The translations under genes and the position numbers were made by a program. The notes beneath the pieces were generated by a model that was given only the letters and a program-made list of their open reading frames with translations, was not told the DNA's origin and searched no databases. A stretch of DNA of 64,000 nucleotides. It comes from Candidatus Tayloriibacteriota bacterium. Its GTDB lineage: Bacteria > Patescibacteriota > Minisyncoccia > Phycocordibacterales > PALSA-1337. The DNA is taken from assembly GCA_943350765.1 (NCBI GenBank), contig CALRAJ010000001.1, positions 191,066 to 255,065 on the forward strand. Reading direction: 5' to 3'. This document shows, in pieces, positions 1 to 64,000 of this stretch. How positions within the stretch are numbered: position 1 is the first letter of the stretch; every line of letters starts with the position of its first letter.

Positions 1-590
1 GATCTTGAAAACTCCACCTCAATATCGGCAGGCTTTATCTCTATCACAGACTTCTTTCTTATGGGTAAAATCGCGACCGATGCAGTCGAAGTATGCACCC
101 GACCCATCTTTTCGGTAGCAGGTATTCTCTGCACTCGATGCACCCCAGTCTCGTATCTTAAAAGTCTGTACACATCTTGACCTCTGATTTCAAAAACCGC
201 TTCCTTGTATCCACCAGCACTACCAAAAGATTCTTCTATAACTTTAAAAGCCCAGCCGAGATTTTCTGAATACCTTCGATACATGGTAGCTAATTCTTCT
301 GCAAAAAGTGCAGCTTCTTCACCTCCCGCTCCAGCTCTGACCTCGAGAATGATTTCGTTTGGTAGCTCGCTGACCACCGCCTCTTCGGAAGACACAATTT
401 CCTCCATTTGCTTTACAAGTGCTTGTTTTTGCTCATCAATAGACTTTATTTCAACTTCTGCAAGTGCCAAAAGTCCAGGATCTCCTGCTGACATAGTTTT
501 TAGCTCTGTCTGCTCGCGAGTAAGCTTCTCATACATTTCGGCGAGATAGCTAGTCTTGTGATTTTCTTTGTATTGGGTAATATCTACCAT
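1..590 (-). CDS. prfA: Peptide chain release factor 1 (N-terminal part; the 3' end of the gene runs off the window start)
   Basis: Reverse-strand translation from the ATG at 590-588 reads MVDITQYKENHK...ILEVRAGAGGEEAALFA...GGYKEAVFEIRG...GVHRVQRIPATEKMGRVHTSTASVAILP, matching the RF1 domains. It is absent from the ORF track because no stop falls inside the window. Confidence 0.85.
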   Translation of the reverse strand, partial: MVDITQYKENHKTSYLAEMYEKLTREQTELKTMSAGDPGLLALAEVEIKSIDEQKQALVKQMEEIVSSEEAVVSELPNEIILEVRAGAGGEEAALFAEELATMYRRYSENLGWAFKVIEESFGSAGGYKEAVFEIRGQDVYRLLRYETGVHRVQRIPATEKMGRVHTSTASVAILPIRKKSVIEIKPADIEVEFSR

Positions 591-597
591 AAAAATG

Positions 598-640
598 CAG
601 TGTAAAAACATAAACCCGAACCGCTCGCGGTTCGGGTTTA
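598..640 (-). terminator. Rho-independent terminator downstream of rpmE
   Basis: GC hairpin AAACCCGAACCG-CTCG-CGGTTCGGGTTT (612-639) followed on the minus strand by ATGTTTTTACA. It sits between the rpmE stop and the prfA start. Confidence 0.5.
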
Positions 641-650
641 TGTTAAGTAT

Positions 651-881
651 TTATTTTGCCTTTACTTCTTTCTTTGGAGCTTTTGAGGCAGCTCGAGTCT
701 TGAATCTTTCTACTCGTCCAGCTGTGTCGAGTGACTTTTCGTTACCAGTATAGAATGGGTGGCATACACTACAGATTTCCACCGCGATACTTTCTCGAGT
801 AGAGCCAAAAGTAAAAACATGACCACACGCACAAGTGGTAGTTGCCTTTGGGAAATATGCTGGATGTGTATCTTTTTTCAT
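651..881 (-). CDS. rpmE: 50S ribosomal protein L31
   Basis: [11 protein letters not shown]...CACGHVF...[10 protein letters not shown]...GRVERFKTR shows the L31 zinc-ribbon motifs. The start was chosen at the internal ATG (879-881) that gives the canonical MKKD N-terminus. Confidence 0.85.
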
Positions 882-1098
882 ACAAAGTAGTGTAACAGAC
901 ATAGGAATAAAAGACAAGTAAAAGGATCGGGTTATATAAAATTTGACTAAAAGTGGTGTCGTGGGCTTTCCCCGAAAATCGCAGTAGCAATTTTCGGGGA
1001 TTACACAGTTTTACTTAAAATAGCCCTGGGTATAGGCTCAGTTTGGCGGAAAGGCTCAACGATGTACCGTTGAGCCTTTAAGGCAATTCTAGCCAAAA

Positions 1099-2499
1099 TT
1101 AGCCTCCCAAAATATCAATCTGCTTTTGATACTTATCTGCTAATGCCATCACATCATCACCATAAAATGCATACTCTCGTTTACTAGCATTTGCTGGGCC
1201 AGCTAGGTAGCGAAGGGCAGCTAAACGCTCCGCTGAACGAGTACCCGCAGCTGCACCATTTTCTTTCATCAAAAGAGCTGACGCCATAAACGCATCTTTT
1301 GGTTCCCACGGATTTGAGGGGCTATTTTTACCCAAGAGAGAACGCACCTTGTCCTTGTCGGCATTATATTCCCATGGTCCGACCCAAGATTTGTCAGCAT
1401 TTTGCGTACACTTGCCCGTTGTGGAATTGATATACCCACCATAACAAATCCATGTAGATGGAATAAACTGGGCCGGACCCATTGCTCCTCCCCAGCCATA
1501 CCATGGCTTTTTTGATACAGGTACTGTATCAGGATTTAAACCAATAAACTCCATCATTGCCTTAAAAATAGGTACATCTCGAGTGGGGTGCATATCTACT
1601 TTCCAATTCCCAGTTCCCACATTTTGTCCCAGATTACTTTCTTCGGCAATAATACCGAGAATAAGTGCTGGTCTCACACCTGTCTTTTGTGATGCACCGT
1701 TTGCATAATCAAGTGCTTTTGCAAAAGATATAGCACTCGAACCCTGAAGTGAGAAAAGCTCACTCCTGATAGCTGCGGCTGACTTCTGAGATTCTTTCAA
1801 AATTGCCTGATAATTTTTCTCAATGCCCCGAGAAGTACTCAGGATTTTCTTTTTCTCAGCCTCATCCTGCTCAACCTTCTTCTTTTCTAAGAGTTGAATA
1901 GTACGCAATCCCAGTTCATCTTCTTTTTTTACCTCAAGTGATTCTTTTTGTGTATTAGTTTCTGCTTTTGTGATTTCGAGGTCATCAAAAGACTGCTTTA
2001 GTGAAGTGTTTATGGAAGCAAATGCATCTATATCCTCAAAAAACTGTGAGAGTGGCTTGTTAGACAAAAATATCTCGACCATAGAAGCATCCTCAATTTG
2101 TGCTGTTTTTCGCATAAGCTGGGCGACTATTTTTTTCTCTCTATCTATCTTTTCGGATAAATTAGATATAACTACTTTTTTAGTACCGATATCCCCAGAA
2201 AGCTTTTCAATGGCAATGTCTCGAGCCTTGATACTGAGTTTTGCCTTGGCAATATTTGCATTCAATATCGCAATATCTCTTTCAAGACTGACGCTTTTGC
2301 CCTGCTGGTCTTTTAGAATTGTTTCTTGGATAGCTATAGCTGATTCGATATCAGTCAGCTGTTTTTGTAATTGGGTACGACGATTTGCCACATCTGAGCC
2401 ACCGACTGCCTGAGCAGAAATACTGGATATGGGTAGCACAAAAACAACACCGACTAGTACTAATAAAAAATATCCAACTCGGGTAAATCTCATAGACAC
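1099..2499 (-). CDS. Secreted coiled-coil protein with a C-terminal lytic-transglycosylase-like (MltB / family 3-like) domain
   Basis: N-terminal signal/TM segment (FLLVLVGVVFVLPISSISAQA), a long charged coiled-coil region, and a C-terminal LILGIIAEESNLGQNVGTGNW motif resembling the catalytic E-S motif of MltB-type lytic transglycosylases. Confidence 0.5.
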   Translation of the reverse strand: MSMRFTRVGYFLLVLVGVVFVLPISSISAQAVGGSDVANRRTQLQKQLTDIESAIAIQETILKDQQGKSVSLERDIAILNANIAKAKLSIKARDIAIEKLSGDIGTKKVVISNLSEKIDREKKIVAQLMRKTAQIEDASMVEIFLSNKPLSQFFEDIDAFASINTSLKQSFDDLEITKAETNTQKESLEVKKEDELGLRTIQLLEKKKVEQDEAEKKKILSTSRGIEKNYQAILKESQKSAAAIRSELFSLQGSSAISFAKALDYANGASQKTGVRPALILGIIAEESNLGQNVGTGNWKVDMHPTRDVPIFKAMMEFIGLNPDTVPVSKKPWYGWGGAMGPAQFIPSTWICYGGYINSTTGKCTQNADKSWVGPWEYNADKDKVRSLLGKNSPSNPWEPKDAFMASALLMKENGAAAGTRSAERLAALRYLAGPANASKREYAFYGDDVMALADKYQKQIDILGG

Positions 2500-2611
2500 T
2501 AGTATACCATTTTTGAGGAAAAATAACCAAAGGAAAACACCCGACCTAGTACAGTTGGGTGTTTTCCTTTCTCAAACCTAATATATTATGTCTATTGTCC
2601 TATGCACACTA

Positions 2612-3310
2612 CTACTTCTTTGCTGGCTTTGCATCTCCCGCAGGAGTTTCTGCCTTTCCACCCACCCCTTCTTCTGCACCCTCTTTGCCCTCCTTTGCTT
2701 CCTTACCCTTCTTTGCCACCTCGATCGCAGACATATCCACTGCCGCCACTTCCTCTACCACCTCTTCCTTTGGCTCATACACAGAAACCACCACTTCATC
2801 AGCGTTTGTAATCAGAGTTACTCCAGCGGGCATTTTAATATCCTTTGCGAGTACCACACTTGAAAATGTTGCGAGAAATGAAATATCTACAGCAATAGTA
2901 TGCGGTAAATCCTTTGGAGAAGCCTCGACGCGTAGCTCTCGAAGTACCTTTACGAGGTTACCGCCAAGCTCTTTGACCGCAGGAGCGTTACCAACAAAGT
3001 CAATCGGTACATTGACCTGTATCATTTGACCCTTTTCAAATACATAAAAATCAGCATGTCGAGCAGTACCTTTTACTGGGTGAACATCTACATCATAGAT
3101 AAGTGAGTCCAGCTCGACACCCTCACCTTGTAGTGTGACCACAGACGACTCACCCGCTTTTCGCCAAACTTTAATAAAATCAGAAAAAGCCACCTTGATC
3201 GGAGTAGACTTTTCTTTCTTGCCATAGTAGATAGCAGGAATCATACCGCCATCGCGTAATGCCTCGAGGTTTTCCTTTAAATCTCGCTTGTGTATATTCA
3301 ATGTAATCAT
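2612..3310 (-). CDS. rplY: 50S ribosomal protein L25 / general stress protein Ctc, long form with an acidic and lysine-rich C-terminal tail
   Basis: MITLNIHKRDLKENLEALRDGGMIPAIYYGKKEKSTPIKV... is the typical L25/Ctc N-terminus and fold. Length is 232 aa with an EEVV/KEGKE tail. Confidence 0.8.
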   Translation of the reverse strand: MITLNIHKRDLKENLEALRDGGMIPAIYYGKKEKSTPIKVAFSDFIKVWRKAGESSVVTLQGEGVELDSLIYDVDVHPVKGTARHADFYVFEKGQMIQVNVPIDFVGNAPAVKELGGNLVKVLRELRVEASPKDLPHTIAVDISFLATFSSVVLAKDIKMPAGVTLITNADEVVVSVYEPKEEVVEEVAAVDMSAIEVAKKGKEAKEGKEGAEEGVGGKAETPAGDAKPAKK

Positions 3311-3382
3311 GAGATAGTAGTATATACTGCCTTAGAAAAAAAATCAAACTTTTTAAAACTACCCGGACTTGTCTAGCTCACT

Positions 3383-3724
3383 CTACGCCGCTTCAGCATG
3401 CTCTTGATTTCCTCCGTAGTCGTTTTTGTATAGCCAATATTCCATCTGCTCTAGTGCAGGCACTGGGTCAGATTGATAAAGTACCAATATCTCAGGGTGC
3501 TCTACTAAAACCCTGCGGTACCCAGCTGAAAATTTATGATTATTATGCATCACCCAATCATACAAACAATCATTTAAATCTTCTTTTGTAATTTCCTTAC
3601 CATACTTTCCATAATATCTAAGTGCTAAATCACGCTGAAAATACGCATGCACCGTATTTATCTCACGAGACTTTACCTTTTCAATTGGGATTTCCTCGAT
3701 ATTACTCATACAGATAGTATACAC
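3383..3724 (-). CDS. Hypothetical protein
   Basis: 113-aa ORF with ordinary composition and no recognisable motif. The true start may be the internal M at MSNIEE. Confidence 0.35.
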   Translation of the reverse strand: MYTICMSNIEEIPIEKVKSREINTVHAYFQRDLALRYYGKYGKEITKEDLNDCLYDWVMHNNHKFSAGYRRVLVEHPEILVLYQSDPVPALEQMEYWLYKNDYGGNQEHAEAA

Positions 3725-3791
3725 CTATGGCAAAACAATTGAAAATTAGTCAAAATTGGTTTTCGCAAAAAACAGTTCTTGCAAAACTCAC

Positions 3792-4760
3792 CTACACCAC
3801 ACTATTCTGCGGTACCCCACCCTCGAGAGTTTGGATAATATTAGTGGTTGAAAGCAACGCCATCTCATGCCGTGCTTCAGCCGTACCCGAGGCAATATGT
3901 GGAGTAAGCACGACATTTGGCAGTTTAGCGAGACCTTTGGCAAGCTTTGGCTCAAATTCAAACACATCGAGACCCGCACCAGCAATCACGCCGTTTTTCA
4001 GAGCCAGCACCAAAGAATTTTCATCTACCACCTGCCCACGAGAAGTGTTTACTAGATAGGCAGTCTTTTTCATCATCGCAAGTCGCTCGGCATTTATCAA
4101 ATGTTGTGTCGAAGGCAGTAGTGGCACATGTATCGAGATCACATCAGCGACTTTTAAAACTTCCTCGACAGTAGGATAAAAAACTGCACCAAAGCTCTTC
4201 TCTAGCTCATCATTTCTCTTTACATCATAGTACACCAGCTTCATACCAAAACCATTGACCGCTCGATGAGCCACATCGGCTCCTATCCGACCTGTGCCAA
4301 TAATCCCCAATATCTTGCCAGCAAGCTTTGTCCCATGGAAAATCATCGGGTCCCAACCTTTAAACTTTCCTTTTCTCATATATTCATCCGCCTCTACCAC
4401 TCGACAAGAAAGTGCGAGGACTAGTGCCAGAGTATGCTCTGCCACACGGTCAGCTCCTCCACCAGGAGTATTAGTCACATAGATACCTCGCTTTTTTGCC
4501 TCCACAATATCAATGTTATTAAAACCAATAGCAAAGTTGGCATAAATCTTTGCCGTCGTACAGGCATCAAATACCTTTGCGTCCACCTGATCAGTCAAAA
4601 GTGTCAGCACCGCATCATAAGGTTTTTTTGAAATGGCTTTGATCAGTTCCTTCTGCGTCAATGGTCTATTTTTTTTATTTATATCGACTTCATACCCTTT
4701 ATCAGTAAGCATTTTCACACCAACCTCAGGAATCTGCCTAGTTATGTATATTTTTTTCAT
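3792..4760 (-). CDS. D-isomer-specific 2-hydroxyacid dehydrogenase (glycerate dehydrogenase / hydroxypyruvate reductase-like)
   Basis: GIIGTGRIG NAD-binding motif and catalytic region ...VNTSRG...DV.E.EP...LPNVVLTPHIASGT. Length 322 aa. Confidence 0.85.
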   Translation of the reverse strand: MKKIYITRQIPEVGVKMLTDKGYEVDINKKNRPLTQKELIKAISKKPYDAVLTLLTDQVDAKVFDACTTAKIYANFAIGFNNIDIVEAKKRGIYVTNTPGGGADRVAEHTLALVLALSCRVVEADEYMRKGKFKGWDPMIFHGTKLAGKILGIIGTGRIGADVAHRAVNGFGMKLVYYDVKRNDELEKSFGAVFYPTVEEVLKVADVISIHVPLLPSTQHLINAERLAMMKKTAYLVNTSRGQVVDENSLVLALKNGVIAGAGLDVFEFEPKLAKGLAKLPNVVLTPHIASGTAEARHEMALLSTTNIIQTLEGGVPQNSVV

Positions 4761-4864
4761 TTAATTATTATATCATGGAGAATTATTTTTAAAATCAACT
4801 TTTACTTTTTATATACACATATACAAAATCTATGGATGAAAATCCATTTCAGGTATTGACAAGT

Positions 4865-4893
4865 ATACCATATTATGGATAATAGAAACCTGA
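4865..4893 (+). promoter_or_regulatory. Candidate sigma70-type promoter (TTGACA - 16/17 nt - GATAAT/ATAATA)
   Basis: TTGACA at 4865-4870 and an AT-rich -10 about 17 nt downstream, roughly 50 nt upstream of the 4941 ORF. Confidence 0.3.
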
Positions 4894-4940
4894 ATCCGTT
4901 CGTCAAAATCAACCTGTCCTAAATAGGAAACTCTGTTCTT

Positions 4941-5300
4941 ATGCTAAATATCTACACCATGACTCTTCAGACGATACACCCCTCACTAAACAAGTATCGC
5001 CAGCTTGAATTATCAGTCTATGATGATTATCCACCACTTGTCGTTGGTCAGCATACCAAACTTCCACACACCTCAGGCGGACATGCGCGCACTGCGTACA
5101 TTGTACGTGTTCGCGAGGTCCTTCGCGAGGCTATTCTTGGAACTCATAAAATGATCCAAGTTAGCCTACACTCAAACGCATTTGCATTGGTTGATGTGAT
5201 TTGTGATGAGGATGATGTTGTCGGTAAGCAGTGGCAGGTAATATCCAAAAAAGAATTCGCATTTCACTTTCTGAGTCCAAATGAGGCGACGATTGAATAA
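4941..5300 (+). CDS. Hypothetical protein
   Basis: 119-aa ORF followed by a clear intrinsic terminator. No recognisable motif. Confidence 0.35.
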   Translation: MLNIYTMTLQTIHPSLNKYRQLELSVYDDYPPLVVGQHTKLPHTSGGHARTAYIVRVREVLREAILGTHKMIQVSLHSNAFALVDVICDEDDVVGKQWQVISKKEFAFHFLSPNEATIE

Positions 5301-5326
5301 GAAAAGGCTCTAGTATCTTGCACCCA

Positions 5327-5357
5327 TCGCCCATAGGAAACTATGGGCTTTTTATTT
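5327..5357 (+). terminator. Rho-independent terminator
   Basis: GCCCATAG-GAAA-CTATGGGC followed by TTTTTATTT. Confidence 0.6.
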
Positions 5358-5552
5358 AATTACCCCAAATAACCCTGCGGCGTACTCGTCGCGGGTACAA
5401 TCATACCTATATCAAAACCACACCCAAATGCTCAAATATTTAAACGGCTAAACACTAGTGTTTAGCCGTTTAATCTGGCTCTGTAGAGCCATTTAGACTT
5501 TTTACCGAAAACTATCATTTTTAAGTAAAAAACTATGATAATTCACTGTTTC

Positions 5553-6434
5553 CTACCCTAGAAAACTAAACACTCTCATCTTTTCCTCCACCACTTGCGA
5601 TACTGCGTCTCTAGAAGGAGCGAGATATTTGTATGGAGCGACTTCTTTTGGATTGGCAGAGAGTGTCGTGTCCAGAGTACTTCGATATGCCACTCGAAGC
5701 TCAGTATTTACATGCACAATAGCCACACCAGCTTTGATTGCCGACTGAATATCCGCATCAGTATTACCAGATGCACCATGAAGTACGAGTGGTACGCCAG
5801 TCGCCTCTGACACCTCTGCCACTCGAGAGATATTGAGTGCGGGATCCTTCCATTTTGCAAGCATGCCGTGAATATTTCCCACGGCAGGTGCTAGCATATC
5901 TACACCAGTCTCATCGACATATCGCTTGGCTTGCTCTGCTGTGGTCAGGTATTCGTCAGATAGATTGATCCCCTCTGGCACAGCATCGAGTACCTTTGAA
6001 GATTTGCCGATATAGCCCAGCTCTGCCTCGACGAGTACTCGCTCACCAAAAAGTGGCTTCTGACTTTTTGCATACTCTACACACTGCTTTGCCACTCTAA
6101 TATTTTCCTCAAACGATAGCTCCGTGCCGTCAAAGATGACCATATCGAAACCGAGGTCGATAGCCTCTTTTACTCGCTCAAAAGAATAGGTATGGTCAGC
6201 GTTTATAAAAATCGGGAAATCGTACTGAGTACGCAAGCTTTTGACTAGAGCTACCGCTTGCTTTGCACCTATAAAATCTCGCTCGCCTTCAGAAACACCG
6301 ATAATGACAGGTAATTTTAATTTCCTTGCCGAATTAAACACCCCCCACAATCCCACTGTGTCGGAGATATTAAAATGACCAATAGCTGTCTTTTTTTCCT
6401 GAGCCTCACTGATGTATTGTTTTAGTGTTTTCAT
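5553..6434 (-). CDS. fba: Class II fructose-bisphosphate aldolase
   Basis: MKTLKQYISEAQEKKTAIGHFNISD...VIIGVSEGE...HGASG...LHGASGNTD shows class II FBA/tagatose-bisphosphate aldolase motifs. The start was set at MKTLKQ rather than the upstream in-frame M. Confidence 0.85.
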   Translation of the reverse strand: MKTLKQYISEAQEKKTAIGHFNISDTVGLWGVFNSARKLKLPVIIGVSEGERDFIGAKQAVALVKSLRTQYDFPIFINADHTYSFERVKEAIDLGFDMVIFDGTELSFEENIRVAKQCVEYAKSQKPLFGERVLVEAELGYIGKSSKVLDAVPEGINLSDEYLTTAEQAKRYVDETGVDMLAPAVGNIHGMLAKWKDPALNISRVAEVSEATGVPLVLHGASGNTDADIQSAIKAGVAIVHVNTELRVAYRSTLDTTLSANPKEVAPYKYLAPSRDAVSQVVEEKMRVFSFLG

Positions 6435-6460
6435 ATATTGTATTATATCGTAGCTTGCCC

Positions 6461-6610
6461 CCAATTACGAAATACTTTTCTTGGCATATCTTTTAAAGGG
6501 TACGGATAAAAATTTACTAATTTTTTCCTGAAATCTCGGCTACCCGCCTGCGAACCCCCTTTAAAAGATACGCCTGCGACAGTATTTCGTAATTGGGGGT
6601 ACCTTAAAAT
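6461..6610. repeat. MITE-like modular repeat, family 2 copy
   Basis: Imperfect inverted terminal repeats of about 40 bp (CCCCCAATTACGAAATAC...TTTTAAAGGG / CCCTTTAAAAGATACGCC...GTATTTCGTAATTGGGGG) flank a core that recurs in inverted orientation at 14088-14212. Segments are also shared with 58021-58150 and 59070-59180. Confidence 0.6.
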
Positions 6611-6627
6611 TTTAAAACCAAACATGG

Positions 6628-7986
6628 CTACTGTGTTTCTGGCAACCCAGCTGTCCTCTGCACCACTCGGAAAATCACGGCACCCAGTACCAAAACGGCT
6701 ATACCGAGCATTATCCAGATTATCCACGGCGCGCGCTCTGAAAGTGGTATTACTGGGGGTACATACTCACCATTTACCCGTTCTGCTTCGAGATTTCCGG
6801 AAATAAATTCATCGCTTTTAAAGTTACGGTATACCTGGGCCAAGTCGTATGATGGAAATACCGCCTTTTCATTACCATAGAAAAGTTTATAGTTATGCTG
6901 TGGCTCTGCTAAAAACTTTATTACCCTAACATATCCGCGGAATTCGAGGTCGTTAATTTTTATCGGCTGACTATCCTGATTATGAATAAGTATTTTTACA
7001 TAACGAGCATTTGACTCACCAAAGGAAACTAAAGTTTTTTCGCCAGATAAATCCTTTGTCTTATACTGATATATTGCATCCCCACCTATATAGCTCCAAA
7101 CTTTTTTATCTGCACTCGAATAAACAGAAACCGATCTTTCAAAATTTCTCGAATCAGTGCTTATAGCAAACTGATCGCTTATAGCACCCATATCTCCAAA
7201 ATCAGGGGAGATTCGTGGATGATTTGTTTTACCATCATCTAGTCTAAAGTCTGCGATTATCTGAGTATCTTTACCAACCTCCACTACCTCAAAAGTAGGA
7301 AAGTAAGAAAGACGATTACCTCTCGCATACACATCTCGCCTAGCACTAGCCCCGAGTACTAGGACAGGATCGCTATCAGAATCAATAATTTTTACCATAA
7401 CATATCGGTACACTGCCTCAGGATATGACACTGTAGTATTACGCACAGGGTAGTCTCGACTATAGTCGTAGATGATTTGATTGTCTGCGAGTAATGACCA
7501 TCTTCCCATGTCATTACTACCATATATCTGAACCTTCTTTCGATAGTTTTTCTGCTCAGCATCGATATTGATATTTATCTGATTATGTCGTGCTGAGCCA
7601 CCAAAATCTACAACAAAGCTAGTGTACTCACCCGCCACAGAACCCTTGTTTAAAATCTGTGTAGTCGGTGCTGTAGTCTGTACCGTGTCACGATCTGTAA
7701 TCAAAAGGTATGGGACTTCTTTATTATCACCTGCATCTACTACTCGCAGATCGCTCAGATGAGTGGTAGAAGAAGCAAATACTTGAGGATCAAGCACCAC
7801 TTGCACAAGTGAAGTCGACTGGGCTACGGACGGTATTTTTATCTCCTTATAAGCCCGCCAATCCTTTTGAGAAAAATCGGCAGACACTGTTGAGACCACT
7901 CCAAACAGAGCAGAAATCGTAATTACCAGTATTCTAGAAAAATTTGAGAAGTGTGTGTTCATGAGATAGTTATATTTTAACTGCAT
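6628..7986 (-). CDS. Secreted or membrane-anchored protein, DUF3999-like (partner of the downstream DUF2339-like membrane protein)
   Basis: N-terminal signal peptide and a C-terminal TM helix (WIIWIMLGIAVLVLGAVIF). Its start overlaps the stop of the upstream gene (ATGA at 7986). Family assignment rests on architecture and gene pairing and is tentative. Confidence 0.4.
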   Translation of the reverse strand: MQLKYNYLMNTHFSNFSRILVITISALFGVVSTVSADFSQKDWRAYKEIKIPSVAQSTSLVQVVLDPQVFASSTTHLSDLRVVDAGDNKEVPYLLITDRDTVQTTAPTTQILNKGSVAGEYTSFVVDFGGSARHNQININIDAEQKNYRKKVQIYGSNDMGRWSLLADNQIIYDYSRDYPVRNTTVSYPEAVYRYVMVKIIDSDSDPVLVLGASARRDVYARGNRLSYFPTFEVVEVGKDTQIIADFRLDDGKTNHPRISPDFGDMGAISDQFAISTDSRNFERSVSVYSSADKKVWSYIGGDAIYQYKTKDLSGEKTLVSFGESNARYVKILIHNQDSQPIKINDLEFRGYVRVIKFLAEPQHNYKLFYGNEKAVFPSYDLAQVYRNFKSDEFISGNLEAERVNGEYVPPVIPLSERAPWIIWIMLGIAVLVLGAVIFRVVQRTAGLPETQ

Positions 7987-9893
7987 TATTTCATTACAAC
8001 TGTTTCAGTATCCGACACGGTCAAGAAACCTTTAATTCGACTCGAAAATCGGAAATAAAGGTACCCAACCACAACAAGGGCAACTCCTAGCACCATAAAT
8101 GCTGCAATACGATAAACCTGATCTAGAAGCCAAATGTCATAAAGGAATGTCTTGAGTACCGTGATCCCAAAAACCACAGTCGCACAGATACGCAACACCG
8201 AGGTTTTTGAAATAATTCCAAGTACGAGTGCTACCAGTGCGTAGGCGATAAAGAATACTGATATTGCGAGGCTAGTAGATTGGATGATATTGGCAGTTGT
8301 CGAAAGATAACGGAAACCATCAACGATTTCAAAAACACCTGCACACAAAACAAGAATATTTGCTATCGCCATAAATACTGAGGCCTTGTGTAAATCCTCC
8401 CTATCCTTTGATGACACATAGAATGCGTGGAAAACATAAGCAATAAAGACGGCGAGGATTGTCGCTATTGCAAACACGATAAATCGCTCGTTGAATATGA
8501 GGATAAAATCTGCTTTTGCAAGGTTTGTATCAAATGCAAATAGACGAAATATACCGAGAGCAAAAATAGGGATCGAGTATGAGACTATTCTCGAACGAAG
8601 CAAGAGTGCCACCCATGCGATAATAGCACTTTCCACAAACCACGAAATAGTGATCCAGAAACCATTGAACTGAATAGGGAAAACGAGAGTGAGGAATAGT
8701 ACCGCCATTCCTGCTGGCAAATAGACGAGGGCTTTTGTCTCTCTTTTTGCATACGAGCCGACGAGCGTAATGAGTGTGTAGACCGCCGTTAGAAAAAGTG
8801 GCAAAAGACCTATGTAGGCAGAGTACTCAGGGTTTAGAATAGAATAGCTTACTGACATATAGATTATTCCTGTCAGCAACATTAAAGCAAAGTCGCCATT
8901 GTTTGGCTTTTTATCATTAAAATAATAGAAGACCAATGACGAACCAGTAAATATCGCCCAAAGTAGTGTAAAGTAGGCTTCGGTCATGAATAGCTTACTC
9001 GTGTCATAATTTCCAAAAAACCACCCTCCTACGAGTAGCAAGGTACCCACCGCTGTACCCCAGACCAGCTGTTTCCAATTTTTAAAGTAAGCAAGCACAA
9101 AAAGTCCCAGATCAAGTAGTGCAACATAAGTCAGAAGTCCAATATCATTTACCACATTTGTCGAAAGTAGGACGGGTGTTAAAAAACCACCGAGAAGTGC
9201 TATACCAGCTATTGCAATAGAGTCATATCTAACCGAAAGTACGATAGAGAAAATAGTGATAATAATCATTCCAAGAAAAGCCGGTACCTGATCGATTTTA
9301 TGATAAAAACCAAAAGCACTATAGAGAGATAGGTAGAGGATCGCGATACCGCCACCCGTCAAGTAAAATGCGTACTTTGGATATTTTCTATAGAACCATT
9401 CTCCCGCACCAATAAAGCCGAGACCGATAATCAAGCCGAGAATAATACGCCCTGTCTCGCCGATGAGGTTGTTATCAAAAGAGAACTTGATGAAAAATCC
9501 AACGCCAAAAAGTATCGCGATTATACCTGCCAACATGAGCCACCTTGTATTAAAAGCAAACTCCGTAGCAGTCGCAGTAGTATTGACAGAGGTTTTTACA
9601 CTACTGTATGTAGGTGAAGCCTGAGGTATGCTTTTAGTTGGGATATTTACTGTGTCAGTCTGATAGTGATGTGTATCCTGAGATGTTTCAGTATGCGAGG
9701 TCTGGATAGGGCTACTGTTAGTAGGAGTACTTGAACCGTAAAGCTCATCTTTTGTAATAATGCCTTTCTGGATGAGAAGTGAGGCGAGACGGTAAGATAT
9801 TTGGCTAGGTTTTTCTGCAATATTCTGATGCTGATTTTTTGAAACAAAATACCATGCGACACAGATAATTATGATAATGAATATTAATTCCAT
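7986..9893 (-). CDS. Large polytopic membrane protein, DUF2339-like
   Basis: 635 aa. An S/T-rich N-terminal region is followed by more than 12 predicted TM helices. It is operonic with the signal-peptide protein at 6628-7986. Confidence 0.45.
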   Translation of the reverse strand: MELIFIIIIICVAWYFVSKNQHQNIAEKPSQISYRLASLLIQKGIITKDELYGSSTPTNSSPIQTSHTETSQDTHHYQTDTVNIPTKSIPQASPTYSSVKTSVNTTATATEFAFNTRWLMLAGIIAILFGVGFFIKFSFDNNLIGETGRIILGLIIGLGFIGAGEWFYRKYPKYAFYLTGGGIAILYLSLYSAFGFYHKIDQVPAFLGMIIITIFSIVLSVRYDSIAIAGIALLGGFLTPVLLSTNVVNDIGLLTYVALLDLGLFVLAYFKNWKQLVWGTAVGTLLLVGGWFFGNYDTSKLFMTEAYFTLLWAIFTGSSLVFYYFNDKKPNNGDFALMLLTGIIYMSVSYSILNPEYSAYIGLLPLFLTAVYTLITLVGSYAKRETKALVYLPAGMAVLFLTLVFPIQFNGFWITISWFVESAIIAWVALLLRSRIVSYSIPIFALGIFRLFAFDTNLAKADFILIFNERFIVFAIATILAVFIAYVFHAFYVSSKDREDLHKASVFMAIANILVLCAGVFEIVDGFRYLSTTANIIQSTSLAISVFFIAYALVALVLGIISKTSVLRICATVVFGITVLKTFLYDIWLLDQVYRIAAFMVLGVALVVVGYLYFRFSSRIKGFLTVSDTETVVMK

Positions 9894-10100
9894 AAATAGT
9901 ATTACTTAGCGTGATTAACGCTGGCTATTATTATTGATATGTCTATGAGTATACTGTATCTTGGGGGATTTAAGAAGTATGGCTAAAGGGTTATGAACAA
10001 TGAAAACGCCAGCAACAACCATATACGCCATTGCGTATATAAGGGAAATACATCTCAGCTATAGCTGAAATGTATTTCTTGTCTAGTGTCAAAATCAATG

Positions 10101-10134
10101 TTGCCCACGATTTTCTACTGAAAATCGTGGGCAA
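10101..10134 (-). terminator. Long hairpin (TTGCCCACGATTTTC-TACT-GAAAATCGTGGGCAA) downstream of 10311-10616; member of the TTTCTACTGAAA hairpin family
   Basis: Perfect 15-bp stem. The TTTCTACTGAAA core recurs in other hairpins in this window. Confidence 0.45.
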
Positions 10135-10140
10135 AAACCT

Positions 10141-10300
10141 ACCCAAACAAGCCGTAAAGGCTCGAGGAGTGGAGACGACGAAGATACAGGAGCCACATAT
10201 CGGTGGCGGGAGTACTGAGCTCAGTAGAGCGAATGTGACGGGCTAGCAAGACGCGTTACAAGCACGGTACACCGTTGAGCCTTTCCGCCAAACCACGCCC
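10141..10300. repeat. Dispersed intergenic repeat, family 1 copy A
   Basis: GAAGATACAGGAGCCACATATCGGTGGCGGGAGTACTGAGCTCAGTAGAGCGAATGTGACGG...GTTACAAGCACGG..GTTGAGCC. Near-identical copies lie at 54815-54945 (same orientation) and 27236-27350 (inverted). Related units lie at 20560-20720 and 51285-51425. Confidence 0.7.
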
Positions 10301-10310
10301 CTACTCAGGC

Positions 10311-10616
10311 TTACTTCCCTCTTTTTTCGTAGTATACATATGTACCAAAATCACCAATCTGCTTGATCAGCTTTTCCTGCTCCAGCTCCTCTAGATACCT
10401 CGTCGCAGTCGCATCTGACACCCCGCAGAGCTTTTGCACATCATCATTTTTCACCCGCCCATCCGCCACCAAATCAAAATACTCCAAAATCTTCCTCTTC
10501 TGCTCCGCTTTCTCCCCCGCCTGCCTCGCTATCAAACTTCCCACTCCATATTTCATCCTCCATATCAAAAGACCCACCACCAGCAGCACCAAGACTAAAA
10601 TTAAAATTGTGTTCAT
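10311..10616 (-). CDS. Small membrane-anchored helix-turn-helix protein
   Basis: N-terminal TM helix (ILILVLVLLVVGLLIW) and a C-terminal winged-HTH-like segment (VQKLCGVSDATATRYLEELEQEKLIKQIG). Confidence 0.45.
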   Translation of the reverse strand: MNTILILVLVLLVVGLLIWRMKYGVGSLIARQAGEKAEQKRKILEYFDLVADGRVKNDDVQKLCGVSDATATRYLEELEQEKLIKQIGDFGTYVYYEKRGK

Positions 10617-10649
10617 AGGGTTAGTATAACATTTTTATGGTTGTTCTAG

Positions 10650-10844
10650 CTACAAATCAAATACCTCCTCAATAGAACCCCTAATCGAATCGCGTATATC
10701 CTTTGCCAGCATTTCATCATATTCAACCATAGATAAGACTGACTGAACCTGCTCAACTAATAAACTTTTTACTCCAATATCTTTAGCCACCTCCCTAACC
10801 TCGTCTTCGGTTATTGTGAATCTTATAGATTTTATTTTTTCCAT
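10650..10844 (-). CDS. Small hypothetical protein (64 aa)
   Basis: Compact acidic ORF between the HTH protein and the DpnI-like gene. No motif recognised. Confidence 0.3.
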   Translation of the reverse strand: MEKIKSIRFTITEDEVREVAKDIGVKSLLVEQVQSVLSMVEYDEMLAKDIRDSIRGSIEEVFDL

Positions 10845-10878
10845 ACCTGATCTTTGATCGAATCAGAAAGAAAGTCAA

Positions 10879-11643
10879 TTAGGATAGTTGATAAGTCCCA
10901 TTTCCGGTAAAAGTAAGGTAGTTCCTATCACGAAGAAACTGTAGTTGCTGGCGAATTTTATCTTTAATATGCTTGTTTTCTGGATGAATCTTCTGAAGCT
11001 CAGATTCAAATTCATACACATCAGCCAGAATAAATTCTTTTTTATTTATCGCATCAATACAATTCATAATATCCAAAATCCAACCCTTTGCATCGGCTTT
11101 TGTAACTTTCTTGAGAAATACAGTCTTTTGCCACTTATCTAATACTTCTTTTTTGTCTATCTCCCTACCGTCTTCCACATAAAAGATTTGCCCCGCTTTA
11201 GGAATTTTTGAAAAGAGAATGTTTGAACCCACCCAGCCCGCCCTTCGGGCAGTTTTTTTTAAAGGATTTCTTTTCTCGATAATTTCAGAAATGAAAAAGT
11301 GCTTCGGCACCACAAAGAAATCATTCACAGACAAAGATTCCGAGTATCCCATGAAAAAAAAGTTCGGTTTAGTCTTAGAGTTTATTCTTTCAATCATTTT
11401 AGAATACGCTCCGGCAGGCACAGTCTTTCCAATCTTTCCTTTCTTCGACTTTAGCTCAAAATCTTCACTGCACTTTTTGCAATAAAAATCTGCAACTGGT
11501 TTATTATTCGTATAGTTATAAATCTGGTCTCCACAACCTGGGCAAAAAATAAAACTCTCTACCCATACCTCAGTCATCACACGAATCTTTTGTGATTGGC
11601 TTGTATAGTTATTTGCAAGTTGTGTGTCGAATGATGATTCCAT
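10879..11643 (-). CDS. DpnI / Dam-replacing-protein (DRP) family methyl-directed type IIM restriction endonuclease-like protein
   Basis: N-terminal ...YTSQSQKIRVMTEVWVESFIFCPGCGDQIYNYTNNKPVADFYCKKCSEDFELKSKKGK... resembles the DpnI/DRP N-terminal region (SQK-R-TE-WV, CPxCG, ADFYC-xC-E-FELKSKKG). The C-terminal region is compatible with a winged-helix domain. Recognition is from memory of the family. Confidence 0.55.
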   Translation of the reverse strand: MESSFDTQLANNYTSQSQKIRVMTEVWVESFIFCPGCGDQIYNYTNNKPVADFYCKKCSEDFELKSKKGKIGKTVPAGAYSKMIERINSKTKPNFFFMGYSESLSVNDFFVVPKHFFISEIIEKRNPLKKTARRAGWVGSNILFSKIPKAGQIFYVEDGREIDKKEVLDKWQKTVFLKKVTKADAKGWILDIMNCIDAINKKEFILADVYEFESELQKIHPENKHIKDKIRQQLQFLRDRNYLTFTGNGTYQLS

Positions 11644-11674
11644 TTTTTTATTTTATTTGGGTAAAAACTTTGAT

Positions 11675-12808
11675 TTATTCATTCGTAAAAAGCTCCAAGT
11701 ACTTTTTGTACTCAAAATCACGACCGTAGGTAGTAAGTCGGTCACGCTGTACAAGAATGCCGATACGCACAAGCTCGCTCACCAATGTATTTGCAGCAGG
11801 ACGAGAAAGTCCTGTCCACTCTTCCACCTTTCGCACATTCACAATAGGAAGTTTATATAACCCCCGAAGCACAGTGAGACCATTTTTTGCTCGACTACTG
11901 CCAAGAGCCATGACTTTGGCCATATCTTTTTCTCTGAGAGCAGTAATGGCACGAGATGTTACCACCGCTTGATCAGCGACAGTTGCAACTCCTTCCAAAA
12001 AGAAATTAATCCATGGAATAATTTCGCCTTTATTATGGTACCCTTCGAGCAAATCGAAGTATGCCTCACGATTCCTTCTAAAGAAAGCGGAAAGATATAG
12101 AACCGGTCGTTCCAAAATCCCTTGTTGACAGAGATAGAAGGTAACGAGCAACCGTCCGACTCGCCCATTACCATCAAGAAAGGGGTGAATAGTTTCAAAT
12201 TGAGCATGCATAAGAGCTGTTTTAATTAATGGTGGTATATCAATATCAGCATGCAAAAACTTTTCAAAATCGTCGAGGGTACGATTCATTTCATGTACTG
12301 GCGGAGGAACAAACCGAGCTGTCGCAGGAGAACCTCCACCAATCCAATTTTGGGTACGGCGAAATTCACCAGGAGTCTTCCCTAGTGCATCACCAGTACC
12401 CTCTAATAATGTTTTGTGCACTTCCTGAATAAGTCTAAGTGAAAGTGGTAATGATTCCAGTCGACGCAGACCTTGGTTCATTGCATCTATATAATGTAAA
12501 ATTCGGTCGACATCTTTCGGTAAATCTTTTGTGATTTCAATCTCCGCACGAATAGCATCACTCATAGTTGCTTGTGTACCCTCAATCTCACTCGAAAGTG
12601 CCGCTTCTTTGCGGGCATACATAAATATAAACAAATCTAGATCGGGAAGTAGCTGAGTAATTCCATCAAGCTTACCCACAGATAAAGCTGCTCGAGCATG
12701 AAGCATATGAGTAAGTTTCAAGAAAATAGGCATTTCCACAAATGGAAACGGTCCGGGGATAAAAGCTTTGTAGCCTTGGGGTTGTTGTATAAATTGACCT
12801 ATTTTCAT
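11675..12808 (-). CDS. Fic/Doc (Fido) family protein with a C-terminal winged HTH
   Basis: Canonical Fic motif HPFLDGNGRVGR. The N-terminal inhibitory motif SSEIEG ([ST]xxxE[GN]) is typical of class II Fic. The C-terminal region is wHTH-like. Confidence 0.8.
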   Translation of the reverse strand: MKIGQFIQQPQGYKAFIPGPFPFVEMPIFLKLTHMLHARAALSVGKLDGITQLLPDLDLFIFMYARKEAALSSEIEGTQATMSDAIRAEIEITKDLPKDVDRILHYIDAMNQGLRRLESLPLSLRLIQEVHKTLLEGTGDALGKTPGEFRRTQNWIGGGSPATARFVPPPVHEMNRTLDDFEKFLHADIDIPPLIKTALMHAQFETIHPFLDGNGRVGRLLVTFYLCQQGILERPVLYLSAFFRRNREAYFDLLEGYHNKGEIIPWINFFLEGVATVADQAVVTSRAITALREKDMAKVMALGSSRAKNGLTVLRGLYKLPIVNVRKVEEWTGLSRPAANTLVSELVRIGILVQRDRLTTYGRDFEYKKYLELFTNE

Positions 12809-12878
12809 ATCTTTACATCATCTATGTAGATGTAAAGATATTAGCATAATACTTAACATCACACAAGGAGATGTAAAG
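12809..12878. promoter_or_regulatory. Palindromic operator-like site at the Fic start (TCTTTACATC..GATGTAAAGA plus a third GATGTAAAG half-site)
   Basis: A 10-bp inverted repeat lies immediately upstream of the Fic ATG (12808). An extra direct half-site lies about 35 nt further upstream. Confidence 0.4.
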
Positions 12879-13061
12879 CCTAACTTGTGGATAAGACATG
12901 GTTTGCCAGCAGTGCATGTATATACCCTTTATTTAAGCCATATTTTGGTCTAAAGGCTCAACGGTACCCGTTGAGCCTTTGAAGCTATAAACGCTCTAAA
13001 AATAGCGAAATTGCTTTGCCAGACATTATGCTATAATAATCGCACCTATAAAAATACAAAT

Positions 13062-14057
13062 ATGTTCAACAAACCTTTTGATTTTGTGGCGGTGGGAGAT
13101 ATTACGACCGATGCATTTATAAAAATAAAAGACGCACATCTGACTTGTGCTATCAACAACACTAAATGCGAAATCTGCCTGAAATTTGCCGACAAAGTAC
13201 CATTTGAGTCTGTTACCGAAGTCAAAGCTGTCGGTAACAGTGCCAATGCTTCCGTATGTGCCTCACGACTCGGTATTAGTTCAGCCCTAGTCAGTGATAT
13301 AGGGCAAGATGAAAATGGTAAAAATTGTCTCACTGAGCTTTCAAAAAATAAAGTCTCGACAAAATACATTTCGACTCATCGAAACATGGCCACCAACTAT
13401 CATTATGTCCTCTGGTACCAAGATGAGCGGACTATCCTAGTCAACCACAAAGAGTATCCATACAGTCTACCGAAAATAGTGACACCAAAGTGGGTATACC
13501 TGAGCTCACTCGCTTCAAACTCCCTCGACTACCATCTCGAAATCATAGCCTTTCTCAAAACACATCCAGAGACCAAGCTCGCCTTTCAGCCCGGGACTTT
13601 CCAGATGAAACTTGGCAAAGAAAAGCTTGCCGAGCTCTATGCCCTGTCAGAAGTATTTGTTTGTAATGTAGAAGAATCACAACGCATCCTAGGGACATCA
13701 GAAACCAATATCAAAAATCTACTCTCCAGCATGCGTGCCATCGGCCCGAAAATAGTACTCATTACCGATGGCCCAAAAGGTGCCTACATGGACGACGGCA
13801 CGACGCAGTACTTTATGCCCATCTACCCAGACCCAAAACCACCTTTTGAGAGGACTGGCTGTGGCGATGCCTTTGCCTCGACTTTTGTCACTGCCCTCGC
13901 ACTCGGCAAGACCCCTCTCGAGGCACTGATGTGGGCACCGATAAATCCGATGTCTGTAGTACAATATGTAGGTGCTCAGGAAGGGCTTCTCGATAGGATA
14001 ATACTAGAAAAGCTCCTCGCCGAAGCACCAGCCGATTACAAACCGAAAGTTATTTAA
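13062..14057 (+). CDS. PfkB-family carbohydrate kinase (ribokinase-like)
   Basis: N-terminal FDFVAVGDITTD and the C-terminal GCGDAFASTF PfkB signature. The start was set at MFNKPFDF. Confidence 0.75.
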   Translation: MFNKPFDFVAVGDITTDAFIKIKDAHLTCAINNTKCEICLKFADKVPFESVTEVKAVGNSANASVCASRLGISSALVSDIGQDENGKNCLTELSKNKVSTKYISTHRNMATNYHYVLWYQDERTILVNHKEYPYSLPKIVTPKWVYLSSLASNSLDYHLEIIAFLKTHPETKLAFQPGTFQMKLGKEKLAELYALSEVFVCNVEESQRILGTSETNIKNLLSSMRAIGPKIVLITDGPKGAYMDDGTTQYFMPIYPDPKPPFERTGCGDAFASTFVTALALGKTPLEALMWAPINPMSVVQYVGAQEGLLDRIILEKLLAEAPADYKPKVI

Positions 14058-14087
14058 ATCTAGTGTGCTTACAAAAATCGTTGAAGG

Positions 14088-14212
14088 TGTATGTTTCTAA
14101 GGGGGTTCGCAAGCGCGACGGCGGGAGATTTCAGGAAAAAATTAGCAAATTTTTATCCGTACCCCGTCTACAGGTGCCTATCCCTAAACCATAGGCCTTA
14201 GAAACATATACC
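14088..14212. repeat. MITE-like modular repeat, family 2 copy (inverted relative to 6461-6610)
   Basis: Terminal inverted repeats ATGTTTCTAAGG / CCTTAGAAACAT enclose GGGGGTTCGCAAGCGCGACGGCGGGAGATTTCAGGAAAAAATTAGCAAATTTTTATCCGTA. This segment is nearly identical to the reverse complement of 6511-6570. Confidence 0.6.
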
Positions 14213-14244
14213 GAGAAAGATTTTTGTATCCCCATATAAAAACC

Positions 14245-15765
14245 ATGCAGAACCTACAGAAAAAAACCACCATACTCATAATTCTCGATGGCTGGGGCTA
14301 TCGTGAGGACAAAACTCACAATGCTATCGCACAGGCTAAAACTCCCATCTTTGATTCTCTCTGGAAAAAATATCCGCATGCCCTTCTCGAAGCCTCTGGT
14401 CTCCATGTCGGTCTTCCCCATGGGCAGATGGGTAATAGTGAAATAGGTCATACCACTATCGGTGCAGGCAAAGTGATAGATACTGACCTCGTGCGCATTG
14501 CAAAGGCTATCGAAAACAATGAGTTCAAGGATAATCCAGCTTTTAAGAAGCTTTTTACCCATGTCAATAAACACAGCTCGACTCTCCATATAAAAGGTCT
14601 ACTCTCGGACGGCGGTGTACACAGCCACCACGACCATCTCCATGCCTTTTTAAAAACTGCAAAAGAAGCGGGTGTAAATAAAATAGCTATTCATGTTTTT
14701 ACTGATGGTAGAGACACTGCTCCACAGAGTGCAAAAGGATATTTACAGAAACTTGAAAAAAGCATCGAGGATCTAGGTATTGGTTTTATCGCCACCGCTT
14801 CGGGAAGATTTTATGCCATGGATAGAGATAACAACTGGGACAGACTAGCCAAGGCAGAGGAAGTATTTTTTCATGGCAAAGGTCAGTCGCATAAAAACAT
14901 AAAACCCTCAGAAGTCATGAGCGAGCTTTACACAAAAGGGGTACTGGACGAACACCTCGAGCCTATTATTTTTCTCGATGAAAATGGTAAAAGCTATACT
15001 GTAGAGAAAAATGATGGCGTGTTTTTCTATAATTTCCGCTCAGATAGAGCGCGAATGCTTTCTAGTAAAATAGCCGAGAGAAAAAATCGTGATAATCTGT
15101 GCTTTGTAACCATGACAGAATACGAAAAATCCCTGCCGGCCGAGATTGCCTTTCCTATTATCGAAATCGAGACTACACTCGCAAAGGAAATCTCCAGTGC
15201 GGGCCTAACGCAGGCCCATATTGCTGAAACTGAAAAGTTCCCTCATGCAACTTATTTTTTAAACGGTGGTAAACAAGATCCCTACCCAGGTGAAGAACAT
15301 ATCATGCTCGCAAGTAGAAAGGACATTAAAACACACGACCTTGCCCCAAAAATGCGTGCTGAGGCTATAGCAGACAAGGCCATCGAACAAATCGAGAAAA
15401 GTACTGACTTTATTTTTATTAACTTTGCCAATCCAGATATGGTGGGACATACAGCCAATGTGCCTGCCATCATAGAAGCCATCGAGGAGGTGGATACCCA
15501 GCTCGGTCGAGTTATCTCAGTACTCGAGAAAAATAGTGGTGTAGCCTTTATCACCGCGGACCATGGTAATGCTGAAGTAAATATTGACCCCAGCACTGGA
15601 GAAAAACACACCTCGCATACAATTAATCCCGTACCTGCCATACTTACTGATATCAAAATACACAAACTTTCAAATGGAAGCCTTGTGGACATCACACCCA
15701 CCATTCTAAAACTCATGGCAATCCCCCAACCCATATCCATGACAGGTAAAACCTTGGTAGTATAA
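14245..15765 (+). CDS. gpmI: 2,3-bisphosphoglycerate-independent phosphoglycerate mutase
   Basis: TTILIILDGWGYRE...NAI..A.TP..D.L...YP...L.ASG..VGLP.GQMGNSEVGH matches the iPGM N-terminal motifs. Length is about 506 aa. Confidence 0.85.
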   Translation: MQNLQKKTTILIILDGWGYREDKTHNAIAQAKTPIFDSLWKKYPHALLEASGLHVGLPHGQMGNSEIGHTTIGAGKVIDTDLVRIAKAIENNEFKDNPAFKKLFTHVNKHSSTLHIKGLLSDGGVHSHHDHLHAFLKTAKEAGVNKIAIHVFTDGRDTAPQSAKGYLQKLEKSIEDLGIGFIATASGRFYAMDRDNNWDRLAKAEEVFFHGKGQSHKNIKPSEVMSELYTKGVLDEHLEPIIFLDENGKSYTVEKNDGVFFYNFRSDRARMLSSKIAERKNRDNLCFVTMTEYEKSLPAEIAFPIIEIETTLAKEISSAGLTQAHIAETEKFPHATYFLNGGKQDPYPGEEHIMLASRKDIKTHDLAPKMRAEAIADKAIEQIEKSTDFIFINFANPDMVGHTANVPAIIEAIEEVDTQLGRVISVLEKNSGVAFITADHGNAEVNIDPSTGEKHTSHTINPVPAILTDIKIHKLSNGSLVDITPTILKLMAIPQPISMTGKTLVV

Positions 15766-15770
15766 AACAG

Positions 15771-16784
15771 ATGAATACTGACAAAAAACATCCTTCCCAG
15801 ATTTTAACACTACTTCTCGTGGTTATGGTGGCGAGTGTATTTTTTTACACTGAAAGAAATCACATAGACAAAGAATCGTCTCTAGCAAGCTCACTCAGCT
15901 CACAACAAGAGATGCTCGAAAAGTATCATGTTGAAATCAACAAATTAAAACTTGAAGCGGAGAAACAAACAAAAAAGATAGCAGAGGTTGAAAACACCTC
16001 CTCAGAAAATAACCAGGTAATAAATAAAACTATCAAAAAGGCTGAGTTAGAAAATAAAATTATTGAAAATAAAGCAACTCAAAAAATATCTGCCCTAGAG
16101 GCAAAACTGGCAAACAGTCCAAAAGATTTAATCCGTATTATAGGAGAGTGGAAGCCACGGGTTGCAAAAATATCCTGTATCTGGAAGGACACTTCTGGTA
16201 AAACATACGCTACTGGTGGTGGCTCTGGATTTATTTTTAAAGAAAATACAGAATCCGTCGAACACACATGGGTTTTGACAAATAAACATGTATTTCTTGA
16301 TAATAATAAATACACACCCTACACCTGTACCATCAAACTGCCTGAGCTAGAGAGTGGACTGGAAATAGATTTTAAATCAGGTAATTATCATATAATTGAA
16401 CCACTTGATATCGGCCTCATAGAAGTAATCAATCCTGATACATACATAAAATCATTGACTACCGTAAAAAAGACATTTACTGAAGTATTTTGCCAGTACA
16501 AAGCCTCACTCGGTGAGAAAATCGCAATACTCGGCTACCCTACTATCGGTACAATTGGCGACATCACAGCTACTGAAGGGATCATTTCGGGTTATGATGG
16601 TGACTTCTATATTACCTCTGCAAAGATTGAGCGTGGTAACTCTGGTGGCATAGCCCTATCAATAGAAAAAAACTGTATCCTCGGTATTCCAACCTTTGCT
16701 AAAAAAGGCGAGATTGAAACCTTAGGTAGAATACTTACAACTCAAGCTATTTTTAAGGCTTGGAATGTACAACTGGGTCAATAA
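15771..16784 (+). CDS. Membrane-anchored trypsin-like serine protease (S1 family, no PDZ domain evident)
   Basis: N-terminal TM helix and a coiled-coil segment. The catalytic triad context is TNKHVF (His), an Asp region and GNSGG (Ser). Confidence 0.6.
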   Translation: MNTDKKHPSQILTLLLVVMVASVFFYTERNHIDKESSLASSLSSQQEMLEKYHVEINKLKLEAEKQTKKIAEVENTSSENNQVINKTIKKAELENKIIENKATQKISALEAKLANSPKDLIRIIGEWKPRVAKISCIWKDTSGKTYATGGGSGFIFKENTESVEHTWVLTNKHVFLDNNKYTPYTCTIKLPELESGLEIDFKSGNYHIIEPLDIGLIEVINPDTYIKSLTTVKKTFTEVFCQYKASLGEKIAILGYPTIGTIGDITATEGIISGYDGDFYITSAKIERGNSGGIALSIEKNCILGIPTFAKKGEIETLGRILTTQAIFKAWNVQLGQ

Positions 16785-16837
16785 TTTCTGTAATACTGTA
16801 TAAAAATGGTGTAGATAATATGGCAGTTTCTGAACAT

Positions 16838-18109
16838 TTACACCCCCATATCTTTTTCCCCATGTATTGCGACACCGACAAATTTAAAGAAAAGTATTAG
16901 AGAAGTAAGCCAAAAAGCTCCGAGCGCAAACCCAGCTATCACATCAGAGACCCAGTGCACATTGAGATACACTCGACTAAAACCAACAAGTAGAAAAAGT
17001 AAAAGGCTTGATATACCAAAAACCTCACGACTGATCCTGTTTTGTATTCTACTACCAAAAACATATATTAATGAACAGAAAAAGATAACCGCGAGTGTAG
17101 CATGACCACTCGGAAAACTAAACCCAGTCTCAAGTACTACCGAATTTTCTGGCCTAGCTCGCTCGACGAACTGCTTTAGTAAGGCTTGAAAAAATGCTCC
17201 CCCCAAAAGACCAAAGGATAGAACTAGTGCATGATGAATTCTTTTTTTCCACATCAAAAAACAGGCTATCACAAGACTTACTATAATGAGATTGACTGGA
17301 CTAAAAAGATTTGTAAAGCTTGTAAAAAAATTCACTCCGAGGATGCTTTGGATATCGAACATCCGTAGATTGACCCATACATCAAGCTGTGCCAAAGATG
17401 ATTCCTTACTGAATACATCCTGCATTGTTTTAAAAAATATATAAAGTGAAGTGATGTTTACAACAAGAGTATAAAAATGATATTTTGCAAAAACATGACT
17501 CTGCTTATTTGCAAAACGGTAACCCCAGATAATCAAAAGACTCAAGATCACAGCAATACCTAAAAATTTACCTATATACTGTGCAGCTATTTCGTAACTA
17601 GCACCAAAAATATATCCAATGAGCACTGAGGACACTGACCATAAAATACCCCCAGCAATGTTATATAGCCAAAATTTATGTACATGAACATCCCCCGCTC
17701 CAGCCAAGAAGGGGGCGAACGCACGGGTTATAGGACTAAATCTGCCAATGACAAGTGCCTTGCCTGTATGCTGATTCATCTTGTCTTTAACTTTTTGAAA
17801 ATATGTATCAGTAACAAAAAAATATTTACCAAATCTGCCAATAAGTCCGTCACCATACTTTTTACCCAAAAAATAACCCACCACATCTCCGATAATAGCC
17901 CCGAGAGATACCAGTATCAAAACTGGCCAAATATTTAGTGTTCCGAGACGCACTAAAAATCCACTCAAAATCACCAATGAGTGTCCTGGTATAAATGTTC
18001 CGACAAGTGGGAGAGCTTCAACTACAGCCACTAAAAATAGTACGATATATGCTCCATACCCCAGCGTGTCGAGTGGAATACTATTTATCAGTGAGTGTAG
18101 GTTAAACAT
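16838..18109 (-). CDS. DedA/VTT-domain and PAP2 (type 2 phosphatidic acid / undecaprenyl-PP phosphatase) fusion membrane protein
   Basis: The N-terminal half looks like DedA (…ALPLVGTFIPGHSLVILSGFL…RFSPITRAFAPFLAGAG). The C-terminal half carries the PAP2 motifs PSGHAT and SRVYLNVHWVSDV. Confidence 0.65.
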   Translation of the reverse strand: MFNLHSLINSIPLDTLGYGAYIVLFLVAVVEALPLVGTFIPGHSLVILSGFLVRLGTLNIWPVLILVSLGAIIGDVVGYFLGKKYGDGLIGRFGKYFFVTDTYFQKVKDKMNQHTGKALVIGRFSPITRAFAPFLAGAGDVHVHKFWLYNIAGGILWSVSSVLIGYIFGASYEIAAQYIGKFLGIAVILSLLIIWGYRFANKQSHVFAKYHFYTLVVNITSLYIFFKTMQDVFSKESSLAQLDVWVNLRMFDIQSILGVNFFTSFTNLFSPVNLIIVSLVIACFLMWKKRIHHALVLSFGLLGGAFFQALLKQFVERARPENSVVLETGFSFPSGHATLAVIFFCSLIYVFGSRIQNRISREVFGISSLLLFLLVGFSRVYLNVHWVSDVIAGFALGAFWLTSLILFFKFVGVAIHGEKDMGV

Positions 18110-18123
18110 CTAAAGTTTTAACC

Positions 18124-18879
18124 TTATTTAAGAGCAAATGACGCCTTTACCGTAAGCATGATATCCTTTTCGATCTTTGACATGTCGTATGACCCATAAT
18201 CATTTATTTCGTTTGAATTTTTACTCAACACCTGCACTACGCCACTCGAAGCAGACCTAAGTGAGCCGATACGCTTGCCACCACTTTCGGCTATTTTTGA
18301 AGCTCGAGCCTGTGCGTCCTGTATTGCACTTCCGAGGAGTGATACTCTGAGCTCACTAAGTTTTGAATATGAGTATTCGATACCTGTGGTTGAAAATATT
18401 ACACCTTTTTCAATGAGTTCCTGAGTGTTTTTTGCCACATTAGTAACTCGAGTAACATCTTTTGAATTAATCTCTACATTTTGTCGCAATACATACTCTT
18501 TGTCCGTCCCAGATGATGTAGCTGGATTATAATCATATACTTGATCCATAAAAACTGGTGAGATATCTATCTCGTCGGCTTTGATACCCTTTGCTGTTAA
18601 GAAGTTTTTTACTTGGACTAGGTCACTGTCTATCTTTGAATAACCCGACTTCAAAGCACTGAGTTTTGTGGTTCTGTTAAAAACAGCCGTCCATTTTACA
18701 GTATCTGATACTACTGCCGTACGCACCGAGCCAGTTACCGAAAGCTCATCCCAAAGTGAGCGAGTTTGGTAAAAGGTATAGGAAGCAATAATAGTACTGA
18801 GGATTATTGCCGTACCGAGCAGAAGCCCTGGATTTCGAGCAATAAAATTATTTTGTTTTTTTGAAGTGTCAATAGCCAT
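18124..18879 (-). CDS. SIMPL-domain (DUF541) protein, membrane-anchored
   Basis: N-terminal TM helix and a C-terminal pattern (…LRVSLLGSAIQDAQARASKIAESGGKRIGSLRSA…) typical of SIMPL/DUF541 proteins. Confidence 0.5.
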   Translation of the reverse strand: MAIDTSKKQNNFIARNPGLLLGTAIILSTIIASYTFYQTRSLWDELSVTGSVRTAVVSDTVKWTAVFNRTTKLSALKSGYSKIDSDLVQVKNFLTAKGIKADEIDISPVFMDQVYDYNPATSSGTDKEYVLRQNVEINSKDVTRVTNVAKNTQELIEKGVIFSTTGIEYSYSKLSELRVSLLGSAIQDAQARASKIAESGGKRIGSLRSASSGVVQVLSKNSNEINDYGSYDMSKIEKDIMLTVKASFALK

Positions 18880-18990
18880 ATATTTTTATTATATTAACTA
18901 ATAATTGAACTACCTATCGCCCGCCACACACTCTTTTTCAAGAAATCAACCACAACCCTAGTATACCTCTAAAACAGGATTCGGTCTACC

Positions 18991-19836
18991 TCACCCGAGC
19001 ATATACAAATCCTGATTATACTCCCCGACCCCTATATACTCCGCCTCACCTTTAATGATTTTTTCAAATGGTTTACAGGCAAAACAACCGCCCTTACCCC
19101 TAGGACACTCATAAACCACAGATTCCCTAGCTGTCTTTACCTGCCTAGCAACTTCTATTACTTTTTTGTAGGATTCTTCGACAGAAGGTAGCTCGACAGC
19201 TATAGGTGCGTCATCCTTGTCCAAATACCAGTAGTAGGCACCTGTTACTTTTCTTTTCTGTAATTTATTCAAAAGTAGCTGGTAAATAGGTAGCTGGAGC
19301 GACTCGCCACTCTCCTCATTTTTACCAGTCTTAAAATCGAGTACTCGGATACTATCATCCTCTGGGACATACTCAAGCCAATCTATCTTTCCACAAAGAA
19401 TAATATTTTCTTCTTCCGATAGAAAAAAATTGGGTGGCATGTCATTATCACCGCCTTTTAATTTTAAAGCTTTATTTAAAAGTGGTCCAGGATTTCTCAA
19501 GACTCGCAAAATCATCTCCTTGCCACGATTTTTTGCCTCTAGCTCGTCAGTTTCGTTTTTAAAGCCACCAGCCTTGCCTCTGACTTTTTGCCAAGCCTTT
19601 TCATACAGCTCTAAAAGTGGCTGTTTGAATCTTTCCTCAGCTTTAAAATTTGCAAGGCCTTCTACAACCTCATGTACTGATACCCCGAGAGCTAGTGGTG
19701 GGCTAACGATATTTATTTTTCTTTTTGTTTTTGGATCCTTATATACATTATGCAAAAAATAGGCACGGGGACATTTGATAAAATCCCCCATTGATGAGTG
19801 CGACACCCACACAGCTTTATATTTGTCTTGAGCCAT
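18991..19836 (-). CDS. PD-(D/E)XK nuclease with a four-cysteine cluster (Cas4 / RecB-nuclease-like), standalone
   Basis: Motifs GKIDWLE (Asp), VLDFKTGK (D-x-K), QLPIYQLL (QxxxY), an N-terminal Cys (FIKCPRAY) and three C-terminal Cys (CPRGKGGCFAC), consistent with the Fe-S cluster of Cas4/AddB. No cas genes or CRISPR array are nearby. Confidence 0.55.
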   Translation of the reverse strand: MAQDKYKAVWVSHSSMGDFIKCPRAYFLHNVYKDPKTKRKINIVSPPLALGVSVHEVVEGLANFKAEERFKQPLLELYEKAWQKVRGKAGGFKNETDELEAKNRGKEMILRVLRNPGPLLNKALKLKGGDNDMPPNFFLSEEENIILCGKIDWLEYVPEDDSIRVLDFKTGKNEESGESLQLPIYQLLLNKLQKRKVTGAYYWYLDKDDAPIAVELPSVEESYKKVIEVARQVKTARESVVYECPRGKGGCFACKPFEKIIKGEAEYIGVGEYNQDLYMLG

Positions 19837-19924
19837 AGATCAGTATAGTTTAGCATACTGGAATAATAGTGCGGGGATTTGTTAAATTAAAAATGTTTTG
19901 CACAGAACAGATATAGAAAAAATA

Positions 19925-19972
19925 GACAAAAAAATAACCGCCGATATCTACACCTGTAGACTCAGCGGTTAC
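19925..19972 (-). terminator. Intrinsic terminator on the minus strand (hairpin AACCGCCGATATCTACACCTGTAGACTCAGCGGTT plus a T-run)
   Basis: Hairpin at 19936-19970. The A9 run at 19927-19935 becomes a U-run on the minus strand. Confidence 0.6.
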
Positions 19973-19975
19973 CAG

Positions 19976-20354
19976 AAAATTACCCTACAACGGTGGTATG
20001 CCGTTGCATCTGGTGGACGGGCCTGGATTTCTCACAGGATTCGGGGACTTATAAACTTCGCCCCCTTCATAACTTCATTCGAATTCCTTTCCGACAACTG
20101 ACGAGACTCGTCGCACCTCAATGGACGGTGTGCGACATGATTTCGCTAAATCAGCTGTCTATTTTTGGCCGTTTTGCGTAGACAATTTTCTCAGTGCTTT
20201 CGATTTTGCCTAGGTCGCACCCACCACTAGGCTGTCTTAATTGACTGACACAATCAGGTACATACACTCGATACGAATATGAATAAGTTTCATACTTTGT
20301 TAAGGAACAGCGTCGCTCTTGGCTGGACAACCTGTCGAAGTCTTAAGCTGACGG
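19976..20354 (-). ncRNA. Candidate non-coding RNA of unknown class (about 380 nt), with its own promoter and terminator
   Basis: No ORF longer than 20 aa in the RNA sense. It is bounded by a sigma70-like promoter (20360-20390) and an intrinsic terminator (19925-19972). The 3' part ends ...CCAGGCCCGTCCACCA. Identity (tmRNA, SRP RNA, 6S RNA or other) could not be established. Confidence 0.4.
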
Positions 20355-20359
20355 TAGAT

Positions 20360-20390
20360 ACAGTATAGCATATACAGATTATTTGTCAAG
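20360..20390 (-). promoter_or_regulatory. Sigma70-like promoter on the minus strand (TTGACA - 16 nt - TATACT)
   Basis: Reverse complement of 20384-20389 is TTGACA and of 20362-20367 is TATACT. Spacer is 16 nt. Confidence 0.45.
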
Positions 20391-20559
20391 CTTTTTTCAC
20401 ACTTTAGATCACTTTTAACAGTCAAATCTCTAAAATATGGCTCTAGATATAGCTATTCTCCAGACCTCCAAAATAGGTATGGTCGACAAAAATTGTATAA
20501 AATACCATCTATAAGGTTGCTTCGCTCTATTGGCCGATACCGAGGAAGATACCTCGGTA

Positions 20560-20720
20560 CGCAAGAGCCATACTGGTGGCGAAAGTCCTGAGCCTAGCAG
20601 GGCGTAGGGTAGGAGACACGACGGTGGCGGGCATGCTGAGCTCAGTAGAGCGTAGTACTCGATTTATATAGTCGCTCCGCTCCTTATAAATCGGTGCTTG
20701 CCCTACGCTTTGGTAAGCTC
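20560..20720. repeat. Dispersed intergenic repeat, family 1, composite copy D (tandem and inverted units)
   Basis: AGAGCCATACTGGTGGCGAAAGTCCTGAGCCTAGCAGGGCGTAGGGTA ... GGTGGCGGGCATGCTGAGCTCAGTAGAGCGTAGTACTCG ... TGCCCTACGCTTTGGTAAGCTCAGGACTTTCGGTGCC. Confidence 0.6.
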
Positions 20721-20781
20721 AGGACTTTCGGTGCCTTCGCACCTCTTGCATAAAAAACCTCATCAGCGTAGCATTATATAT

Positions 20782-21468
20782 ATGAAAAAAGTTGCGATTT
20801 TTGATGTAGACGGCACGATTTTCCGTTCGAGCTTGCTCATAAAGCTAGTTGAGGCTTTTGTTGTTGAAAAGGTTTTTCCGAGTACTGCTAAAGATGGCTA
20901 TGCCTTAGAACATAAACTCTGGCTCGAAAGAAAAGGAACTTATGATGAATACATCGAGGCGGTCATCGAGGTTTTTATGGAACATATCCGTGGAGTGTCA
21001 TACACAGACTTTGATAAAATAAGTAAAAATATAGTAGACAAGCACAAGGACGAAACCTATGTGTACACTCGCATGCTAGTCAGAAAACTTAAAAAACAGG
21101 GCTACTTTTTACTAGCAATTTCACAATCACCAAAAGGTATACTGGATGCTTTTTGTAAAAACCTGGGATTTGATAAAGTGTACGGGAGATTTTACGAAAC
21201 AGATGCCGATGATCATTTTACTGGCAAAGTAGCTGAGCTACATTTAATAGCCAACAAGGCAAATATCGTCAAAAGAGTTGTGGAAAAAGAAAACCTGACA
21301 CTCAAAGGTTCGGTATGTATCGGTGATACTGAGGGAGACATCCCCATGCTCGAGCTGGTAGACAATCCAATCTGCTTTAATCCAAACAAAAAGCTTTATC
21401 GTATTGCCAAACTCAATAAATGGAAAGTGGTAGTCGAAAGAAAAGATGTTGTGTATGAGATAATGTAG
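20782..21468 (+). CDS. HAD-superfamily hydrolase (phosphoserine-phosphatase-like, subfamily IB)
   Basis: HAD motif I (VAIFDVDGTI) and the C-terminal GDTEGDIPMLE (motif IV). The start was set at MKKVAIFD. Confidence 0.65.
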   Translation: MKKVAIFDVDGTIFRSSLLIKLVEAFVVEKVFPSTAKDGYALEHKLWLERKGTYDEYIEAVIEVFMEHIRGVSYTDFDKISKNIVDKHKDETYVYTRMLVRKLKKQGYFLLAISQSPKGILDAFCKNLGFDKVYGRFYETDADDHFTGKVAELHLIANKANIVKRVVEKENLTLKGSVCIGDTEGDIPMLELVDNPICFNPNKKLYRIAKLNKWKVVVERKDVVYEIM

Positions 21469-21482
21469 AGTATACTAAAACA

Positions 21483-21516
21483 AAACACCTCGTGGCTACG
21501 CCACGAGGTGTTTTCT
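21483..21516. terminator. Bidirectional intrinsic terminator between convergent genes
   Basis: AACACCTCGTGGC-TACG-CCACGAGGTGTT followed by TTCTG. The core GTGGCTACGCCAC recurs at 30361-30400. Confidence 0.55.
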
Positions 21517-21534
21517 GAGAGTTTCTTTTTCCAC

Positions 21535-23916
21535 CTACTTCTTTATCTGCAAAAGCATCTTTGCTACTACATCATATAGTGCATCTATCGCTGAAGCACT
21601 CTGACCTGTTGCCGGAGCGACGACTTTTACATAGCCGTTCACAACCTTCCAGCCTGCGCTGTTGTAACACTGGATACCAATGGTTTTAAGACCTGCGGTC
21701 ATAGTAGCTGGGATAGTGATGGTCTGAGAAGCGTTTAAGGGCTTGGTGCCATACCACTGTGAGTCAAATGAGCCACCTGTCAATCTCCCGTTTTCAATCA
21801 CCTCTCGAGCAGTACATCTATCAGCACCGACTGATGTCCAGTTTAGTTCCATATTTGATCCAGCAGTTAATGTCTGAACACCCGCACCAAAAGGACTGGT
21901 AGAAAGAGCCTGACCATTGACTGATAAGGTGATGACTGGGGTCAGTACTGGTTTTGCTTCAAAGGCTACTACTGATGACGCCACCTCTGCACCTGGTGCA
22001 TTACGGCATTTAATACCCATAGTCACTATACCTGAGACAGTTGTAGGTAAAGCGAATGATTCGCTACCAGAGAGACCCTTGTTACCTGTCCATGTCGCGA
22101 TACGAGGGTTAGAAAACGCTTCACAACTTGCAACATTACTTGCTGACCATTTTAATTCTGCGGATGAGCCTTGGGTGACTATTATTGATCGTAAGTCATT
22201 AGTGTAGCCTCCGTAGGAGAATGTGGCGGAGGGGGCTGTATCTACTAAACCAGATGTTAATACAGTAACATATCCCTCCAACACTCCAAATATATTTTGA
22301 TTATCAGAATTTATTACATATAACTTTGCATATCCTGTTGGAAAATTTGATGGAATAGTAACAGACACATCATTGCTTCCATCTACAATACCAGACATCG
22401 TAGATGTATTATAGATACTGTTTACAGCCTCAATTGCAGAACTCAATCTAACAATAATATTTCTAACATTATTGTTACTATTAAACCTAATACTGTATGT
22501 TCTACCTTGAGTAACCTGACTACCAGAGACTGAACGAACATCCGTAATTGACTGAGTATTCGCCACCACCCTTACATACCCATTGACCACCCTCCACTCT
22601 GGAGAAGTGGCTGAGGAATTGATACACTGTATACCAATAGACTTCACACCTGGTGTCATGGTAGCTGGTACGGTGATGGTTTGGCTACCACTACCGATAG
22701 TCTTACTTCCATACCACTGTCCGTCAAAGTCTCCACCAGTCAGTCTACCTGTAGCACCATCAATCACCTTTCGAGCTTCACAGCTAGTAGCATCTGTTGA
22801 TGTCCATGAGAGGGACATAGGCTGACCAGCTACTACTGTAGCAAGACCTGCACCAAAAGGAGTGAGGGCGATGGGAGTGTTGTTGAGGGAGAGGGAGACG
22901 GTGGGGGTAAGAGTGGTACAACCAGGAAAAGTCTCTGACAGACCATTGATATAACGAAGGATTGAAACACCATCCACCACACCGACACTACCGTTTTTAT
23001 CTACATCTCCACGATTTTTTAATTCATCTGTACCAGTAAATCTACCTGACATTATTACATTAAATGCATCATAATCACCCTGACCGATTCTTCCATCATT
23101 ATTTATGTCTCCGAGAGTACCACAGGCTAGATTTCTACCTGGATCTACGACAACTGTACCCCTAGCATCTCTCCAAGTCTGAGCTGTAACAGAGGCACTG
23201 CTGTATGTCTCACCGTTTTGATATATATACCTAGCAATACGAACCTCTGGAGTATCACCGAGAGGTGTAGAATATAGAACCCATTCAGCAAGATTAATTG
23301 CAAGATTGTGGTCTGTATCGGCAGGATGAAAAATACTTATTCCTAAAATTGCTCTAACATCAAAACTCAACTGATTACTAATACTATTTGGATTTGGAGT
23401 ATTTGCTACAGCAATCGTGTAGTTGCCAACATTTGAGGCTGGACCATTCGTACAAACGCTATTGTAGTTACGACAAAGTGTAGTAAATGTAGAAGGCATG
23501 ATAAAGGAAATCGTTGTTGGAGTAATAGTCATACTATTATTTGAATAATAGTCTCCACCGATTATCAACTTACTTCTATTTATACTACTTAAATTTGTAA
23601 AACCCTGTCCTCTAATCGTCATCATTTCACCTTGGTATACGGGACTCGTAACCGATGTAATAACAGGAGCGGTAGGATTTACCGTGGCCGCCACCCTAGC
23701 TCCAGCTGGAGTAGCCTGAGCTGGAGGAGGAGTAACACTGCCACTCTCTGCCGCTATCAACGCATTTAGCTGAGCAATCAGAGATACCAAAAGAGCTCGC
23801 ATTTCGGTAATGGTCATTGTAGGAGAAACCGTTTGAGCGGAGACTGACTGTATACCGACTACAGTAGTAAAAGAGAACACTAGGGCAATAATAATCAAAC
23901 TAAGGGTCTTTTTCAT
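21535..23916 (-). CDS. Large secreted or cell-surface protein with duplicated Ig-like modules and dockerin/EF-hand-like Ca-binding repeats
   Basis: Signal peptide (MKKTLSLIIIALVFSFTTVVGIQSVSA). Two internal repeats of about 110 aa (…LTGGDFDGQWYGSKT…IGIQC.NS…VVNGYV.VV). Motifs DINNDGRIGQGD and GDVDKNGSVGVVDG are dockerin-like. Confidence 0.55.
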   Translation of the reverse strand: MKKTLSLIIIALVFSFTTVVGIQSVSAQTVSPTMTITEMRALLVSLIAQLNALIAAESGSVTPPPAQATPAGARVAATVNPTAPVITSVTSPVYQGEMMTIRGQGFTNLSSINRSKLIIGGDYYSNNSMTITPTTISFIMPSTFTTLCRNYNSVCTNGPASNVGNYTIAVANTPNPNSISNQLSFDVRAILGISIFHPADTDHNLAINLAEWVLYSTPLGDTPEVRIARYIYQNGETYSSASVTAQTWRDARGTVVVDPGRNLACGTLGDINNDGRIGQGDYDAFNVIMSGRFTGTDELKNRGDVDKNGSVGVVDGVSILRYINGLSETFPGCTTLTPTVSLSLNNTPIALTPFGAGLATVVAGQPMSLSWTSTDATSCEARKVIDGATGRLTGGDFDGQWYGSKTIGSGSQTITVPATMTPGVKSIGIQCINSSATSPEWRVVNGYVRVVANTQSITDVRSVSGSQVTQGRTYSIRFNSNNNVRNIIVRLSSAIEAVNSIYNTSTMSGIVDGSNDVSVTIPSNFPTGYAKLYVINSDNQNIFGVLEGYVTVLTSGLVDTAPSATFSYGGYTNDLRSIIVTQGSSAELKWSASNVASCEAFSNPRIATWTGNKGLSGSESFALPTTVSGIVTMGIKCRNAPGAEVASSVVAFEAKPVLTPVITLSVNGQALSTSPFGAGVQTLTAGSNMELNWTSVGADRCTAREVIENGRLTGGSFDSQWYGTKPLNASQTITIPATMTAGLKTIGIQCYNSAGWKVVNGYVKVVAPATGQSASAIDALYDVVAKMLLQIKK

Positions 23917-24109
23917 TGATTTGATGAAATATGGCTTAAATAATAATAAATGGGTACTAACTGCTATTATAGCCCACCCCAAGTGGTTTTGCACAATGTG
24001 GGTGGGGATAAGTCTTTGATGGCTCAGTGGTTTGTAGTCGATGGCTCACTGCTTTTATAGCTAGACCCGTGAATAGACCAGTGAGCCGTTGAGGGCTTTT
24101 GAGCTTGAA

Positions 24110-24874
24110 TTACTTCACCTTTCTGGCATCTAAACACATAAACATCGGTATCTCTTTTCTAGCAAGGTTTTCTGGCATTGCCCGAGGACCAGGCTTACTC
24201 TCTTTGTGCGACACCCATTCTTCTAGCCTAGCAACCATAAAATGAGCTTTGTTTAAAGCTTTAAAATAGACCTGCAGTGGTCGATGAAAAGACACTGTCT
24301 GTGGACCACCTGTCTGCCCTGGATGCATCTCGATCTTACTTCTCATTTCACTTATATATTGATCTACCCGACGATACTGTACCTTGTGTTCCTCGTCCCA
24401 ACCCCAAGCTGTCTTTTTTGGAATACGAAATGTAGGATGATTTAACACAATAAGCATGCGTCCACCCACCTTTAGGACGCGAGTACACTCGGTCAGAGTA
24501 TCAGCTAGATTTTCTATATTTTGAAGCGCTAGAATTATAATCATTTTGTCCACAGAGCCAGTAGTTAAAAATGAAATATCGTGTGATGGTGCCGTGTGGT
24601 AGTAGATTGTTTGTGAGGTGGCTTTTATTGCGAGAGCAATAAGCTGTCTGGAAATATCAGAGGCATGTACCACAGCCCCTCGTCGAGCAATTTCGCGAGA
24701 AAAGTACCCCTGACCGCAGGCAAGGTCAAGTATCACCTCACCTTTTTGCGGATCGAGAAGTCGTAGCAAGTTTGGCAAAATCACCTCTTCCTGAAAGGTA
24801 TCGGACTTATTTTCTAGAAGCTCATCGTACCACTCTGCCACCTTGCCCCAGCTAGTGTCTTGTTTCTTGTTCAT
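24110..24874 (-). CDS. Class I SAM-dependent methyltransferase
   Basis: Motif I VILDLACGQGYFS, and a motif post-I acidic residue in HASDIS. Confidence 0.65.
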   Translation of the reverse strand: MNKKQDTSWGKVAEWYDELLENKSDTFQEEVILPNLLRLLDPQKGEVILDLACGQGYFSREIARRGAVVHASDISRQLIALAIKATSQTIYYHTAPSHDISFLTTGSVDKMIIILALQNIENLADTLTECTRVLKVGGRMLIVLNHPTFRIPKKTAWGWDEEHKVQYRRVDQYISEMRSKIEMHPGQTGGPQTVSFHRPLQVYFKALNKAHFMVARLEEWVSHKESKPGPRAMPENLARKEIPMFMCLDARKVK

Positions 24875-25060
24875 ACATCCTATTATATCATACTTTGGTA
24901 ATAAATGCAAAGATTCCTGACCTATTTAGTCCTGCATCTACGCGATAGCGTAGATGCAGGACTAACAGACCTTATCTACCTACAAACCTCATCGGCTAAA
25001 CACGGAGCTTAGCCGATGAAAATGGCTCTATAGAGCCATTTTCATTTTTACCTAATTTTG

Positions 25061-25104
25061 TCTGAAATCCCCGAATTTTCAGTAGAAAATTCGGGGATTT
25101 CAGA
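25061..25104 (-). terminator. Long hairpin TCTGAAATCCCCGAATTTTC-AGTAG-AAAATTCGGGGATTTCAGA (TTTCTACTGAAA-core family)
   Basis: Perfect 20-bp stem downstream of the 25144-25470 gene. Confidence 0.45.
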
Positions 25105-25143
25105 CACCTGAACCCTTTAACAATGACTGCCTTAATAAATAAT

Positions 25144-25470
25144 TTAATCCTCCTTAATCAACTCATTTTTTATCTTTGCAATTCTAGACAAAATCCTTTT
25201 TGGCTTCCCTATCTTTGCCTTTTTGAGAAAACCTATAAACACATCGAAAATCGTCTTTAGTTTTATACCCTCTGAACGCATCGTCGCTCGAAAATCTTTT
25301 ACATCTCGCATCATTTCATCAGTCTCGGATTGTACCTTTTCTGAAATCTCATCGACACGACGCAAAATCCGCACAAGATAAAAAATAACCACCGCTCCAC
25401 CTATAGAAAGCATAATAACGGCAATAGCCGTGATAAAGAAAAAGATATCTGCATGTATTAATGTATCCAT
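25144..25470 (-). CDS. Small membrane protein, hypothetical
   Basis: One N-terminal TM helix and a charged helical C-terminal part. Confidence 0.4.
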   Translation of the reverse strand: MDTLIHADIFFFITAIAVIMLSIGGAVVIFYLVRILRRVDEISEKVQSETDEMMRDVKDFRATMRSEGIKLKTIFDVFIGFLKKAKIGKPKRILSRIAKIKNELIKED

Positions 25471-25561
25471 GAGTATGTATTTTGTAAATTATAATAGCTA
25501 TACTATAGCACAAATTCCCCGCGGGCTAGTACGCCCGCGGGGAATTTGTTACAGCTTCACC

Positions 25562-25804
25562 CTATTTGCAACATGCACTCTGTCCTGCACAATTTTTACA
25601 TGGACAGAACTTTCCCAAACCACCAATAATCACTAATATCGGCCAAACGATATTTACTGTCTCTGCTGAAACCCACATCATCGCCTTTGCAAAAAATAAA
25701 AGTCCAAAAACAACAATAAGGACCGCTTTCATCATTTTGCACTTATTTACCATTGACCCACATGATCCAGACCCACAAGTTTTTACATCATTCATATTTT
25801 CCAT
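25562..25804 (-). CDS. Small cysteine-rich membrane protein, hypothetical
   Basis: Two TM helices flanked by Cys clusters (CGSGSCGS...C.....CPCKNCAGQSACCK). Confidence 0.4.
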   Translation of the reverse strand: MENMNDVKTCGSGSCGSMVNKCKMMKAVLIVVFGLLFFAKAMMWVSAETVNIVWPILVIIGGLGKFCPCKNCAGQSACCK

Positions 25805-25822
25805 ATATTTTATTTAGAATAA

Positions 25823-27214
<1,392 letters not shown>

Positions 27215-27235
27215 CAGTCAATACTCAGCAAAATC

Positions 27236-27350
27236 AACGGCTCAACAGGCCTGTGCTTGTAACGAGTTTTACTAAACCGGCACATTCGCTCTACTGAGCT
27301 CAGTACTCCCGCCACAAGTCATGGCTCCTGTATCTTCGTCACCTTCGCTC
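27236..27350. repeat. Dispersed intergenic repeat, family 1 copy B (inverted orientation)
   Basis: The reverse complement reads GACGAAGATACAGGAGCCATGACTTGTGGCGGGAGTACTGAGCTCAGTAGAGCGAATGTGCCGG..GTTACAAGCACAGGCCTGTTGAGCCGTTG. Confidence 0.65.
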
Positions 27351-27984
27351 CTTGAGCCGTTCAAATGGCTATACAGAGCCGTTTTATGAAGATTGGTAAG
27401 GACGAGTTTAAGGTGTGATTTGCCTCAATGGCTCAACCACACTGGTTGAGCCATTGAGGCAAAATACGGCATTATTTGAGGCTCACTTTCCATCCTCTAT
27501 ATATGTGGATAATAGAATTGACAGTAAAACTAAAAGTAGTACAGTAAACATTGGCATCTCCCCTAAATCCGATCACTTCAGTGAATAGGGTGAGGAGGTG
27601 GAGTTTGGAACAAACATTGGAGGTATTATGGAAGTAAAGCCCCTTAGTCTCATTGAACAAGTGTTGATTGAGGATCCCAAAAACATTGGTATCCTGTTCT
27701 ATTTTGAGAATTTGCTCGAAGAGAGTATCAGACTCACGGGTGGTTCCTGAAAAAACTTTTAACTCGCAAGCTATTTGGTAACTCGAATGGCTTTTTTTTA
27801 TATATAATTTTGCATGGTGTATTTGAACTAAAGTTTGCACATAAAGCCAAACAAGAGTAATATATACTACATTCAAAGATTGTTATGGCTACCAACCATA
27901 AATCCGCCAAAAGTGGATGACAAAATCCTAATTTGAAACAAATAATACCCTCTCCAATTAACGCTTGGACACTTATCTCATCAA

Positions 27985-28232
27985 AAGTTTCGTGCTAGAG
28001 GACAAGTTGGAACGCGAGACATATCGAGATACGGCGAGCGTGAGACGAAGTCCTGTAGCCGAAAAATTTTCGGTGAGATGTGCAATGGTTAATTGGAGAT
28101 GGTATAAGTCCGCCCTATATTTTATACTTATAAAAAAGGTGGAAAGCTCGGTGGAACCGCGAGGACTACTCCCCGCCCGAGCATACAGACGCTGTGCGTC
28201 TGTATGCTCGGGCGTTTTGCATTATTATTTAT
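27985..28232 (+). promoter_or_regulatory. T-box riboswitch leader controlling thrS
   Basis: Conserved T-box sequence AAGCTCGGTGGAACCGCGAGG at 28143-28165. It is followed immediately by a terminator hairpin CCCGAGCATACAGACGC-TGTG-CGTCTGTATGCTCGGG plus CGTTTTGC, about 20 nt before the thrS ATG. Confidence 0.65.
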
Positions 28233-28241
28233 TAAATCAAC

Positions 28242-29492
28242 ATGAACCCAACACCAACACCTGCTCCAGAAGAACGCGACCACAAAAAAATCGGTAAAGA
28301 ACTAGACCTATTTACCTTTTCAACCTCTGTCGGCAAAGGCCTCCCACTCTGGACCGAAAAAGGCTCGGTGATTCGTCGTGAGCTCGAACGATTCATAGTA
28401 GACGAAGAAACCAAGCGTGACTACAAGCATGTCTACACTCCAGAGATTGCCAAGCTCGACCTCTACCGCAAGTCCGGACACTATCCACACTACAAGGATT
28501 CGATGTACGCACCGATTAAAATTGATGACGAAGAATTTATGCTTCGTCCGATGACATGTCCGCACCATTTCGAGCTCTACCTCAGAAAACCTCACAGCTA
28601 CAAAGAACTCCCTATCCGTATCGCGGAGCTCGCTCGCCTTTATCGCTATGAGCAATCTGGTGAACTTATGGGTCTTCAGCGTGTCCGTTCATTCTGTCTT
28701 TCTGATGCCCATATTATTTGTAAAGATGATGAACAAGCGGTCGAGGAAATCGGTAAAGCACTCGATCTCATCGAATTTGTCACGGAAACGATGGGTCTTG
28801 CAAAAGGTGCCGACTACTGGTTCCGCTTATCTCTGGGAGATATTACTAATAGTGAAAAATACCACAAAGACGATGCGTCATGGATAAAGAGTGAAGGTCT
28901 TTTGCGAGATCTTCTAATAAAACGAGGTGGTACCTTTACTGAAGCCAAAAATGAAGCCGCTTTCTATGGTCCAAAAATTGATGTGCAAATGAAAAATGCC
29001 AACGGTAAAGAAGATACCGCCTTCACCGTACAGTATGACTTCTGTATGCCTGGTAGATTCAACCTCGTCTACACCAACGAAGCCGGCAAAGAAGAGATCG
29101 CCCGTGTTGTCCACCGTTCGTCTGTCGGTGCTATTGAACGCATCATTGCATTCCTTATTGAAAAATATATAGGTGCCTTTCCTCTCTGGCTCGCTCCAGT
29201 ACATGTCCAGATTATCGCGATCGATGAACAACATCATATAGAAGCACAGAAAGTTTACTCAGCACTCAGGGCAGAAAATATTCGCTGTGAGCTCTCACTT
29301 GGTAAAGAAGGTTTTGGTAAAAAAGTCCGTTCAGCCAAGCTAGAAAAGATTCCCTATTTTATTATCATCGGAGACAAGGATATTGCCGTACAAAAAGTCA
29401 CCCTTGAAAGTCGAGATGGGGGTAATCTTGGTCAGATGAGTACAGATGAAGTACTTGCGAAACTATTGAAAGAAATAAAGGAGAAGAAGTAA
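28242..29492 (+). CDS. thrS: Threonyl-tRNA synthetase, short form (catalytic and anticodon-binding domains only; the N-terminal TGS and editing domains are absent)
   Basis: It begins at RDHKKIGKELDLF, a motif that lies near residue 240 in canonical ThrRS. The class II motifs and the anticodon-binding domain follow. No upstream ORF encodes the TGS/N2 domains. Confidence 0.8.
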   Translation: MNPTPTPAPEERDHKKIGKELDLFTFSTSVGKGLPLWTEKGSVIRRELERFIVDEETKRDYKHVYTPEIAKLDLYRKSGHYPHYKDSMYAPIKIDDEEFMLRPMTCPHHFELYLRKPHSYKELPIRIAELARLYRYEQSGELMGLQRVRSFCLSDAHIICKDDEQAVEEIGKALDLIEFVTETMGLAKGADYWFRLSLGDITNSEKYHKDDASWIKSEGLLRDLLIKRGGTFTEAKNEAAFYGPKIDVQMKNANGKEDTAFTVQYDFCMPGRFNLVYTNEAGKEEIARVVHRSSVGAIERIIAFLIEKYIGAFPLWLAPVHVQIIAIDEQHHIEAQKVYSALRAENIRCELSLGKEGFGKKVRSAKLEKIPYFIIIGDKDIAVQKVTLESRDGGNLGQMSTDEVLAKLLKEIKEKK

Positions 29493-30326
29493 TTACGGCT
29501 TAATCCTAAAATCTCTCATACCCATGGTTAATGCGACAGAAACATCGTCTCTTTTACCTGTGTCATGTAAACCCTTTTTCTTTTCATCCATTACAGCCTG
29601 AACAATAGCTCTGGTTCGCTCATATTTTTGTGCAATTTCTGGCTTTCCAATATTTTGAGCATACTTACCAAATACCTCACACTGCTCAATGATCTCCTCT
29701 ACAATTTGAAACTGGACAGGGTGCTCAGCAAGATCCTTGTTTCTATTAGACAGCCATAATTCAGCTAACTCGTATATTGTTTCGGCTGACACACCAACAA
29801 TAACTCTTGGCACCTTTGTTAATTCGCCACGAAAATTATTCTGCTCAGCCACAGCGTATTTAATTTTTGTTAATTCACCTCTATCTATCTCATCTTTGAT
29901 TCTGGAAAGCTTTTTATCTGTAAATTGACTATAGGTCGCATCTACAGCGAGTGCCAAAAAGCTTATCGAATCATCTTCGGTAAATTCAACAATTTCATCC
30001 ACACCATGTGCAATATCATCGAAACGAGAAGCTTTTACGGTAGTTGCTGTACTTCCAAACCAATTACTCTGTTCACCATGCTCATGTAGTATCGCTTCAA
30101 AAATAACAGCTAACTGTAGATGTTCAGCTTCTTGATCATTTGATCCTACTTTAAAACCTTCTTCACGGTCAGCAACATACTTTCTATCACGACTAACATT
30201 CTCTTCACCGTACAAATCAACAAAATCATCTAGTAATATTTCGTCTCGGGCAAGTAATTCCTGTGCTTTTTGATAGGCTTTAAATAACATCTCACGCCTT
30301 TCATTTTGGTAAAATTCTTTTGACAT
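29493..30326 (-). CDS. Hypothetical protein (277 aa)
   Basis: Long acidic ORF with no recognisable motif. It is convergent with thrS, and the stop and start are adjacent. Confidence 0.4.
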   Translation of the reverse strand: MSKEFYQNERREMLFKAYQKAQELLARDEILLDDFVDLYGEENVSRDRKYVADREEGFKVGSNDQEAEHLQLAVIFEAILHEHGEQSNWFGSTATTVKASRFDDIAHGVDEIVEFTEDDSISFLALAVDATYSQFTDKKLSRIKDEIDRGELTKIKYAVAEQNNFRGELTKVPRVIVGVSAETIYELAELWLSNRNKDLAEHPVQFQIVEEIIEQCEVFGKYAQNIGKPEIAQKYERTRAIVQAVMDEKKKGLHDTGKRDDVSVALTMGMRDFRIKP

Positions 30327-30409
30327 GCTTAGTAGTATATTACAGATATTACAAAATGCAACAAATCCCCCGTGGCTACGCCACGGGGGATTTGTTGCTA
30401 TTTATTTTC

Positions 30410-32347
30410 TTATCTATTTATTTGTCCGTTTTGATTTCCACTTGTATTCCCATCTCGACTTCCCACAATCAAATCATGTCTGTCATACACCTGACGATCT
30501 CTATAGTAGAGAAGGTAGACGACAAGACCAATCAAAATAAGAATGATCAGGATAAAGAATAGAATTAATGGAAAATTACTGATGCCGAAAAAAGATGTAC
30601 CGAGAAGTCCGTCATTATCATTTGTTACAACAGCAGGAGTAATCGGTGTAGCTGGAGGAGGAGTAACCACTGGTCTTACGACTGCAGGAGTAACAGCTCT
30701 TGGTACAGATACAAGTGTTGTATTGACACAAGGAGAAGTTACAGACTGACCATTTGAGGTAACGGTTACGGTTGCATATTTTATACCAGTATCACCATAC
30801 GATTTTGACACAGATACAGATGAACCATAAAGTGATTCTGTACCACTCCATGAGTACGCATAGTTACCAGTACCTCCGGCAACGAGTGTTGACCATGTGA
30901 CTGCTTGACCTAGCACAGCAGTATCACGATTTGCATAACAAGAAGCTCTTAATGAGCCAGAATTGTATGTCGTACCGACATACCCGACAGACACACCATT
31001 TGAACAAGTTCGAACAATTGTCTGATTACCAGAAATTACAGTAAGACTTGCTGACTTACTACCGGGATTAACATATGACCTTGTCATAGTGCTATTTGAA
31101 CCAGAAATACCATCTGTACCTGACCAATAATATTGATAGTTTCCGTTTCCACCATATACATTAGATGACCATGTCATATTTTGACCTACACCCACTGATG
31201 TACTATTTGGACTACATGATACTTGAAGTGGTGTTTCGTTATAGTTATTGTAATTATTATTATAATTATCACCATAGATATTCATACTACAACTTCTTGT
31301 AATAGTCTGACCACCAGAGTAAATACTAACGGTCGCAGTTTTATATCCCGGAGTATAATACACTTTATTCATACTTCGATTTGAACCACTAAATCCATCT
31401 GTACCTGACCAGTAGTAAGTATAAGTACCGTCGCCACCAGTAGCTGATGTATTCCAATACACAATCTGTCCTGTAGAAGCAGAAGATGGACTCACATAAC
31501 ACGAGGCATCGAGATTGCCATAACCACCCTGACCGCCTTGATCGGTGATATTGACAGCACTATTACATGACCGAGTGATAGTCTGACCATCGGAAGATGT
31601 GACGGTTACCGAAGCGGTCTTGGTACCTGTTGTATTATATGCACGAGATATGATATTTGAGCTACCGTATAGATTATCAGTACCTGACCATGAGTATCCG
31701 TATCCACCATTGCCACCAGAAGCAGAAGCATTCCAGTTTACGGTCTCGCCAACAGCCATTGTTGTTGGATTGGTATAACACGAAACATCTAGGTTGCCGT
31801 AGTTACCCTGACCGTTTGTAACAGTTACACGATTTGTACACGAACGGGTTACGGTCTGACCATCAGAAGAGGTGACCACCACTGAGGCAGTTTTAATACC
31901 AGCAACACTATATGCACGAGAAACAGAATTAGAATGACCAGAAAGACCATCAGTACCGCTCCATGTATACACATAGCCACCATTACCACCAGAAACTGAT
32001 GAGTTCCAGTAAACTGTCTGACCGACAATAGCCGAGGTCGGACTCACATAACATGACACCGCCAAAGTAGGTGCAGTATTTGAAACAGCAACATCCTGAC
32101 CTGAATCATCGGTACCACTATCATGGAAAAGATCGGCTGGATCGAGGACATTGTCCACAAAGATGTCGAGTGGGTCTTTACCATCTGTATCATGAAAGAT
32201 ACCTATTGGGTCAAAAAAGTCCTCGAAGGAAAAAGCCATTGCATGCATCGGTGAAGCAGTTAAAATAAGACCGAAAAGCACAAAATAACCTATAAATAGA
32301 GCCTTTTTTACTGATTTGATTTTTTGGAATATTGATATATTTTTCAT
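30410..32347 (-). CDS. Cell-surface protein with six tandem PKD/Ig-like repeats and a C-terminal TM anchor
   Basis: Signal peptide. A repeat of about 75 aa (…SCY.NPT…G..V.W..S.SGGNG.Y.Y.WSGTD.L.GSS...SR.Y…K.ASV.V.S…Q..TRSC) occurs six times. C-terminal TM (LILFFILIILILIGLVVYLLYY) and a basic tail. Confidence 0.55.
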   Translation of the reverse strand: MKNISIFQKIKSVKKALFIGYFVLFGLILTASPMHAMAFSFEDFFDPIGIFHDTDGKDPLDIFVDNVLDPADLFHDSGTDDSGQDVAVSNTAPTLAVSCYVSPTSAIVGQTVYWNSSVSGGNGGYVYTWSGTDGLSGHSNSVSRAYSVAGIKTASVVVTSSDGQTVTRSCTNRVTVTNGQGNYGNLDVSCYTNPTTMAVGETVNWNASASGGNGGYGYSWSGTDNLYGSSNIISRAYNTTGTKTASVTVTSSDGQTITRSCNSAVNITDQGGQGGYGNLDASCYVSPSSASTGQIVYWNTSATGGDGTYTYYWSGTDGFSGSNRSMNKVYYTPGYKTATVSIYSGGQTITRSCSMNIYGDNYNNNYNNYNETPLQVSCSPNSTSVGVGQNMTWSSNVYGGNGNYQYYWSGTDGISGSNSTMTRSYVNPGSKSASLTVISGNQTIVRTCSNGVSVGYVGTTYNSGSLRASCYANRDTAVLGQAVTWSTLVAGGTGNYAYSWSGTESLYGSSVSVSKSYGDTGIKYATVTVTSNGQSVTSPCVNTTLVSVPRAVTPAVVRPVVTPPPATPITPAVVTNDNDGLLGTSFFGISNFPLILFFILIILILIGLVVYLLYYRDRQVYDRHDLIVGSRDGNTSGNQNGQINR

Positions 32348-32713
32348 ACTTCTATAGTATACACCCATTAGTATTTTTTGTCAAGTAGTACACAATAGTC
32401 ACGATAAATACACAAATCTATCATTTTTTGTTAATTTTAATCAATTTCTTATAACAAATCACGCAAAATATGTGTTTTATTTATTTTACTATAAAATACC
32501 AACTAGCTTTAAAATAAACATGAAGCGTAGCTTGACATATACGACTAAATATGCTAGCTTGTATGTAGTCGTTTTTTTACAGCAGACAACGGTAGCGAAG
32601 AGGAAAAGCAAATGCAAAAATACAATGTAGGACAGATCGTCTAGCGTGAGAGAAAATGTCCCCTGCGAATCTTTGAATTCAACGCGGAGACTGGCAAGTA
32701 CCGCCTCAAGCTT

Positions 32714-33007
32714 GTGTTGAGTCGTACTCATACCCATCACCTCCAACGATACTTTCCACTGGAAAATATCGTGGCTGGAGCAATCCTCACCTTTTCCAAA
32801 AGCGGTCGAGTGATTGAGCTCGTCGAAGAAACCTTCGAAGGCTGGTTGAATATGGATCCGACCACCATATTTGAGCTCACTGAGGCAGGGGTCGAGGATA
32901 TGCTCGCAGATGCTCATGCTCGAGACATATACCACGAGGTCGCCACCAAGGTTGAAAGTGGTGGCAATAGCCGGAACATCCGCTACCTTCCGAGGAATAC
33001 GAATTGA
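32714..33007 (+). CDS. Hypothetical small protein in a GC-richer patch (low confidence)
   Basis: 97-aa ORF followed by a clear plus-strand intrinsic terminator. It overlaps a competing minus-strand ORF. Local GC is higher than the surroundings. Confidence 0.25.
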   Translation: MLSRTHTHHLQRYFPLENIVAGAILTFSKSGRVIELVEETFEGWLNMDPTTIFELTEAGVEDMLADAHARDIYHEVATKVESGGNSRNIRYLPRNTN

Positions 33008-33034
33008 GTAAGTGTACGGTAACATCGGCTCCCA

Positions 33035-33082
33035 CACCCACAACACACAGAACCTACTGTTTGTGTTGTGGGTTTTTTATTT
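33035..33082 (+). terminator. Rho-independent terminator
   Basis: CCCACAACACACAG-AACCTA-CTGTTTGTGTTGTGGG followed by TTTTTTATTTT. Confidence 0.6.
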
Positions 33083-33174
33083 TACTTGAATTCTATGATA
33101 TTTATTATGTTCGAAAATAAAAAGCCCGCCTGCAAAAATCGCAGACGGGTAACAAAGTTATGATGACTTACTTA

Positions 33175-33681
33175 TCACTGTGGATCAAACTTACCCCAGC
33201 TATCAACATAGCTCTCGTAGTGGCCGCTGTTTCCTATCCCATTTCCACCAAAACCTTTTGCAGGCGAGGGGGAAAGTGTGACCAATACTTCTTCTGGTGA
33301 CAACTTTTTGCCAGCGCCAGTAAGGTAATCTGTACCCGCTCCGACCATGGCCACAGGTGGCAACCAAATAAACGCCAGATTTTCAGCAATTTTTCCAGAC
33401 ATTGATGACCCTACTCTCCCATGAACGGTCAAATATCCAGGAAAACTAATCTGATATTTATGGTCTTTTTTCCGAGATAGCGGAACCAGCATGGGTGTGA
33501 TGCCCCTTTCAACATCATTTATCACCAGCCGTGCCCCCTGCGGTCGTGAGTCAAACATAACCATTTGCTCACCCACTGGGACGCCCTCATTTCCGCGAAC
33601 CTTCCTGTCCACCGAGGCACAACCTGTGCCAAGAAGGACAAGAACGATACTGACCAGAATCCACTGCACACGTTTTTTCAT
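33175..33681 (-). CDS. Putative lipoprotein with a PEGA domain
   Basis: Signal peptide ending LLGTGC (lipobox-like) and the PEGA-type motif GARLVINDVERGITPMLVPL...YQISFPGY. GC-richer than the flanks. Confidence 0.5.
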   Translation of the reverse strand: MKKRVQWILVSIVLVLLGTGCASVDRKVRGNEGVPVGEQMVMFDSRPQGARLVINDVERGITPMLVPLSRKKDHKYQISFPGYLTVHGRVGSSMSGKIAENLAFIWLPPVAMVGAGTDYLTGAGKKLSPEEVLVTLSPSPAKGFGGNGIGNSGHYESYVDSWGKFDPQ

Positions 33682-33789
33682 AATGACTCGCTTCTGTATT
33701 GCTACTATTTACCAACAAAGCACAGAGAACACTCCTGTACCAACTACATGAAATATTAGCACCATCTATACAAAAAGTCAAATTTACAA

Positions 33790-35850
33790 TTATATATCTA
33801 TCGTCGCCTTTGTAGCATTGGACTGAATAAACGCTTTTCTAGCAGGTACATCAGTTCCCATAAGCATATCAAACACCTTATCTGCCTCAAATGCATCTCC
33901 GATAGAAACTTGTTTTAGTACTCTTTTTTCTGGATCCATTGTGGTCTCCTTTAGCTCCTCGGCATTCATTTCTCCGAGACCCTTGTATCGCTGAATATGA
34001 ATCTTGCTAGCCTTTTTATTTTTAGGATCAAAAAGATCATCCACAGGAGTATCCTCATCCGACTCATCACTTGCCTCAGAAATAGCAATGTCTTTGCCGA
34101 GTGCCTTTGTTTTTTCCTCATCTGAATAAAAATAAAGTATCTCCTTGCCACGCTTGACCTTGTAAAGTGGAGGCTGAGCAATATAAATAAATCCACCTTC
34201 TATCAGAGGCTTGAAATATCTATAGAGTAGGGTCAAAATCAGGGTACGGATATGGGCACCGTCTACATCGGCATCGGTGGCGATAATTATTTTATGATAA
34301 CGAAGCTTGGTAATATCAAAAGTATCTCCGATCGCGGTACCCATCGCTACTACTAGATTTTTGATTTGCTCTGAGCCCAGCATACGGTCGAGTCTAGCTC
34401 TTTCGATATTTAGAATCTTGCCTCGGAGTGGGAGTACCGCCTGAGTACGACGATCACGCCCTGTCTTTGCGGTACCACCTGCGGAGTCTCCCTCTACAAT
34501 AAATATCTCTGACTCGCTAGCGTCCTTGCTCTGGCAGTCTGCTAGCTTACCTGGCAAGGTCATACCTTCGAGAGCACCTTTTCGAAGCACGGAGTCCTTT
34601 GCAGCTTTTGCGGCCTTACGCGCTTTGAGTGCGAGAATAGACTTTTGAATAATTGCTCGAGCGTCATCTGGATTCTCCTCCATAAACATAGCAAAGGCTT
34701 CTCCAAAAACAGTCGCCACGGCTCCCTGTGCCTCTACACTACCGAGCTTTGCTTTGGTCTGACCTTCAAACTGTATCTCGCGAAGCTTTACAGACACTAC
34801 CGCAGTGAGACCCTCAAGCACATCATCTCCGGTAAAGTTGTCCTCGCTATCTTTTACCATCGTATTTTTACGAGCGTAGTTATTTATCGTCCTCGTGAGT
34901 GCAGTCTTGAACCCGGTCATGTGTGTACCACCTTCGCTGTTGTAGATATTGTTTGCAAAAGCGAGCAGTCTAGGTGAGATATCGTCCACATACTGAAGTG
35001 CGACTTCTACGGACTCTACCCCCTCAACCTTCTTTTCAATATAGAAAATATTTTTGTGGATCGGCTTCTGGAATTGATTATTGAACTTTACCAAAGAAAT
35101 AAGTCCTCCCTCAAAATAAAATGTCTGGGATGGGGCGTCGATACCCAAATCACGGAAATAAAAAACATCAGCCATGTCTATTTTATCCGGACATTCTCTT
35201 GCATCTATCACAGATATACGAAGACCTTTGACAAGGTAAGCCTGCTGACGCATGTGGTTTGCAACACGAGCAAAATCAAAAATTACACCTTCTTTAAAAA
35301 TATCTTTGTCTGGCTCAAAACAAACGATAGTACCATGGAGCTTACTCGAATCTATTTTCTTTACCGCAGATTTCTTTTTACCCTGACTATATTCCTGCAT
35401 ATACACACCACCATCTCGGTGGACTGTAACCTGACAGAAGATAGAGAGAGCATTGACCACCGAAGCACCCACACCGTGGAGACCTCCAGAGACTTTGTAT
35501 CCCTCACCTCCAAACTTACCTCCAGCATGAAGCACGGTCATAACAGTCTCGAGTGCCGAAACTTTGGTCTTTGAATGTGTATCGACTGGAATACCTCGGC
35601 CATTGTCTACTACACGAACGCGATTTTCTGGAAGAAGTGTGATTTCTATATCATTACAAAAACCACCCATCGCTTCGTCGCGAGAGTTATCAAATATTTC
35701 GGTGATAAGGTGATGTAGTCCGTCTGGTCCAGTCGTACCGATATACATACCGGGACGCTTTCTTACAGGATCAAGACCTTCAAGCACAGTGATTTCATCA
35801 GCACCATACGAACCCTTTTTTACATCTTTTTCATCGCTATTTTTTGCCAT
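33790..35850 (-). CDS. gyrB: DNA gyrase subunit B (type IIA topoisomerase ATPase subunit)
   Basis: The GHKL ATPase motifs (…ITEIFDNSRDEA…VVDNGRGIP…GLHGVGASVVNALS), the transducer, and TOPRIM (…IVEGDSAGG…) are all present. Confidence 0.8.
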   Translation of the reverse strand: MAKNSDEKDVKKGSYGADEITVLEGLDPVRKRPGMYIGTTGPDGLHHLITEIFDNSRDEAMGGFCNDIEITLLPENRVRVVDNGRGIPVDTHSKTKVSALETVMTVLHAGGKFGGEGYKVSGGLHGVGASVVNALSIFCQVTVHRDGGVYMQEYSQGKKKSAVKKIDSSKLHGTIVCFEPDKDIFKEGVIFDFARVANHMRQQAYLVKGLRISVIDARECPDKIDMADVFYFRDLGIDAPSQTFYFEGGLISLVKFNNQFQKPIHKNIFYIEKKVEGVESVEVALQYVDDISPRLLAFANNIYNSEGGTHMTGFKTALTRTINNYARKNTMVKDSEDNFTGDDVLEGLTAVVSVKLREIQFEGQTKAKLGSVEAQGAVATVFGEAFAMFMEENPDDARAIIQKSILALKARKAAKAAKDSVLRKGALEGMTLPGKLADCQSKDASESEIFIVEGDSAGGTAKTGRDRRTQAVLPLRGKILNIERARLDRMLGSEQIKNLVVAMGTAIGDTFDITKLRYHKIIIATDADVDGAHIRTLILTLLYRYFKPLIEGGFIYIAQPPLYKVKRGKEILYFYSDEEKTKALGKDIAISEASDESDEDTPVDDLFDPKNKKASKIHIQRYKGLGEMNAEELKETTMDPEKRVLKQVSIGDAFEADKVFDMLMGTDVPARKAFIQSNATKATIDI

Positions 35851-35990
35851 AATTTTAACAAAAGAAAAAAGCTCCCTGCTCTTTATACTTTATATTATAG
35901 CAAATTTAATATAAAAGATACAGCCACCCATTATCCCTTGATTTATTACCTAAAAATGTAATACTTTAGCCTGATAAGCTCCTGTCGTGT

Positions 35991-36257
35991 TTGGCAAATA
36001 AAAAACTAAGCTATACGGATTTATTTATGGATCCTAAAAATAAAGTACGGATTGCACGAGTCATGCTCGGGATTATTTTGATTGTCGGGTCAGTACTTTC
36101 CATCACCCAATCTCTGTGGTGGATACCTATATCATGGTTTAGTGCTGGAATAACTGCCTGCCTAATCACTTTTGGCTTCAAGCAGATGATCGCTACATTT
36201 ATTGTTGGTCTTTTTTGTGGTCCGATTACGCTCATAATTATCGCTCGTGATAAATGA
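35991..36257 (+). CDS. Small membrane protein, hypothetical
   Basis: Two predicted TM helices. Start uncertain (MANKK or MDPKNK). Confidence 0.35.
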   Translation: MANKKLSYTDLFMDPKNKVRIARVMLGIILIVGSVLSITQSLWWIPISWFSAGITACLITFGFKQMIATFIVGLFCGPITLIIIARDK

Positions 36258-36353
36258 GTAGAAACCAATCTTATCAGTCGCTCCTTACCCATAAGAGCGA
36301 TTTTTTAATTACTCTACTTTACTTTAGAACAATTTTGACCTACACTAAGGGAC

Positions 36354-37526
36354 ATGAAAACAGAAAAAAAACACGCTGATTCTGGTCTATCTAGGACAAT
36401 ATTTACCGTCCCTATTACTGAACAGGTCAAACTTTTAAAAGCCTTGGATGGACGACAAGATGCCGAGGCTCTCCGCATAAAACGCTATCTAGCTATGGCA
36501 GACCTTTCTCGCACCAAAGGTAACCCACTTTCTGAAATCAGCGAACGAGTAACAAACCTCCCTGTACTCAAAAACTTTGACCACATAGAGATACCTGAGG
36601 TTATTCCTACCAAAATTCTCTTTGACCTCTTCAACTTCGCTCCAGACCACCCTGCTCGAAGCACCTCCGACACCTACTATGTCGATCCAAAAAATGTCCT
36701 CCGTACGCACGACACCGTGATGTGGTATTACTACTTCCAGCTCGAGGAAATAAAAAAGAAAATCGCTGAGGGTAAAGAGCTCGGTGTGATGTGCTACGGT
36801 AAAGTCTACCGCAAAGACGAAATCGACCGACATCACATGAACATCTTTCATCAGATGGGCGGACTGTATCTCGTGCCAGATAGTCAGAAAATGCTTACCA
36901 TCGAAGATTTGAAAACAGTACTCTCAGGCGTAGTGCAAAGTGTGTTCGGCAAAGACATCAAATATCGCTTCAACCCAGACACCTTCCCCTACACCGATCC
37001 ATCTCTCGAGGTAGAGGTAGAGATCAAAGGCGAATGGATTGAGATCCTAGGCGGTGGTATGCCACGAAAGAGTGTGCTCAAGGATTTCGGCGTCGAGGGC
37101 TACAATGGCTGGGCCTTCGGCTTTGGTCTCGAGCGTCTCGCCATCATCAGTATGCAGCTGCCAGACATCCGCCTTCTCTGGTCTGAGGATGAGCGTGTAA
37201 AAAAGCAACTCAAGCTTGGAAATAAATTTGTCGAAATCAGTAAATACCCACCTATCGTCCGCGACATTTCTTTTGTGGTAAAGAATGATTTTATTCCAAA
37301 CGACTATTTTGACACCGTAAGGGAGACCGCTCCGGGACTTGTCGAGGAAGTTGAGCTTTTGGATAAATACGAGAATGCTAAAAAGTTTGGCGAGGGTAAC
37401 CTCAGCTACGCCTTCCGCATCACCTACCGATCACTTGACCGAACTCTCACTTCAGCTGAAATTGATACGATTCATAAAAGTCTTGAGGATGTGACTAAAA
37501 AGGCGTTTAGGGCGGTGGTGAGGTAA
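36354..37526 (+). CDS. pheS: Phenylalanyl-tRNA synthetase alpha-type catalytic subunit fused to a C-terminal FDX-ACB anticodon-binding domain (monomeric, mitochondrial-FARS2-like architecture)
   Basis: Class II PheS core (FNFAPDHPARSTSDTYY..., GWAFGFGLERLAIISMQLPDIRLL). This is followed by SKYPPIVRDISFVV...NDYFDTVRETAPGLVEEVELLDKYENAKKFGEGNLSYAFRITYRSLDRTLTSAEIDTIHKSLED. That tail aligns with the FDX-ACB domain found at the C-terminus of mitochondrial PheRS and PheT. Confidence 0.8.
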   Translation: MKTEKKHADSGLSRTIFTVPITEQVKLLKALDGRQDAEALRIKRYLAMADLSRTKGNPLSEISERVTNLPVLKNFDHIEIPEVIPTKILFDLFNFAPDHPARSTSDTYYVDPKNVLRTHDTVMWYYYFQLEEIKKKIAEGKELGVMCYGKVYRKDEIDRHHMNIFHQMGGLYLVPDSQKMLTIEDLKTVLSGVVQSVFGKDIKYRFNPDTFPYTDPSLEVEVEIKGEWIEILGGGMPRKSVLKDFGVEGYNGWAFGFGLERLAIISMQLPDIRLLWSEDERVKKQLKLGNKFVEISKYPPIVRDISFVVKNDFIPNDYFDTVRETAPGLVEEVELLDKYENAKKFGEGNLSYAFRITYRSLDRTLTSAEIDTIHKSLEDVTKKAFRAVVR

Positions 37527-37547
37527 AGCCTTTTTAATCATGAAAGA

Positions 37548-38345
37548 TTACTTCGCTAAAAAAATCGGGAACTCGAATTTTAAATTGTATCCTTTTTTTG
37601 TTACTCTAGCACTATTTTTACAATCTTTTAGAATCTCTTGTCCTAAGCCAATATCATCACCTGTTAAACCATAGCGCTTGATGTGGTCTTGCTCAGTTAA
37701 ATTAAGAATCTTTCCTCCTCCAATCTTCTCAAAAAAATTAAAACCTGCGTTTAAATAAATACTCTCTAAATCAGATGATTGAAAAAGTCTTTTGCCGATT
37801 TTATTAACAGTATTGTACATCAAACTCACTAAATTTCTCTCGACAACATCAGAAATATACGCAGGCTGATTTATAAATAATCCCTCAGACTTTAGATGCC
37901 TTTTAATTATCTTTAGCACGGTAATTTGTAATTCTTCTGAAGGGAAATAATCCAGTGCACTTCGCATAATAATGAGGTCAAATTTTTTACCCAAGTCCAT
38001 GTCAAGTAAATCGAGGCAAAATCTTTTGGTTTTTGGATTTTTATTTTCATCAAGATGTTTTTGAGAAATATCGACAATAGTAAGATTAGCTTTCCCAAGG
38101 TTAGCGAGCAATCTCTCGCCGAGAAGTCCAGAAGCCGATGCAACATATAAAATATCGAGCTCTTTATTTGGTAAGAAAGGCTTAACTGCACTTATAAACA
38201 ATTGGATATTATCTTCATCTGAAAAATAATTCCCATACGTTAAAAGCCATTCCTTGCCGAGAACCTTTTTATCTCTGTCCAAATTATATTTTGCTAATCT
38301 CGATGTCATACTTTTTAGAAAAAATCTATTCTTTGATAGATACAA
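37548..38345 (-). CDS. Class I SAM-dependent methyltransferase-like protein
   Basis: Motif I-like ILYVASASGLLGERL and an acidic motif II (TIVDIS). The fold assignment is tentative. Confidence 0.45.
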   Translation of the reverse strand: MYLSKNRFFLKSMTSRLAKYNLDRDKKVLGKEWLLTYGNYFSDEDNIQLFISAVKPFLPNKELDILYVASASGLLGERLLANLGKANLTIVDISQKHLDENKNPKTKRFCLDLLDMDLGKKFDLIIMRSALDYFPSEELQITVLKIIKRHLKSEGLFINQPAYISDVVERNLVSLMYNTVNKIGKRLFQSSDLESIYLNAGFNFFEKIGGGKILNLTEQDHIKRYGLTGDDIGLGQEILKDCKNSARVTKKGYNLKFEFPIFLAK

Positions 38346-38448
38346 ATATACTGAAAGTTCTAATGATTAGCAAGGATGGTCCTTGATAACAATAAAGGGG
38401 TCAGGTACCTTTGAATAGACAAGTAGGGCGGTCAAGTATTTTTATACA

Positions 38449-38736
38449 CTAATTCCCCATTCGTTTTAACTTTCTATAGACATCATCGTCATTTCTTTTT
38501 CCTATCAAAGTCATATACAAAAACTCTTTAGACCAGCGGTAAACGATTCGGTACTCACCGATATCAGCGCGGTAATATTCTTTGTATCCGCGCAAAATAC
38601 TTGCATCCGATGCTTTCGGATTTTCAGCGAGTTTAAAAATCTTTTCGGCTATTTGCCGACACTGCTTCGGTGGCAATTTTTTAAGAAACTTCTCAGAGAC
38701 TCTTGAGAGATTAATCTCGAGCATGGAGAGCTTCAT
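38449..38736 (-). CDS. RelE/ParE-family type II toxin
   Basis: 95 aa. ...YRADIGEYRIVYRWSKEFLYMTLIGKRNDDDVY is a RelE/ParE-like C-terminal pattern. It overlaps the upstream antitoxin gene by 26 nt. Confidence 0.65.
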   Translation of the reverse strand: MKLSMLEINLSRVSEKFLKKLPPKQCRQIAEKIFKLAENPKASDASILRGYKEYYRADIGEYRIVYRWSKEFLYMTLIGKRNDDDVYRKLKRMGN

Positions 38737-38989
38737 TTAAAAGCTTGCGACTTTTAGCCACTCCAATATAGCCCTTTTTATGTGCGCGAGTAGAGAGCTC
38801 GCCCCAATACGCGTCTCGACGAGCCTCAAATTCATTGTACTCATCCATAGACATAACTACCGCCACCTGTCGGCCATTTTTCAGGACGGCCACAGGAGAT
38901 AGTCGTGCCTCTTCTAAAAGCCGTCCGAAATTATTCTTCGCTTCTTTTGCAGTAAAGATTGATGTGATCATGGTAGCTATTATAGCCAA
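38711..38989 (-). CDS. Phd/YefM-family antitoxin
   Basis: 92 aa. TAKEAKNNFGRLLEEARLSPVAVLKNGRQVAVVMSMDEYNEF is the classic Phd/YefM N-terminus. Confidence 0.7.
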   Translation of the reverse strand: MAIIATMITSIFTAKEAKNNFGRLLEEARLSPVAVLKNGRQVAVVMSMDEYNEFEARRDAYWGELSTRAHKKGYIGVAKSRKLLNEALHARD

Positions 38990-39022
38990 AGTAGCTCTTT
39001 TGTCAATATTATGTATCCGCCA

Positions 39023-40498
39023 TTATTCAATAATCCCTCCACCGAGACAGACTTCCCAGTCATAGAGTACGAGGGACTGACCTGGGGAAATACTTTCTGG
39101 TGGTTTATCAAAAGCCACCTGCAATGTTTCATCTGTGTATACGATTATTTTGCATACGAAAAGTGCCTGACGATACCTAGATCTTGCAGTATAAGGATAA
39201 TTTATTTTTATTTCAGCTGGATTTAGGATATTAACTTTTATAAGTTTAATTTTTAGAATATCCCTACTAGACTGATGCATCTGAGTAAATGATGACACTG
39301 TGATCGTATTCCTGGACATGTCCTTTGAAACCACATAATAAGCCTCGTCATGTGTCGTCTTTTTGGTAATAGTAAAACCATGCCTTTCTCCGATAGTAAA
39401 AAAAGTTGCTCCATCATGAAAACCAATCACACCGCCATCGCTTGACAGAACATCCCCTCGCACAGGCTCTATATATCTCTTGAGAAAGTCCTTTACATCT
39501 ACCTTGCCTATAAAACAAAGTCCTTGACTGTCTTTTTTATCTGCATTAGCTAGTCCAAACTTTTCAGCGTATTTCCGTACCTCAGGCTTTTCCAAATCAC
39601 CAACAGGAAAAAGGGTGTGGGCTAGCTGATCGGCAGTCAGTGTCCAGAGAAAATATGATTGATCTTTGTTGGTATCAAGGGCAGTCAAAAGTCGAAAGTC
39701 AAAAGTACCCAGTCTATCATTCTTTGTGTCGCTTACGACTCGTACCTTTTGACTTTTGACTTGCTCAATCCGTGCATAATGCCCTGTCGCCACATAGTCC
39801 GCTCCTTGTGCCATAGCCCATTTATAAAACCCACCAAATTTTACATATTTATTACACATCACATCAGGGTTTGGAGTCCGTCCGAGGCGGTACTCGGCAA
39901 TCATATAGTCCACCACTTCCTGCTTGTATTCCTCCTCGAGATCAAGGGTGATAAATGGTATACCGAGCTTTGCAGCCACCCTCATAGCATCGAGCCTATC
40001 TTCACGCCATGTACAAGTAAACCACTCTGGTTGCCAGACCTTGATAAACACCCCCGTCACATTATATCTAGCCTTTTTAAGTAATACTGCCGAAACTGAT
40101 GAATCTACGCCTCCAGACATACCGACGAAGACCTTAGGTTTAAGAGTGGTATCGGTATTCTTGTGTTTAGTCCAAATTCTTTCCATTTTCATTTGATTAA
40201 TCGGACCGAGCATGGCACCCACATTAAAGGTTCCGGGAAGGTCTTTTCTGCTGATTTCCCGTTCCTCAATTTTGTTAGGGAATGGTATGGTGGCGAAAAT
40301 CTTGATATTCTCACCTTCTACGACCACTTCATCGATTATAAGCTTGATAATATCTTTTTTTAGCCGTTCTGTCACGATTTTCGGATCGTTTATCTTACTC
40401 AAAAACCTGTGGCAAGTTTCTTGAAAAAGTTCGATCCTTGCATTCACATTATGCTGAACATTCAGCTTATTCATCAGTCCATCTCTTTCGCTGATCAA
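39023..40498 (-). CDS. mnmA: tRNA-specific 2-thiouridylase MnmA (the ORF has an N-terminal extension of about 100 aa; the true start is possibly the internal ATG near 40192)
   Basis: PP-loop KVFVGMSGGVDSSVSA, then ...CNKYVKFG...ATGHYARI... and the C-terminal MnmA domains. The in-frame extension upstream of MKMERIW has no recognisable domain. Confidence 0.75.
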   Translation of the reverse strand: MISERDGLMNKLNVQHNVNARIELFQETCHRFLSKINDPKIVTERLKKDIIKLIIDEVVVEGENIKIFATIPFPNKIEEREISRKDLPGTFNVGAMLGPINQMKMERIWTKHKNTDTTLKPKVFVGMSGGVDSSVSAVLLKKARYNVTGVFIKVWQPEWFTCTWREDRLDAMRVAAKLGIPFITLDLEEEYKQEVVDYMIAEYRLGRTPNPDVMCNKYVKFGGFYKWAMAQGADYVATGHYARIEQVKSQKVRVVSDTKNDRLGTFDFRLLTALDTNKDQSYFLWTLTADQLAHTLFPVGDLEKPEVRKYAEKFGLANADKKDSQGLCFIGKVDVKDFLKRYIEPVRGDVLSSDGGVIGFHDGATFFTIGERHGFTITKKTTHDEAYYVVSKDMSRNTITVSSFTQMHQSSRDILKIKLIKVNILNPAEIKINYPYTARSRYRQALFVCKIIVYTDETLQVAFDKPPESISPGQSLVLYDWEVCLGGGIIE

Positions 40499-40553
40499 CT
40501 TTTATTCGCTTAGCTCAATAAGTTTTTGATGGTGATTTCCTGTGGCATATTAC

Positions 40554-41846
40554 TTAAGGTTTCTTATCGAGAAGCCATTTCCAGAGTGGTTTGAATTGTA
40601 TAGTCTTCCCGTCTTTTTTCACTTCTCGTTCCTCGTCCCATGTGAGTATGGTAAGCGTGTCTACATTTAATTCACCGCTTGCTTCAAATAGGGCTCTTGT
40701 TTCTCTCTGCTCGACATCTGAATTTATTGACTCATAGCAAACTTGTATCAGTTCGGTTACCACATGTCCTTGCTTGAGTACAAAATCGACTTCGCGTTCA
40801 TTACGAGTCTTATAATAGAACAATTCTCTATTTGGTTTAGCTCCACGCTTGACCAATTCAGTAAAGACCAAGTTTTCCATTAGTTTGCCTTTATCAGGAG
40901 AGTGTTGTACTGCTTTGGCAATTATAAAACCGTTATCAACAGCATAAACCTTTCGGGGAGATTTTATACGTTCCATTGATTTTGGAGAGTATCGTAGTAG
41001 AGAAAAGACTAGATACGCTTCCTCAAGATAATTTATATATTTCTCTATGGTTGTAGTGCTCTTTAAATTCAAAGCCTCCATCAGTTTTCTAACTGTATAT
41101 AAACTAGAAAAATTGTTTATCAGATGATTGGCTAGATTGCTTACCTGAGTTGAGAATTTAACTCTATGTCTTTTGACCACATCCTTGAAAAGTACTGCAT
41201 CAAGAAGAACATCAAGATAGTCTTTGGGGTCGACATTGCTTACCGCCACCTCGGGAAATCCACCGTTGAGCAGATAGTTCTCCGTAAGATTCAGAAGCTC
41301 GCCTCGTTGTCGTGGCAAAGAAGAGTATTCCTGATTTATTTGAAATTTTTTTGATCGAAGAAATTCATTGAAATCAAACGGTAGTATTTCTATGGGCATA
41401 TGTCTGCCAGTAAGGTGTGTAGCAAGTTCTTTCGAAAGCAATTGTGCGTTGGACCCAGTGAGTACCAAATTGTATCCGCCTCGGTGCAGACGATTTGCAA
41501 ATAACTCCCAACTTGGCAAGTTTTGAATCTCGTCAAATAAAATGGTTTTTACATCACTGCCATAAGTGGCGTGCAGTTCTTTCATTAGTTCATCCGTAGA
41601 TATGCCCCCCACACTCGACAATACTTCATCATCGAAATTGAAGTACATAAACGGACGGTCTTTCAAAAGTACGAGCGAAAATATTGATTTTCCAGCTCGT
41701 CTGGGACCGAGAACTACTTTTATCAAACTAGAATCCAGCCATTTTTTAGCAAATGGTTCTTTGGTTCGATCTATATAAGCAAGAGCTAAAAGCTCCTCTT
41801 TTTGTAGTTTTTGACCAGAAACTATATCTTTTAGGTTATTTTGCAT
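40554..41846 (-). CDS. AAA-family ATPase with a C-terminal DUF4143-like region
   Basis: Walker A (GPRRAGKS) and Walker B (ILFDEIQ). Length is about 430 aa, and the architecture is typical of the AAA_14/DUF4143 proteins. Confidence 0.6.
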   Translation of the reverse strand: MQNNLKDIVSGQKLQKEELLALAYIDRTKEPFAKKWLDSSLIKVVLGPRRAGKSIFSLVLLKDRPFMYFNFDDEVLSSVGGISTDELMKELHATYGSDVKTILFDEIQNLPSWELFANRLHRGGYNLVLTGSNAQLLSKELATHLTGRHMPIEILPFDFNEFLRSKKFQINQEYSSLPRQRGELLNLTENYLLNGGFPEVAVSNVDPKDYLDVLLDAVLFKDVVKRHRVKFSTQVSNLANHLINNFSSLYTVRKLMEALNLKSTTTIEKYINYLEEAYLVFSLLRYSPKSMERIKSPRKVYAVDNGFIIAKAVQHSPDKGKLMENLVFTELVKRGAKPNRELFYYKTRNEREVDFVLKQGHVVTELIQVCYESINSDVEQRETRALFEASGELNVDTLTILTWDEEREVKKDGKTIQFKPLWKWLLDKKP

Positions 41847-41883
41847 AGTATTTTACTTACACTGGGCAAAATAGGTTGTTTTT

Positions 41884-41908
41884 GACCAGTACAGATAGTA
41901 TACTGGTC
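41884..41908. promoter_or_regulatory. Palindrome GACCAGTA-CAGATAGTA-TACTGGTC in the divergent promoter region
   Basis: An 8-bp perfect inverted repeat centred between the divergently transcribed AAA ATPase and PrimPol-helicase genes. Confidence 0.35.
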
Positions 41909-41962
41909 AGGATTGGGGACGTCAACAAACAATGTGGGTAATCGAAAAATACCCTAAATTTT

Positions 41963-44116
41963 ATGATTTCTATCACCGAACAACATCTTGAGTTATTTAT
42001 ATCGCTGTTCCGAGGAAGAACGGATGTGTATGCGCGTCGGTGGGAAAAAGAAGGTCGGTCTGGATACAGCCCAGCATATGAATTTAATTGGGATGAGTTC
42101 ATGACACATAAGCGACGTGGTGGCTCGATGAAAGATTTTGAAAATAAGAGACTGATACCGCTGACTCGAGATGTTATTAGAAAACATCTTATTGGTCAGC
42201 ATGTGATTGGCATATATCCTATCCTGCCCGAAAACACATCGTACTTTATTGCGGCTGATTTTGATGGTGAAAATTGGTTGAACGATAGTAAGAATTTTCT
42301 TGTAGTTTGTGTAGAAGCAGGATTATCGGCATATCTTGAACAATCGCGCTCTGGAAATGGCGGTCATGTTTGGATTTTCTTTTCCGAAGCATATCCATGC
42401 TATAAAAGTCGGCAAGTTGCACTTGAACTTATTCGTAAGGCCTTTGATGTTTCTGAATTTGAAAAAGATGTTAGCTTTGATCGTTTATTCCCAAATCAAG
42501 ACACCTTGAGCAAAGCTGGTTTTGGTAATCTTATTGCTCTCCCCCTTCAAGGAAAATCGGTGGAAAATAGCAATGCTGTTTTTATTGATCCAGAGACAGC
42601 AAAACCATTTCCTGATCAATGGCAGTTTCTTGCTGATATCAAAAGACACACTGTTACTGAATTGGATTCAATACACCAAGAAATCTTTGCAGACACTGGA
42701 AAGCCAGTGTTAAAAACACGATCTGATAATGTATTAGAAATTTTTGTAAGTAATCAAATCAATTTAAGAAGAGCAGAACTTACTCCTACACTCATTCATT
42801 TTCTCAAAGCGGAACTCAATTTTCTTAATACTGAATATCTAACTAAACTAAGGTTGGGAAAATCAGTCTATGGTGTAGAAAAATACTTTAAATTGATTGA
42901 TGAAGAAGGTGACATCGTTTCCTTGCCTCGTGGGTTTTTACAAAAACTTGTCAACTTTCTCAAAGAAAATAATATCGCCTATAAAATACGATTTAATATC
43001 CCCTCTTTTGAGGAAACTCATTATAAAAGTCAAATAGAATTAAAGCCATCACAAATACCAATTATAGAGACAGCTACACAATCTGATCAAGGTGTAATTG
43101 TTGCTCCATCCGGCAGTGGCAAAACTATTATCGGCTTGGAACTCATGGCTCGTAAGCAATTACCAGCTCTTATTCTTGTCCATCGTAAGCAGTTACTAGA
43201 TCAATGGATTGAAAGAATACAGTCGTTTTTAGGAATTACAAAACTACATATTGGCCAATATTCGGGAACAAAGAAAAAGTTAGGCAAGCAGATAACCATC
43301 GGTTTATTGCAGAGCCTAGCTCGTAAAGGTGACGTGTCAGAATTTAGAGATAAATTTGGCACAATTATCGTAGACGAATGCCATCATATTCCAGCAGCTA
43401 CTTTTCGAAAAGTCATCGCACAACTCAATCCAAAATATATTTATGGCCTTACTGCTACACCAAAACGAAAACATAACGATGAAAAATTGATCTACGCCTA
43501 TATAGGCGAGATTATTGCTCACATGGAAGCTTTAGATACTACTCCGATTTCCAATCTCCCCTATCAATCACCAGAAATTTTAATCCGCACAACAAATTTG
43601 GCTGTACCCTTTAAGTTTTCTACTGACCATTTTCAACTCTTAGCTAAAGTCGTTTGTTTTGATACCACCAGAAATCAGATGATCATTGAGGATATTTTAA
43701 GTAAAGTTACTGATAACAAAAAATTGCTTGTGTTGAGCGAGCGTAAAGAGCATTTGGAAATTTTGGCTATGTACCTCAAAGGCAAATGCGAGACAATCGT
43801 TATTTCAGGAGATGATTCTGCTCCTAAAAGAAAATCGAAACTCAAACAGATTGAGTCCGGACATTATCAAGTCATTTTTTCCACGGGCCAGTTTTTTGGC
43901 GAAGGTCTGGATATTAGAAGTATTTCTTGTCTCATCTTGGCGTTTCCGTTTTCGTTTGAAGGTAAACTTGTTCAATATATGGGGCGTCTCCGAGATATCG
44001 GGGTTCAGAAAATAATCATTGACTATCGAGATACACAGATTCCATTTTTGGAGAAACAGTTCAAACAACGCGAACGATATTATAAAAAGCTTAAAGCTCA
44101 GATAAAATTTGCTTAA
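41963..44116 (+). CDS. Primase-polymerase (PrimPol/AEP) N-terminal domain fused to an SF2 DExH-box helicase
   Basis: N-terminal domain has IGIYPI...YFIAADFDGE (DxD) and SRSGNGGHVWIFF (sGxGxH), the hallmarks of bifunctional Prim-Pol. C-terminal domain has Walker A VIVAPSGSGKT, DECH box IIVDECHH, motif III LTATP and helicase-C motifs (FSTGQFFGEGLDI, QYMGRLRD). Confidence 0.65.
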   Translation: MISITEQHLELFISLFRGRTDVYARRWEKEGRSGYSPAYEFNWDEFMTHKRRGGSMKDFENKRLIPLTRDVIRKHLIGQHVIGIYPILPENTSYFIAADFDGENWLNDSKNFLVVCVEAGLSAYLEQSRSGNGGHVWIFFSEAYPCYKSRQVALELIRKAFDVSEFEKDVSFDRLFPNQDTLSKAGFGNLIALPLQGKSVENSNAVFIDPETAKPFPDQWQFLADIKRHTVTELDSIHQEIFADTGKPVLKTRSDNVLEIFVSNQINLRRAELTPTLIHFLKAELNFLNTEYLTKLRLGKSVYGVEKYFKLIDEEGDIVSLPRGFLQKLVNFLKENNIAYKIRFNIPSFEETHYKSQIELKPSQIPIIETATQSDQGVIVAPSGSGKTIIGLELMARKQLPALILVHRKQLLDQWIERIQSFLGITKLHIGQYSGTKKKLGKQITIGLLQSLARKGDVSEFRDKFGTIIVDECHHIPAATFRKVIAQLNPKYIYGLTATPKRKHNDEKLIYAYIGEIIAHMEALDTTPISNLPYQSPEILIRTTNLAVPFKFSTDHFQLLAKVVCFDTTRNQMIIEDILSKVTDNKKLLVLSERKEHLEILAMYLKGKCETIVISGDDSAPKRKSKLKQIESGHYQVIFSTGQFFGEGLDIRSISCLILAFPFSFEGKLVQYMGRLRDIGVQKIIIDYRDTQIPFLEKQFKQRERYYKKLKAQIKFA

Positions 44117-44240
44117 TATTGCTTAAGTTAAGCAAATCGTAGCAAGCTCTCAGAATTCGTTCGCAGTCGTTTTCGGTTTCTGAATCGGTACAAATCTCTT
44201 ACTCTCGGCACAAAACTCGCCACACGGGCAACTACGGGGT

Positions 44241-44425
44241 AATAAAGTTTAGTCTCGTCCTATCCCCGTAGCAAGCTATACCCTCGGACTACCTCGGCGG
44301 GGTATTAGGCGAGACATCTGGGTAAACTTTGTTGTATAGGTGTCGGCTCCGCCGACTTCATCCTCATTCTTGCGGATTCATCCCCGCGGCAAGCCGTCGG
44401 GGTATTCTCCACAATTACAATAAAC
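44241..44425 (+). ncRNA. Conserved structured element of about 185 nt, copy 1 (unknown class)
   Basis: About 93% identical to 55016-55199 in the same orientation. Internal complementary segments include AAAGTTTAG/TAAACTTTG, GTCTCGTCC/GGCGAGAC, CCCCG/CGGGG and GTCGG/CCGAC. No ORF. Confidence 0.4.
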
Positions 44426-44599
44426 TAAATACAAAAAAGCCCGAGTGGGCGATTTTTGTTTACATTTCCTTTTCTTGTTTATCTCCTAACCAAAGCGTGG
44501 TCGATCCCTAGCTGAATCTTTAGCCCTTCATTGGTGCATGTCACTACAAAGACTTTTTCATTAGTTTCAAAATACCACTTTTTACCCAGTCTTGTCAAT

Positions 44600-45538
44600 T
44601 TACCTCAGGTACCTATTTTTATTTGCTACATGCTCCTCAAAAGTTCTAGCGTAGTGCATCTCCCCTTTTTTATCTGAAAGATAGTATAAATAGGGAGTTT
44701 TGATAGGAGTTATTGCAGAAGAAATAGAATCTATTCCGGGGTTGGTAATAGGTGTAGGTGGCAGGCCTCTGTATAAATACAAATTGTACGGCGAATCTAT
44801 TTTTAAATCCTCTAAGGAAATATCCTCACCCTTCTTTTTGCCTTCTATATAAGCAAAAGTCACATCTACCTGAAGTGGCATTCCTATTGAAATTCGTTTC
44901 CATAAAATCCCAGCGATAATTCTCCTAGACTCTGTTGTTCGAGCCTCTTCTTCAAGAATCGAAGCCATCTTTATAACATCAGTCAATGGTTTAGCAAAAA
45001 CCTTCAAATCATTACTCATAGCAGCGACTCTCCTATCGAAATTGGCCAGCATCATATCAACCACTTCCTCCGCACTCACACTCGGCAAAATGTAATAGGT
45101 ATCCGGAAAGAGATAGCCCTCGTGTTTCTTTGCAATCTTAATAAATTCATCATACTTGAAACTTATTGAGTATTTTTCTAAAATACGCCCCACATCAACA
45201 ACTGTTGTTCCCTCTGGAATAGTAACTTTTATGGGAGTTAAACCGTATTCCCCAGTAGTTATTCTCGAAGCAATCTGTATTAGGTTTAAAGGTTTTTTAA
45301 AAATATAAACACCAGAGGCTAGATTTCCTTGATTTCCAGACGCAACGACCACCAACTTAAACAAAAAAGCCGACCTTATAACATGTTTCTCAGCTAGAGA
45401 GTTTGCGACACTAGAAAGTCCAGACCCTTTTGAAATGACAAAATAATCTCCCTTGGGAAAGGAGTCTGGTGCACGAATACCAATCAAGGAAAAAACAAAA
45501 AAAACCAAGACAATGTAGAGGATTACTTTTTTCCTCAT
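44600..45538 (-). CDS. mltG: Endolytic murein transglycosylase MltG (YceG family)
   Basis: N-terminal TM helix. Motifs EGYLFPDTYY and ...LYRGLPPTPITNPG... are characteristic of YceG/MltG. Confidence 0.75.
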   Translation of the reverse strand: MRKKVILYIVLVFFVFSLIGIRAPDSFPKGDYFVISKGSGLSSVANSLAEKHVIRSAFLFKLVVVASGNQGNLASGVYIFKKPLNLIQIASRITTGEYGLTPIKVTIPEGTTVVDVGRILEKYSISFKYDEFIKIAKKHEGYLFPDTYYILPSVSAEEVVDMMLANFDRRVAAMSNDLKVFAKPLTDVIKMASILEEEARTTESRRIIAGILWKRISIGMPLQVDVTFAYIEGKKKGEDISLEDLKIDSPYNLYLYRGLPPTPITNPGIDSISSAITPIKTPYLYYLSDKKGEMHYARTFEEHVANKNRYLR

Positions 45539-46740
45539 ATTGGCAGATTTGATGGGGCATCCGACTTTTTCGATGGAATCCTTGCGAGGTTTGGTGTTTG
45601 AGCCACGCTCCCAGGGAAGTGAAAGATGGTTGCTAGTTCCTCAGTCATAAGAATAAAGGGCTTTTCGGCAAAATACTTGTGTGGAGAATGAAAATAAGAT
45701 CTGGTGCGATACGCATCAAATATTTCTTTCTTGGCTGATAAAGTTTTACCACCTCCAAAATCCTGCCACGGATATTCATACCCACTGAGCCAACCTCGCT
45801 TGATTCCGTTTAAGTAATTTGAAGAATACTGACGAAATGCACCGTTCAAAGTGCCTGGTCGATTTTTATTAAATGAATCCTTGTCCGCAAGGTAAATACC
45901 ACGAATAGCACAGTCAAATGGAAACTTGCTGATACTACGCTCAATCGCTGCAATTTTCTCAATCTGTCCTTTTGTTGGATTTGGAAAACCGGGGTAATCT
46001 TTGTCTGTTTTTGGTGTAGCTTCGGCTCGTATCTTTTCGATTTCCTCTTTTGCCTCAGTCTGCCAATCTTTAGTCTTGAATAAATGACCTTCCTTCAAAC
46101 CCCTAGGCTTATGAGCCTGTATCAAAATCTGTATCCACATTTGCTCTCCTTTTTTGAGGGAACCCATTGACTCTAGGGTTGATGTGAGAGGGTCAATCTT
46201 AAACTCTTCTTTTGGATCCTTGTCCATACCATAATCAATATATGTTTTTATGGGATACACATCTGGTGCAGTGAGCTTGAAGCAAGCACCGAACAAATCT
46301 ACACGCGATGGGTCAAATATAAAACGAGATGTATAATCAGGAACTTCGTATATTTCCACAGTAGGGTATTGTGAGTATATCTGAGCTTCGATCAAATCCT
46401 TAAACTTTGATTGTGTCCAGATAAAAAAACGAATCTTACCCTCATCTGATACAATTTCGCAAGAAAACCAAGGACGAACCTTTCCATGGATATATGTTTC
46501 TAGCCAATTACCATCAGAAGGCATGTACAAAGCAGTAAATACTACCTCCATAGCAAGTGGTGACTTTAGTATTTCTCGAGGTATTTTGATTTCGAGAAGT
46601 GTACTGCCCTGTTTGATATTATAGCTCGTCCGAATGTATTTTATCCATATTTCAATAAATGCAAAGGCTACAAAAAGCAAAAGTACATAAGGCCAAATTA
46701 AACTAACATAAGACAAAACAGAATCCATGAGTAAATCCAT
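45535..46740 (-). CDS. Hypothetical membrane-anchored protein (401 aa)
   Basis: N-terminal TM helix. It overlaps the mltG start by 4 nt (translationally coupled). No recognisable motif. Confidence 0.4.
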   Translation of the reverse strand: MDLLMDSVLSYVSLIWPYVLLLFVAFAFIEIWIKYIRTSYNIKQGSTLLEIKIPREILKSPLAMEVVFTALYMPSDGNWLETYIHGKVRPWFSCEIVSDEGKIRFFIWTQSKFKDLIEAQIYSQYPTVEIYEVPDYTSRFIFDPSRVDLFGACFKLTAPDVYPIKTYIDYGMDKDPKEEFKIDPLTSTLESMGSLKKGEQMWIQILIQAHKPRGLKEGHLFKTKDWQTEAKEEIEKIRAEATPKTDKDYPGFPNPTKGQIEKIAAIERSISKFPFDCAIRGIYLADKDSFNKNRPGTLNGAFRQYSSNYLNGIKRGWLSGYEYPWQDFGGGKTLSAKKEIFDAYRTRSYFHSPHKYFAEKPFILMTEELATIFHFPGSVAQTPNLARIPSKKSDAPSNLPI

Positions 46741-46858
46741 AATAGATATTATAGCCTATAGTATATATTTTTGGTAGTAGACCAAATCGACAACCCACAA
46801 ATAAGAAAATCAGCTGTAAATTTAGCTGATTTTCCTTACACTTCTATAATTTAAAACT

Positions 46859-47890
46859 TTATTTAGATACCGAATACTTTGACTCCTTATCCTTTGTAAA
46901 ATGCTTTGGATTTTGAAGGTTTACCATAATTGTATTCTCTTTTACATATCTTTCCTTTAGAACCTTTTCAATAATATCCTCCTTTGGTAATGGACCATGC
47001 TTTTCGATGATCTTTTTTATCACATCTTTTACCACACCGCTCATATAGCCCCACTCAGCTAGGGCATATAGACCACGACCCACAAGTACAAAGCGAGGAT
47101 CCTTAATAAGCTCATTATGACATGTCGCTACATGAGCCTTTTTGTTAAAAACTTGAGAAATAGTTTTTGCAACATCTTTAAAATGGATTGGTGAGCCGTG
47201 TCGTCGAATAACTAAAAATGCGTAGTCTCGCATACCTTTTGTTTTTATGTTTGGAGAATGAGAAACACCCCATTCACCGAGTGGATTTTTGCCTATCGAT
47301 TTTGATAAATCTAACCAACGCTTCAAAACCTCCTGATTTTTGTATTTCTCTGAAATCTCCTTAGTATGTTCCAGAAATGAAGATATCATCTCTGACTCTG
47401 AAACAAGGTCATTCGTACTCAGCCCAGCATAAAGCTTTTTTAATGATCCTTCTACACTATCTGAAAGCTTTTCATCAACATACCATCTGTGACGAAAATG
47501 ATCGTCTTCCTTGCGTCGCTTAAACGAATCACCGATAACAAGGAGAAAGTTGATGTTATTTTGAGTACTTTCGTCTTTTGAAATATGTCCTAGAAGATCA
47601 TCCTCGACTACGATACCACCGAGTGAATGAAGTAACCCCTCGAGTTCCTCGAAGCTTGCTTTTTCAGCTTTATACGCATCAGATTTTCGAATATTATTTA
47701 TGGCATAATTTTCAATCTGACGAACCCTCTCCCGAGTAATACCGTAAATATCCCCAATGGCTTCGAGGGTCATTCTTTCGACTTTTTTACCTAGTCCATA
47801 TCGATTTACAATCACTTCACGGGCACGATCTGGTAAAGCTCCTAAAAGCCTCTTGACTACTTGTTTTGGTTTAAATTGAATAGTTGCCAT
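46859..47890 (-). CDS. Protein with an N-terminal sigma-70 region 4-like HTH; remainder unknown
   Basis: N-terminus ...LPDRAREVIVNRYGLGKKVERMTLEAIGDIYGITRERVRQIENYA closely resembles sigma-70 region 4.2. No regions 2 or 3 are present. The C-terminal 250 aa are uncharacterised. Confidence 0.5.
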   Translation of the reverse strand: MATIQFKPKQVVKRLLGALPDRAREVIVNRYGLGKKVERMTLEAIGDIYGITRERVRQIENYAINNIRKSDAYKAEKASFEELEGLLHSLGGIVVEDDLLGHISKDESTQNNINFLLVIGDSFKRRKEDDHFRHRWYVDEKLSDSVEGSLKKLYAGLSTNDLVSESEMISSFLEHTKEISEKYKNQEVLKRWLDLSKSIGKNPLGEWGVSHSPNIKTKGMRDYAFLVIRRHGSPIHFKDVAKTISQVFNKKAHVATCHNELIKDPRFVLVGRGLYALAEWGYMSGVVKDVIKKIIEKHGPLPKEDIIEKVLKERYVKENTIMVNLQNPKHFTKDKESKYSVSK

Positions 47891-48154
47891 AAATAATTAT
47901 TACTTAAATAAATCCAGGCATGGCCTGTATGTTACTATATGTATATCATTATAGTATACCTAAGTCAAGGAAGTGTCGAGGGCTTCTCAGTGAACCCAAA
48001 AAGGCCTATCGGTTAGGGATAGGCATCTGTAGACGAAGCCCTCGTATTTCTTTGGTAATAAATCTCTCAAGTCTCCTTCGCCACGCTGTAGCGTACTCGC
48101 GGAAGCGGGACTGCCCGTCTCCGAAGTCTCTTTTTTTGGTTCACTGCTACGCAA

Positions 48155-48190
48155 CAGACACGATTTTTCTACTGAAAAATCGTGTCTGTG
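48155..48190 (-). terminator. Hairpin ACAGACACGATTTTTC-TACT-GAAAAATCGTGTCTGT downstream of leuS (TTTCTACTGAAA-core family)
   Basis: 16-bp stem, followed on the minus strand by a T-rich tract (AAAAAAAGAGACTT on plus). Confidence 0.45.
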
Positions 48191-48236
48191 AGAATTCGAT
48201 TTTCTTCGATTTTATTCTTAAATCTACCCTACTACA

Positions 48237-51200
48237 TTACATTACAATATTTACCACTCTTCCTTGTACATAGATAACTTTCTTTATCTGCTGTCTATCT
48301 ATCCACTTTTTTACTTCTGGAATACCCTGTGCTTGATTTTTTACTACCTCCTCAGTCGAATCTTTTGACACAATAATCTGCCCGCGCACCTTACCATTTA
48401 TCTGCACTGCAATAGTAACCATTTCCTCAACAAGCTTTTCTGGGTCAAATACTGGCCATGTTGCTATGTGTATAGAATTTTTATTACCCATCGCCGACCA
48501 AAGCTCCTCAGCCATATGTGGAGCAAATGGAGCGAGCAACTGTAGTAACACCCCCATCTGCTCTTCTGTAACCACTGTTTTTTCCATCGCATTTAGTAAA
48601 ATCATCAGCGACGAAATCGCGGTATTAAAACTGAAACCTTGAATATCTTCTCCTACCTTTTTAATAGTTTTGTTTAGTACAATTTCAAATGTACCCGCTT
48701 CCAACCCACGATCTACCGTCTCATGTTTGGTGTCTGTAAATCTACACCCAAGCTTCCACACCCGTTCGAGAAATCTTCTCGAGCCAATCATGTTTTGTGT
48801 ACTCCACGCAATACTCTGCTCAAACGGACCCATAAACATTTCATACACTCGAAAAGTATCGGCACCGTATGTAGCCATGACATCATCCGGGTTTACTACA
48901 TTACCAAATCGCTTACTCATCTTGCGACCATCCTCACCCATGATGAGTCCTTGATTTTTTAGCTCGGTGAAAGGCTCACTCGTCGAAACTACACCAATAT
49001 CATAGAGAAACTTATGCCAAAAACGAGCATATATTAGATGTCGTGTTGCGTGCTCTGTACCACCCACATAGAGATCCACTGGTGCCCAATATTTTTCCTT
49101 TTTAGGATCTACCAATGCTTTTTTGTTTTTCGAGTCCATGTAGCGGAGATAGTACCAAGACGACCCAGCCCACTGTGGCATGGTGTTGGTCTCTCTTTTT
49201 GCCGGGCCTTTACATTGCGGACATTTAGTATTCACCCACTTTGAGATAGTCGCAAGTGGTGACTCCCCTGTACCAGTCGGCTCGTATGATTTTACATTCG
49301 GCAATTTTACTGGCAAATCTTTCTCTGGTACTGCCACTACACCTTGCCCGGCAGGATTGCTTAGGGCACATTTTTCACAATGTACGAGTGGTATCGGCTC
49401 GCCCCAATATCTCTGCCTTGAAAATACCCAATCACGGAGTTTGTATTTAGTAACCATTTTACCTCCGACAAATTCAGTAATTTTCTTTTTTGCTTCTTTG
49501 GAATTTAATCCGTCAAATTTATCAGAGTAAGTAAGTAGCCCTTCGCCAGTAAAACACTCTATCCACCCACTAGAAAGATTTTGATAAATAGAATTAAGTA
49601 AGTCTTTGTTGGGTACAGTAAAATCAAAGTTATCGACCCGCACATCTTCTAGTACCGAATTATTCCCCCATACAAATTTCTTACCGATAATGGTATCGAA
49701 GTATATTCCATTTTCCTCTTCTAACAAAAATAGATCTAGCCAAACTCCGTCCTTATCACTCCAGAAAGCTTTGTGATTTTTCCAAAAATGACTTCCAGTT
49801 TTTTCACCAGTACTCAATTTAGAATTAAATCCTCTATCTGCAAGCTGTTTCTCGATAATCTTCCAGCCATTTTGCGTAACAAAAACATCTACATCCGAAT
49901 GGAGACCAAATTTCTTGTCACTCTGCGCTAATCTAGCCATACCACCAACCAATACCATTATGAAGTCATGTTTTCTAGATAAATCAAATACTTCCTTTAA
50001 TAGTTTACAATTATTCTCCTTGTTTGTGTCGGAATAATTTTTCTCATCTTTAATTACACATCGAATCGGTATATTATACTTCTTTGCAAACTCCCAATCC
50101 CGCTCATCATGTGCCGGCACTGCCATAACCGCACCGGTACCGTAGTCCGCGAGTACATAGTCGGCAATAAACATTGGGATCTTTTCTTTTGTTGCAGGAT
50201 TTATCGCCCACACACCATCGAGCTTTACACCAGTCTTTTCCTTGCCTGCATCTGTTCGCTCTATCTCAGTTTTCTTTTTTGACAAAGCAACATACTGACC
50301 TACTGATTCGGCGTTTTTAAGGACTCCTTTATGATTTTCATCTATCGCAAGTGTTACCCAAGGATGCTCTGGAGAAAGCACGAGAGCTGTTGCCCCAAAA
50401 AGTGTGTCCGCACGAGTAGTAAATACTGGCACTAAACCCGGCTTCCCACCATTTTCAAATTCTACTGCAAATGATATTTCTGACCCCTCACTCCTACCAA
50501 TCCAGTTCCTCTGACTCTCTTTAATAGACTCAGGCCAATTTAGGCTATCAATATCTTTGAGCAGTCGATCCGCATAGTCTGTAATCCGCAAAACCCACTG
50601 ACGAATAGGCTTTTTTTCTACCACACTACTACAGCGTTCACACTTACCATCCTCTAGGTCTTCGTTAGCAAGGCCTGTCTTGCACGATGGACACCAGTTG
50701 ATCGGCTCGTTGGACTCGTATGCTAAACCTTTTTTAAAAAGTTGTAGGAAAATCCACTGTGTCCAGCGATAGTATTCTGGATCGGTAGTATCTACTTCAC
50801 GCGACCAGTCATAGTCTAGTCCGATGATCTCCAACTGTTCTTTATAGCGTTTAATATTTTTCTTTACCGCCACACTCGGGTGGATTTTATTTTTAATGGC
50901 ATAATTTTCAGCAGGAAGACCGAAGGCATCAAAACCCATCGGGTGTAATACATTAAAACCCTGCATTCGTTTGAAACGCGAGTAGACATCGGTAGCGATA
51001 TATCCCTTTGGATGACCGACATGGAGACCTTCTCCCGACGGGTACGGAAACATGTCTAAAATGTAGCATTTATTGTTTTTAGCTGTATCGGCAGATTTCG
51101 GCTCAACTGTTTTATACAGCTTTTTTCTCTCCCATATCCTTTGCCATTTAATTTCAATCCGTTTATGGTTATACTCCGCAAGTTTCTGCTTGCCATGCCG

Positions 51201-51260
51201 TAGCGTAATCGCGGAGGATGGACACTTTTTTTCTATCTTTATATGGTCGTATTGCTTCAT
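48237..51260 (-). CDS. leuS: Leucyl-tRNA synthetase with an extra inserted domain of about 150 aa
   Basis: HIGH region (PYPSGEGLHVGH), editing-domain motifs, AHDERDWEFA and KMSKR are present. Between AHDERDWEFAKKYNIPI and YKLRDWVFSRQRYWGEPIP there are about 200 aa, versus about 70 aa in E. coli LeuRS. The extra region includes HDFIMVLVGGMARLAQSDKKFGLHSDVDVFV. Confidence 0.85.
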   Translation of the reverse strand: MKQYDHIKIEKKCPSSAITLRHGKQKLAEYNHKRIEIKWQRIWERKKLYKTVEPKSADTAKNNKCYILDMFPYPSGEGLHVGHPKGYIATDVYSRFKRMQGFNVLHPMGFDAFGLPAENYAIKNKIHPSVAVKKNIKRYKEQLEIIGLDYDWSREVDTTDPEYYRWTQWIFLQLFKKGLAYESNEPINWCPSCKTGLANEDLEDGKCERCSSVVEKKPIRQWVLRITDYADRLLKDIDSLNWPESIKESQRNWIGRSEGSEISFAVEFENGGKPGLVPVFTTRADTLFGATALVLSPEHPWVTLAIDENHKGVLKNAESVGQYVALSKKKTEIERTDAGKEKTGVKLDGVWAINPATKEKIPMFIADYVLADYGTGAVMAVPAHDERDWEFAKKYNIPIRCVIKDEKNYSDTNKENNCKLLKEVFDLSRKHDFIMVLVGGMARLAQSDKKFGLHSDVDVFVTQNGWKIIEKQLADRGFNSKLSTGEKTGSHFWKNHKAFWSDKDGVWLDLFLLEEENGIYFDTIIGKKFVWGNNSVLEDVRVDNFDFTVPNKDLLNSIYQNLSSGWIECFTGEGLLTYSDKFDGLNSKEAKKKITEFVGGKMVTKYKLRDWVFSRQRYWGEPIPLVHCEKCALSNPAGQGVVAVPEKDLPVKLPNVKSYEPTGTGESPLATISKWVNTKCPQCKGPAKRETNTMPQWAGSSWYYLRYMDSKNKKALVDPKKEKYWAPVDLYVGGTEHATRHLIYARFWHKFLYDIGVVSTSEPFTELKNQGLIMGEDGRKMSKRFGNVVNPDDVMATYGADTFRVYEMFMGPFEQSIAWSTQNMIGSRRFLERVWKLGCRFTDTKHETVDRGLEAGTFEIVLNKTIKKVGEDIQGFSFNTAISSLMILLNAMEKTVVTEEQMGVLLQLLAPFAPHMAEELWSAMGNKNSIHIATWPVFDPEKLVEEMVTIAVQINGKVRGQIIVSKDSTEEVVKNQAQGIPEVKKWIDRQQIKKVIYVQGRVVNIVM

Positions 51261-51284
51261 AAGGACTAATAGTATACTAAATGG

Positions 51285-51425
51285 GAGCGGGAGCCAAGAG
51301 CCATACTGGTGGCGAAAGTCCTGAGCTTAGCAAAGCGTAGGGCAAGAGCCATACAGGAGCCATACTGGTGGCGGGAGTACTAAAGCTCACCAGAGCGTAG
51401 TACTGGTAGCGAAGATGCTGAGTTT
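51285..51425. repeat. Dispersed intergenic repeat, family 1, tandem-unit copy E
   Basis: Repeated units AGAGCCATACTGGTGGCG[AG][AG]AGT.CTGAGCT.AGCA.AGCGTAG, between two and three units. Confidence 0.6.
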
Positions 51426-51494
51426 AGCAAAATAAAGTACAAGCGAGTGAGAAAAAGTTAATAGATTATAGTTTTTAGTTTATAGACGTATAGA

Positions 51495-51523
51495 TTGACA
51501 ATATATATAAAATAGCATAATGT
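51495..51523 (+). promoter_or_regulatory. Candidate sigma70-type promoter (TTGACA - 17 nt - TAATGT)
   Basis: About 25 nt upstream of the ATG of the 51546 ORF. Confidence 0.3.
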
Positions 51524-51545
51524 TCATTCCAGTTGCACAATAGCT

Positions 51546-51872
51546 ATGAAAACATATACCTCGTCCCGTCGGAATACGCTCCTTGGGTTGCTCTGTGCAG
51601 CCCTCGGATCCATCAAAAGTCTTGGGGCAAAATCCCCCGAACCGAAATACTACCGAGTGCAGTGGAAGAAACTCCACGACGAGCCCGTCGGACCTGGGGA
51701 TATGTGGGTCTGCCACGAAACGGACCCCAACACCCCAAAACGGCAAAGTGAGAACTGCTACAACCTGCAGATGCAGGCCATTCACGGAAGTCATTGGGGC
51801 ACACCGGCTAAGAGTATCAGTCGGGGCAATGGTGACTATTGGAGACCGACTGGACTCGTTCCTGTTTTTTGA
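51546..51872 (+). CDS. Small Tat-signal secreted protein, paralog A (unknown function)
   Basis: Twin-arginine motif SRRNTLLGLL and a conserved core PKYYRVQWKKLHDEPVGPGDMWV.H.TDPNTP shared with 52212-52538. GC-richer than the genome background. Its own promoter and terminator are present. Confidence 0.55.
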   Translation: MKTYTSSRRNTLLGLLCAALGSIKSLGAKSPEPKYYRVQWKKLHDEPVGPGDMWVCHETDPNTPKRQSENCYNLQMQAIHGSHWGTPAKSISRGNGDYWRPTGLVPVF

Positions 51873-51887
51873 TCAATCAACTATCGC

Positions 51888-51915
51888 ACACTGTCTTTGA
51901 GACAGTTTTTTATTT
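51888..51915 (+). terminator. Rho-independent terminator
   Basis: ACTGTCT-TTG-AGACAGT followed by TTTTTTATTT. Confidence 0.55.
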
Positions 51916-52211
51916 AAAAAAATACGAAAAACCATAGTTTTCCGAATGCCAGAAAAGCCAATAAATGGGCCATTTGAAGGGCTCAACAGCCCTGTTGAGC
52001 CGTTCAAATGGCTGGTTACAACCTAGCGAGAACGGTTCTGACCGGGTGAAAGCCCATCTGGTTTCATTGAAATGACTAATTACTAGACTAGTTTACAATG
52101 TGGACATTTGAGCTTGTCTCACATTTGCAATATAATTTGACAATACATAAAGAAATAATGTATGCTACCCTATAGCCTGAACAAACATTGGTAACAAAAG
52201 ATTAATCTATT

Positions 52212-52538
52212 ATGAAGCAAGATGCTGTCATTACTGGTCAGTCCCGTCGGAATACGCTCCTTGGGTTGCTCTATGCCGTCCTTGGACTGAAGTTGGAAGT
52301 TGAAGCAAAAACTCCCGTGCCCAAATATCAAAGGGTGCAGTGGAAGAAACTCCACGACGAGCCCGTCGGACATGGAGATATGTGGGTTATGCACGCAACG
52401 GATCCAAACACTCCGGATAACCTACACTTCCTTGAAATGCACAGGGCTGGTAAACATTTCCACGGAATTCCAGCAAAGGATATACTCTATCCCAATGGTA
52501 ATTTTTGGAGGCCAGTTGCCATCGTTGATGTCAACTGA
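52212..52538 (+). CDS. Small Tat-signal secreted protein, paralog B
   Basis: SRRNTLLGLL twin-arginine motif. About 50% identical to 51546-51872 over the full length (KYQRVQWKKLHDEPVGHGDMWVMHATDPNTP). Confidence 0.55.
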   Translation: MKQDAVITGQSRRNTLLGLLYAVLGLKLEVEAKTPVPKYQRVQWKKLHDEPVGHGDMWVMHATDPNTPDNLHFLEMHRAGKHFHGIPAKDILYPNGNFWRPVAIVDVN

Positions 52539-52552
52539 TAAAAGATACCCTC

Positions 52553-52580
52553 AGCACTGCCCCAAAAGCAGTTTTTTATT
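52553..52580 (+). terminator. Rho-independent terminator
   Basis: GCACTGC-CCCAAAA-GCAGT followed by TTTTTTATTT. Confidence 0.5.
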
Positions 52581-52584
52581 TAAA

Positions 52585-53016
52585 TCATTTGCTATCAACA
52601 AATCCGATCTTTTTGACAAAAGCTGGAATAAACTTCTGATGACCTATAAATATTTCTTTTGGTAAATTGTCTAAATCAAACCATTTCCATTCTGCAAATT
52701 TATCTGGCTCTGTTACCTTTAGTTCACCTGACCAATTTTTTGCAAGAAAATTGATATGCACATAATGCACTTTCTCCAATGGATCATTTACTAGATGTAA
52801 AAATTCTAATTCATTTGATATTATACCAGTCTCCTCCTCCAATTCTCTTTTAGCTGCACCTGCTAGTGATTCTCCATATTCAAAATGACCTCCTGGTAAA
52901 CACCATGTTCCATAGCCAGTTTTTCCTATTCTTTTACCAAATAAAATCTTTCCGTCTTTAAAAACAAATATATTTACACCGATCTTTGGATATGATTTTT
53001 GATCGTTTGAGTTCAT
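52585..53016 (-). CDS. NUDIX hydrolase
   Basis: Nudix box GGHFEYGESLAGAAKRELEEETGI. Confidence 0.8.
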   Translation of the reverse strand: MNSNDQKSYPKIGVNIFVFKDGKILFGKRIGKTGYGTWCLPGGHFEYGESLAGAAKRELEEETGIISNELEFLHLVNDPLEKVHYVHINFLAKNWSGELKVTEPDKFAEWKWFDLDNLPKEIFIGHQKFIPAFVKKIGFVDSK

Positions 53017-53227
53017 TGTGATTAGATAATATATTAAATCAATTTACCCAGGCTCGTGCCTAAACCGCAGTAGCGGATTGGTATCTACGCTTCGCTTCGA
53101 CCCTTGGCTGGCTCACTCTGGGTCATTGAATTTAAAATATAATTTCTAAAGAAATTATATTTTAAATTCAATCTGCCCTGCATCTCTCTTTACAGGCCCG
53201 ATGCTGGATCTCGGATTTAAAATCCTA

Positions 53228-54325
53228 CTAGATTTTAAACTCTACGACATCCCCATCTTTTACCACATACTCCTTTCCCTCTGTCCGTACCAAACCCTTT
53301 TCTCGAGCCACTCCGTATGAGCCTGAGGCGAGAAGCTTGTCCCACTCGATAACTTCCGCACGCACAAACTTATCTTTAAAATCCGTGTGGATCGCCGTAC
53401 CAGCCAGAGGTGCTGTCCAACCTTTTCGTATTGTCCAAGCTCGAGTCTCCTCGACTCCAGTCGTAAAATAGGTAATCAGGTCGAGCACTTCATATCCAGC
53501 GCGAATAAGTGTATCGATACCATCGTCCTTTGCCCCTAACCCATCTCGCATTTCTTTTTTATCCGCATCAGATAGGTCCTTGAGCTCATGTTCAAAACCC
53601 GCGTCCACCACCACCCATTTTGCGCCAGTCTTTTTAAAATGTTCGATCAGTCGGGTATACCTTGCATCATTTATCTCATCAAGATTTTTGCCTCCAGCTT
53701 TTTTGTTTAAAACATACAAAAATGGCTTTGCGGTCAGCAAGTGCAAATGTTTGAGTAATGGTTTTTCAAATTCATCTGTAGTAACGGTACTGACGAGCTT
53801 CTCTGCCTCAAGAGCATTTTTTAATTTCTCTAGCAGTCCATTTTCAATCACTGCCTCTTTTTTGCCACGCTTTATATCACTTTGAATGTTTGAAAGACGC
53901 TTGGTCACTGTTTGAAGGTCGGCGAGGATAAGCTCGAGATTGATAACCTCGATATCATTGAGTGGGTCTATTTTACCATCGACATGGATTACATTATCGT
54001 CTTCAAAAATACGCACGACCTCAGCAATAGCATCCGTCTCACGGATATTAGTGAGGAATTGATTACCCAAACCCTCACCTGCCGAGGCACCTTTTACGAG
54101 CCCTGCAATATCCACAAACTCCACCGCCGCAGGCACCGTTTTTAATGTTTTAGAAAATGCAGACAACTTCCAAAGACGCTCATCTGGTACGGCTACTACA
54201 CCTACAGAAGGGTCAATTGTACAAAAAGGGTAGTTTTCAGCAGGCACACTCTTTTTAGTAAGTGCGTTAAAAAGCGTTGATTTACCGACATTTGGAAGTC
54301 CGACAATACCGATGGATAGTGACAT
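53228..54325 (-). CDS. ychF: Ribosome-binding ATPase YchF (Obg-family GTPase)
   Basis: [23 protein letters not shown], then the TGS/YchF C-terminal domain (…DFIRAEVI…). Length 365 aa. Confidence 0.85.
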
Positions 54326-54814
54326 AGGAACACACTATAACACAATTTTAATTAGGAATGAAATAATAAATACAAAAGGCGTCCGTGTGTGGACACGAAC
54401 GCCTGAGTGAGAACAGCCAAAATGGCCGTGAACGAAACGAATTTGCAACGAAATACTCAAAGCCCAGGGGCCTTTACCCTGTCCTGGCTTCCACAAACCA
54501 GGGGCTTGAGCCATTTCGCTGCTCCCAAAAAACAGGATGGAGTGATGCTCATAATACCAGCACTTTCAACCTGCTCGATCCGCAACTGATAATACATGCC
54601 CACAAGGAGCTCGTAGAAGAATCTCATAGCTTTCTTTCTGCGACCGACATACTTTATATCATACTGCATCACAAAATACAAGTATCTAAAAAAGAACTTG
54701 ATATTTTCAGTCCAAAGGCTAAACAATGTATGTTTGAGCCTTTGGGTCGTTTTTACCCCGAAATCTCATTACTGCCTATTCTGTAGGGTGCCTCTACAAA
54801 GCCATTTGAACGGC

Positions 54815-54945
54815 TCAAGGAGCGTAGGCGACGAAGATACAGGAGCCATATCGGTGGCGGGAGTAATGAGCTCAGCAGAGCGAATGTGACGGTCTAGTAG
54901 GATTCGTTACAAGCACAGGGCTGTTGAGCCGTTAGATTTTACCTA
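54815..54945. repeat. Dispersed intergenic repeat, family 1 copy C
   Basis: GACGAAGATACAGGAGCCATATCGGTGGCGGGAGTAATGAGCTCAGCAGAGCGAATGTGACGG..GTTACAAGCACAGGGCTGTTGAGCCGTTAG. Near-identical to copy A. Confidence 0.65.
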
Positions 54946-55015
54946 TATACATGGGTTTGAATAATACATACTAGAAAATTCATATCCGTCTTTTATAATT
55001 GCATGGTATTTAACA

Positions 55016-55199
55016 AATAAAGTTTAGCCTCGTCCTATCCCCGTAGCAAGCTATTCCCTCGGATTACCTCGGCGGGGTATTAGGCGAGACGACAGGGTAA
55101 ACTTTGTTGCAAGAGTGTCGGCTCCGCCGACCTCATCTTCATTCTTGCGGATTCATCCCCGCGGCAAGCCGTCGGGGTATTCTCCACAATTGCAATAAA
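55016..55199 (+). ncRNA. Conserved structured element of about 185 nt, copy 2 (unknown class)
   Basis: About 93% identical to 44241-44425. Substitutions cluster in predicted loop or bulge segments (for example ATCTGGG versus GACAGGG, and GTATAGG versus GCAAGAG). Confidence 0.4.
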
Positions 55200-55245
55200 A
55201 AACCACGAACTTACATTCGTGGCATGGTAACTTCTGCACAGCTTA

Positions 55246-55536
55246 CTAAGCCTTTTTCTTACTGAGACCCATTTTCTTCAGAGCATCCTCCGGAGCGCTG
55301 TTGCTCTCGATGACGCCTGGCGGTGCGATGATAGCACCGCCACGACACAACCTGAAGCTGATTTTACCTTCCGTTACCAGCTTATTAACCTCCTTCACGG
55401 GATCCAAACCGGGAAAATACTCACGGAAAGCTGGGTTGAACCCAGAATAGACCGTGTGAATAGTCTTCATATTTCCTTTGACGAGTCTTTCGATTGCCAA
55501 GAGGACGAACTGCTCTACCGTCAGCTTTTCACTCAT
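55246..55536 (-). CDS. Hypothetical protein (96 aa), GC-richer cassette
   Basis: First gene of a compact three-gene, same-strand cassette whose GC content is clearly above the local background. Confidence 0.4.
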   Translation of the reverse strand: MSEKLTVEQFVLLAIERLVKGNMKTIHTVYSGFNPAFREYFPGLDPVKEVNKLVTEGKISFRLCRGGAIIAPPGVIESNSAPEDALKKMGLSKKKA

Positions 55537-55558
55537 AGTTTTTGTAGTTCTGTTTTGA

Positions 55559-56455
55559 TTACTGAACTAGCCCCATGGCACTGAGAGCCTTTTTCCCAGC
55601 ATTGACCGCTGGTTTCCGAGCTCTCTTCACAGAAACAACGACACCTTCTTCGGCAGCGGTCGCATGTAGGTTAAACCGCTTGCACCACTCGTCGTAGCGT
55701 TGATTTTGACGCGCGATGAGCTTTCCGTAGTGATCCATGACCTTTTTAACATCCGGAGGCTGAATAACCCCATCAGTAAGATCCCTCGCGACATGCTGGA
55801 GGTTGTGACCGACCACCGCACCTGTCTTTGCGAACTGGGCACCAAGCCGTGACTTCAGTTGACCAATACTGCCAGACTTGGCGCTGACCTTGTCAACTTT
55901 TCCGGTCATCGCCTCAGTGATTGATTCGGCCTTGACCCCAAACCGATCTGCGGCTTGAGGAACAGACATGCTCTCTTCAAGCACAGCTTTGATTGCCAGT
56001 TTGAGTCGTGCTTTGCCCTGAGCAGACTGGACTTCATCGAGATAATTCCTGATAAGTCTTGCAGGAAATCCGACCTGTTCACCAACATTGTGAATAATCA
56101 TGGCTCGGGTCTCACCAGCCGTCAAAAGCAGACCCATAACATGACCGATGTCCGTAGATGAGGGTGGGAGTGCCCCACCAACATTGCACTTGAGAGCACG
56201 AACAATCATTTCGGCTCTTGAACTAAAGTGCTGGAATTCGCACTCTACATCCTTAAACTCCATTGCTCGGTACGCAGCAAGCCGATGACGACCATCGACA
56301 AGCTCATTTCCGGCATCAGACAGTATAAGTGGTGGAAGTGTCACACCAGCTGTAATCAAGTCAACAAGATATTCCACATGTGCCTGATTGAGATGGAGAC
56401 GAACCACGAATGTCTCTTTGATCTCGCTGACTTTCAATTTTACTGTTTTCTTCAT
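55559..56455 (-). CDS. ParB/Sulfiredoxin-like nuclease-domain protein
   Basis: ParB-type motif ELVDGRHRLAAY within an N-terminal domain of about 90 aa. The remainder is uncharacterised. GC-richer than the flanks. Confidence 0.55.
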   Translation of the reverse strand: MKKTVKLKVSEIKETFVVRLHLNQAHVEYLVDLITAGVTLPPLILSDAGNELVDGRHRLAAYRAMEFKDVECEFQHFSSRAEMIVRALKCNVGGALPPSSTDIGHVMGLLLTAGETRAMIIHNVGEQVGFPARLIRNYLDEVQSAQGKARLKLAIKAVLEESMSVPQAADRFGVKAESITEAMTGKVDKVSAKSGSIGQLKSRLGAQFAKTGAVVGHNLQHVARDLTDGVIQPPDVKKVMDHYGKLIARQNQRYDEWCKRFNLHATAAEEGVVVSVKRARKPAVNAGKKALSAMGLVQ

Positions 56456-56492
56456 ACTCTACCTTTTGCTTTTCTTTTTTTACTGTTGCTGT

Positions 56493-56750
56493 TTACTTTG
56501 CCCGAATCGGTTGTGCCGACCGAGCCCGCCAACCCTTGGCGAACTTTTCAATCCCCATCAGATAAACCATTTGGCCTTTTGACGGCGCATGATCATCTTG
56601 ATAAGCACTGATTGAAAAGGTTACTGTTGTATTCACAGGTAAACCGGATTCCGAAAAAGGGGCTTTGAGTCTTGTGACCGCATACGCCCTTTCTCCTCCT
56701 CCAATCACCGATGTCACAACAGCTTCAACTAATGAAGTTTTCTGCTCCAT
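56493..56750 (-). CDS. Hypothetical protein (85 aa), GC-richer cassette
   Basis: Third ORF of the cassette. No motif. Confidence 0.35.
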   Translation of the reverse strand: MEQKTSLVEAVVTSVIGGGERAYAVTRLKAPFSESGLPVNTTVTFSISAYQDDHAPSKGQMVYLMGIEKFAKGWRARSAQPIRAK

Positions 56751-56911
56751 AGGCTTTATTCTGTTGTTAAGGACCTACTACAGGAAAACGACAGGCTTTC
56801 CTAAGTCCGACTTGAGGCTAGCATATAATCCATACTTAGTCAAGTAAAAATCCTTACATTTTTAATGTAAGTGCACCGAATAATCTACCTAAAAATAGAC
56901 TTCTTTCCCCC

Positions 56912-57529
56912 CTACTGACCCTTCTTCCCTATTTCGTACACCACCTTACCCCAAGACTCTTTTATTTCTGGCGTAATATTTTTGATTGGACCGATTTTCA
57001 AAACCTTTACAGGCGCAATACCTCCAAAACCAAGTATCGCATTTTTCAGAATATTAGCAGTATTACCATACATGATACGCAAAATAAGTGGGTGTGTATC
57101 AGAGGTAATAAAAATCCGTCCCGTTCTACCTGTCAATCTTTTTATCCAGCTAACTTTCGATTTCAAACGCATCATAAGACCCATCTCTGGTGTCGGTTTA
57201 ATAAAATTATAGGCAAAACCAGGGAGCCATATGCGATCAAAAAGCCCTTTTAGTAAGGCTGGCATAGATGACCACCAAGTGGGGTAGAAAATCACAACAT
57301 GCTCTGCCCATTTTATATCCTCCTGCACTTTTATTAGGTCTGGCTCTAGCACTTGAATCTTGCGGTAGCCATCATGCATAATCGGGTCAAACTGTAGATC
57401 GGAGATATTCGTTCGTCGTACTTCATACCCCGCCTCTCTAGCACCTTTTTCATACTGATCAGCAAAATACGCATTCGAGGAATTGACCTTATCTGGATGA
57501 CCAAGTAACACAAATATCTTTTTTGACAT
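56912..57529 (-). CDS. Flavodoxin-like-fold NAD(P)H-dependent FMN/quinone oxidoreductase (Flavodoxin_2 / NQO1 / MdaB-like)
   Basis: N-terminus MSKKIFVLLGHPDKVNSSNAYFADQY and ...VIFYPTWWSSMPALLKGLFDRIW are typical of this family. Confidence 0.65.
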   Translation of the reverse strand: MSKKIFVLLGHPDKVNSSNAYFADQYEKGAREAGYEVRRTNISDLQFDPIMHDGYRKIQVLEPDLIKVQEDIKWAEHVVIFYPTWWSSMPALLKGLFDRIWLPGFAYNFIKPTPEMGLMMRLKSKVSWIKRLTGRTGRIFITSDTHPLILRIMYGNTANILKNAILGFGGIAPVKVLKIGPIKNITPEIKESWGKVVYEIGKKGQ

Positions 57530-57722
57530 ACAGTATTTTATAAGTTAATGATAGTGGTATTGTAACCCAAATATATACAGGTGTCGATCACAAACGATCG
57601 ACCAGCGAGTACTCGAGACGGAGGATTTTAAATCCCTCGGCCTGCTGGTCTGCTCCCTTTACAAAGGGAGAATAAATACAAGTCCATTCTTAAATCACGA
57701 ATCGTAAATCTTGCTTCTAATC

Positions 57723-57944
57723 TTACTTCCCCATCATTCCCTTCAGCTCACTTTGATGCTCTTTCATTACAGCCATCATCGCCGTATTCTGATCCATACC
57801 ACCTTTAGTTTTTTCTTGTACCTCGAGAGCTATTTTCTGAAAAAAGTCTGGGTTCTTTTCAATCATGTTGAAAATCTGCTCCTGTTGCTCCTTTGGAACA
57901 TCTTTCATTTTTGACTCAAGCATTTTACGCATTATAAAATTCAT
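57723..57944 (-). CDS. Small hypothetical protein (73 aa), methionine- and lysine-rich
   Basis: Met/Lys/Glu-rich ORF of unusual composition. No motif. Confidence 0.3.
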   Translation of the reverse strand: MNFIMRKMLESKMKDVPKEQQEQIFNMIEKNPDFFQKIALEVQEKTKGGMDQNTAMMAVMKEHQSELKGMMGK

Positions 57945-58020
57945 ACGATATAAAATAAATATCCAAAACTACGGAATACCGTCGCAGGTGTATCTTTTAA
58001 ATGGACTTCGGAGACGGGTA

Positions 58021-58150
58021 GTCGAGACTTGAGAGATTTCTTACCAAAGAAATACTCGTGGCCCGTCCACAGGTGTCTATCCCTAACTGATAGACCTTTA
58101 AAAGATACGCCTAGAAAGGTATTTCGTAGTTTTGGTAATCGAGTAGACTA
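58021..58150. repeat. MITE-like modular repeat, family 2, mosaic copy
   Basis: Shares CCGTCCACAGGTGTCTATCCCTAA with 14160-14190 and TTTAAAAGATACGCCTAGAAAGGTATTTCGTA with 6561-6600. Confidence 0.5.
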
Positions 58151-58237
58151 CTACTGTAACAAAATGTACCGTATCCACAACATTGACAATACAGTACTAG
58201 TTATTATATAATAGATATGCCTTTGTGTTGGGTAGTC

Positions 58238-58805
58238 GCTCTTTTTGCTTAGGTAAAAAGGGAGGAAAGTCCGAACACTTACTCGATGAAAATCGAGAAC
58301 AGGTAGTGGGTAATCCCCATCTGGAGCAATCCACGAGGTGCGAGCAGAGACGCCGTGATCCGAAAGGGTCTGGCATCCCGATGCAAATCAGGATGAGCTT
58401 GTCTGGCAACAGACGAGGTGAAACGGCTAAACCCTTACCCGAGTGCAAGACCGTGTCAGCGCATCTCACAGAGTCGCGATGCAGTCAAAAGTCCATAGTC
58501 TAGAGCCTGGATCTAAATTCTTAACTTACGACTTTGCGGACTAAGTGCTTACTTATGACTACACCGAAGTTCTGTGAGGTGCGTTGAAGAGTCGCTTGAG
58601 CGTTGTGGTAACACATCGCCTAGAATAATGCCTATCGCCAATTTTGTTCACCGAAGGTGATTACAAAATTGAGCGTCCCGCCGAAGCCTTGGCGAAGGTG
58701 GACCCGCCTTCGTATGCAAACAAACTACGACGAGATACTCAATTTTGCACTACCTCCGGTGGGCAAAATTGGTACAGAATTCGGCTTATAGACACAAAGC
58801 GTACG
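58238..58805 (+). ncRNA. rnpB: RNase P RNA (bacterial type A-like), unusually long
   Basis: P4 strands GGGAGGAAAGTCCGAACAC (58261-58279) and ACAGAATTCGGCTTATAG (58774-58791). Additional matches are CCCGAGTGCAAG (P11/12 region) and CCTAGAATAATG (like CCUAGAUGAAUG). It is followed by an intrinsic terminator. About 130 extra nt lie between the P15/P18 region and the 3' P4 strand. Confidence 0.75.
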
Positions 58806-58841
58806 AAACTACCCGCGTAATGGCGGGTAGTTTCTTTTTAT
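58806..58841 (+). terminator. Rho-independent terminator after rnpB
   Basis: AAACTACCCGC-GTAATG-GCGGGTAGTTT followed by CTTTTTA. Confidence 0.6.
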
Positions 58842-59069
58842 ATACGATATCGAACACCTAGGTACCCTGAACTACGAAAATCTATTTAAAATATACACCT
58901 TCAAAGTATTTAGTGATTTGGGGTCATAAACTTAAACGGCTAAACACTAGCGTTTAGCCGTTTAAAGCTAGTACTAGAGCCATATTTTAGCCTAAAGGCT
59001 CAACGGCGCGCCGTTGAGCCTTTAAGCTATTTTCTCCTCCACCACCCACCTCCCCATAGAATCTAAAAA

Positions 59070-59180
59070 ATTCCGTTGGAGGCATATCTTTTAAAGAGGG
59101 TTTCGAAGCTGTCGAGCTGAGAACTTCAGGATTTTTAAGCTTCAAAAAATCCGTACTCTTTTAAAGATATGCCGAGAAAG
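59070..59180. repeat. MITE-like modular repeat, family 2 copy
   Basis: Inverted repeat GGCATATCTTTTAAAGAG (59081-59098) / CTCTTTTAAAGATATGCC (59156-59173) around a loop of about 55 nt. The TTTAAAAGATA(C/T)GCC module is shared with 6461-6610. Confidence 0.5.
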
Positions 59181-59193
59181 GAATTTTTAGATT

Positions 59194-60456
59194 CTAATAA
59201 TTCCTCAACCTATTTACTCGCTCATGCTGTCGTATCTTTTCATGAGCTTTAGCCTCAATCTGACGGATACGCTCACGAGTGACACCAAACTCTTTACCTA
59301 CCTCCTCTAGAGTATGAGTAATACCGTCTACGAGTCCGTGTCGCATCTCTAGAATCTTGCGTTCTTTTGGTGATAAATCATCGAGTATTTCCTTTACCTG
59401 ATCAGTGAGTATTCGTCTAGAAGAGTCTTGGTCTGGAGAAAGGATTTTATCATCGGAAAGAAAATCTCCGAGAGTAGACTTGCCATCATCGCCATCATCG
59501 CCTACCGGCTGTTCGAGCGACACCGTATCCTGATCTATTTTTTCAATATTATATACTTTTTCAACTTCAAGACCCATTTCTACAGCAATCTCCTCGGCAA
59601 GAGGCTCTCGTCCCAAATCCTGTGAAAGTCTTCGTACAACCTGCTTATATTTTGCAATCGTCTCCACCATATGTACTGGCACTCGAATAGTACGGGACTG
59701 ATCAGCAAGGGCTCGGGTAATAGCTTGTCTGATCCACCATGTAGCGTAGGTAGAAAATTTGTAGCCTTTTGTCCAATCAAACTTATCCACTGCTTTAAAT
59801 AGACCGAGATTACCCTCTTGTATAAGGTCGAGTAGAGTGAGATCGGCACTTCGTCCGACATATTTTTTTGCTATTGAAACCACGAGACGCAAGTTTGCGC
59901 GAGCGAGCAAATTCTTTGCCTCTTCATCACCTCTCTCGATACGCTGGGCAAGCTCTTTTTCCTGTGTTCCTGGGATAAGTGGATACTGACCGATTTCCTT
60001 TAAATACATCTGGATAGAATCGTACGAGGAGTCACTTTTACCACCATATGTATACTTTTTTGAAACTACCTCTTCAGGCTCAACTTCCAAAAGTCCACCA
60101 CCCTCAAGCACATCTATTCCTGAAGTAGACAGCTTACTATACAAATCATCTAAAAACATTACATCTTGCTCTATATTTGGAAACTCCTTCAAAATCTCGT
60201 CGTATGTCACAAAGCCACGCTCCTTACCCTTTAAAAGTAGCTTTGTAGCCTTTAACTCCCATTCCTTTTTACTAGAACGCGCAGAATGACTAGGCTTTTT
60301 TATTTTTGCCTTTGCTTTTGTTTTAGCTTTTAACTTTTTTGGGCTAGACTTTTTATTTTGGCTTTTTTTTACAATTTTCTTTATATTTTTTTTCATTTTA
60401 TTTTTAGAGATTATGCGATTTTGCAGAATCATACCGTATATCAGACTTTGAAACAC
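59194..60456 (-). CDS. rpoD: RNA polymerase sigma factor RpoD (primary sigma-70)
   Basis: Region 2 ([40 protein letters not shown]), region 3, and region 4 ([23 protein letters not shown]). The N-terminus is lysine-rich. The start may be the internal MKKNIKK (60396). Confidence 0.85.
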
Positions 60457-60484
60457 GGCACCTGCCCAACAAAACTAGATACTG

Positions 60485-62221
60485 TTATTTCCTAGAAAGT
60501 TTTGCCAGTGTATTGCTCAATTCCTGACAACGCGCGAGAAGTACGGTAACCCTATCCACTTCCTTATTTTTTTCTGCTTCATCGAGTGCCTTCATTACTT
60601 GCGCAAACTCTCTTTTTAAATAATCTGTCTCTAAACTTTGGAGCATTTCCTCTATATCTTCTTTTATTTTTTCAGAATTACTATACATGACTTCTGATTC
60701 AAATGCGAGCTCTTGTTTTTTATCCTTACTGTCAGTGAGCACTTTATCCCAATTATCTTTTCCTAAAATATCTTCTAAACGCTTTTTCAGGACATGTACA
60801 TCTAATGTTGGCTTTTCATGAGACTCCTGCCAATAAATAATACTGAGTACCTTTCGCTCTATCGAATCTTTTCTGGAAAGTGGTGATGCTTCTACGATGG
60901 TATTTTTAGCTGTAGACCCTGCCTCAAGTTGCATGCTTTTTTCTAGGCGTTTTAGATCCTCCCAGATTGCGCTTTCATCTATCTTGGTCATATCGCGTAT
61001 TTTTGCAACAAAATGTGCCTTTTCCATACGACTTTGCAAGACAACAATATACGGCAATACTTCCTCAGAGATCGCTTTTGTTAATTTTCTATCGTCCAAG
61101 CCTCTTGCAAGTACTGTGTTCAGATGAAACTCTATTATCTGTTTGGCGTTCCGCAACATATTTTTCCAATCATCTACCGACTGTAAAACAATATCTGCAG
61201 GATCTTTACCTCCCTCTATTTGCACGATTTTAACATCCATTCCCAGAGAAAGTGCCACTTGTGCTGCTCGAGCTGAGGCGCGCACACCAGCGTTATCTGC
61301 ATCAAAAGCAATAATCATATTGGTCGATAATCGCCTAACAAGTCCGAGATTATTTACTACCGCATCTCTGGAAACAACCGAATCAGTGAGTGCAGTACCA
61401 GAGACTGCTACAGTATTTTTTATCCCTGCCTGATGAGACATAATGAGGTCCATTTGCCCTTCAACCAGTATTGAATAATCGCGTTTTCGTATTTCTAACT
61501 TAGCTTTATCTAAACCATAAAGTACATTTGATTTGTTAAATAAAACCGTATCAGGACTGTTTAGATACTTTGCTGACTTACCATCATCTACAAGTATTCT
61601 ACCTGAAAAAGCAATAACTCGGCCACTACTGTCGGAAATAGGGAACATGATCCTACCACGAAATCTATCGTAGTATCCCTTATCAGTTTTTTTAATCAAA
61701 CCAACTTTTTCCATTTCAGCAATCGAAAAGCCTTTTTTGAGTAAATGGTCATATATTGCCCTCCACCCATCAGGTACAAAACCCACTCTAAAATCGGCTA
61801 TCGTTTCATCCTTCAACCCCCTTTTTTTCAAGTATTCTTGAGCTTCTTTATTCCCCTTCAGGACATGCTCATAATATGCAGTAGCTTCTTCTATTGCAGA
61901 ATACAAACGATCTTGCTCACTACGAACCTTTACATTTTCCTTAACTAGTTCCACCCCAGCTCGCAACGCAAGAGTCTTGAGTGCTCCGATAAAATCGAGT
62001 CCTTCAAACTCCTGTACAAAAGTAAATATATCTCCTTTTGCTGCACAGCCAAAGCAGTAGTAGGAACCTCTTTCAGGAGAAACGAAAAAAGACGGTGTTT
62101 TTTCGTTATGAAAAGGACACTTTCCTTTCAGGTTGCCCCCAGCCCTTTCAAGCTTTATATACGATTCTACCACCTCGGTAATCGTCAATCGCTCCTTAAT
62201 TTTTTCGACTGAAGATGACAT
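60485..62221 (-). CDS. dnaG: DNA primase DnaG
   Basis: Zinc-ribbon CPFHNEKTPSFFVSPERGSYYCFGCAAKGD, the TOPRIM domain (…EGQMDLI…DADNAG…) and a C-terminal helicase-interaction region. It lies directly upstream of rpoD, as in the classical dnaG-rpoD operon. Confidence 0.85.
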   Translation of the reverse strand: MSSSVEKIKERLTITEVVESYIKLERAGGNLKGKCPFHNEKTPSFFVSPERGSYYCFGCAAKGDIFTFVQEFEGLDFIGALKTLALRAGVELVKENVKVRSEQDRLYSAIEEATAYYEHVLKGNKEAQEYLKKRGLKDETIADFRVGFVPDGWRAIYDHLLKKGFSIAEMEKVGLIKKTDKGYYDRFRGRIMFPISDSSGRVIAFSGRILVDDGKSAKYLNSPDTVLFNKSNVLYGLDKAKLEIRKRDYSILVEGQMDLIMSHQAGIKNTVAVSGTALTDSVVSRDAVVNNLGLVRRLSTNMIIAFDADNAGVRASARAAQVALSLGMDVKIVQIEGGKDPADIVLQSVDDWKNMLRNAKQIIEFHLNTVLARGLDDRKLTKAISEEVLPYIVVLQSRMEKAHFVAKIRDMTKIDESAIWEDLKRLEKSMQLEAGSTAKNTIVEASPLSRKDSIERKVLSIIYWQESHEKPTLDVHVLKKRLEDILGKDNWDKVLTDSKDKKQELAFESEVMYSNSEKIKEDIEEMLQSLETDYLKREFAQVMKALDEAEKNKEVDRVTVLLARCQELSNTLAKLSRK

Positions 62222-62290
62222 GTATTGTACGCTTGGTTACATACTAGGACACCATCATTAGCTATACGGACTTTTTATACCAATCTACAT

Positions 62291-64000
62291 TTACTCGTTT
62301 CGACTTGCCTCCATGTCAGAAATCATTTTCCACTTTGGACTACCCTTGAAACCACTACCTGCAGGAATAAGTCGTCCGATAATAACATTCTCCATAAGAC
62401 CTTCGAGTTCATCTTTATTTCCACGGATAGCACTGTTGATCAATATGCGAGTTGTATGCTGGAACGATGCAGCTGAAAGGAAGCTCTTTCGTGAGAGTGA
62501 TACTTCTGTAATACCCATTACAATAGCTTCGGCTTTTGCCTCTTCCGCACCATTTTTCTTTACAGCATCATTTTCAATAGTAAATTCATTTTTTGTAACA
62601 ATATCTCCTACAATAAATCCAGTATCCCCAGATTCTTTTATCTTTAATCTAGAGAACATTTGTCTAACAATAATTTCGATATGTTTTCTTGATACAGACT
62701 CGCCTTGAAGCTCATAAATCTTGCTCACTTCAGTGATCACATATTCTCGAGCCTTATCTTTACCAGCATATTTGAATACTTCATCAATATCTGCAGAACC
62801 ATCAGTAATAATATCTCCCTTCTTTACCTTATCACCCACCTTTACCAGTGGCATACGGCGATAGTTTATAGAATACTCTATAGCACTACCAGTCTTGCCA
62901 CGATCCTCTAACTCAGGCATCATAGTGATGATTTTTTCTTTACCTAATTCCTTGATGTCAGTGATCATACCATCGGCAATGTTTACAATTGCTGGATTCT
63001 TTGGCTTTCTTTTCTCAAAGATTTCTTCAACTCGAGGTAGACCAGCAGTAATATCTCCGCCCACTGATGCAGTACCTCCAGCGTGGAAAGTACGCATTGT
63101 AAGCTGTGTTCCAGGCTCACCGATAGCCTGCCCTGCGACAGTACCTACAGCTTCACCTAGATCCACTAGCTTGTTTTTACCAAGATCGAGACCATAACAC
63201 TGCGCACAAATACCATCGAGAGATTTACACGAAAGTGGTGAGCGCACTACAACATGGTTTACACCAGCTTCTTCAATCATCACCGCTTCTTCTTTGGTTA
63301 TAAGATGTCCCTTTGATAGCAAGACCTTACCCTTCAAATCAACACAATCCGCAGATAGAACTCTACCACGGATACTCTTTGAAATTGCAACCTCAATGCC
63401 AAGTGAGTTTTCTTTGGTTATTACCACCCCTTCTTTTGCACCACAATCATCTTCACTTACCATAATATCCTGTGCAACCACGAAAAGTTTTCTAGTAAGA
63501 TATCCGGCCTTTGCAGTATTTAGGGCTGTATCAGTCAAACCCTTTCTAGAACCGTGAGTAGTGATGAAATATTCGATAGGAGTAAGACCTTCCTTACTAC
63601 AAGAAAGAATAGGGAGTTCTATAGTCTCACCAGCGGTATTTTGAATCAAACCCTTCATACCAGCCATCTGAGTAATCTGTGAATATGAACCTCTGGCACC
63701 AGAGTTTACCATGTCATATACTGAACCAACTTTATCTAGCGAGGCAGGAATTAGTTTTTCAACATCATTTTTAGCTTTGTGCCAGATTTCAATATTTTTT
63801 CTAAGTCGTTCCTCCTCCGTAAGTAAACCTTCGTTATACTGATTTACCACTGCTTCAGAAAGCACTTTCGCCTTTGCAATTATTTCGTGTTTTCCTTCTG
63901 GGATAACAATGTCGTCCATACCCCATGTGATACCTGATCTAGTAACATACTTAAATCCGAATGCCTTGATACGGTCAATAATAGGTGGCACATTTTCAAT
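62291..64000 (-). CDS. rpoC: DNA-directed RNA polymerase subunit beta' (C-terminal portion; the 5' end lies beyond the window end)
   Basis: ...GLTDTALNTAKAGYLTRKLFVVAQDIMVSEDDCG... and downstream beta' C-terminal motifs. The ORF is open at the window edge. Confidence 0.8.
   Translation of the reverse strand: MENVPPIIDRIKAFGFKYVTRSGITWGMDDIVIPEGKHEIIAKAKVLSEAVVNQYNEGLLTEEERLRKNIEIWHKAKNDVEKLIPASLDKVGSVYDMVNSGARGSYSQITQMAGMKGLIQNTAGETIELPILSCSKEGLTPIEYFITTHGSRKGLTDTALNTAKAGYLTRKLFVVAQDIMVSEDDCGAKEGVVITKENSLGIEVAISKSIRGRVLSADCVDLKGKVLLSKGHLITKEEAVMIEEAGVNHVVVRSPLSCKSLDGICAQCYGLDLGKNKLVDLGEAVGTVAGQAIGEPGTQLTMRTFHAGGTASVGGDITAGLPRVEEIFEKRKPKNPAIVNIADGMITDIKELGKEKIITMMPELEDRGKTGSAIEYSINYRRMPLVKVGDKVKKGDIITDGSADIDEVFKYAGKDKAREYVITEVSKIYELQGESVSRKHIEIIVRQMFSRLKIKESGDTGFIVGDIVTKNEFTIENDAVKKNGAEEAKAEAIVMGITEVSLSRKSFLSAASFQHTTRILINSAIRGNKDELEGLMENVIIGRLIPAGSGFKGSPKWKMISDMEASRNE

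Follow-up and report, generated by a model that had tools for sequence, protein, structure and literature searches.

A mosaic intergenic repeat family, probably non-autonomous, in a Patescibacteria genome

Introduction

The genomes of Patescibacteria, at about 1 Mb, are tightly packed and are usually said to contain little mobile or repeated DNA, and to our knowledge almost no experimental genetics exists for these bacteria. No REP-, BIME- or BOX-like family was found to be described for Patescibacteria in the literature. A 64-kb stretch of DNA (the window) raised the question of what kind of repeat recurs between its genes, as an original prediction had proposed a dispersed REP-like family, built around a highly conserved 16-bp palindrome with a suggested protein-binding role, in a CPR genome. 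The host was indeed a Patescibacteria bacterium.

Results

Five intergenic loci of the window, referred to here by position (10k, 20k, 27k, 51k and 54k; Table 1), were found to carry one common repeat, as had been predicted. The degenerate core pattern GTGGCGRRNNNNNTGAGCYYAGYARRGCG gave six matches in the window against 0.00 expected by chance, and a covariance model run with filters off placed eight confident units and one weak unit in these loci. Window-wide, nhmmer and the covariance model (filters off) recovered only the same five. A further 15.6 kb of source-genome sequence held no additional copies, and the copy number stood at five loci, or eight to nine units, in about 80 kb of source genome. 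All copies in the window, as well as those of the relatives L001, L007 and L042, lay between called genes or long ORFs, in keeping with a dispersed and strictly intergenic family. In one assembly the gene caller had called a 58-aa ORF over the 10k copy. Segmental duplication was rejected, the flanks being unrelated at each locus and copies being present at different loci in other genomes (L001, L007, L027 and L042). An exact-pattern scan for the module B core (see below) gave a single match in a collection of 185,579 species genomes and no match in the JGI metagenomes, neither of these collections containing the source genome; as these scans were nearly empty, the family was considered narrow. 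A viral contig collection held no match to the B pattern or to the Y pattern, and a phage origin was rejected on this basis.

Table 1. Positions of the repeat copies, their modules and the plain hairpins in the window
Feature	Position	Strand	Composition
Long copy 1 (10k)	10156-10292	+	A-B-C in hairpin; B at 10188-10239
Long copy 2 (27k)	27232-27373	-	A-B-C inside AACGGCTCAA...TTGAGCCGTT hairpin; B at 27279-27329
Long copy 3 (54k)	54797-54938	+	A-B-C inside GCCATTTGAACGGCTCAA...CAGGGCTGTTGAGCCGTT; B at 54841-54890
Composite cassette (20k)	20508-20747	+	L, X, B, B, Y, inverted B
L motif, 20k cassette	20508-20530		TCTATAAGGTTGCTTCGCTCTAT
X hairpin, 20k cassette	20538-20559		
B units, 20k cassette	20563-20612 and 20613-20660	+	direct tandem
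Y hairpin, 20k cassette	20660-20693		CGATTTATA-16 nt-TATAAATCG
Inverted B unit, 20k cassette	20698-20747	-	
Bare tandem B array (51k)	51283-51447	+	units 51296-51345, 51355-51405 and degenerate 51411-51441
Plain palindromic hairpin	51969-52012	.	GCCATTTGAA(C/G)GGCTCAAC-AGCCCT-GTTGAGCC.TTCAAATGGC
Plain hairpin, host family	1041-1080	.	GGCGGAAAGGCTCAAC..GTTGAGCCTTT; subtype of the arms of long copy 1
Further members, host family	starts at 5439, 12943, 27419, 54705, 58932, 58988		

The three long copies, 84-90% identical in pairwise comparison, share one layout. In long copy 1 the left arm AAAGGCTCGA is followed by module A (GGAGTGGAGACGACGAAGATA), module B, a module C hairpin (..ACGGGCTAGCAAGACGCGTTACAAGCAC), a loop and the right arm CGGTACACCGTTGAGCCTTT. 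The tail GTTACAAGCAC..GTTGAGCC, which had been said to follow the units often, is real and is limited in the window to these three copies. Long copy 1 lies antisense to both of its neighbours, a wHTH gene (10311-10616, minus strand) and a DUF2339 gene (7986-9893, minus strand). Long copy 2 begins 18 nt past the enolase stop codon (27214), antisense to enolase and the downstream aaRS gene, and long copy 3 is antisense to YchF (53228-54325, minus strand) and to a 96-aa ORF (55246-55536, minus strand). The B units at 20k and 51k are short (about 48 nt each). Directly after the 20k cassette comes a promoter-like TTGCAT...CATTAT and then the apparently leaderless ATG of a HAD gene (20782). The 51k array is antisense to LeuRS; it begins some 23 nt away from the start codon of that gene (51260, minus strand) and adjoins its conserved promoter-like boxes (TTGGCTC/TATACT). 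Single, tandem and inverted units, all of them predicted, were thus seen, the inverted pair at 20k only.

Module B was found in three contexts: within an A-C core in a hairpin loop (10k, 27k and 54k), within an X-Y cassette (20k) and as a bare array (51k), with one to three units per tandem run. Within the loop of a palindromic hairpin, the A-B-C core (about 105 nt) has one constant location, following GGCTC(A/G)A. These host hairpins, GGCTCAAC...GTTGAGCC, form a second, more widespread family of perfect palindromes, whose sites are 7-8 times over-represented in the window (15 against about 2 expected). On both flanks of the core, the filled hairpins at 54k and 27k agree at every base with the plain hairpin at 51969-52012, which is the paralogous 'empty' version of the hairpin carrying them; the 10k copy occupies the other hairpin subtype at the equivalent relative position. 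The left junction of the core follows TCAA in two long copies and TCGA in two (10k and L001). Hairpin arms not counted, the core has no terminal inverted repeats (its ends are GGAGCG... and ...ACAAGCAC), and filled and plain hairpins join without a target duplication.

Taking the relatives into account, the modules were found combined as A-C (L042), A-B-C (10k, 27k, 54k and L001), X-Y (12 copies in relatives), X-B-Y (L007), X-B-B-Y-B' (20k) and B-B-B (51k). Module A and the 3' end of B share a motif, GAGCGAAG(C)GAC, whose complement is found again in L and Y. This architecture fits that of BOX-like and BIME-like elements, both in the variable order and number of modules, with a middle module present 0 to n times, and in the strictly extragenic placement.

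Orthologous sites in relatives pointed to turnover. The enolase 3' site in L007 and L011 has a plain hairpin only, with no element; the 54k element is absent from the YchF site in L014 and L015; and at the LeuRS site in L014 both flanks align, with about 125-150 nt missing. L007 carries B units at non-orthologous sites. The copy in L001, a different species, is located between lysS and mraZ and is 91.7% identical to the 10k copy, nearer to it than 10k is to 54k or 27k, and both long subfamilies are old. Contigs with an identical enolase were all 99.995-100% identical to the window and so carry no information on presence/absence polymorphism at strain level. One contig of the source population ends beside the 54k locus.

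The conserved unit proved to be module B, about 50 nt long with two hairpins on the strand of the original prediction, P1 (GCCAU-N4-GUGGC) and P3 (GCUC-AGYA-GAGC), and not the palindrome around which the family had been said to be built. Among 14 distinct units, all related by descent, P3 was 92.9% paired with 10 double changes and none of 500 shuffles performed as well, while P1 showed 98% pairing and a single C-G to G-C swap. Both hairpins are kept by compensatory changes, and selection is visible on each. Short-type B has an additional stem, P2 (AGUACU/AGUACU), around P3, and the RNAalifold structure has several hairpins and is closed by pairing of the hairpin arms. The 16-bp palindrome itself (GTACTGAGCTCAGTAC) has no perfect copy in the window; two sites have one mismatch and two have three, each of the four with a central GAGCTC, and the central GC pair is present in 10 of the 14 distinct unit types. 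Palindromic pairing of CTGAGCTCAG was no better than in shuffled controls (78.6% paired, one double change, 150 of 500 shuffles as good, over the same 14 units), and changes that break the palindrome preserve the offset hairpin P3 instead. Only some of the units contain the palindrome, which is a by-product. The sequence CTGAGCCTAG was noted as a variant of the GAGCTC-centred palindrome.

Discussion

We consider it somewhat better than even (about 0.55) that the repeats represent a mosaic, non-autonomous intergenic element of the BIME/BOX/ERIC type that is restricted to a small set of related Patescibacteria. Module B would be a movable or expandable unit, inserted or amplified inside other repeated modules. 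Spread may have proceeded by copy-insertion or by recombination, at the loops of hairpins and at short stretches of homology (GAGCCA, GAAGATAC), and arrays could have grown by tandem amplification of B. Copies would persist only in terminator-promoter punctuation, where extra hairpins are presumably harmless or may be mildly useful as 3'-UTR or insulator structures, and a dedicated function would not be needed to explain the family. Several points count against this explanation: about 80 kb contained no mobilising enzyme, no insertion was found whose site is cleanly unoccupied in a strain that is identical elsewhere, and five loci in about 80 kb is a modest copy number. The old long subfamilies with their compensatory changes could be explained just as well by selection for an RNA function, and the antisense position of all four long copies (three in the window and that of L001; p about 0.06) relative to both flanking genes is not predicted by a purely neutral element.

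By analogy, the family would belong to the REP/BIME/BOX kind of element known elsewhere, and the REP/BIME comparison made in the original prediction holds at the level of architecture. BIMEs, made of REP units in Enterobacteria and Pseudomonas, are likewise strictly extragenic mosaics of palindromic units and short motifs, arranged singly, in tandem or inverted, intergenic near terminators and with other elements inserting into their palindromes. They have no sequence similarity to the present family, their unit is a single GC-rich palindrome of 20-40 nt rather than a double hairpin of about 50 nt, and here only one inverted doublet, an apparently much lower copy number and, in about 80 kb, no RAYT were found. 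REP/REPIN-RAYT systems have a short imperfect palindrome (about 20-40 nt) as their conserved unit and occur mostly as inverted doublets, whereas four of the five loci here are single or direct tandem. Such systems reach tens to hundreds of copies per genome; the present count is five loci in about 80 kb.

The BOX elements of Streptococcus pneumoniae (boxA-boxB(n)-boxC) share with this family three module types, a middle module of about 45-50 nt present from zero to several times in tandem, outer parts able to pair into a closing stem-loop, an intergenic position and the lack of a transposase of their own; the likeness is one of architecture only. In contrast to BOX, B is also present in another host (X-Y) and alone, and the A-B-C core lies within a pre-existing family of palindromic hairpins. 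ERIC/IRU, Correia-type elements and MITEs share several traits with it, namely imperfect palindromy over about 130 nt, internal insertions whose positions are fixed, frequent transcription as part of UTRs and variable presence between related strains, but the core here is without terminal inverted repeats or target-site duplication (hairpin arms not counted), and on this count it is no MITE. That a modular repeat turns over among close relatives shows that genomes as streamlined as these continue to accept and rearrange non-coding sequence at gene boundaries. Such repeats also break assemblies and can confuse gene prediction, and they can be used to mark strains.

A clearly less likely explanation is a family of small structured RNAs or cis-acting RNA motifs transcribed on the strand of the original prediction, with a long form of about 125 nt closed by GGCUCAA/UUGAGCC, B as a protein- or RNA-binding double hairpin and the arrays as multivalent binders. 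Compensatory changes maintain P1, P3 and the C hairpin, and G-U pairs occur on this strand only (P1 and P3 have 13 G-U cells against zero A-C cells), but this signal is mostly one inherited pair, the U-G closing the P1 loop, in a small data set of 14 distinct units related by descent. The element strand folds at -46 to -49 kcal/mol (z -2.7 to -3.3), compared with -33 to -42 kcal/mol (z -1.3 to -2.9) for its complement. Long copies are 92% identical across species at different loci, and the antisense position of all four would be expected of independent transcription units. Against such an RNA, orthologous copies are missing in close relatives, B is present in three sequence contexts that have no relation to one another and points either way with respect to the genes beside it, and the copies have neither a consistent promoter-like site upstream in that orientation nor a consistent terminator U-run after them.

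It is also possible, if unlikely, that the units belong to movable 'punctuation cassettes' found clade-wide in Paceibacteria-like Patescibacteria, in which a terminator plus a leaderless promoter would have spread between genes, even inside ribosomal-protein operons, with B as a double hairpin inserting and expanding within them. The Y module (CGATTTATA-16 nt-TATAAATCG) recurs in 36 metagenome contigs and in 26 cases lies 5-8 nt (mostly TCAGCC) upstream of an ATG, with no Shine-Dalgarno sequence between. The genes behind it are highly expressed ones and encode L11, S18, L24, L20, L16, L14, L22, L31, S7, SSB, MetK and others. The arms of Y, TTTATA and TATAAA at a distance of 16 nt, look like the -35 and -10 promoter boxes of a leaderless mRNA, and Y is preceded by a long hairpin whose arms covary. 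A promoter-like module upstream of start codons without Shine-Dalgarno sequences, at a spacing that would fit leaderless mRNAs, would bear on the punctuation of transcription units in the phylum.

Improbable, by comparison, is a role as protein-binding sites at the DNA level. In that case REP/REPIN-like palindromes would be bound by a RAYT or by a protein of the nucleoid, gyrase or IHF type, and the GAGCTC-centred palindrome would be the putative site. The shared central GC pair, the four GAGCTC sites and the over-represented, perfectly palindromic host hairpins are in favour of this, and the recurrent GAGCGAAG(C)GAC could itself be a binding site. As the 16-bp palindrome is not conserved, however, the main argument for its protein-binding role is lost, its breaking changes keep P3, and an inverted doublet is present at one locus of five. 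No Y1_Tnp or other transposase domain, and no RAYT, was detected in Pfam scans of 40 window ORFs or among the precomputed Pfam assignments that cover what remains of the roughly 80 kb.

Equally doubtful is a remnant or miniature IS200/IS605- or IS110-type element that targets hairpins and is moved in trans as single-stranded DNA, its long core inserted 3' of TCAA in the hairpin loop. The absence of terminal inverted repeats and target duplication, the subterminal hairpins P1 and C, the insertion point fixed after GGCTC(A/G)A in two hairpin subtypes, the strand-asymmetric fold and the location of four of the five loci on the same strand, in a window with monotonic GC skew, are all consistent with it. 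The left junction, however, is TCGA in 10k and L001, and B alone (48-51 nt) behaves as an insertable unit whose junctions have no common target. The folding strand is C-rich and, if the usual skew rule holds, would be the leading-strand template and not the exposed lagging-strand template. No TnpA, TnpB or DEDD transposase was found in about 80 kb, and we know of no insertion sequence related to this family. A candidate mobiliser beside the 54k copy, a 298-aa ORF (55559-56455), was rejected as ParB-N-like (DGRHR motif).

The remaining candidates were rejected. Integron attC sites share arms (GCTCAAC...GTTGAGC) that fit the R''/R' consensus RYYYAAC...GTTRRRY and an overlapping size range (57-141 nt), but the hairpins here are perfect palindromes without extrahelical bases, in both orientations among housekeeping genes, and neither a cassette array nor an integrase was found in the window. 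Rfam gave no match at the gathering threshold for the window and 20 related loci and only chance-level matches at an E-value threshold for the 54k and 20k loci; a hammerhead-like core (CUGANGA...GAA), on which Rfam was silent, was a poor fit on reading. ARAGORN found no tRNA or tmRNA, and a tRNA-derived SINE was rejected in that P3 is D-arm-like (GCUC-AGUA-GAGC) and the remainder is not tRNA-like. A coding role was discounted, as small ORFs over the copies lie in different frames (10k and 54k against 27k) and no reading frame is conserved between copies. CsrA-type GGA motifs are present in long B (ACAGGAGCC) and missing from the short units (AAGAGCC). A T-box was rejected for the copy beside LeuRS, which is on the wrong strand and belongs to an array absent in L014; a real T-box-like leader was observed elsewhere, upstream of the gene at 28242.

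A dispersed intergenic repeat at five loci

Common sequence was seen directly at all five regions in which the original prediction had placed a shared repeat (10k, 20k, 27k, 51k and 54k, named by window position), and the repeat finder grouped these as families D3-D5 and D20 together with the inverted pairs I1, I4, I5, I11, I15, I24 and I25. Three long copies, 84-90% identical to one another, and two loci of shorter units were located, and every copy in the window is intergenic (Table). The degenerate core pattern GTGGCGRRNNNNNTGAGCYYAGYARRGCG gave six matches against 0.00 expected. Searches with nhmmer (--max) and with a covariance model run unfiltered returned eight confident units of the repeat module, termed B, and one degenerate unit, confined to the five loci, with no further copies above noise elsewhere in the 64 kb. 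The surrounding DNA is chromosomal, with genes including those for enolase, LeuRS, YchF, GyrB, RpoD, DnaG and RpoC but no tRNA in the window, and is contained in the Patescibacteria MAG GCA_964952345.1 (contig CBBRBK010000001.1); the closest named relatives are Patescibacteria/Paceibacteria-type lineages.

The repeat is best read as a non-autonomous, mosaic family of the BIME/BOX/ERIC kind, to which a probability of about 55% is given. Its likeness to BOX and BIME is one of architecture only, and no membership of REP/RAYT, MITE, attC or any Rfam family was established for it. The earlier view of a dispersed mosaic intergenic repeat stands as to kind; the palindrome that formed its centrepiece does not.

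Positions of the repeat copies and of other features (window coordinates unless a related locus is named)
Feature	Position	Strand	Remark
Long copy 1	10156-10292	+	repeat finder/alignment
Long copy 2	27232-27373	-	repeat finder/alignment
Long copy 3	54797-54938	+	repeat finder/alignment
20k locus, ~48-nt units	20563-20660	+	plus inverted unit 20698-20747
51k locus, ~48-nt units	51296-51441	+	short units
Plain host hairpins	1041-1080, 5439-5473, 12943-12982, 27419-27463, 51969-52012, 54705-54746, 58932-58965, 58988-59029
Y module	20660-20693
Promoter-like boxes, 20k			TTGCAT...CATTAT, then HAD ATG
Promoter-like boxes, L007			TTGACA-17-TATAAT; ATG 6-8 nt on
Promoter-like boxes, 51k			conserved TTGGCTC/TATACT of LeuRS
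-10 boxes near ATG	20746-20784; L007:15405-15450; L007:8806-8850
Third repeat family	6458-6600, 14070-14228, 48000-48075, 57960-58135, 59060-59188
RNase P RNA	58220-58804	+	bacterial class A, 585 nt
184-nt direct repeat	44241-44424, 55016-55199		93% identical
TOTE-type AEP-primase/helicase with AAA_14/DUF4143 ATPase	40554-44116		missing from L014; defence or addiction
ParB-like 298-aa ORF and 96-aa ORF	55246-56455		missing from L014
Candidate ~420-nt RNA	about 20355 down to 19930	-	promoter 20389-20362
T-box-like leader	about 28140-28230		5' of aaRS gene at 28242
DpnI-like endonuclease adjoining Fic protein	10879-12808		defence or addiction
ParE/Phd toxin-antitoxin pair	38449-38989		defence or addiction

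Module B is a double hairpin

Aligned units from the window and its relatives define B as a module of about 50 nt with two hairpins, P1 and P3. In P1 (GCCAU-N4-GUGGC), 98% of cells were paired and one C-G to G-C swap was seen. In P3 (GCUC-AGYA-GAGC), 92.9% of cells were paired, a level equalled by none of 500 shuffles, and ten compensatory double changes were spread over three of the four pairs, with the arm variants GCUC/GAGC, GCCU/GGGC, GCUU/AAGC, GUUU/AAAU and GUUU/AAAC. In short-type units, P3 is additionally enclosed by a stem P2 (AGUACU...AGUACU; variants AGUCCU/AGGGC and CGCU/AGUG), which long-type units lack. The written strand gives a better fold than the complementary one and carries all G-U pairs of P1 and P3, most of them from one inherited pair. 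Such strand-specific folding would be expected of a small RNA or cis-acting RNA family, a reading that is held possible but rather unlikely; consensus scans of the element strand revealed neither a promoter consistently 5' nor a consistent U-run 3'. No Rfam family matched the repeats.

The palindrome previously described as highly conserved over 16 bp had no perfect copy in the window, with one mismatch at two sites and three mismatches at two others. Evaluated as the conserved centre in the alignment used for P3, CTGAGCTCAG was paired in 78.6% of cells and 150 of 500 shuffles were as good; because its pairing was no better than that of shuffles, it is considered a by-product, in some units, of the P3 5' arm together with the neighbouring bases upstream. 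The view of the repeat as a DNA-binding palindrome or REP element with a cognate RAYT, which drew on this symmetry, is accordingly improbable, and no transposase of any kind was seen in about 80 kb of the source genome.

Module B occurs in several sequence contexts

The long copies share the order hairpin arm-A-B-C-loop and hairpin arm, A and C being the modules beside B, and RNAalifold predicted for them a multi-hairpin fold with the closing stem AACGGCUCA/UGAGCCGUU. Their arms are members of a second family, the GGCTCAAC or host hairpins, which are perfect palindromic hairpins of the form GGCT(C/A)AAC-loop-GTT(T/G)AGCC with co-varying extensions and an 8-mer that is about 7-fold over-represented. 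Eight plain host hairpins, with no core in the loop, lie in the window and more were found in the related loci L007, L011 and L014; one is situated between divergent gene starts, and therefore not all of them are terminators. The arms match the attC R''/R' consensus, although the context here differs and is not that of an integron. The plain hairpin at 51969-52012 corresponds base for base to the 54k and 27k flanks (GCCATTTGAACGGCTCAA, core, CAGG(G/C)CTGTTGAGCC), and the 10k core occupies the same relative position in the other hairpin subtype (AAAGGCTC.A, core, CGGTACACCGTTGAGCCTTTCCGCC). In metagenome locus L042, an A-C core without B lies within a GGCTCAA hairpin. Comparison of filled with plain hairpins showed no terminal inverted repeats of the core and no target duplication, which would be consistent with a hairpin-targeting miniature of an IS200/IS605- or IS110-type element, a reading likewise held improbable.

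At 20k an L motif and the X hairpin come first, then two B units, the Y hairpin and an inverted B. Cassettes of L, X and Y without B were found in L014, L015 (two), L007, L026, L027, L029, L030, L042, L047 and L052 (two), and a second instance with B in L007. The X and Y stems were 98% paired with eight double-change cells; within Y, only the outer pairs are informative, because the search pattern fixed most of it. The 51k locus consists of three B units in a bare array (B-B-B). As it was seen in long copies, X-Y cassette and bare array, B is regarded as an insertable or amplifiable module with at least three sequence contexts. By reading, both A and the 3' end of B contain a short recurring motif, GAGCGAAG(C)GAC, of which L and Y hold the complement.

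A third repeat family, with inverted pairs around CCCTTTAAAAGATA(C/T)GCC, is present in the window and in L026, L042, L046 and L052.

Distribution and turnover

The B family is narrowly distributed: the exact core pattern matched once in 185,579 species genomes, in the Patescibacteria MAG L001, and was absent from the JGI metagenome collection and viral contigs. The L001 copy and the 10k copy share 91.7% identity, yet the former is located between lysS and mraZ. Close relatives (enolase 92% identical) were retrieved via neighbouring proteins. Only a plain hairpin follows enolase in L007 and L011; upstream of LeuRS in L014 both flanks align and about 125-150 nt of array are missing; upstream of YchF, L014 and L015 carry an X-Y cassette instead of the long element. 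No B was detected by nhmmer in L011, L012 or L014-L016. In L007, B units occupy two different sites, one 5' of a 622-aa gene and the other following RNase J. Since orthologous sites in relatives are empty and copies occur elsewhere, the family gains and loses copies over the time in which species diverge. With about five loci in the 80 kb sampled, copy number is modest; a further 15.6 kb of the source genome added no copy. No such family was found described for Patescibacteria in the literature searched.

Position relative to genes and promoters

The three long copies and the L001 copy are antisense to both flanking genes (4/4). Seen from the gene strand, they all adjoin the upstream gene at its 3' end. 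The B arrays and X-Y cassettes lie directly 5' of promoter-like boxes. In the scheme proposed for the mosaic repeat family, hairpin loops and module junctions would receive copies, tandem amplification would add further units, and the family would be restricted to the terminator-promoter punctuation of intergenic DNA; its hairpins may be kept because propagation requires them, or because well-folded inserts alone are tolerated.

The Y pattern (CGATTTATA-TAGTCGCTYYRCTCCT-TATAAATC) was found in 36 metagenome contigs (L017-L052). A spacer of 5-8 nt (mostly TCAGCC), with no Shine-Dalgarno sequence, separates Y from an ATG in 26 cases, and the genes that follow encode ribosomal proteins or are otherwise highly expressed (L11, S18, L24, L20, L16, L14, L22, L31, S7, SSB, MetK, PurF, PilC and others). 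An arm complementary to Y (AATGAGCGAAGTGAATATAAT...) lies 87-169 nt upstream in 16 of the 26, by a loosely matched pattern. Between this arm and Y there is a long hairpin, whose own arms differ wholly among copies and are still complementary; in eight Y copies its 3' arm carries a mini-ORF (SD-ATG-x-TAT-GGC-ATT-TAA). The Y arms TTTATA and TATAAA, 16 nt apart, are spaced like a -35/-10 pair, with a predicted transcription start at the ATG. This arrangement suggests that Y is part of a candidate movable cassette of terminator plus leaderless promoter.

A -10 box just 6-10 nt 5' of the ATG, with no Shine-Dalgarno sequence, was also noted for the HAD and LeuRS genes and for the L007 methyltransferase and 622-aa genes, which suggests that leaderless mRNAs are frequent in the clade.

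Other features of the window

The RNase P RNA carries large insertions at two places (about 95 and 115 nt) and scores 93 bits against an Rfam gathering score of 100, and was missed by the default scan because it falls just below that threshold; its L014 ortholog has 357 nt and scores 121 bits. The candidate RNA of about 420 nt has a near-consensus promoter (TTGACA-16-(TG)TATACT), and at its 3' end a T-run comes after the stem ACCGC..GGCGGT. It contains no long ORF, Rfam gave no match to it at E<=1, and a 42-nt stretch of it matches L007. The T-box-like leader (GGAAAGCTCGGTGGAACCGCGAGG, then the terminator GCCCGAGC...GCTCGGGCGTTTT) was not among the Rfam gathering-scan matches and is kept in L007 and L011.

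The 184-nt direct repeat has very GC-rich stems and no Rfam match, and either strand gives a strong fold (-59 and -69 kcal/mol). Each copy borders genes missing from L014, and the repeat might represent a mobile-island end or an RNA of no known family. The ORF adjacent to 54k, considered as a transposase, proved to be ParB-like. In L054, a contig of the source population from one assembly, the sequence ends in this ParB-like gene (locus position 16606; window about 55.6 kb), possibly through a repeat-induced assembly break; the 184-nt repeat is about 400 nt and the 54k element about 680 nt away. Genes of defence or addiction are dispersed amid the housekeeping genes of the window.

Follow-up and report, generated by a model that had tools for sequence, protein, structure and literature searches.

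Fic proteins of the SoFic type are a validated single-gene defence system (10.1101/2022.05.11.491447; PMC12249575). The described representatives, Shewanella SO_4266 and E. coli EcSofic (Millman et al. 2022), are class II Fic proteins with an N-terminal SxxxEG helix, an HxFx(D/E)GNGRxxR motif and a C-terminal winged helix, and a 47-aa antitoxin, AS1, is encoded downstream of the E. coli gene (PMC12249575). The same domain order is found in CccR of Yersinia pseudotuberculosis, a class II Fic protein with a C-terminal HTH whose dimer binds inverted repeats near its own -35 and -10 boxes and represses transcription, and which is also a T6SS effector (PMC9755527). Methyl-directed (type IIM) restriction is represented by R.DpnI of Streptococcus pneumoniae (254 aa; PDB 4ESJ/4KYW), in which the roles of individual residues have been described (PMC3424567, PMC4117772), and by Drg, the product of the Neisseria ‘dam replacing gene’, an orphan nuclease whose gene has a lower G+C content than its host (PMC4269198). 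Here we analyze a locus in a 64-kb stretch of DNA (referred to as the window; 64,000 nt) from the Patescibacteria/Paceibacteria lineage. We consider it likely to be a small composite defence islet, made up of a self-regulating SoFic-type Fic module and a DpnI-type module with a 64-aa protein, both acquired.

Results

Four consecutive minus-strand ORFs, all at the coordinates originally predicted, occupy positions 10311–12808 of the window and are separated by intergenic gaps of 33, 34 and 31 nt (Table 1). Comparison with Rfam gave no match at the gathering score in the whole window and only sub-threshold chance matches in 9850–13100, and no tRNAs were found.

Table 1. Genes, promoters, putative operators and repeats of the locus, with positions in the window
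Feature	Positions	Strand	Basis or remark
Hairpin, 15-bp stem, terminator-like	10101..10134	-	Between TM-wHTH gene and DUF2339; resident, outside the insert
‘Family-1’ dispersed repeat	10141..10300	.	About 113-nt element (10164–10276) in the loop of a GGCTCAAC-type hairpin after the TM-wHTH gene
Membrane-anchored winged-helix protein (TM-wHTH), 101 aa	10311..10616	-	HTH_24 at 3e-6; resident gene
Extended -10 box TGTTATACT	10623..10631	-	6 nt ahead of the TM-wHTH start codon
64-aa acidic three-helix protein	10650..10844	-	Recurrent downstream neighbour of DpnI homologues
Predicted DpnI-like type IIM restriction endonuclease, 254 aa	10879..11643	-	Pfam, PADLOC, residue conservation
Predicted SoFic-type class II Fic AMP-transferase with C-terminal winged helix, 377 aa	11675..12808	-	Pfam, PADLOC, motifs
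Putative operator O2, CTTTACATC-N9-GATGTAAAG	12811..12837	-	Fills the stretch from the -10 box to the Fic ATG
Predicted Fic promoter	12838..12866	-	-35 TTGTGT (12861–12866), 17-nt spacer, -10 TAATAT (12838–12843)
Putative operator O1, CTTTACATC-N9-GATGTTAAG	12852..12878	-	Brackets the -35 hexamer
Perfect DnaA-box 9-mer TTATCCACA	12886..12894	-	Precedes O1; of uncertain significance
Dispersed hairpin repeat, stem AAAGGCTCAACGG / CCGTTGAGCCTTT (12952–12980)	12936..12988	.	Lies within the variable block, where the Fic and PfkB promoters diverge

The four genes had originally been read as one accessory island bounded by dispersed repeats. Synteny with the nearest relatives confirms that the block is variably present, since PfkB and DUF2339 are separated there either by 115 bp, an empty site (locus L005; other loci are numbered likewise), or by the TM-wHTH gene alone, at 90% identity (L174–L177). 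On this comparison the insert is limited to the Fic, DpnI and 64-aa genes, approximately 2.4 kb at about 10640–13023, and the TM-wHTH gene, with a promoter of its own and found alone at this locus in the sister lineage, is resident and drops out of the island. The three accessory genes do not form a single block either. They fall into two modules with separate histories, differing in G+C content (42% versus 36%): it is 35.9% for each of DpnI and the 64-aa gene and 42.3% for Fic, with the window at 41.1%. At other loci, DpnI with the 64-aa gene is found without Fic, and Fic without DpnI. The DNA between the PfkB promoter and the resident TM-wHTH gene would accordingly represent the acquisition of two independent modules, Fic on one side and DpnI plus the 64-aa gene on the other.

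Both repeats exist and flank the genes, yet comparison with L174 indicates that they are not the ends of the insert. In place of the family-1 repeat, of which copies lie at 54809–54916, 20555–20652 and 51288–51371 of the window, L174 has a plain hairpin (AAAGGTTCAAC-GATTGCTG-GTTGAGCCTTT). The dispersed hairpin repeat, with relatives at 1031, 27411, 54695 and 58975, is absent from the spacer between PfkB and TM-wHTH in L174 and from L005. The family-1 repeat was also considered as a structured RNA and rejected, as its folding is no better than that of shuffled sequences (z = -0.07, -0.99). A prophage origin is not supported because viral relatives are nearly absent: DpnI and TM-wHTH have none in viral contigs, TM-wHTH has none in phage genomes, and Fic has one weak viral match. 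We know of no phage of this host.

The 377-aa protein matches the Pfam families Fic_N (PF13784; 5.7e-22, 78 bits) and Fic (PF02661; 1.2e-19, 71.4 bits), and its residues 12–375 align with positions 5–359 of the 361-position PADLOC SoFic model (PDLC03963; 1.5e-108, 361.5 bits), a match over the full model that takes in the C-terminal wHTH. The active-site motif HPFLDGNGRVGR (H208-PFLDGNGRVGR, residues 208–219) fits HxFx(D/E)GNGRxxR. The inhibitory motif SSEIEG (residues 72–77), fitting (S/T)xxxE(G/N), precedes the Fic core in the same chain, in agreement with the class II assignment of the original prediction. Within it, 7 homologues show no variation at S72, S73, I75, E76 and G77 and have E or Q at position 74; S335, R336 and A339 in the recognition helix are likewise invariant. 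SoFic structures are the closest solved relatives (best phmmer E about 1e-33 to solved SoFic/Fic chains), an E-value that makes the experimentally tested SoFic proteins only distant relatives of this one, and with 160 bits the protein falls short of the 550-bit cut-off of the NCBIfam equivalog model NF046030 and so does not count as an equivalog of the one from Shewanella. Judged by these profiles and motifs, it is a class II Fic protein of the SoFic defence type, and AMPylation and anti-phage roles are predicted for it. Unlike in E. coli, no AS1-like small antitoxin ORF was found directly downstream of Fic, where DpnI begins 31 nt after the stop codon.

A palindrome adjoining the Fic ATG (ATATCTTTACATC-N9-GATGTAAAGATAT) and a third half-site (12870–12878) had been recognized in the original prediction. 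Both are real, but the description was incomplete, having missed a fourth half-site, GATGTTAAG, at 12852–12860. The four half-sites, CTT(T/A)ACATC, form two 27-bp inverted repeats (O1 and O2). The pattern CTTWACATC-N9-GATGTWAAG has 2 matches in the window, both at the Fic promoter, and 0 in 100 shuffles. The promoter itself, too weak for a consensus scan, was assigned by homology to TTGACA/TTGACT-N17-TAATAT in L167, L184, L186 and L091. The four-site layout, at about -70, -51, -29 and -10, recurs in seven lineages with 50–100% Fic identity and unrelated gene neighbours, which suggests that the candidate operator travels with Fic, among homologues of 50–87% identity; the SoFic descriptions (10.1101/2022.05.11.491447; PMC12249575) do not mention it. 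CccR has comparable inverted repeats at its own promoter, consisting of two 10-bp half-sites 26 bp apart, whereas four 9-bp half-sites here make up two inverted repeats with N9 spacers, which lie about 41 bp from each other. The earlier suggestion that Fic regulates itself through this operator fits both the conserved four-site architecture and the proven autorepression by CccR (PMC9755527). A Fic dimer would bind the half-sites through its C-terminal winged helices, and occupation of O1, over the -35 box, and of O2, which runs from the -10 box to the ATG, would repress Fic transcription, as in CccR.

The DnaA-box 9-mer next to O1 was set aside as a meaningful site: the window holds 2, a count that 17 of 100 shuffles equal, and it is common to only 2–3 lineages, being absent from the same relative place in L167, L171, L184 and L186 and present there in L166 and L091.

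Membership of the 254-aa protein in the DpnI/DRP family, as originally predicted, is borne out by profile scores and residue by residue. It matches DpnI (PF06044; 2.9e-74, 249.1 bits, cut-off 26.7), DpnI_C (PF17726; 8.6e-32, 109.6 bits, cut-off 23) and the PADLOC mREase_II model (5e-105), and aligns with the R.DpnI structure 4ESJ at 269 bits and 48% identity, sharing its length and its two domains, a PD-(D/E)XK catalytic domain with a zinc site followed by a C-terminal winged helix. Catalytic residues E25, D52, E63 and K65 correspond to E25, D53, E64 and K66 of R.DpnI, Cys34/37/55/58 to the zinc cysteines of its two CXXC motifs, and L128, R134, W137 and G139 to L129, R135, W138 and G140 of its methyl-binding cleft; overall, every one of the 13 residues to which PMC3424567 and PMC4117772 assign a function is retained. 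By this conservation the protein is a bona fide DpnI homologue with a predicted G(m6A)TC specificity. Such an enzyme would cut incoming fully methylated G(m6A)TC, either in Dam-modified phage DNA or in DNA of Dam+ bacteria. The host's own unmethylated GATC would be spared, which is proposed to make a cognate methylase unnecessary. No Dam homologue or remnant was found in the 64-kb window, and none of its ORFs has an N6-methylase motif. GATC is mildly depleted (ratio 0.62), but we discarded depletion as a signature of DpnI; relatives without the gene are equally depleted (0.59–0.68), so it is uninformative either way. Like drg, the gene is below its surroundings in G+C content. In contrast to R.DpnI and Drg, it resides in a Patescibacterium, is neither at a dam locus nor in a DpnI/DpnII cassette site, and has as its downstream partner a 64-aa acidic protein without a Pfam match, including any DpnD-type family. 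At a minimum of 10 other DpnI loci, the gene adjoins a truncated dam, forming a conserved truncated-Dam+DpnI module; an active DpnI would be expected to be incompatible with Dam in just this way.

The 64-aa protein (pI 4.5) is truly coding, with differences to its L088 homologue distributed 15/16/29 over the codon positions. Homologues directly follow DpnI in L088 (65%) and in L105/L107 and L117 (43–46%), so that the gene accompanies DpnI, not Fic, and may act as a partner of the nuclease. It has no Pfam, PHROG or PADLOC family, and comparison of its AF2 model (pLDDT 76) with PDB folds found no match (best E-value 0.95).

The resident 101-aa protein has a hydrophobic N-terminal TM helix, a linker and a wHTH with the invariant motif VSDATATRYL. 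It belongs to a large, uncharacterised family with at least 1754 representatives (50%-identity clusters) at E<=1e-10, nearly all of 95–115 aa. A TGnTATACT sequence 6–7 nt before the ATG is shared with L174, L085 and L190, and we interpret this extended -10 box as the gene's own promoter, which would probably give a leaderless mRNA. TM-wHTH genes were also seen at the end of restriction clusters elsewhere (7 contexts examined). In L194, two small ORFs upstream of TM-wHTH resemble a toxin-antitoxin pair by eye but have no Pfam match.

Discussion

In the islet as we read it, the N-terminal SxxxEG helix would hold the Fic enzyme inactive in uninfected cells; on infection, the enzyme would AMPylate a host target and so abort the infection. 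The Fic protein might instead have no part in phage defence and be a housekeeping or toxin-antitoxin-type AMPylase that doubles as a transcription factor, or, like CccR, an effector that is exported. It belongs to a very large, strongly conserved clade, with more than 8000 proteins found across phyla at E < 1e-40 and an identity of 64% or higher, and CccR itself joins effector and regulator in the same architecture (PMC9755527). We nevertheless regard this as unlikely. The SoFic defence model is matched over its full length, no secretion system lies nearby, the gene is accessory here and adjoins a restriction enzyme, and its neighbours at other loci include HicAB, an HsdR fragment and restriction-modification genes. 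CPR bacteria generally live as symbionts, have little capacity to make nucleotides and take up DNA. In such a setting, an orphan nuclease directed at methylated DNA, for which no partner methylase was found, could degrade DNA taken up from Dam+ host bacteria for its nucleotides, in place of any immune role. To this scavenging function we give little credence, as the DpnI-like protein carries no secretion or membrane signal and the gene follows a defence-island pattern, located with another defence gene here and with TIR and Fic genes at other loci.

The arrangement of the genes and of the palindromes also admits other readings. All four genes share a strand, with gaps of only 31–34 nt and no terminator among them; the E. 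coli SoFic gene is followed by AS1 (PMC12249575), and TM-wHTH proteins have a weak PADLOC match to the C-terminal domain of SoFic (2.8e-5). A single operon, with TM-wHTH in place of Fic as the regulator at the palindromes and with the 64-aa protein as an AS1-like immunity or antitoxin partner of Fic, is improbable all the same. TM-wHTH stands alone in L174–L177 with a conserved near-leaderless promoter, and where TM-wHTH is missing, at other loci, the Fic operators still accompany Fic. Four further loci have the 64-aa gene behind DpnI, and of these only L105 has a distant Fic-domain ORF, approximately 2.6 kb downstream. A direct comparison of TM-wHTH with the C-terminal domain of this Fic gave no significant similarity (E = 1.3), which also led us to reject an origin of TM-wHTH as a copy of that domain. 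Alternatively, the palindromes could act in RNA, as a 5′-UTR hairpin occluding the start codon or as a terminator. With its position downstream of the predicted -10 box and ahead of the ATG, O2 is expected to be transcribed, and pairing of its perfect 13-bp arms would mask the start region; O1, however, has the same sequence and brackets the -35 box, upstream of the transcript. Across homologues it is the half-site sequence itself (TT[T/A]ACAT) that is kept, with no compensatory change, and the four sites, phased at roughly 20 bp, suit a protein on one face of the DNA, leaving the RNA reading with a low probability. Binding by Fic is the reading we prefer, and the four-site operator gives a concrete and testable model for the restraint of a toxic enzyme in the very widespread SoFic clade.

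Both kinds of anti-phage gene were already known. The locus is an ordinary small defence island, and knowledge of the two families is unchanged. The empty-site comparison documents small modular uptake of defence genes by a reduced CPR genome, and marks orphan type IIM restriction and SoFic as common currency among CPR organisms. A more tentative idea, which we hold to be possible but doubtful, is that the TM-wHTH family is the dedicated last gene of CPR restriction and defence islets, as a membrane-tethered regulator, an exclusion factor or a marker of an insertion hotspot; if true, the Fic/DpnI insert landed beside it for that reason and not by chance. The resident, terminator-like hairpin that follows this gene has a homologue in L174, with compensatory changes in the stem (GGCCCCCAGAATTTTC..GAAAATTCTGGGGGCC).

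Gene content and variable extent of the locus

The four ORFs are present exactly where the original prediction placed them, with intergenic spacings of 33, 34 and 31 nt. A Pfam HMM check matched both DpnI domains in the 254-aa protein and both Fic domains in the 377-aa protein, as had been expected. In addition, the PADLOC methyl-directed type II model matches the former (5e-105), and the SoFic model covers the latter over its full length (1.5e-108). Both enzymes are fresh members of already known kinds; our analysis adds a locus with three states, a four-site operator conserved in the CPR SoFic clade, and a small gene linked to DpnI. The original observation is confirmed, and its interpretation is supported with the corrections described here.

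Coordinates of the features (positions in the window unless a locus is named)
Feature	Position	Strand or direction	Remarks
TM-wHTH ORF	10311-10616	minus	101 aa; hydrophobic N-terminus, then winged helix (HTH_24, 3e-6)
Extended -10 box TGTTATACT	10623-10631		own promoter of TM-wHTH gene, 6 nt from ATG
64-aa ORF	10650-10844	minus	acidic, pI 4.5
DpnI ORF	10879-11643	minus	254 aa; PF06044 2.9e-74, PF17726 8.6e-32
Fic ORF	11675-12808	minus	377 aa; Fic_N and Fic domains
Half-site 1 CTTTACATC	12878-12870	gene direction	then TCC
-35 box TTGTGT		gene direction	after half-site 1 and TCC
Half-site 2 GATGTTAAG	12860-12852	gene direction	then N8
-10 box TAATAT		gene direction	after half-site 2 and N8
Half-site 3 CTTTACATC	12837-12829	gene direction	then N9
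Half-site 4 GATGTAAAG	12819-12811	gene direction	then AT and ATG of Fic
DnaA-box 9-mer TTATCCACA	12886-12894	minus	perfect
Conserved-stem hairpins	1031-1082, 12936-12988, 27411-27463, 54695-54746, 58975-59030
~110-nt element	10164-10276, 54820-54920		related modules 20555-20652, 51288-51371
Direct repeat, 184 nt	44241-44424, 55016-55199		93% identity
Truncated Dam-type ORF	L105:1835-2578		DpnI at 2582

All relatives identified by way of the adjacent phosphoglycerate mutase are MAGs of Patescibacteria/Paceibacteria, in agreement with the CPR host that had been thought likely. Three assemblies (L001-L003; L-numbers denote compared loci or contigs) share the gene order, with proteins 100% identical. 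Three states of the locus were found: DUF2339 and PfkB genes separated by 115 bp in L005 (mutase 83% identical); PfkB, 133 bp, the gene for the membrane-anchored winged-helix protein (TM-wHTH, 90% identical) and DUF2339 in L174-L177, where the Fic, DpnI and 64-aa genes are all missing from the locus; and all four genes in the window. Nucleotide homology with L174 extends through the TM-wHTH gene to 10617 and returns from 13060, and that with L005 picks up again at 13024. Based on these breakpoints, the variable block spans approximately 10640-13023, with the TM-wHTH gene as a resident outside it. The proposed four-gene accessory island therefore holds in synteny for the Fic, DpnI and 64-aa genes, but not for the TM-wHTH gene, which stands alone in L174-L177. 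The dispersed repeats proposed to flank the island both exist, yet neither is an insert end. The element at 10141-10300, which folds no better than shuffled sequence, represents ~113 nt inserted into the loop of the hairpin after the TM-wHTH gene, at a place where L174 has a plain hairpin. The hairpin at 12952-12980 is one of a dispersed family whose flanks are conserved, and lies inside the block, between two divergent promoters.

The insert itself comprises two modules, Fic on one side and DpnI with the 64-aa gene (each 35.9% G+C vs 42.3% for Fic) on the other. We compared 80 metagenomic loci whose DpnI homologues are 67-85% identical; Fic adjoins DpnI in just two of them, L091 and L094. Homologues of Fic at 64-88% identity stand by themselves in unrelated surroundings, with HicAB, an HsdR fragment, metabolic genes or a RadC-Dam fusion as neighbours.

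Fic and its operators

The inhibitory motif SSEIEG (72-77) stands N-terminal to HPFLDGNGRVGR (208-219), which makes the Fic protein class II, as predicted. Its closest solved structures are of SoFic, a validated single-gene defence system (10.1101/2022.05.11.491447; PMC12249575). No AS1-like antitoxin ORF was found 3' of Fic in the window.

The upstream sites had been described as one palindrome plus a third half-site. They are real and conserved with homologues, but we rejected that arrangement: four half-sites pair as two 27-bp inverted repeats. The degenerate operator pattern is unique to the Fic upstream region in the window and appeared in none of 100 shuffles. Fic homologues in L166 (87%), L167 (79%), L171 (77%), L184 (69%), L186 (64%) and L091 (50%) have the four sites at about -70, -51, -29 and -10 with the same promoter position, half-sites kept as TT(T/A)ACAT, and the putative recognition helix of Fic, SRPAAN, is nearly invariant. 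Since no regulator gene was seen accompanying the Fic loci with four sites, the winged helix of Fic itself is the most parsimonious candidate for the operator binder. The class II Fic-HTH protein CccR represses its own promoter via inverted repeats at the -35 and -10 boxes (PMC9755527); that demonstrated autorepression is the same as the one we infer, along with operator binding, for Fic. The DnaA-box 9-mer just upstream of the operators, which L166 and L091 have at the matching relative place, is statistically not significant in the window.

The DpnI module

The 254-aa protein aligns with solved R.DpnI at 269 bits and 48% identity, and has every functional residue named in the structural papers (PMC3424567, PMC4117772): the catalytic E25, D53, E64 and K66, the four zinc cysteines, and L129, R135, W138 and G140 of the methyl cleft. 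The window contains no Dam homologue or remnant by tblastn and no N6-methylase motif, the viral contig collection holds no DpnI relatives, and no PHROG family matches the protein. On these grounds we read it as a predicted active orphan G(m6A)TC-directed nuclease.

A D12 (Dam-type) methylase ORF lies directly upstream of DpnI in at least 10 of the 80 loci (L105, L107, L111, L120, L128, L130, L133, L136, L140, L146). In five of them it ends 17 aa past the DPPY motif, covers EcDam residues 2-196 of 278 (positions 1-198 of the 253 in the Pfam profile) and joins DpnI through the same TAA-TTT-ATG sequence. Four diverged lineages (72-81% identity) keep this truncated ORF of 247 aa intact, with codon-position differences (e.g. 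35/23/106) that indicate purifying selection; it may be a conserved Dam-derived DpnI partner rather than a dead remnant.

Differences by codon position of 15/16/29 from the L088 homologue show that the 64-aa ORF is a real gene. With homologues directly 3' of DpnI in L088, L105/L107 and L117, its product is a DpnI companion; it has no family match, and its structural model has three helices and no fold match. The slot 0-450 nt downstream of DpnI (L085-L164) holds differing, unrelated small same-strand ORFs, sometimes stacked: a 142-aa acidic family (27 loci), a 67-aa zinc ribbon (21), a ~52-aa family (8), a nucleotidyltransferase-like family (6) and the 64-aa family (5), none with a Pfam or PHROG family.

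The TM-wHTH family

The extended -10 box of the TM-wHTH gene is conserved in L174, L085 and L190. The family is large: a search at E <= 1e-10 yields 1754 representatives (at 50% identity, 1754 clusters or more), almost all of 95-115 aa, with an invariant motif VSDATATRYL; one protein from the search, P0264 (818 aa), has 11 tandem profile matches, the family otherwise having one domain in ~100 aa. Its own homologues led to six contexts. In four of these the gene closes a run of same-strand genes and comes immediately after restriction genes: a BsaWI-type restriction-modification cluster (L178), a methylase/HNH/YgjP cluster (L180-183), a type I restriction-modification system (L190) and GmrSD (L191-193). 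In the two exceptions it stands alone (L174) or lies within a type IV pilus cluster (L194). Counting the Fic/DpnI block of the window and the DpnI/TIR block of L085, both reached via DpnI, it follows restriction or defence genes, as the last gene on that strand, in 6/8 contexts, with downstream neighbours all different. No TM-wHTH gene was found in ~1.1 Mb of mutase-centred CPR loci. The link to restriction clusters, from a small sample of eight contexts, is an unexplained lead.

Site depletion and other repeats

The window (1-64000) has hardly any ACGT (8 observed vs 98 expected, ratio 0.08), CCGG, GGCC and GCGC have ratios of 0.42-0.49, and ACGT is normal in the sister lineages L174 (0.94) and L005 (1.10). 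L178, which carries a TM-wHTH paralogue, shares both sample and depletion signature with the window and so is probably from the same genome. Depletion in these two, against normal sister lineages, suggests that ACGT is under strong restriction pressure specific to this lineage.

Hairpins that resemble terminators and share a conserved stem sequence, GGCTCAAC / GTTGAGCC and variants, occur in the window and 3' of TM-wHTH genes in L085, L174, L178, L180, L190, L191 and L194, recurring across distant Paceibacteria lineages beyond the window genome; such sharing of sequence is unusual among terminator stems. A ~110-nt element with the module GAGCCAYAYYGGTGGCGRRAGTNCTGAGCTYAGNARAGCG, found also in tandem, sits in loops of GGCTCAAC-type hairpins having different stems and resembles a small repeat that is modular or targets hairpins. 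The two copies of the direct repeat are 10.8 kb apart.

What the first reader, a model, noticed from the sequence alone, without database searches (positions are those of the whole stretch)
19925..20390. Orphan minus-strand non-coding transcription unit of about 380 nt, with a sigma70-like promoter and an intrinsic terminator
On the minus strand a near-consensus promoter (TTGACA-16-TATACT, 20360-20390) and a strong terminator (35-nt hairpin plus U9, 19925-19972) bracket about 380 nt. That stretch has no ORF above 20 codons but has multiple internal hairpins. Its 3' part ends ...AAATCCAGGCCCGTCCACCA, which is reminiscent of a tRNA-like CCA end, and the size fits tmRNA. However, I could not find a matching 5' acceptor strand or tag reading frame, so the class is unresolved. 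tmRNA, SRP RNA, 6S RNA or a novel sRNA are all possible. It sits immediately upstream of the Cas4-like nuclease gene.
Basis: seen in the sequence. Interest (0 to 1): 0.55.

Follow-up and report, generated by a model that had tools for sequence, protein, structure and literature searches.

The report
Species-specific orphan non-coding transcription unit
A strong promoter and a strong terminator really do bracket about 430 bases of non-coding DNA in this Parcubacteria (candidate phyla radiation) genome, but it is not tmRNA, SRP, 6S or any other known RNA: it lies in a roughly 900-base block found only in this species, and only a 45-base two-hairpin piece of it recurs elsewhere.

Summary
The minus-strand promoter (TTGACA-16-TGcTATACT, 20389-20362) is the only site in the window with at least 11 of 12 matches plus an extended -10. 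It is followed by a weak and then a very strong intrinsic terminator (19973-19928), with no coding signal in between. However, a 59-codon TTG ORF exists, the transcript body folds no better than shuffles (z = -0.87), and the 'CCA end' has no acceptor partner.

Rfam (4227 families, E up to 10) and ARAGORN find nothing, so tmRNA, SRP, 6S, RNase P and group I intron are rejected.

The organism is a Parcubacteria/Taylorbacteria-like bacterium. Its closest sister species have only 67 bp, or an unrelated 434-aa gene, between the same nuclease and HAD genes. The 945-bp spacer is therefore a species-specific insertion, part of a genome-wide expansion of intergenic repeats.

A single metagenome scan recovered one homologous piece: a 45-nt two-hairpin module (20153-20109). 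It is 87% identical in a Nomurabacteria genome, with an invariant 13-nt loop and two compensatory stem changes. There it sits in a 3' UTR, and syntenic relatives lack it.

Best reading: an orphan, probably transcribed, species-specific non-coding RNA of unproven function. Interest is low to moderate.

The parts
20362..20389 (-). Sigma-70-type promoter: -35 TTGACA (20389-20384), 16-nt spacer with extended -10 TG, -10 TATACT (20367-20362). Predicted transcription start near 20355.
   Evidence: 11/12, TG yes; only site in the window with at least 11/12 plus TG, 0.18 expected. rpoD is present in the window.
20010..20355 (-). Transcript body, about 345 nt. Non-coding and not significantly structured. 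Ends in ...CCAGGCCCGUCCACCAG.
   Evidence: z = -0.87. (no frame in the coding range). (59-aa TTG ORF with no ribosome-binding site). (no Rfam match). (no homologue in relatives, elsewhere in the window, or at protein level).
20109..20153 (-). Conserved 45-nt two-hairpin module. Ha: UGAUUU-AGCG-AAAUCA (20153-20138). H3: an 8-bp stem UGUCGCAC/GUGCGACG enclosing the 13-nt loop ACCGUCCAUUGAG (20137-20109).
   Evidence: 47 nt at 87% identity in four JGI contigs of a Nomurabacteria genome; 14/14 pairs kept, two compensatory changes plus one GC-to-GU; predicted fold.
19986..20008 (-). Proximal terminator-like hairpin UGCAACGG-CAUACCA-CCGUUGUA followed by GGGUAAUUUU.
19928..19973 (-). Strong intrinsic terminator: an approximately 18-bp interrupted stem (19973-19933) followed by U7.
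   Evidence: -23.4 kcal/mol, z = -6.8. Sequence.
19837..20781 (.). The 945-bp nuclease-HAD spacer, a species-specific insertion. It is 100% identical in other assemblies of the same species and replaced by 67 bp or by a 434-aa ORF in sister species.
   Evidence: L081-L084 identical. (L089 and L090 have a 67-bp spacer; L085-L088 and L002 have a 434/437-aa ORF with no similarity).
20514..20760 (.). Neighbouring 'Element 2': an extremely stable long hairpin built from copies of a dispersed species-specific intergenic repeat. It fills the rest of the inserted spacer, upstream of the HAD start codon at 20782.
   Evidence: z = -7.3 on the plus strand, -6.6 on the minus strand. (related copies at 51240-51404, 10155-10284, 27230-27377, 54792-54946; none in other species' loci).

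Best explanation
The feature is an orphan, species-specific non-coding RNA gene.

SHOWN AT SEQUENCE LEVEL
- A near-consensus extended -10 sigma-70 promoter would start transcription near 20355 on the minus strand.
- Two tandem intrinsic terminators would stop it at about 19985 or about 19930. This gives an RNA of about 370-430 nt that is insulated from the nuclease gene downstream.
- The unit lies inside a roughly 900-bp block that was inserted between two divergent, closely spaced genes in this species only.
- It is therefore not a housekeeping RNA.

INFERRED
- Most of the RNA is unstructured, lineage-specific scaffold.
- The one piece with evidence of constraint is a 45-nt two-hairpin module. 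Its 8-bp stem covaries while its 13-nt loop ACCGUCCAUUGAG is invariant.
- The hairpin presents this loop as a recognition surface, either for loop-loop or antisense pairing with another nucleic acid or for a protein.
- In both organisms that carry the module, it lies 85-140 nt upstream of a terminator on the transcribed strand.
For: - Promoter quality and rarity, with rpoD in the window.
- Other sites with at least 11/12 matches in the window are mostly intergenic, so this consensus appears to be used in this organism.
- The terminator has z = -6.8 and is oriented for the minus strand only. Terminator-like sites occur at about twice the shuffled expectation in this genome.
- No coding signal and no protein-level similarity.
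- The nuclease keeps a -10-like box (TATACT, 5 nt before its ATG), at about the position where relatives have TAGACT-N6-ATG. It therefore need not depend on the upstream promoter.
- Module homology extends 19 nt beyond the searched pattern.
- All 14 module pairs are kept, with two double compensatory changes and one GC-to-GU on the sense strand.
- The module has the same orientation relative to the upstream gene and the terminator in the Nomurabacteria locus.
Against: - No expression data.
- The unit occurs in only one species. All five assemblies are 100% identical, so there is no comparative support for the RNA as a whole.
- The body is not more structured than shuffles.
- No target complementary to the loop was found in the 64-kb window.
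- Covariation rests on two sequences. The search pattern itself allowed only transitions in the stem, and the shuffle control is not significant (136/500).
- The module is sporadic. It is absent from syntenic relatives of the Nomurabacteria locus and from about 770 kb of Parcubacteria DNA. That pattern fits a selfish or mobile element as well as a functional one.
- The surrounding spacer is made of repeat debris.
Confidence: 0.4

Rival explanations
1. The feature is non-functional insertion debris. The 945-bp spacer accumulated mobile or repeat-derived DNA during a species-specific repeat expansion. The promoter and terminators are relics carried in with that DNA, or serve only to insulate the two flanking genes. 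The 45-nt module is a tiny selfish element that works as single-stranded DNA, for example as a hairpin target of a HUH/Y1 enzyme, rather than as RNA.
For: - Sister species have a 67-bp spacer or an unrelated ORF at this site, so the position is an insertion hot spot.
- The window is full of species-specific intergenic repeat families, one of which forms Element 2 next door.
- The transcript body is unstructured and has no homologue.
- In Nomurabacteria the module is a clean 45-nt indel relative to L099. There it lies about 230 nt upstream of a Y1_Tnp (IS200/RAYT-like) gene flanked by GTAG-type REP hairpins.
- A stem that covaries around an invariant loop is also the signature of HUH nick sites (established knowledge of rolling-circle origins and IS200/IS605 ends).
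Against: - A promoter of this quality with TG is expected 0.18 times per window by chance, and it is matched by two correctly oriented terminators.
- No Y1 transposase is detectable in the window.
- The module shows no similarity to the REP hairpins that flank the Y1 gene (read).
- The module was found as one copy per genome stretch examined, not in many copies.
- The GC-to-GU change keeps pairing only on the sense strand.
Confidence: 0.3
2. The feature is a long regulated 5' leader of the PD-(D/E)XK nuclease gene. The strong promoter at 20389 drives the nuclease, and the two terminators act as an attenuator or riboswitch-like switch.
For: - The nuclease (19836-18991) is the first gene downstream on the same strand.
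- The duplicated GGUGCGAC (20221-20214 and 20117-20110) could offer alternative partners for GUCGCAC.
Against: - No Rfam cis-regulatory match.
- Orthologous nuclease genes in sister species are expressed from within a 67-bp spacer, and the window keeps a -10-like box right before the ATG.
- The distal terminator is very stable, and no evident antiterminator overlaps it.
- Repeats of 7-8 nt within 400 nt are expected by chance.
Confidence: 0.07
3. The feature is the remnant of a lost protein-coding gene, or an mRNA for a small protein such as the 59-aa TTG ORF (20330-20151) or the 18-aa ORF at 20293.
For: - ORFs of 18-59 aa exist on the transcribed strand.
- The unit has the size and punctuation of a small gene.
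Against: - Codon-usage log-likelihood stays below the 10th percentile of true frames in the three frames of the transcribed strand; the best plus-strand 120-nt window only ties it (0.11 vs 0.109).
- No Shine-Dalgarno sequence, and no AUG at the predicted start.
- No tblastn or tblastx similarity to the 434-aa gene that occupies this site in relatives, or to anything in about 700 kb of related DNA.
Confidence: 0.08
4. The feature is a divergent housekeeping or catalytic RNA: tmRNA (standard or permuted), a tRNA-like element, SRP RNA, 6S RNA, RNase P RNA, or a group I intron in a tRNA gene, as recently described for Patescibacteria (PMC13011429).
For: - The 3' part ends ...GUCCACCA, as tmRNA and tRNA-Ala do. 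It follows a hairpin with a 5-position stem (4 bp plus a U-C mismatch) and a 7-nt loop, which is T-arm geometry.
- UUCGACAGG near the 5' end resembles the tmRNA 5' region (read).
- The size fits.
Against: - ARAGORN finds nothing.
- Rfam finds nothing, even at E up to 10 on small search spaces.
- No 5' acceptor strand complementary to CCCGUCC.
- The T-loop is GAGAAAU.
- No tag reading frame with a typical C-terminus.
- Body z = -0.87.
- Absent from sister species and from 80 related loci.
Confidence: 0.02

Closest known systems
Orphan (species- or strain-specific) trans-acting bacterial sRNA genes
   Same: A stand-alone intergenic unit with a sigma-70 promoter and a Rho-independent terminator. 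It is non-coding, a few hundred nt long, restricted to one lineage, and has a short conserved single-stranded or loop segment as the likely active part.
   Different: - At about 370-430 nt it is long for a base-pairing sRNA.
- No chaperone system such as Hfq or ProQ is known for Patescibacteria.
- No target was found.
- No expression data.
3'-UTR-embedded or 3'-UTR-derived regulatory RNAs (CpxQ/SdhX type)
   Same: In the Nomurabacteria locus the shared module lies in sense orientation between the stop codon of a 1085-aa surface-protein gene and its terminator. In the window it likewise lies in the terminator-proximal part of the transcript.
   Different: - The window copy has its own promoter and no upstream ORF.
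- Nothing is shown about processing or function.
tmRNA (SsrA)
   Same: Size, the terminal ...UCCACCA, a hairpin of T-arm geometry just before it, and a UUCGAC-like 5' motif.
   Different: - No acceptor stem, no canonical T-loop, no tag ORF and no pseudoknot-rich fold.
- No ARAGORN or Rfam hit.
- Not conserved in relatives.
Hairpin substrates of HUH/Y1 enzymes (IS200/IS605 ends and their PATE derivatives, REP/RAYT, rolling-circle nick sites)
   Same: - The module is a small hairpin with an invariant loop and a covarying stem.
- It behaves as a discrete 45-nt indel.
- In one genome it sits next to a Y1_Tnp gene.
   Different: - No GTAG REP head and no similarity to the REP hairpins flanking that gene.
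- Single copy where seen.
- No transposase in the window.
- Both copies are in sense orientation relative to transcription.
MITE- or REPIN-like intergenic repeat expansions
   Same: The spacer that holds the unit includes a member of dispersed, species-specific, highly structured repeat families.
   Different: The promoter-terminator unit itself is single copy in the approximately 78 kb of this genome that could be read.

Membership tests
tmRNA (standard or permuted) | tRNA-like domain: a 7-bp acceptor stem joining the 5' and 3' ends (G3-U70, A73, CCA) and a T-arm with a UUCRANN loop | tested here: not met
   The 3' strand CCCGUCC-A-CCA is present, but no GGRYGGG partner exists in 19925-20400. 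The T-loop is GAGAAAU. ARAGORN reports 0 genes in the window.
tmRNA (standard or permuted) | Match to tmRNA covariance models, with a tag reading frame and pseudoknots | tested here: not met
   No tmRNA-clan hit at gathering score or at E up to 10. The candidate frames end ...KRPKIDS or ...QNGQK (read). Body z = -0.87.
SRP RNA / 6S RNA / RNase P RNA | Match to the Rfam covariance model (SRP domain IV; 6S closing stem and central bubble; RNase P P4/CR-I to CR-V) | tested here: not met
   No hit on either strand at E up to 10 in 19500-21000, nor at gathering score in the whole window.
SRP RNA / 6S RNA / RNase P RNA | Conservation across related genomes, as expected for a housekeeping RNA | tested here: not met
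   No nhmmer or blastn similarity in 80 related loci. Sister species have a 67-bp spacer at this site.
Group I intron in a tRNA gene (Patescibacteria type, PMC13011429) | tRNA exons flanking an intron with a group I core (P3-P9), detectable by RF00028 | tested here: not met
   No Intron_gpI hit at E up to 10. No 5' exon or acceptor strand, and no D-arm. Caveat: subgroup IA introns are detected less well by RF00028.
Independent bacterial sRNA gene | Own promoter and own Rho-independent terminator in an intergenic region, on one strand | tested here: met
Independent bacterial sRNA gene | No protein-coding capacity | tested here: met
   Codon-usage scan. ORF contexts. No protein-level similarity.
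Independent bacterial sRNA gene | Detected transcript with defined ends | not testable with these tools
   No transcriptome data are available here.
Independent bacterial sRNA gene | Conservation or covariation across species | tested here: inconclusive
   The whole unit is in one species only, with identical copies. The 45-nt module is shared with one other genome, with two compensatory pairs, but n = 2.
IS200/IS605-derived PATE or REP/RAYT element | Subterminal hairpins related to those flanking a Y1 transposase (a GTAG head for REPs), usually in multiple copies | tested here: not met
   The module lacks GTAG and does not resemble the AAAGGACGGTCCTTT hairpins beside the Y1_Tnp gene in L097. 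No Y1 gene in the window. No further copies.
IS200/IS605-derived PATE or REP/RAYT element | Presence/absence polymorphism at precise boundaries | tested here: inconclusive
   There is a 45-nt indel between L097 and syntenic L099 exactly at the module boundaries. A deletion between the ACGA direct repeats would explain it equally well.

The most novel reading that the evidence does not exclude
The 45-nt two-hairpin module (UGAUUU-AGCG-AAAUCA followed by an 8-bp stem presenting the invariant loop ACCGUCCAUUGAG) is an undescribed, horizontally mobile functional RNA motif of Parcubacteria. It is carried in the terminator-proximal part of transcripts. The window's unit would then be a stand-alone sRNA built around it, acting through loop-mediated recognition of a conserved RNA or protein partner.
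Probability: 0.2. Interest if true: 0.55.

Novelty: new member of a known kind. Interest (0 to 1): 0.25.

Why it matters
If the unit is transcribed, it would be one of very few candidate regulatory RNAs proposed for Patescibacteria. These organisms have tiny genomes, where about 900 bp of non-coding DNA between two genes is unusual, and essentially no sRNA biology is known for them.

The more transferable result is negative. The tmRNA-like 'CCACCA' end is a coincidence, and the element is a species-specific insertion, so it should not be annotated as a housekeeping RNA.

The shared 45-nt module and the species-specific repeat expansion around it are small leads. They bear on how non-coding DNA is gained in otherwise streamlined genomes.

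Tried and rejected
KNOWN RNA CLASSES
- Rfam at gathering score on the whole window, and at E up to 10 on 19500-21000 and 20090-20170: only noise.
- ARAGORN on the window: no tRNA or tmRNA.
- Manual search for an acceptor partner, a T-loop, a tag ORF, RNase P P4 and group I P/Q/R/S elements: none.

HOMOLOGUES BY SYNTENY
- 80 genome loci around nuclease orthologues: no similarity by nhmmer or blastn.
- HAD-anchored loci: identical copies in the same species only; sister species lack the block.

PSEUDOGENE IDEA
- tblastn with the 434/437-aa protein that occupies the site in relatives, and tblastx against all loci: nothing.
- Codon-usage scan: negative.

OTHER COLLECTIONS
- Phage and plasmid collections, blastn in 'distant' mode: no match.
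- Viral contig pattern scans (four): only chance hits in high-GC coding DNA.

MORE COPIES OF THE MODULE
- Loop-plus-stem script, and covariance model R1 on the window (filters off) and on 93 loci: none.
- Y1_Tnp-anchored relatives of the Nomurabacteria locus (L099-L110): module absent.
- 14 kb beyond the window ends: no further copy.

OTHER CHECKS
- Internal repeats GGUGCGAC and CCGUCCA: within chance for 7-8-mers in 400 nt.
- Target search for the complement of the loop in the window: fewer near-matches than expected.
- Literature: no description of such an RNA. The only relevant paper is on group I introns in Patescibacteria tRNA genes.

Full report
1. THE OBSERVATION

Promoter. On the minus strand, TTGACA (20389-20384), a 16-nt spacer that contains TG one base before the -10, and TATACT (20367-20362) match the sigma-70 consensus at 11 of 12 positions. 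I rescanned the whole window. Six sites reach 11/12, against 1.7 in first-order Markov simulations, and five of the six are intergenic. Only this site also has the extended -10 TG, for which 0.18 are expected per window. The window itself encodes RpoD with regions 1-4 (59194-60456). The promoter prediction is therefore good.

Terminators. About 345 nt downstream lies a terminator-like hairpin (20008-19986). A very stable hairpin follows at 19973-19933 (-23.4 kcal/mol, z = -6.8) and is followed by seven U. The T-run follows the hairpin only on the minus strand. Something transcribed on the minus strand is therefore meant to stop there, and the HAD gene upstream is on the other strand.

Claims that do not hold:
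- ORFs of 59 aa (TTG, 20330-20151) and of 62-67 aa exist, although none has coding character.
- The body 20355-20010 folds no better than shuffled sequence: z = -0.87 on the minus strand and -0.03 on the plus strand. The 'multiple internal hairpins' are what chance gives.
- The ...GUCCACCA end follows a hairpin of T-arm geometry. But that hairpin has a non-canonical loop, and there is no 5' acceptor strand anywhere in the unit.

2. WHAT IT IS NOT

- ARAGORN finds no tRNA or tmRNA in the 64 kb.
- Rfam 15 gives no hit at gathering score in the window.
- Rfam gives nothing but noise at E up to 10 in 19500-21000 and 20090-20170.

[quoted passage not shown] I considered the recently described group I introns that hide tRNA genes in Patescibacteria (PMC13011429), because exon-plus-intron size would fit. 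There is no 5' exon, no D-arm and no intron core.

3. ORGANISM AND LOCUS HISTORY

The downstream PD-(D/E)XK nuclease has over 250 relatives in Patescibacteria genomes labelled Taylorbacteria, Staskawiczbacteria and Paceibacterota. The best is 86% identical. None of the 80 loci fetched shows any similarity to the unit.

The upstream neighbour is a HAD-IB hydrolase whose real start is 20782. It recovered other assemblies of the same species, in which the 945-bp spacer is 100% identical. It also recovered the nearest other species, at 83-85% protein identity.
- In L089 and L090 the nuclease and HAD genes are divergent and only 67 bp apart.
- In L085-L088 and L002 an unrelated 434/437-aa ORF sits between them.

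The whole block from about 19860 to 20765 is therefore a species-specific insertion at a variable site. The relatives carry TAGACT-N6-ATG in front of the nuclease, and the window keeps TATACT-N5-ATG. The nuclease thus probably retains its own, possibly leaderless, promoter. Its adjacency to the unit is incidental.

4. THE REST OF THE SPACER

Positions 20514-20760 form an extraordinarily stable long hairpin: z = -7.3 on the plus strand and -6.6 on the minus strand. It is built from copies of a repeat that recurs at 51240-51404, 10155-10284, 27230-27377 and 54792-54946. Several other repeat families link the unusually long intergenic regions of this window. None occurs in about 95 loci from other Paceibacteria. 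The genome has thus undergone a private expansion of intergenic repeats. The promoter-terminator unit itself is single copy in the window and in 14 kb beyond its ends.

5. THE ONE HOMOLOGOUS PIECE

Sequence searches in phages, plasmids and viral contigs gave nothing. For the single metagenome scan I used the most confidently predicted hairpin, with its 13-nt loop exact and its stem in R/Y code. The scan returned four near-identical JGI contigs. They belong to a genome whose neighbouring Y1_Tnp protein (cluster P0121) is attributed to 'Candidatus Nomurabacteria bacterium CG2_30_43_9'.

Similarity runs over 47 nt at 87% identity, 19 nt beyond the pattern. That defines a module at 20153-20109:
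- Ha: UGAUUU-AGCG-AAAUCA.
- H3: UGUCGCAC-ACCGUCCAUUGAG-GUGCGACG.

In the other genome the loop is identical and all 14 pairs are kept. A-U becomes G-C, C-G becomes U-A, and G-C becomes G-U. This is suggestive, but it rests on two sequences and on a pattern that tolerated only transitions. The shuffle control is not significant.

In that genome the module lies in sense orientation 35 nt after the stop codon of a 1085-aa surface-protein gene and 85 nt before its terminator. GTAG-type REP hairpins and a 223-aa Y1_Tnp (IS200/RAYT-like) gene follow. No flanking similarity to the window exists.

Relatives that keep this synteny lack the module (L099, L104, L109, L110). Against L099 it is a clean 45-nt indel. 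A covariance model of the module finds no further copy in the window or in 705 kb of loci. The module is therefore rare and sporadic.

6. INTERPRETATION

Shown at sequence level:
- A good promoter, good terminators and non-coding content.
- Species-specific insertion.
- No membership in any curated RNA family.
- One 45-nt module under some constraint or recently transferred.

Inferred: the unit is transcribed as an RNA of about 370-430 nt, and the module's hairpin-displayed loop is its active part.

I put 0.4 on 'orphan, expressed, species-specific non-coding RNA whose functional core is the module'. I put 0.3 on 'functionless insertion debris with a relic promoter and terminator, the module being a selfish ssDNA hairpin element, perhaps a HUH/Y1 substrate'. 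Small weights go to a nuclease leader or attenuator (0.07), a decayed gene or small-protein mRNA (0.08), and a divergent known RNA (0.02).

7. NOVELTY AND SCORE

As a kind of thing, an orphan sRNA-like unit in a variable intergenic site, this is ordinary. It would be a new member of a known kind. The residual interest lies in the 45-nt module and in the repeat expansion in a streamlined Patescibacteria genome. Overall interest is 0.25.

Noticed in passing
window 20514-20760: An extremely stable, roughly 245-nt long-hairpin element immediately upstream of the HAD gene (true ATG at 20782). z = -7.3 on the plus strand and -6.6 on the minus strand; arms at 20580-20609 and 20701-20730. No Rfam hit. 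It is built from tandem and inverted copies of a dispersed repeat core (GGTGGCG...CTGAGCTCAGTAGAGCG).
   Followed up: partly
window 10155-10284 (+), 27230-27377 (-), 54792-54946 (+), 51240-51404 (+): A species-specific intergenic repeat family of about 110-155 nt, 84-88% identical between copies. Its core resembles the 5' half of a tRNA (GGCGGGAGTA-CTGAGCTCAGT-AGAGCG), yet ARAGORN finds no tRNA in the window. It is absent from about 95 loci of other Paceibacteria.
   Followed up: partly
window 44241-44424 and 55016-55199; also 14085-14164 ~ 6498-6575 and 12936-12988 ~ 58978-59030: Further dispersed intergenic repeat families (184 nt at 93% identity, and others). The window has many intergenic regions of 400-900 nt, which is unusual for a streamlined Patescibacteria genome.
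   Followed up: no
L085 2576-3880 (-), L002 2506-3819 (+): In sister species the nuclease-HAD site holds a 434/437-aa charged protein that looks coiled-coil, with no Pfam match. Those species also carry a DoxX gene between the SIMPL and nuclease genes that the window lacks. This marks the locus as an insertion/deletion hot spot.
   Followed up: partly
window 19836-19856 (-); L089/L090 3934-3950; L085 2395-2411: The nuclease orthologues carry a conserved TAGACT-N6-ATG (TATACT-N5-ATG in the window). The HAD genes have a similar -10-like box a few nt before their ATG and no Shine-Dalgarno sequence. This suggests leaderless or near-leaderless mRNAs.
   Followed up: no
L097 4380-5290 (-); also L099, L101, L104, L109, L110: A Y1_Tnp (IS200/RAYT-like) gene of about 222 aa is widespread in Parcubacteria (3178 homologues at E up to 1e-15). 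Several relatives (L099, L104, L109) keep the downstream synteny. Each orthologue is flanked by its own perfect hairpins (GTAG-AAAGGACGGTCCTTT-CTAC in L097), which is the pattern of REP/RAYT pairs.
   Followed up: partly
L097 5240-5330 (-), L099 1800-1870, L104 1-70: A conserved stretch (ACCCAAACGAAACTAACYTCAATTCAGMAAAAG) directly precedes the terminator upstream of the Y1_Tnp gene (after the surface-protein gene in L097 and L099). It is shared by three Nomurabacteria-like genomes and may be a 3'-UTR element of its own.
   Followed up: no
window 58183-58212 (+) and 39006-38977 (-): Two perfect 12/12 sigma-70 consensus promoters lie in intergenic regions. The first precedes a small 92-aa ORF, and two strong terminators lie at 58805-58834 and 58993-59024.
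   Followed up: no
window 20137-20117 (-); L097 5399-5379 (-): The conserved module contains a 6-codon mini-ORF, AUG UCG CAC ACC GUC CAU UGA (MSHTVH; MSRTVH in the other genome), with no Shine-Dalgarno sequence. It is probably incidental to the hairpin, because the variable codon is the one that covaries with the opposite stem arm.
   Followed up: no

Follow-up and report, generated by a model that had tools for sequence, protein, structure and literature searches.

Does a bacterial chromosome encode its phenylalanyl-tRNA synthetase (PheRS) as one chain of mitochondrial design, and what became of the usual two genes, pheS and pheT? The question is raised by a gene in the 64 kb stretch of Parcubacteria (CPR) DNA analysed here (the window). 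According to a standard review, all known prokaryotes retain heterotetrameric PheRS, and no synthetase with a class II core other than mitochondrial PheRS is monomeric (PMC3275996). Our analysis indicates that the gene very probably encodes the organism's PheRS as a single polypeptide of the PheRS-M design, which would have displaced pheS and pheT (pheST) in situ.

Domain architecture and predicted fold

The gene and the regions of its product are located as follows.

36354..37526, plus strand: single-chain PheRS gene, an ATG-initiated ORF of 390 aa plus stop codon
36354..36503, plus strand: N-terminal region, aa 1-50, delimited by Pfam and the predicted structure
36504..37208, plus strand: class IIc catalytic core, aa 51-285 (PF01409, E 4.7e-54)
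37161..37238, plus strand: junction or linker, aa 270-295, PDIRLLWSEDERVKKQL..., from the alignment with human mitochondrial PheRS (mtPheRS)
37239..37523, plus strand: FDX-ACB (ferredoxin-fold) anticodon-binding domain, aa 296-390 (full PF03147 model)

A preliminary description, made from the letters of the sequence, had proposed a PheS-type core and an FDX-ACB domain in one ORF. Pfam searches confirmed this arrangement. PF01409 (tRNA-synt_2d) matched residues 51-285 with 183.9 bits, and alignment of the C-terminal extension to PF03147 (FDX-ACB) covered residues 296-390 and the full model (positions 1-94 of 94; E 2.2e-21; 76.6 bits against a cutoff of 31.1). Similarity extends to the C-terminus of PheT as well: the FDX-ACB domain aligns with TIGR00472 positions 691-798 and with Paceibacteria PheT. 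No Pfam family was found before residue 51, where the PheS-type coiled coil (PF02912) is absent; in the model of this region, residues 1-8 are disordered and are followed by helices 22-31 and 37-47 (block pLDDT 80-90).

The closest solved relative is human mtPheRS (3cmq/5mgu, E ~1e-55). The alignment continues through the junction into the C-terminal domain, as the likeness to mitochondrial FARS2 noted in the preliminary description had suggested. Chains from bacterial PheS structures gave E values of 1e-36 or weaker and were aligned over the core only. The junction signature PDIRLLWSEDERVKKQL is common to all fused-type PheRS, the human mitochondrial enzyme included, and a PDIRLFW-like motif occurs in nearly all of the top 150 representatives. 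An AlphaFold model of the fused protein (pLDDT 87.9, pTM 0.83) was compared with solved structures by Foldseek. It shares the whole-chain fold and domain arrangement of closed human mtPheRS (5mgv/3cmq; TM 0.76, rmsd 3.3-3.5 Å, 384-389 columns), with lower scores for the open-state structure 3tup (TM 0.55) and for PheS chains (TM ~0.5). A single-chain architecture of mitochondrial type is supported by the profiles and by this full-length match of the predicted structure.

Family assignment and comparison with known enzymes

The fused protein fell below the curated cutoff of every family to which it might be assigned. Against TIGR00469 (pheS_mito) it scored 225.3 bits, under the equivalog cutoff of 258.35; for comparison, the nearest outgroup protein reached 264.3, just above the cutoff, and the group A members tested (see below) reached 260-331. 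TIGR00468 (pheS) gave 167.2 bits against a cutoff of 237.45, and genuine Paceibacteria PheS score 303-345 bits with PF01409 versus 184 for the fused protein. The best NCBIfam match by E-value was the 'PheS-related mystery ligase' SrmL (NF051887), with 226.7 bits, far under its cutoff of 300; model positions 34-342 of 349 were aligned, over the core and the greater part of the C-terminal domain, and none of 20 sampled relatives reached that cutoff. Of the term mitochondrial-type in the preliminary description, the single-chain architecture was thus upheld and membership of the mitochondrial family was not. By curated score the protein lies outside that family; its place is in a separate bacterial sister clade whose active site is altered.

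Because the family scores under every equivalog cutoff, the NCBI pipeline names it 'hypothetical protein', and these genomes therefore seem to have no PheRS. Marker sets for completeness estimates and phylogenomics include the pheS and pheT models. Genomes with the fused PheRS would fail these models, which exposes an annotation gap.

The protein resembles PheRS-M (human FARS2, yeast Msf1; TIGR00469; 3CMQ, 3TUP) in its order of short N-terminal region, class IIc core, linker and FDX-ACB domain. With human mtPheRS it further shares the junction motif, the absence of an editing domain, the ATP and motif-3 residues and a threonine at the pocket floor (T214, human Thr235). Unlike mtPheRS, it is encoded on a bacterial chromosome, probably as the cell's only PheRS, and has an insertion of ~10 residues after the HxT loop; the human enzyme has an insertion, missing from the fused protein, that splits the alignment into two blocks. 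The canonical (alpha-beta)2 enzyme (TIGR00468/TIGR00472; among others, that of Paceibacteria L009, L010 and L092) has a homologous core and FDX-ACB domain and presumably catalyses the same reaction. It consists, however, of chains of ~235-330 aa and 625-790 aa instead of one of 390 aa, its core is only 28-34% identical, and its B1, B3/B4 (editing), B5 and catalytic-like domains and the PheS N-terminal coiled coil have no counterpart in the fused protein. Viral single-chain PheRS from huge phages and giant-virus MAGs in IMG/VR (336-403 aa) have the same two domains and junction, with an identity to the window protein of only 32-40%.

Probable replacement of pheST upstream of gyrB

One neighbouring gene served as the positional anchor.

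33790..35850, minus strand: gyrB (Pfam HATPase_c, DNA_gyraseB, Toprim, DNA_gyraseB_C)

The other neighbours of the fused gene in the window are a methyltransferase gene, a toxin-antitoxin pair and mnmA. The order pheS-pheT-gyrB was found in five related lineages (PMX.50, a Kaiserbacteria MAG, a Taylorbacteria MAG, GW2011_GWA1_40_21 and L092). The slot upstream of gyrB, which holds pheS-pheT in these canonical lineages, is occupied by the fused gene in the window. In 58 of the 80 surveyed species the fused gene lies 53-3420 bp from gyrB, with a median of 193 bp, and the adjacency is seen at 39 of the 46 loci flanked by 4.5 kb or more on each side. Twelve gyrB-adjacent fused loci share both order and strand with pheST; in most genomes the fused gene is inverted relative to pheST. 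One related genome (L011, a 752 kb contig) carries no PheRS gene, fused or canonical, up to 10 kb from gyrB, so the slot is not universal. Since the fused gene sits where relatives hold pheST, a large bacterial group seems to have swapped PheRS types. The names Kaiserbacteria and Taylorbacteria are attached to both fused-gene and canonical MAGs, which implies either more than one displacement event or unreliable names.

The preliminary description had found no pheT adjacent to the fused gene, and this held throughout the window. Neither pheT nor a second pheS was detected in the 64 kb by six-frame tblastn with E. coli PheS/PheT and with two Paceibacteria PheS/PheT pairs, or by Pfam scans of 20 window ORFs, the neighbours of the fused gene included; the 10 kb past the right end of the window gave the same result. 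No B3/B4-type sequence was found within the window. An 819-aa ORF at 21535-23994, considered as a pheT candidate, was rejected, as it has no Pfam domain and no tblastn match.

Beyond the window, 1.22 Mb of flanks from 80 species contained no second pheS and no N-terminal pheT region like that of Paceibacteria PheT. No contig carried both the fused gene and pheT (191 and 119 contigs, respectively), whereas five carried the fused gene with gyrB and six carried pheT with gyrB; seven of the fused-gene contigs are 450-830 kb long. In the complete 866-gene list of the Paceibacterales bin PMX_810_sub, pheS and pheT are present without the fused gene. The fused gene and pheT were mutually exclusive in all of this material (contigs, flanks and one complete gene list), from which we infer that genomes with the fused gene lack pheT altogether.

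Occurrence and conservation

The protein sequence is identical on seven public contigs of Patescibacteria MAGs. Counted over GTDB species representatives, as a species-level lower bound, the fused gene is present in at least 520, nearly all of them Parcubacteria/Paceibacteria. Single-chain PheRS had been called rare in bacteria; this is true of bacteria generally but not of that group. Homologues number thousands, with 68-90% identity among the matches listed. The gene is single-copy at all 80 surveyed loci. Over 55 genomes the mean identity of the fused protein was 68.2% and that of GyrB 71.7% (r = 0.62). The fused protein is conserved at the level of GyrB, in the manner of a housekeeping protein. 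A relative of the same architecture was also seen in an Oligoflexia MAG, where pheST would be expected.

Phylogenetic position

A neighbour-joining tree was built from 215 columns. The fused proteins formed one clade (bootstrap 100/100) from which Paceibacteria PheS were excluded. The window clade lay within group B (94/100), the sister of group A (96/100), which unites mitochondrial and viral enzymes and includes those of S. osmophilus, Salpingoeca and Vitrella. The window protein is therefore placed beside the clade of eukaryotic mitochondrial enzymes and not inside it. Identity of its core is highest to other fused proteins (37-58%), followed by E. coli PheS (34%) and Paceibacteria PheS (28-30%). 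The 44 viral copies in the analysis all fell in group A (patterns TQEF or MLDF); phages were rejected as the immediate donor of the window clade on this ground. For the question of how mitochondrial PheRS originated, the bacterial sister group offers a rooted comparison.

Active site and proposed relocation of a carboxylate

Four segments of the catalytic core were mapped.

36702..36725, plus strand: loop R117-T-H-D120-T-V-M-W124, with the relocated carboxylate D120 and Trp124 where Gln is usual
36795..36866, plus strand: motif 2, aa 148-171, YGKVYRKDEIDRHHMNIFHQMGGL, with Gly169 versus Glu/Asp of other PheRS
36984..37004, plus strand: FPYTDPS, aa 211-217, aromatic wall of the Phe pocket
37107..37139, plus strand: motif 3, aa 252-262, GWAFGFGLERL, with pocket Ala254 and Arg261

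Twelve ligand-contact residues (R153, D155, H161, F165, H166, Q167, F211, Y213, T214, A254, E260 and R261) were invariant in 20 family members. The contact residues correspond one to one to those of M. tuberculosis PheS (PMC8136816), and motif 3 maps onto Ala305, Glu311 and Arg312 of that protein. The loop R117-W124 has its M. tuberculosis equivalents in His175, Ser177 and Gln180, the roles of which have been described (PMC8136816). F211 and Y213 are the counterparts of T. thermophilus Phe258 and Phe260, whose pocket roles are known, as is that of Gln124 in human mtPheRS (PMC3275996). The conserved contacts lend indirect support to the predicted charging of tRNA-Phe with Phe.

The human set of pocket residues (Gln124, Glu159 and the Phe-x-Phe pair) is not retained. 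Gln124 is replaced by Trp124, Glu159 by Gly169, for which Asp120 compensates, and the second Phe by Tyr213. Two residues of the substrate region are thus changed (Glu to Gly169, Gln to Trp124), so that an altered specificity is possible judging from sequence alone.

The combination D120/G169 was present in 119 of 120 close family members, and the remaining one carries the reciprocal G120/D169. Among 81 species-level sequences, G169 was always paired with D120 (69 of 69), two had both D120 and D169, and none lacked both acids. Position 120 adjoins the residues that hydrogen-bond the motif-2 Glu in M. tuberculosis PheRS. These patterns suggest that the motif-2 carboxylate (Glu elsewhere, Asp in basal members of the clade) would have been lost only once an Asp was present at position 120, and that Asp120 may supply the carboxylate in its place. 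The change can be traced at positions 120/169 from T/D through D/D to D/G, with a single reversal to G/D. Because one carboxylate is kept by compensatory change, the amino-acid site seems to be under selection. Loss of the motif-2 Glu as Gly169, offset by Asp120, appears from these alignments to be a feature newly recognised here.

Alternative explanations

The gene might instead encode an accessory PheS-like ligase of another substrate or role, in the manner of the SrmL family, beside an ordinary pheS-pheT elsewhere in the genome. The rank of SrmL as top NCBIfam model by E-value (226.7 bits), the replacement of two pocket residues (Gly169, Trp124) and the existence of same-architecture relatives in bacteria expected to have pheST, such as the Oligoflexia MAG, are in its favour. 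However, neither the window protein nor any of the 20 sampled relatives reaches the SrmL cutoff; the gene occupies the pheST slot of relatives, with no pheT in the 1.2 Mb of flanks and no contig shared with pheT despite the seven long fused-gene contigs. Conservation equal to that of GyrB and the carboxylate always kept by compensation also speak against an accessory ligase, and a redundant synthetase would be unexpected in reduced genomes, whose closed chromosomes are ~0.8 Mb. We regard an accessory ligase as quite unlikely. Less likely still, to the point of being barely credible, is a local origin independent of the mitochondrial enzyme, by a deletion that joined the resident pheS to the 3' end of the adjacent pheT (the B8 domain). 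It would account for pheS and pheT being neighbours at the same locus in relatives and for the 33-38% identity of the C-terminal domain to the FDX-ACB of Paceibacteria PheT. It is contradicted by the core, which is closer to E. coli PheS and to other fused proteins than to Paceibacteria PheS, by the single, fully supported fused clade, by the junction motif (PDIRLxW...DER..KQ) also found in the human enzyme, and by the inverted orientation in most genomes. From sequence comparison, the fused gene is not the product of a local pheS/pheT fusion; it is a member of group B, the bacterial sister of the mitochondrial and viral clade.

Dimers are the rule among class II synthetases, and the protein might be the cell's PheRS without being a lone monomer, acting as a dimer or with a helper in trans (for example, an OB-fold protein that binds tRNA, or a separate editing factor). 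Two divergent lineages (L048 and L081) do encode a stand-alone tRNA_bind protein, similar to the B2 domain of PheT, just upstream on the same strand (19 bp away in L048). Only two of the 80 loci show this arrangement, and nothing in the window matches the OB-fold gene, which was therefore rejected as a general partner; the window likewise contains no B3/B4-type sequence. The nearest solved homologue is a functional monomer (PMC3275996), and the predicted model matches its closed monomeric arrangement. A dimer or a helper-dependent enzyme is improbable, though somewhat less so than an accessory ligase.

Proposed mode of action and implications

As the preferred reading, the cell's PheRS would follow the PheRS-M design, in which a conserved linker connects a class IIc core and a ferredoxin-fold domain for anticodon binding, while a beta subunit and a B3/B4 editing domain are both missing. 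The core would form Phe-AMP and then transfer Phe to tRNA-Phe, the GAA anticodon of which would be read by the C-terminal domain. Binding of the tRNA would be accompanied by a swing from the closed to the open form, as in the human enzyme. Mischarged Tyr-tRNA-Phe and meta-Tyr-tRNA-Phe would be left unedited. A group B gene is proposed to have displaced pheST in situ, the active site being remodelled within the Parcubacteria clade.

A wider scenario is possible, although we consider it doubtful. Single-chain PheRS may be an old bacterial and viral type of two sister lineages rather than a eukaryotic invention. Group A would have been captured by mitochondria, plastids of some algae, huge phages and giant viruses, and group B would have displaced pheS-pheT in situ across much of Parcubacteria. 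The pocket of this editing-free bacterial lineage would then have been rebuilt (Gln to Trp124, carboxylate from 169 to 120). In the human enzyme two groups form hydrogen bonds to the meta-tyrosine hydroxyl; both would have been lost, a change that would stand in for proofreading.

Full-text literature searches turned up neither a bacterial or viral PheRS described as a single chain nor any paper on SrmL. Three publications (the AARS Online paper, Douglas et al. 2023 and Meheust et al. 2019) touch on PheRS-M or PheRS subunits but not on such a single chain. That at least 520 bacterial species-level genomes apparently translate with a single-chain, editing-free PheRS contradicts the statements of PMC3275996 cited above. 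The locus would present a clear in-place replacement of an essential two-gene enzyme by a distant relative. A bacterial PheRS of 390 aa without editing would be a natural test case for fidelity in the absence of proofreading and a compact candidate for engineering. The window contained no tRNA genes and no Rfam matches, and a promoter and terminator scan returned fewer sites than in shuffled sequence.

Architecture and fold of the fused PheRS

A PheS core and a C-terminal FDX-ACB domain in one chain, built as in the mitochondrial enzyme, had been proposed in the preliminary description for the following gene of the window.

36354-37526, + strand: fused PheRS ORF, ATG start, 390 aa

Pfam placed a class II core of the PheS type (PF01409) at residues 51-285 (E 4.7e-54). 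Among solved structures, human mitochondrial PheRS gave the top matches (E about 1e-55), and this alignment spanned the junction between the domains (window LPDIRLLWSEDERVKKQ, human IPDIRLFWCEDERFLKQ) and took in the entire C-terminal domain, which bears out the proposed domain composition. For bacterial PheS chains, the match was restricted to the core. An AlphaFold2 model computed from 20 family members was confident (pLDDT 87.9, pTM 0.83) and superposed on the closed human enzyme (5mgv/3cmq) over 384-389 columns with a TM of 0.76 and an rmsd of 3.3-3.5 A. The interpretation as a mitochondrial-type single chain was essentially right. The fit was poorer to the open tRNA-bound human form (3tup, TM 0.55) and poorest to PheS chains (TM about 0.5). 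We read the gene as encoding a bacterial single-chain PheRS of mitochondrial design, probably the sole PheRS of the cell.

Origin of the fused gene

When 1.84 billion cluster representatives were searched exhaustively, 208 clusters matched at E 1e-30 or below; the C-terminal domain and a PDIRLFW-type junction were common to nearly all of the best 150 of these. In a rooted neighbour-joining tree of 215 core columns, the fused proteins formed one clade (bootstrap 100/100) divided into a mitochondrial/viral group A (96/100) and a bacterial group B (94/100). Genuine mitochondrial enzymes, those of S. osmophilus (Msf1), Salpingoeca and Vitrella, were in group A. In group B, the window clade (100/100) was joined by the protein P0121, the outgroup closest to it, and by further proteins, one of them from an Oligoflexia MAG.

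Fusion of a local pheS with its pheT would make the core a close relative of Paceibacteria PheS, but identity to these was 28-30%, against 34% to E. coli PheS and 37-58% to other fused proteins, and all fused proteins fell in the one clade. An origin nested within eukaryotic sequences was likewise rejected, as the window clade lay in group B and the mitochondrial enzymes in group A. On the sequence tree, the window protein is best placed in a bacterial sister lineage.

Viruses encode some of the short group A forms. One homologue, P0148, was located on a jumbo-phage-like 160 kb contig (L093, Logan), and 45 IMG/VR contigs (L094-L138) encode such PheRS, giant-virus MAGs included; many are phage-sized contigs of 200-536 kb, and one is 1.47 Mb. 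The single-chain PheRS of huge phages and giant-virus MAGs are compact (336-403 aa) and belong to the mitochondrial clade; all 44 analysed viral copies were in group A.

Canonical pheST in related bacteria

Canonical pheT and pheS are present in the complete 866-gene Paceibacterales bin PMX_810_sub, whose table has exactly one PF01409 and one PF03147 entry (PMC10936435 Table S2) and thus no fused gene. The gene order in bin PMX.50 is pheS-pheT-gyrB (PMC9763046). Neighbourhoods of relatives were retrieved with the window GyrB (78-81% identity); three of them, a Kaiserbacteria MAG, a Taylorbacteria MAG and Parcubacteria GW2011_GWA1_40_21, had pheS-pheT directly upstream of gyrB, and so did contig L092, reached by PheT search. 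These PheT proteins contained B3_4, B5, CLM and FDX-ACB domains and no B2; PheT without B2 in CPR was noted by Mukai et al. The canonical PheS were short, 235-327 aa (contigs L009, 5888-6688, and L010, 5376-6359, and the Taylorbacteria locus), and Pfam scans of two of them, L009 and L010, turned up no N-terminal coiled coil (PF02912). The two-subunit enzyme of these Parcubacteria is therefore already reduced.

Many Paceibacteria PheT carry an NlpC/P60 insert (PF00877, C40 peptidase) between B3_4 and B5 (L092, 10001-12373, and about 30 further clusters of 779-806 aa). They occupy the usual pheS-pheT-gyrB slot, and some are named 'PheT-related protein' or 'C40 family peptidase' by NCBI. On L092, a C39-type peptidase gene follows PheT.

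Probable displacement of pheST

Six-frame searches of the window with E. coli and Paceibacteria PheS and PheT matched the fused gene only, so the earlier statement that no pheT lies beside it was correct, and no other PheS or PheT was found in the window. An 819-aa ORF (21535-23994, - strand) was excluded as pheT; Pfam gave nothing for it at a threshold of E 0.001.

Across GTDB species representatives, a scan recovered the fused gene from at least 520 genomes. The best 80 loci (1.22 Mb in total) were surveyed in detail. The gene was single-copy in all 80. In 58 of them the distance to gyrB was 53-3420 bp (median 193 bp); these include 39 of the 46 loci for which 4.5 kb or more was available on each side. 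The gyrB gene was divergent in 46 loci, as in the window, and in 12 the fused gene preceded gyrB on one strand, the exact pheST arrangement. Over these 80 loci, neither a second pheS nor any match to the N-terminal portion (B3/B4-B5) of Paceibacteria PheT was found; the sole matches to E. coli PheT were a B2-like OB-fold gene at two loci. After a profile search with Paceibacteria PheT, contigs were compared across the fused-gene, pheT and gyrB sets, their lengths serving as fingerprints. Five gyrB contigs also bore the fused gene and six bore pheT, and there was no overlap between the 191 fused-gene and the 119 pheT contigs (22 of the 191 were at least 100 kb long, seven of them 450-830 kb). 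Mean identity across 55 genomes was 68.2% for the fused gene versus 71.7% for GyrB (r = 0.62); the fused gene is about as conserved as GyrB.

Taken together, the gene tables, gyrB neighbourhoods, GTDB scan, contig non-overlap and conservation make in-place displacement the best reading: pheST has very probably been replaced in its slot by the fused gene, and we infer its absence from the rest of the genome.

The OB-fold gene encodes a stand-alone tRNA-binding protein (PF01588) just upstream of the fused gene in 2 of the 80 loci, from divergent lineages.

L048, 9560-9970, + strand: OB-fold gene, 136 aa, 19 bp upstream of fused PheRS, gyrB next after PheRS
L081, about 9632-9970, + strand: OB-fold gene, just upstream of fused PheRS, gyrB next after PheRS

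The protein shares 35-37% identity with the E. coli PheT B2 domain and had no match in the window. It could be a PheT relic or a trans-acting tRNA-binding helper. The gyrB of L048, a Doudnabacteria MAG (11244-14669, + strand), encodes 1141 aa versus about 690 aa elsewhere; by size and appearance, the extra ~450 aa inside the Toprim region resemble an intein that contains a homing endonuclease. Among the GTDB representatives, dozens with the title 'uncultured Candidatus Saccharibacteria bacterium' (for example L015, L021, L024 and L091) had a Parcubacteria-type fused PheRS beside a Parcubacteria-like gyrB; the titles of these third-party assemblies look generic and no guide to taxonomy.

Active site

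Ligand contacts of M. tuberculosis (Mt) PheRS (PMC8136816) were mapped onto the window protein.

Ligand contacts of Mt PheS and equivalent window residues
Arg201: R153
Asp203: D155
His209: H161
Phe213: F165
His214: H166
Gln215: Q167
Phe255: F211
Phe257: Y213
Thr258: T214
Ala305: A254
Glu311: E260
Arg312: R261

All 12 window residues were invariant in the family alignment. The exception among the contacts was Mt Glu217 (human Glu159), replaced by Gly169. Mt Glu217 holds the substrate amino group via water and hydrogen-bonds Ser177 and Gln180 (PMC8136816). The window protein has Trp124 in place of Gln180 (human Gln124) and Asp at position 120, which adjoins the equivalent of Ser177. D120/G169 occurred in 119 of 120 close family sequences; the lone other, P0004, had the reciprocal G120/D169 and is the nearest relative of the window protein (bootstrap 96).

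Residues at positions 120/124/169/213 in 81 species-level sequences
DWGY: 69/81
TWDY: 6/81
DWDY: 2/81
CWDY: 2/81
GWDY: 1/81
NWDY: 1/81

By these counts, Gly169 never occurs without Asp120; double-acid intermediates (D120 and D169) are present, and none of the 81 sequences lacks both acids. The pattern is one of compensatory change at a site on which selection continues to act, and it speaks for a functional amino-acid site. When meta-tyrosine is misbound in the human enzyme, its hydroxyl is bound by two groups, Gln124 and Glu159 (PMC3275996). We hypothesize that loss of their equivalents could sharpen discrimination in an enzyme without an editing domain.

No description of such a bacterial single-chain PheRS was found in the literature searched, and a standard review gives the heterotetramer as conserved in all known prokaryotes (PMC3275996). 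What is new in the window PheRS is its host, its separate clade, the probable in-place displacement of pheST and the apparently relocated active-site carboxylate.

Annotation and neighbourhood

Seven contigs from Patescibacteria MAGs (among them GCA_964952345.1 and GCA_943354485.1) encode a protein identical to the window PheRS, and homologues 69-89% identical, all with both domains, are plentiful in Parcubacteria/Paceibacterota MAGs. Several are named 'hypothetical protein' by NCBI because the protein scores below the cutoffs of the pheS_mito (225.3 versus 258.35), pheS (167.2 versus 237.45) and 'PheS-related mystery ligase SrmL' (226.7 versus 300) models.

The neighbours of the fused gene are housekeeping genes. 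A divergent gyrB lies upstream; a SAM methyltransferase, a ParE/Phd pair and mnmA lie downstream, and LeuRS, a class II aaRS, dnaG and rpoC farther off. The ParE/Phd pair, between the methyltransferase and mnmA (38449-38989, - strand), is a type II toxin-antitoxin system with overlapping genes for a ParE-like toxin of 95 aa and a Phd/YefM antitoxin of 92 aa. At 6628-9893 (- strand), a DUF3999 protein with a discoidin (F5/8 type C) domain adjoins a DUF2339 membrane protein; they look like a conserved pair. Only a few kb away from the fused PheRS, a fusion of a TOTE-type archaeo-eukaryotic primase domain and a ResIII/DEAD helicase (41963-44116, + strand; PF22548, E 1.5e-82) adjoins an AAA_14/DUF4143 ATPase (40554-41846, - strand), and the two are probably a module for conflict or defence.
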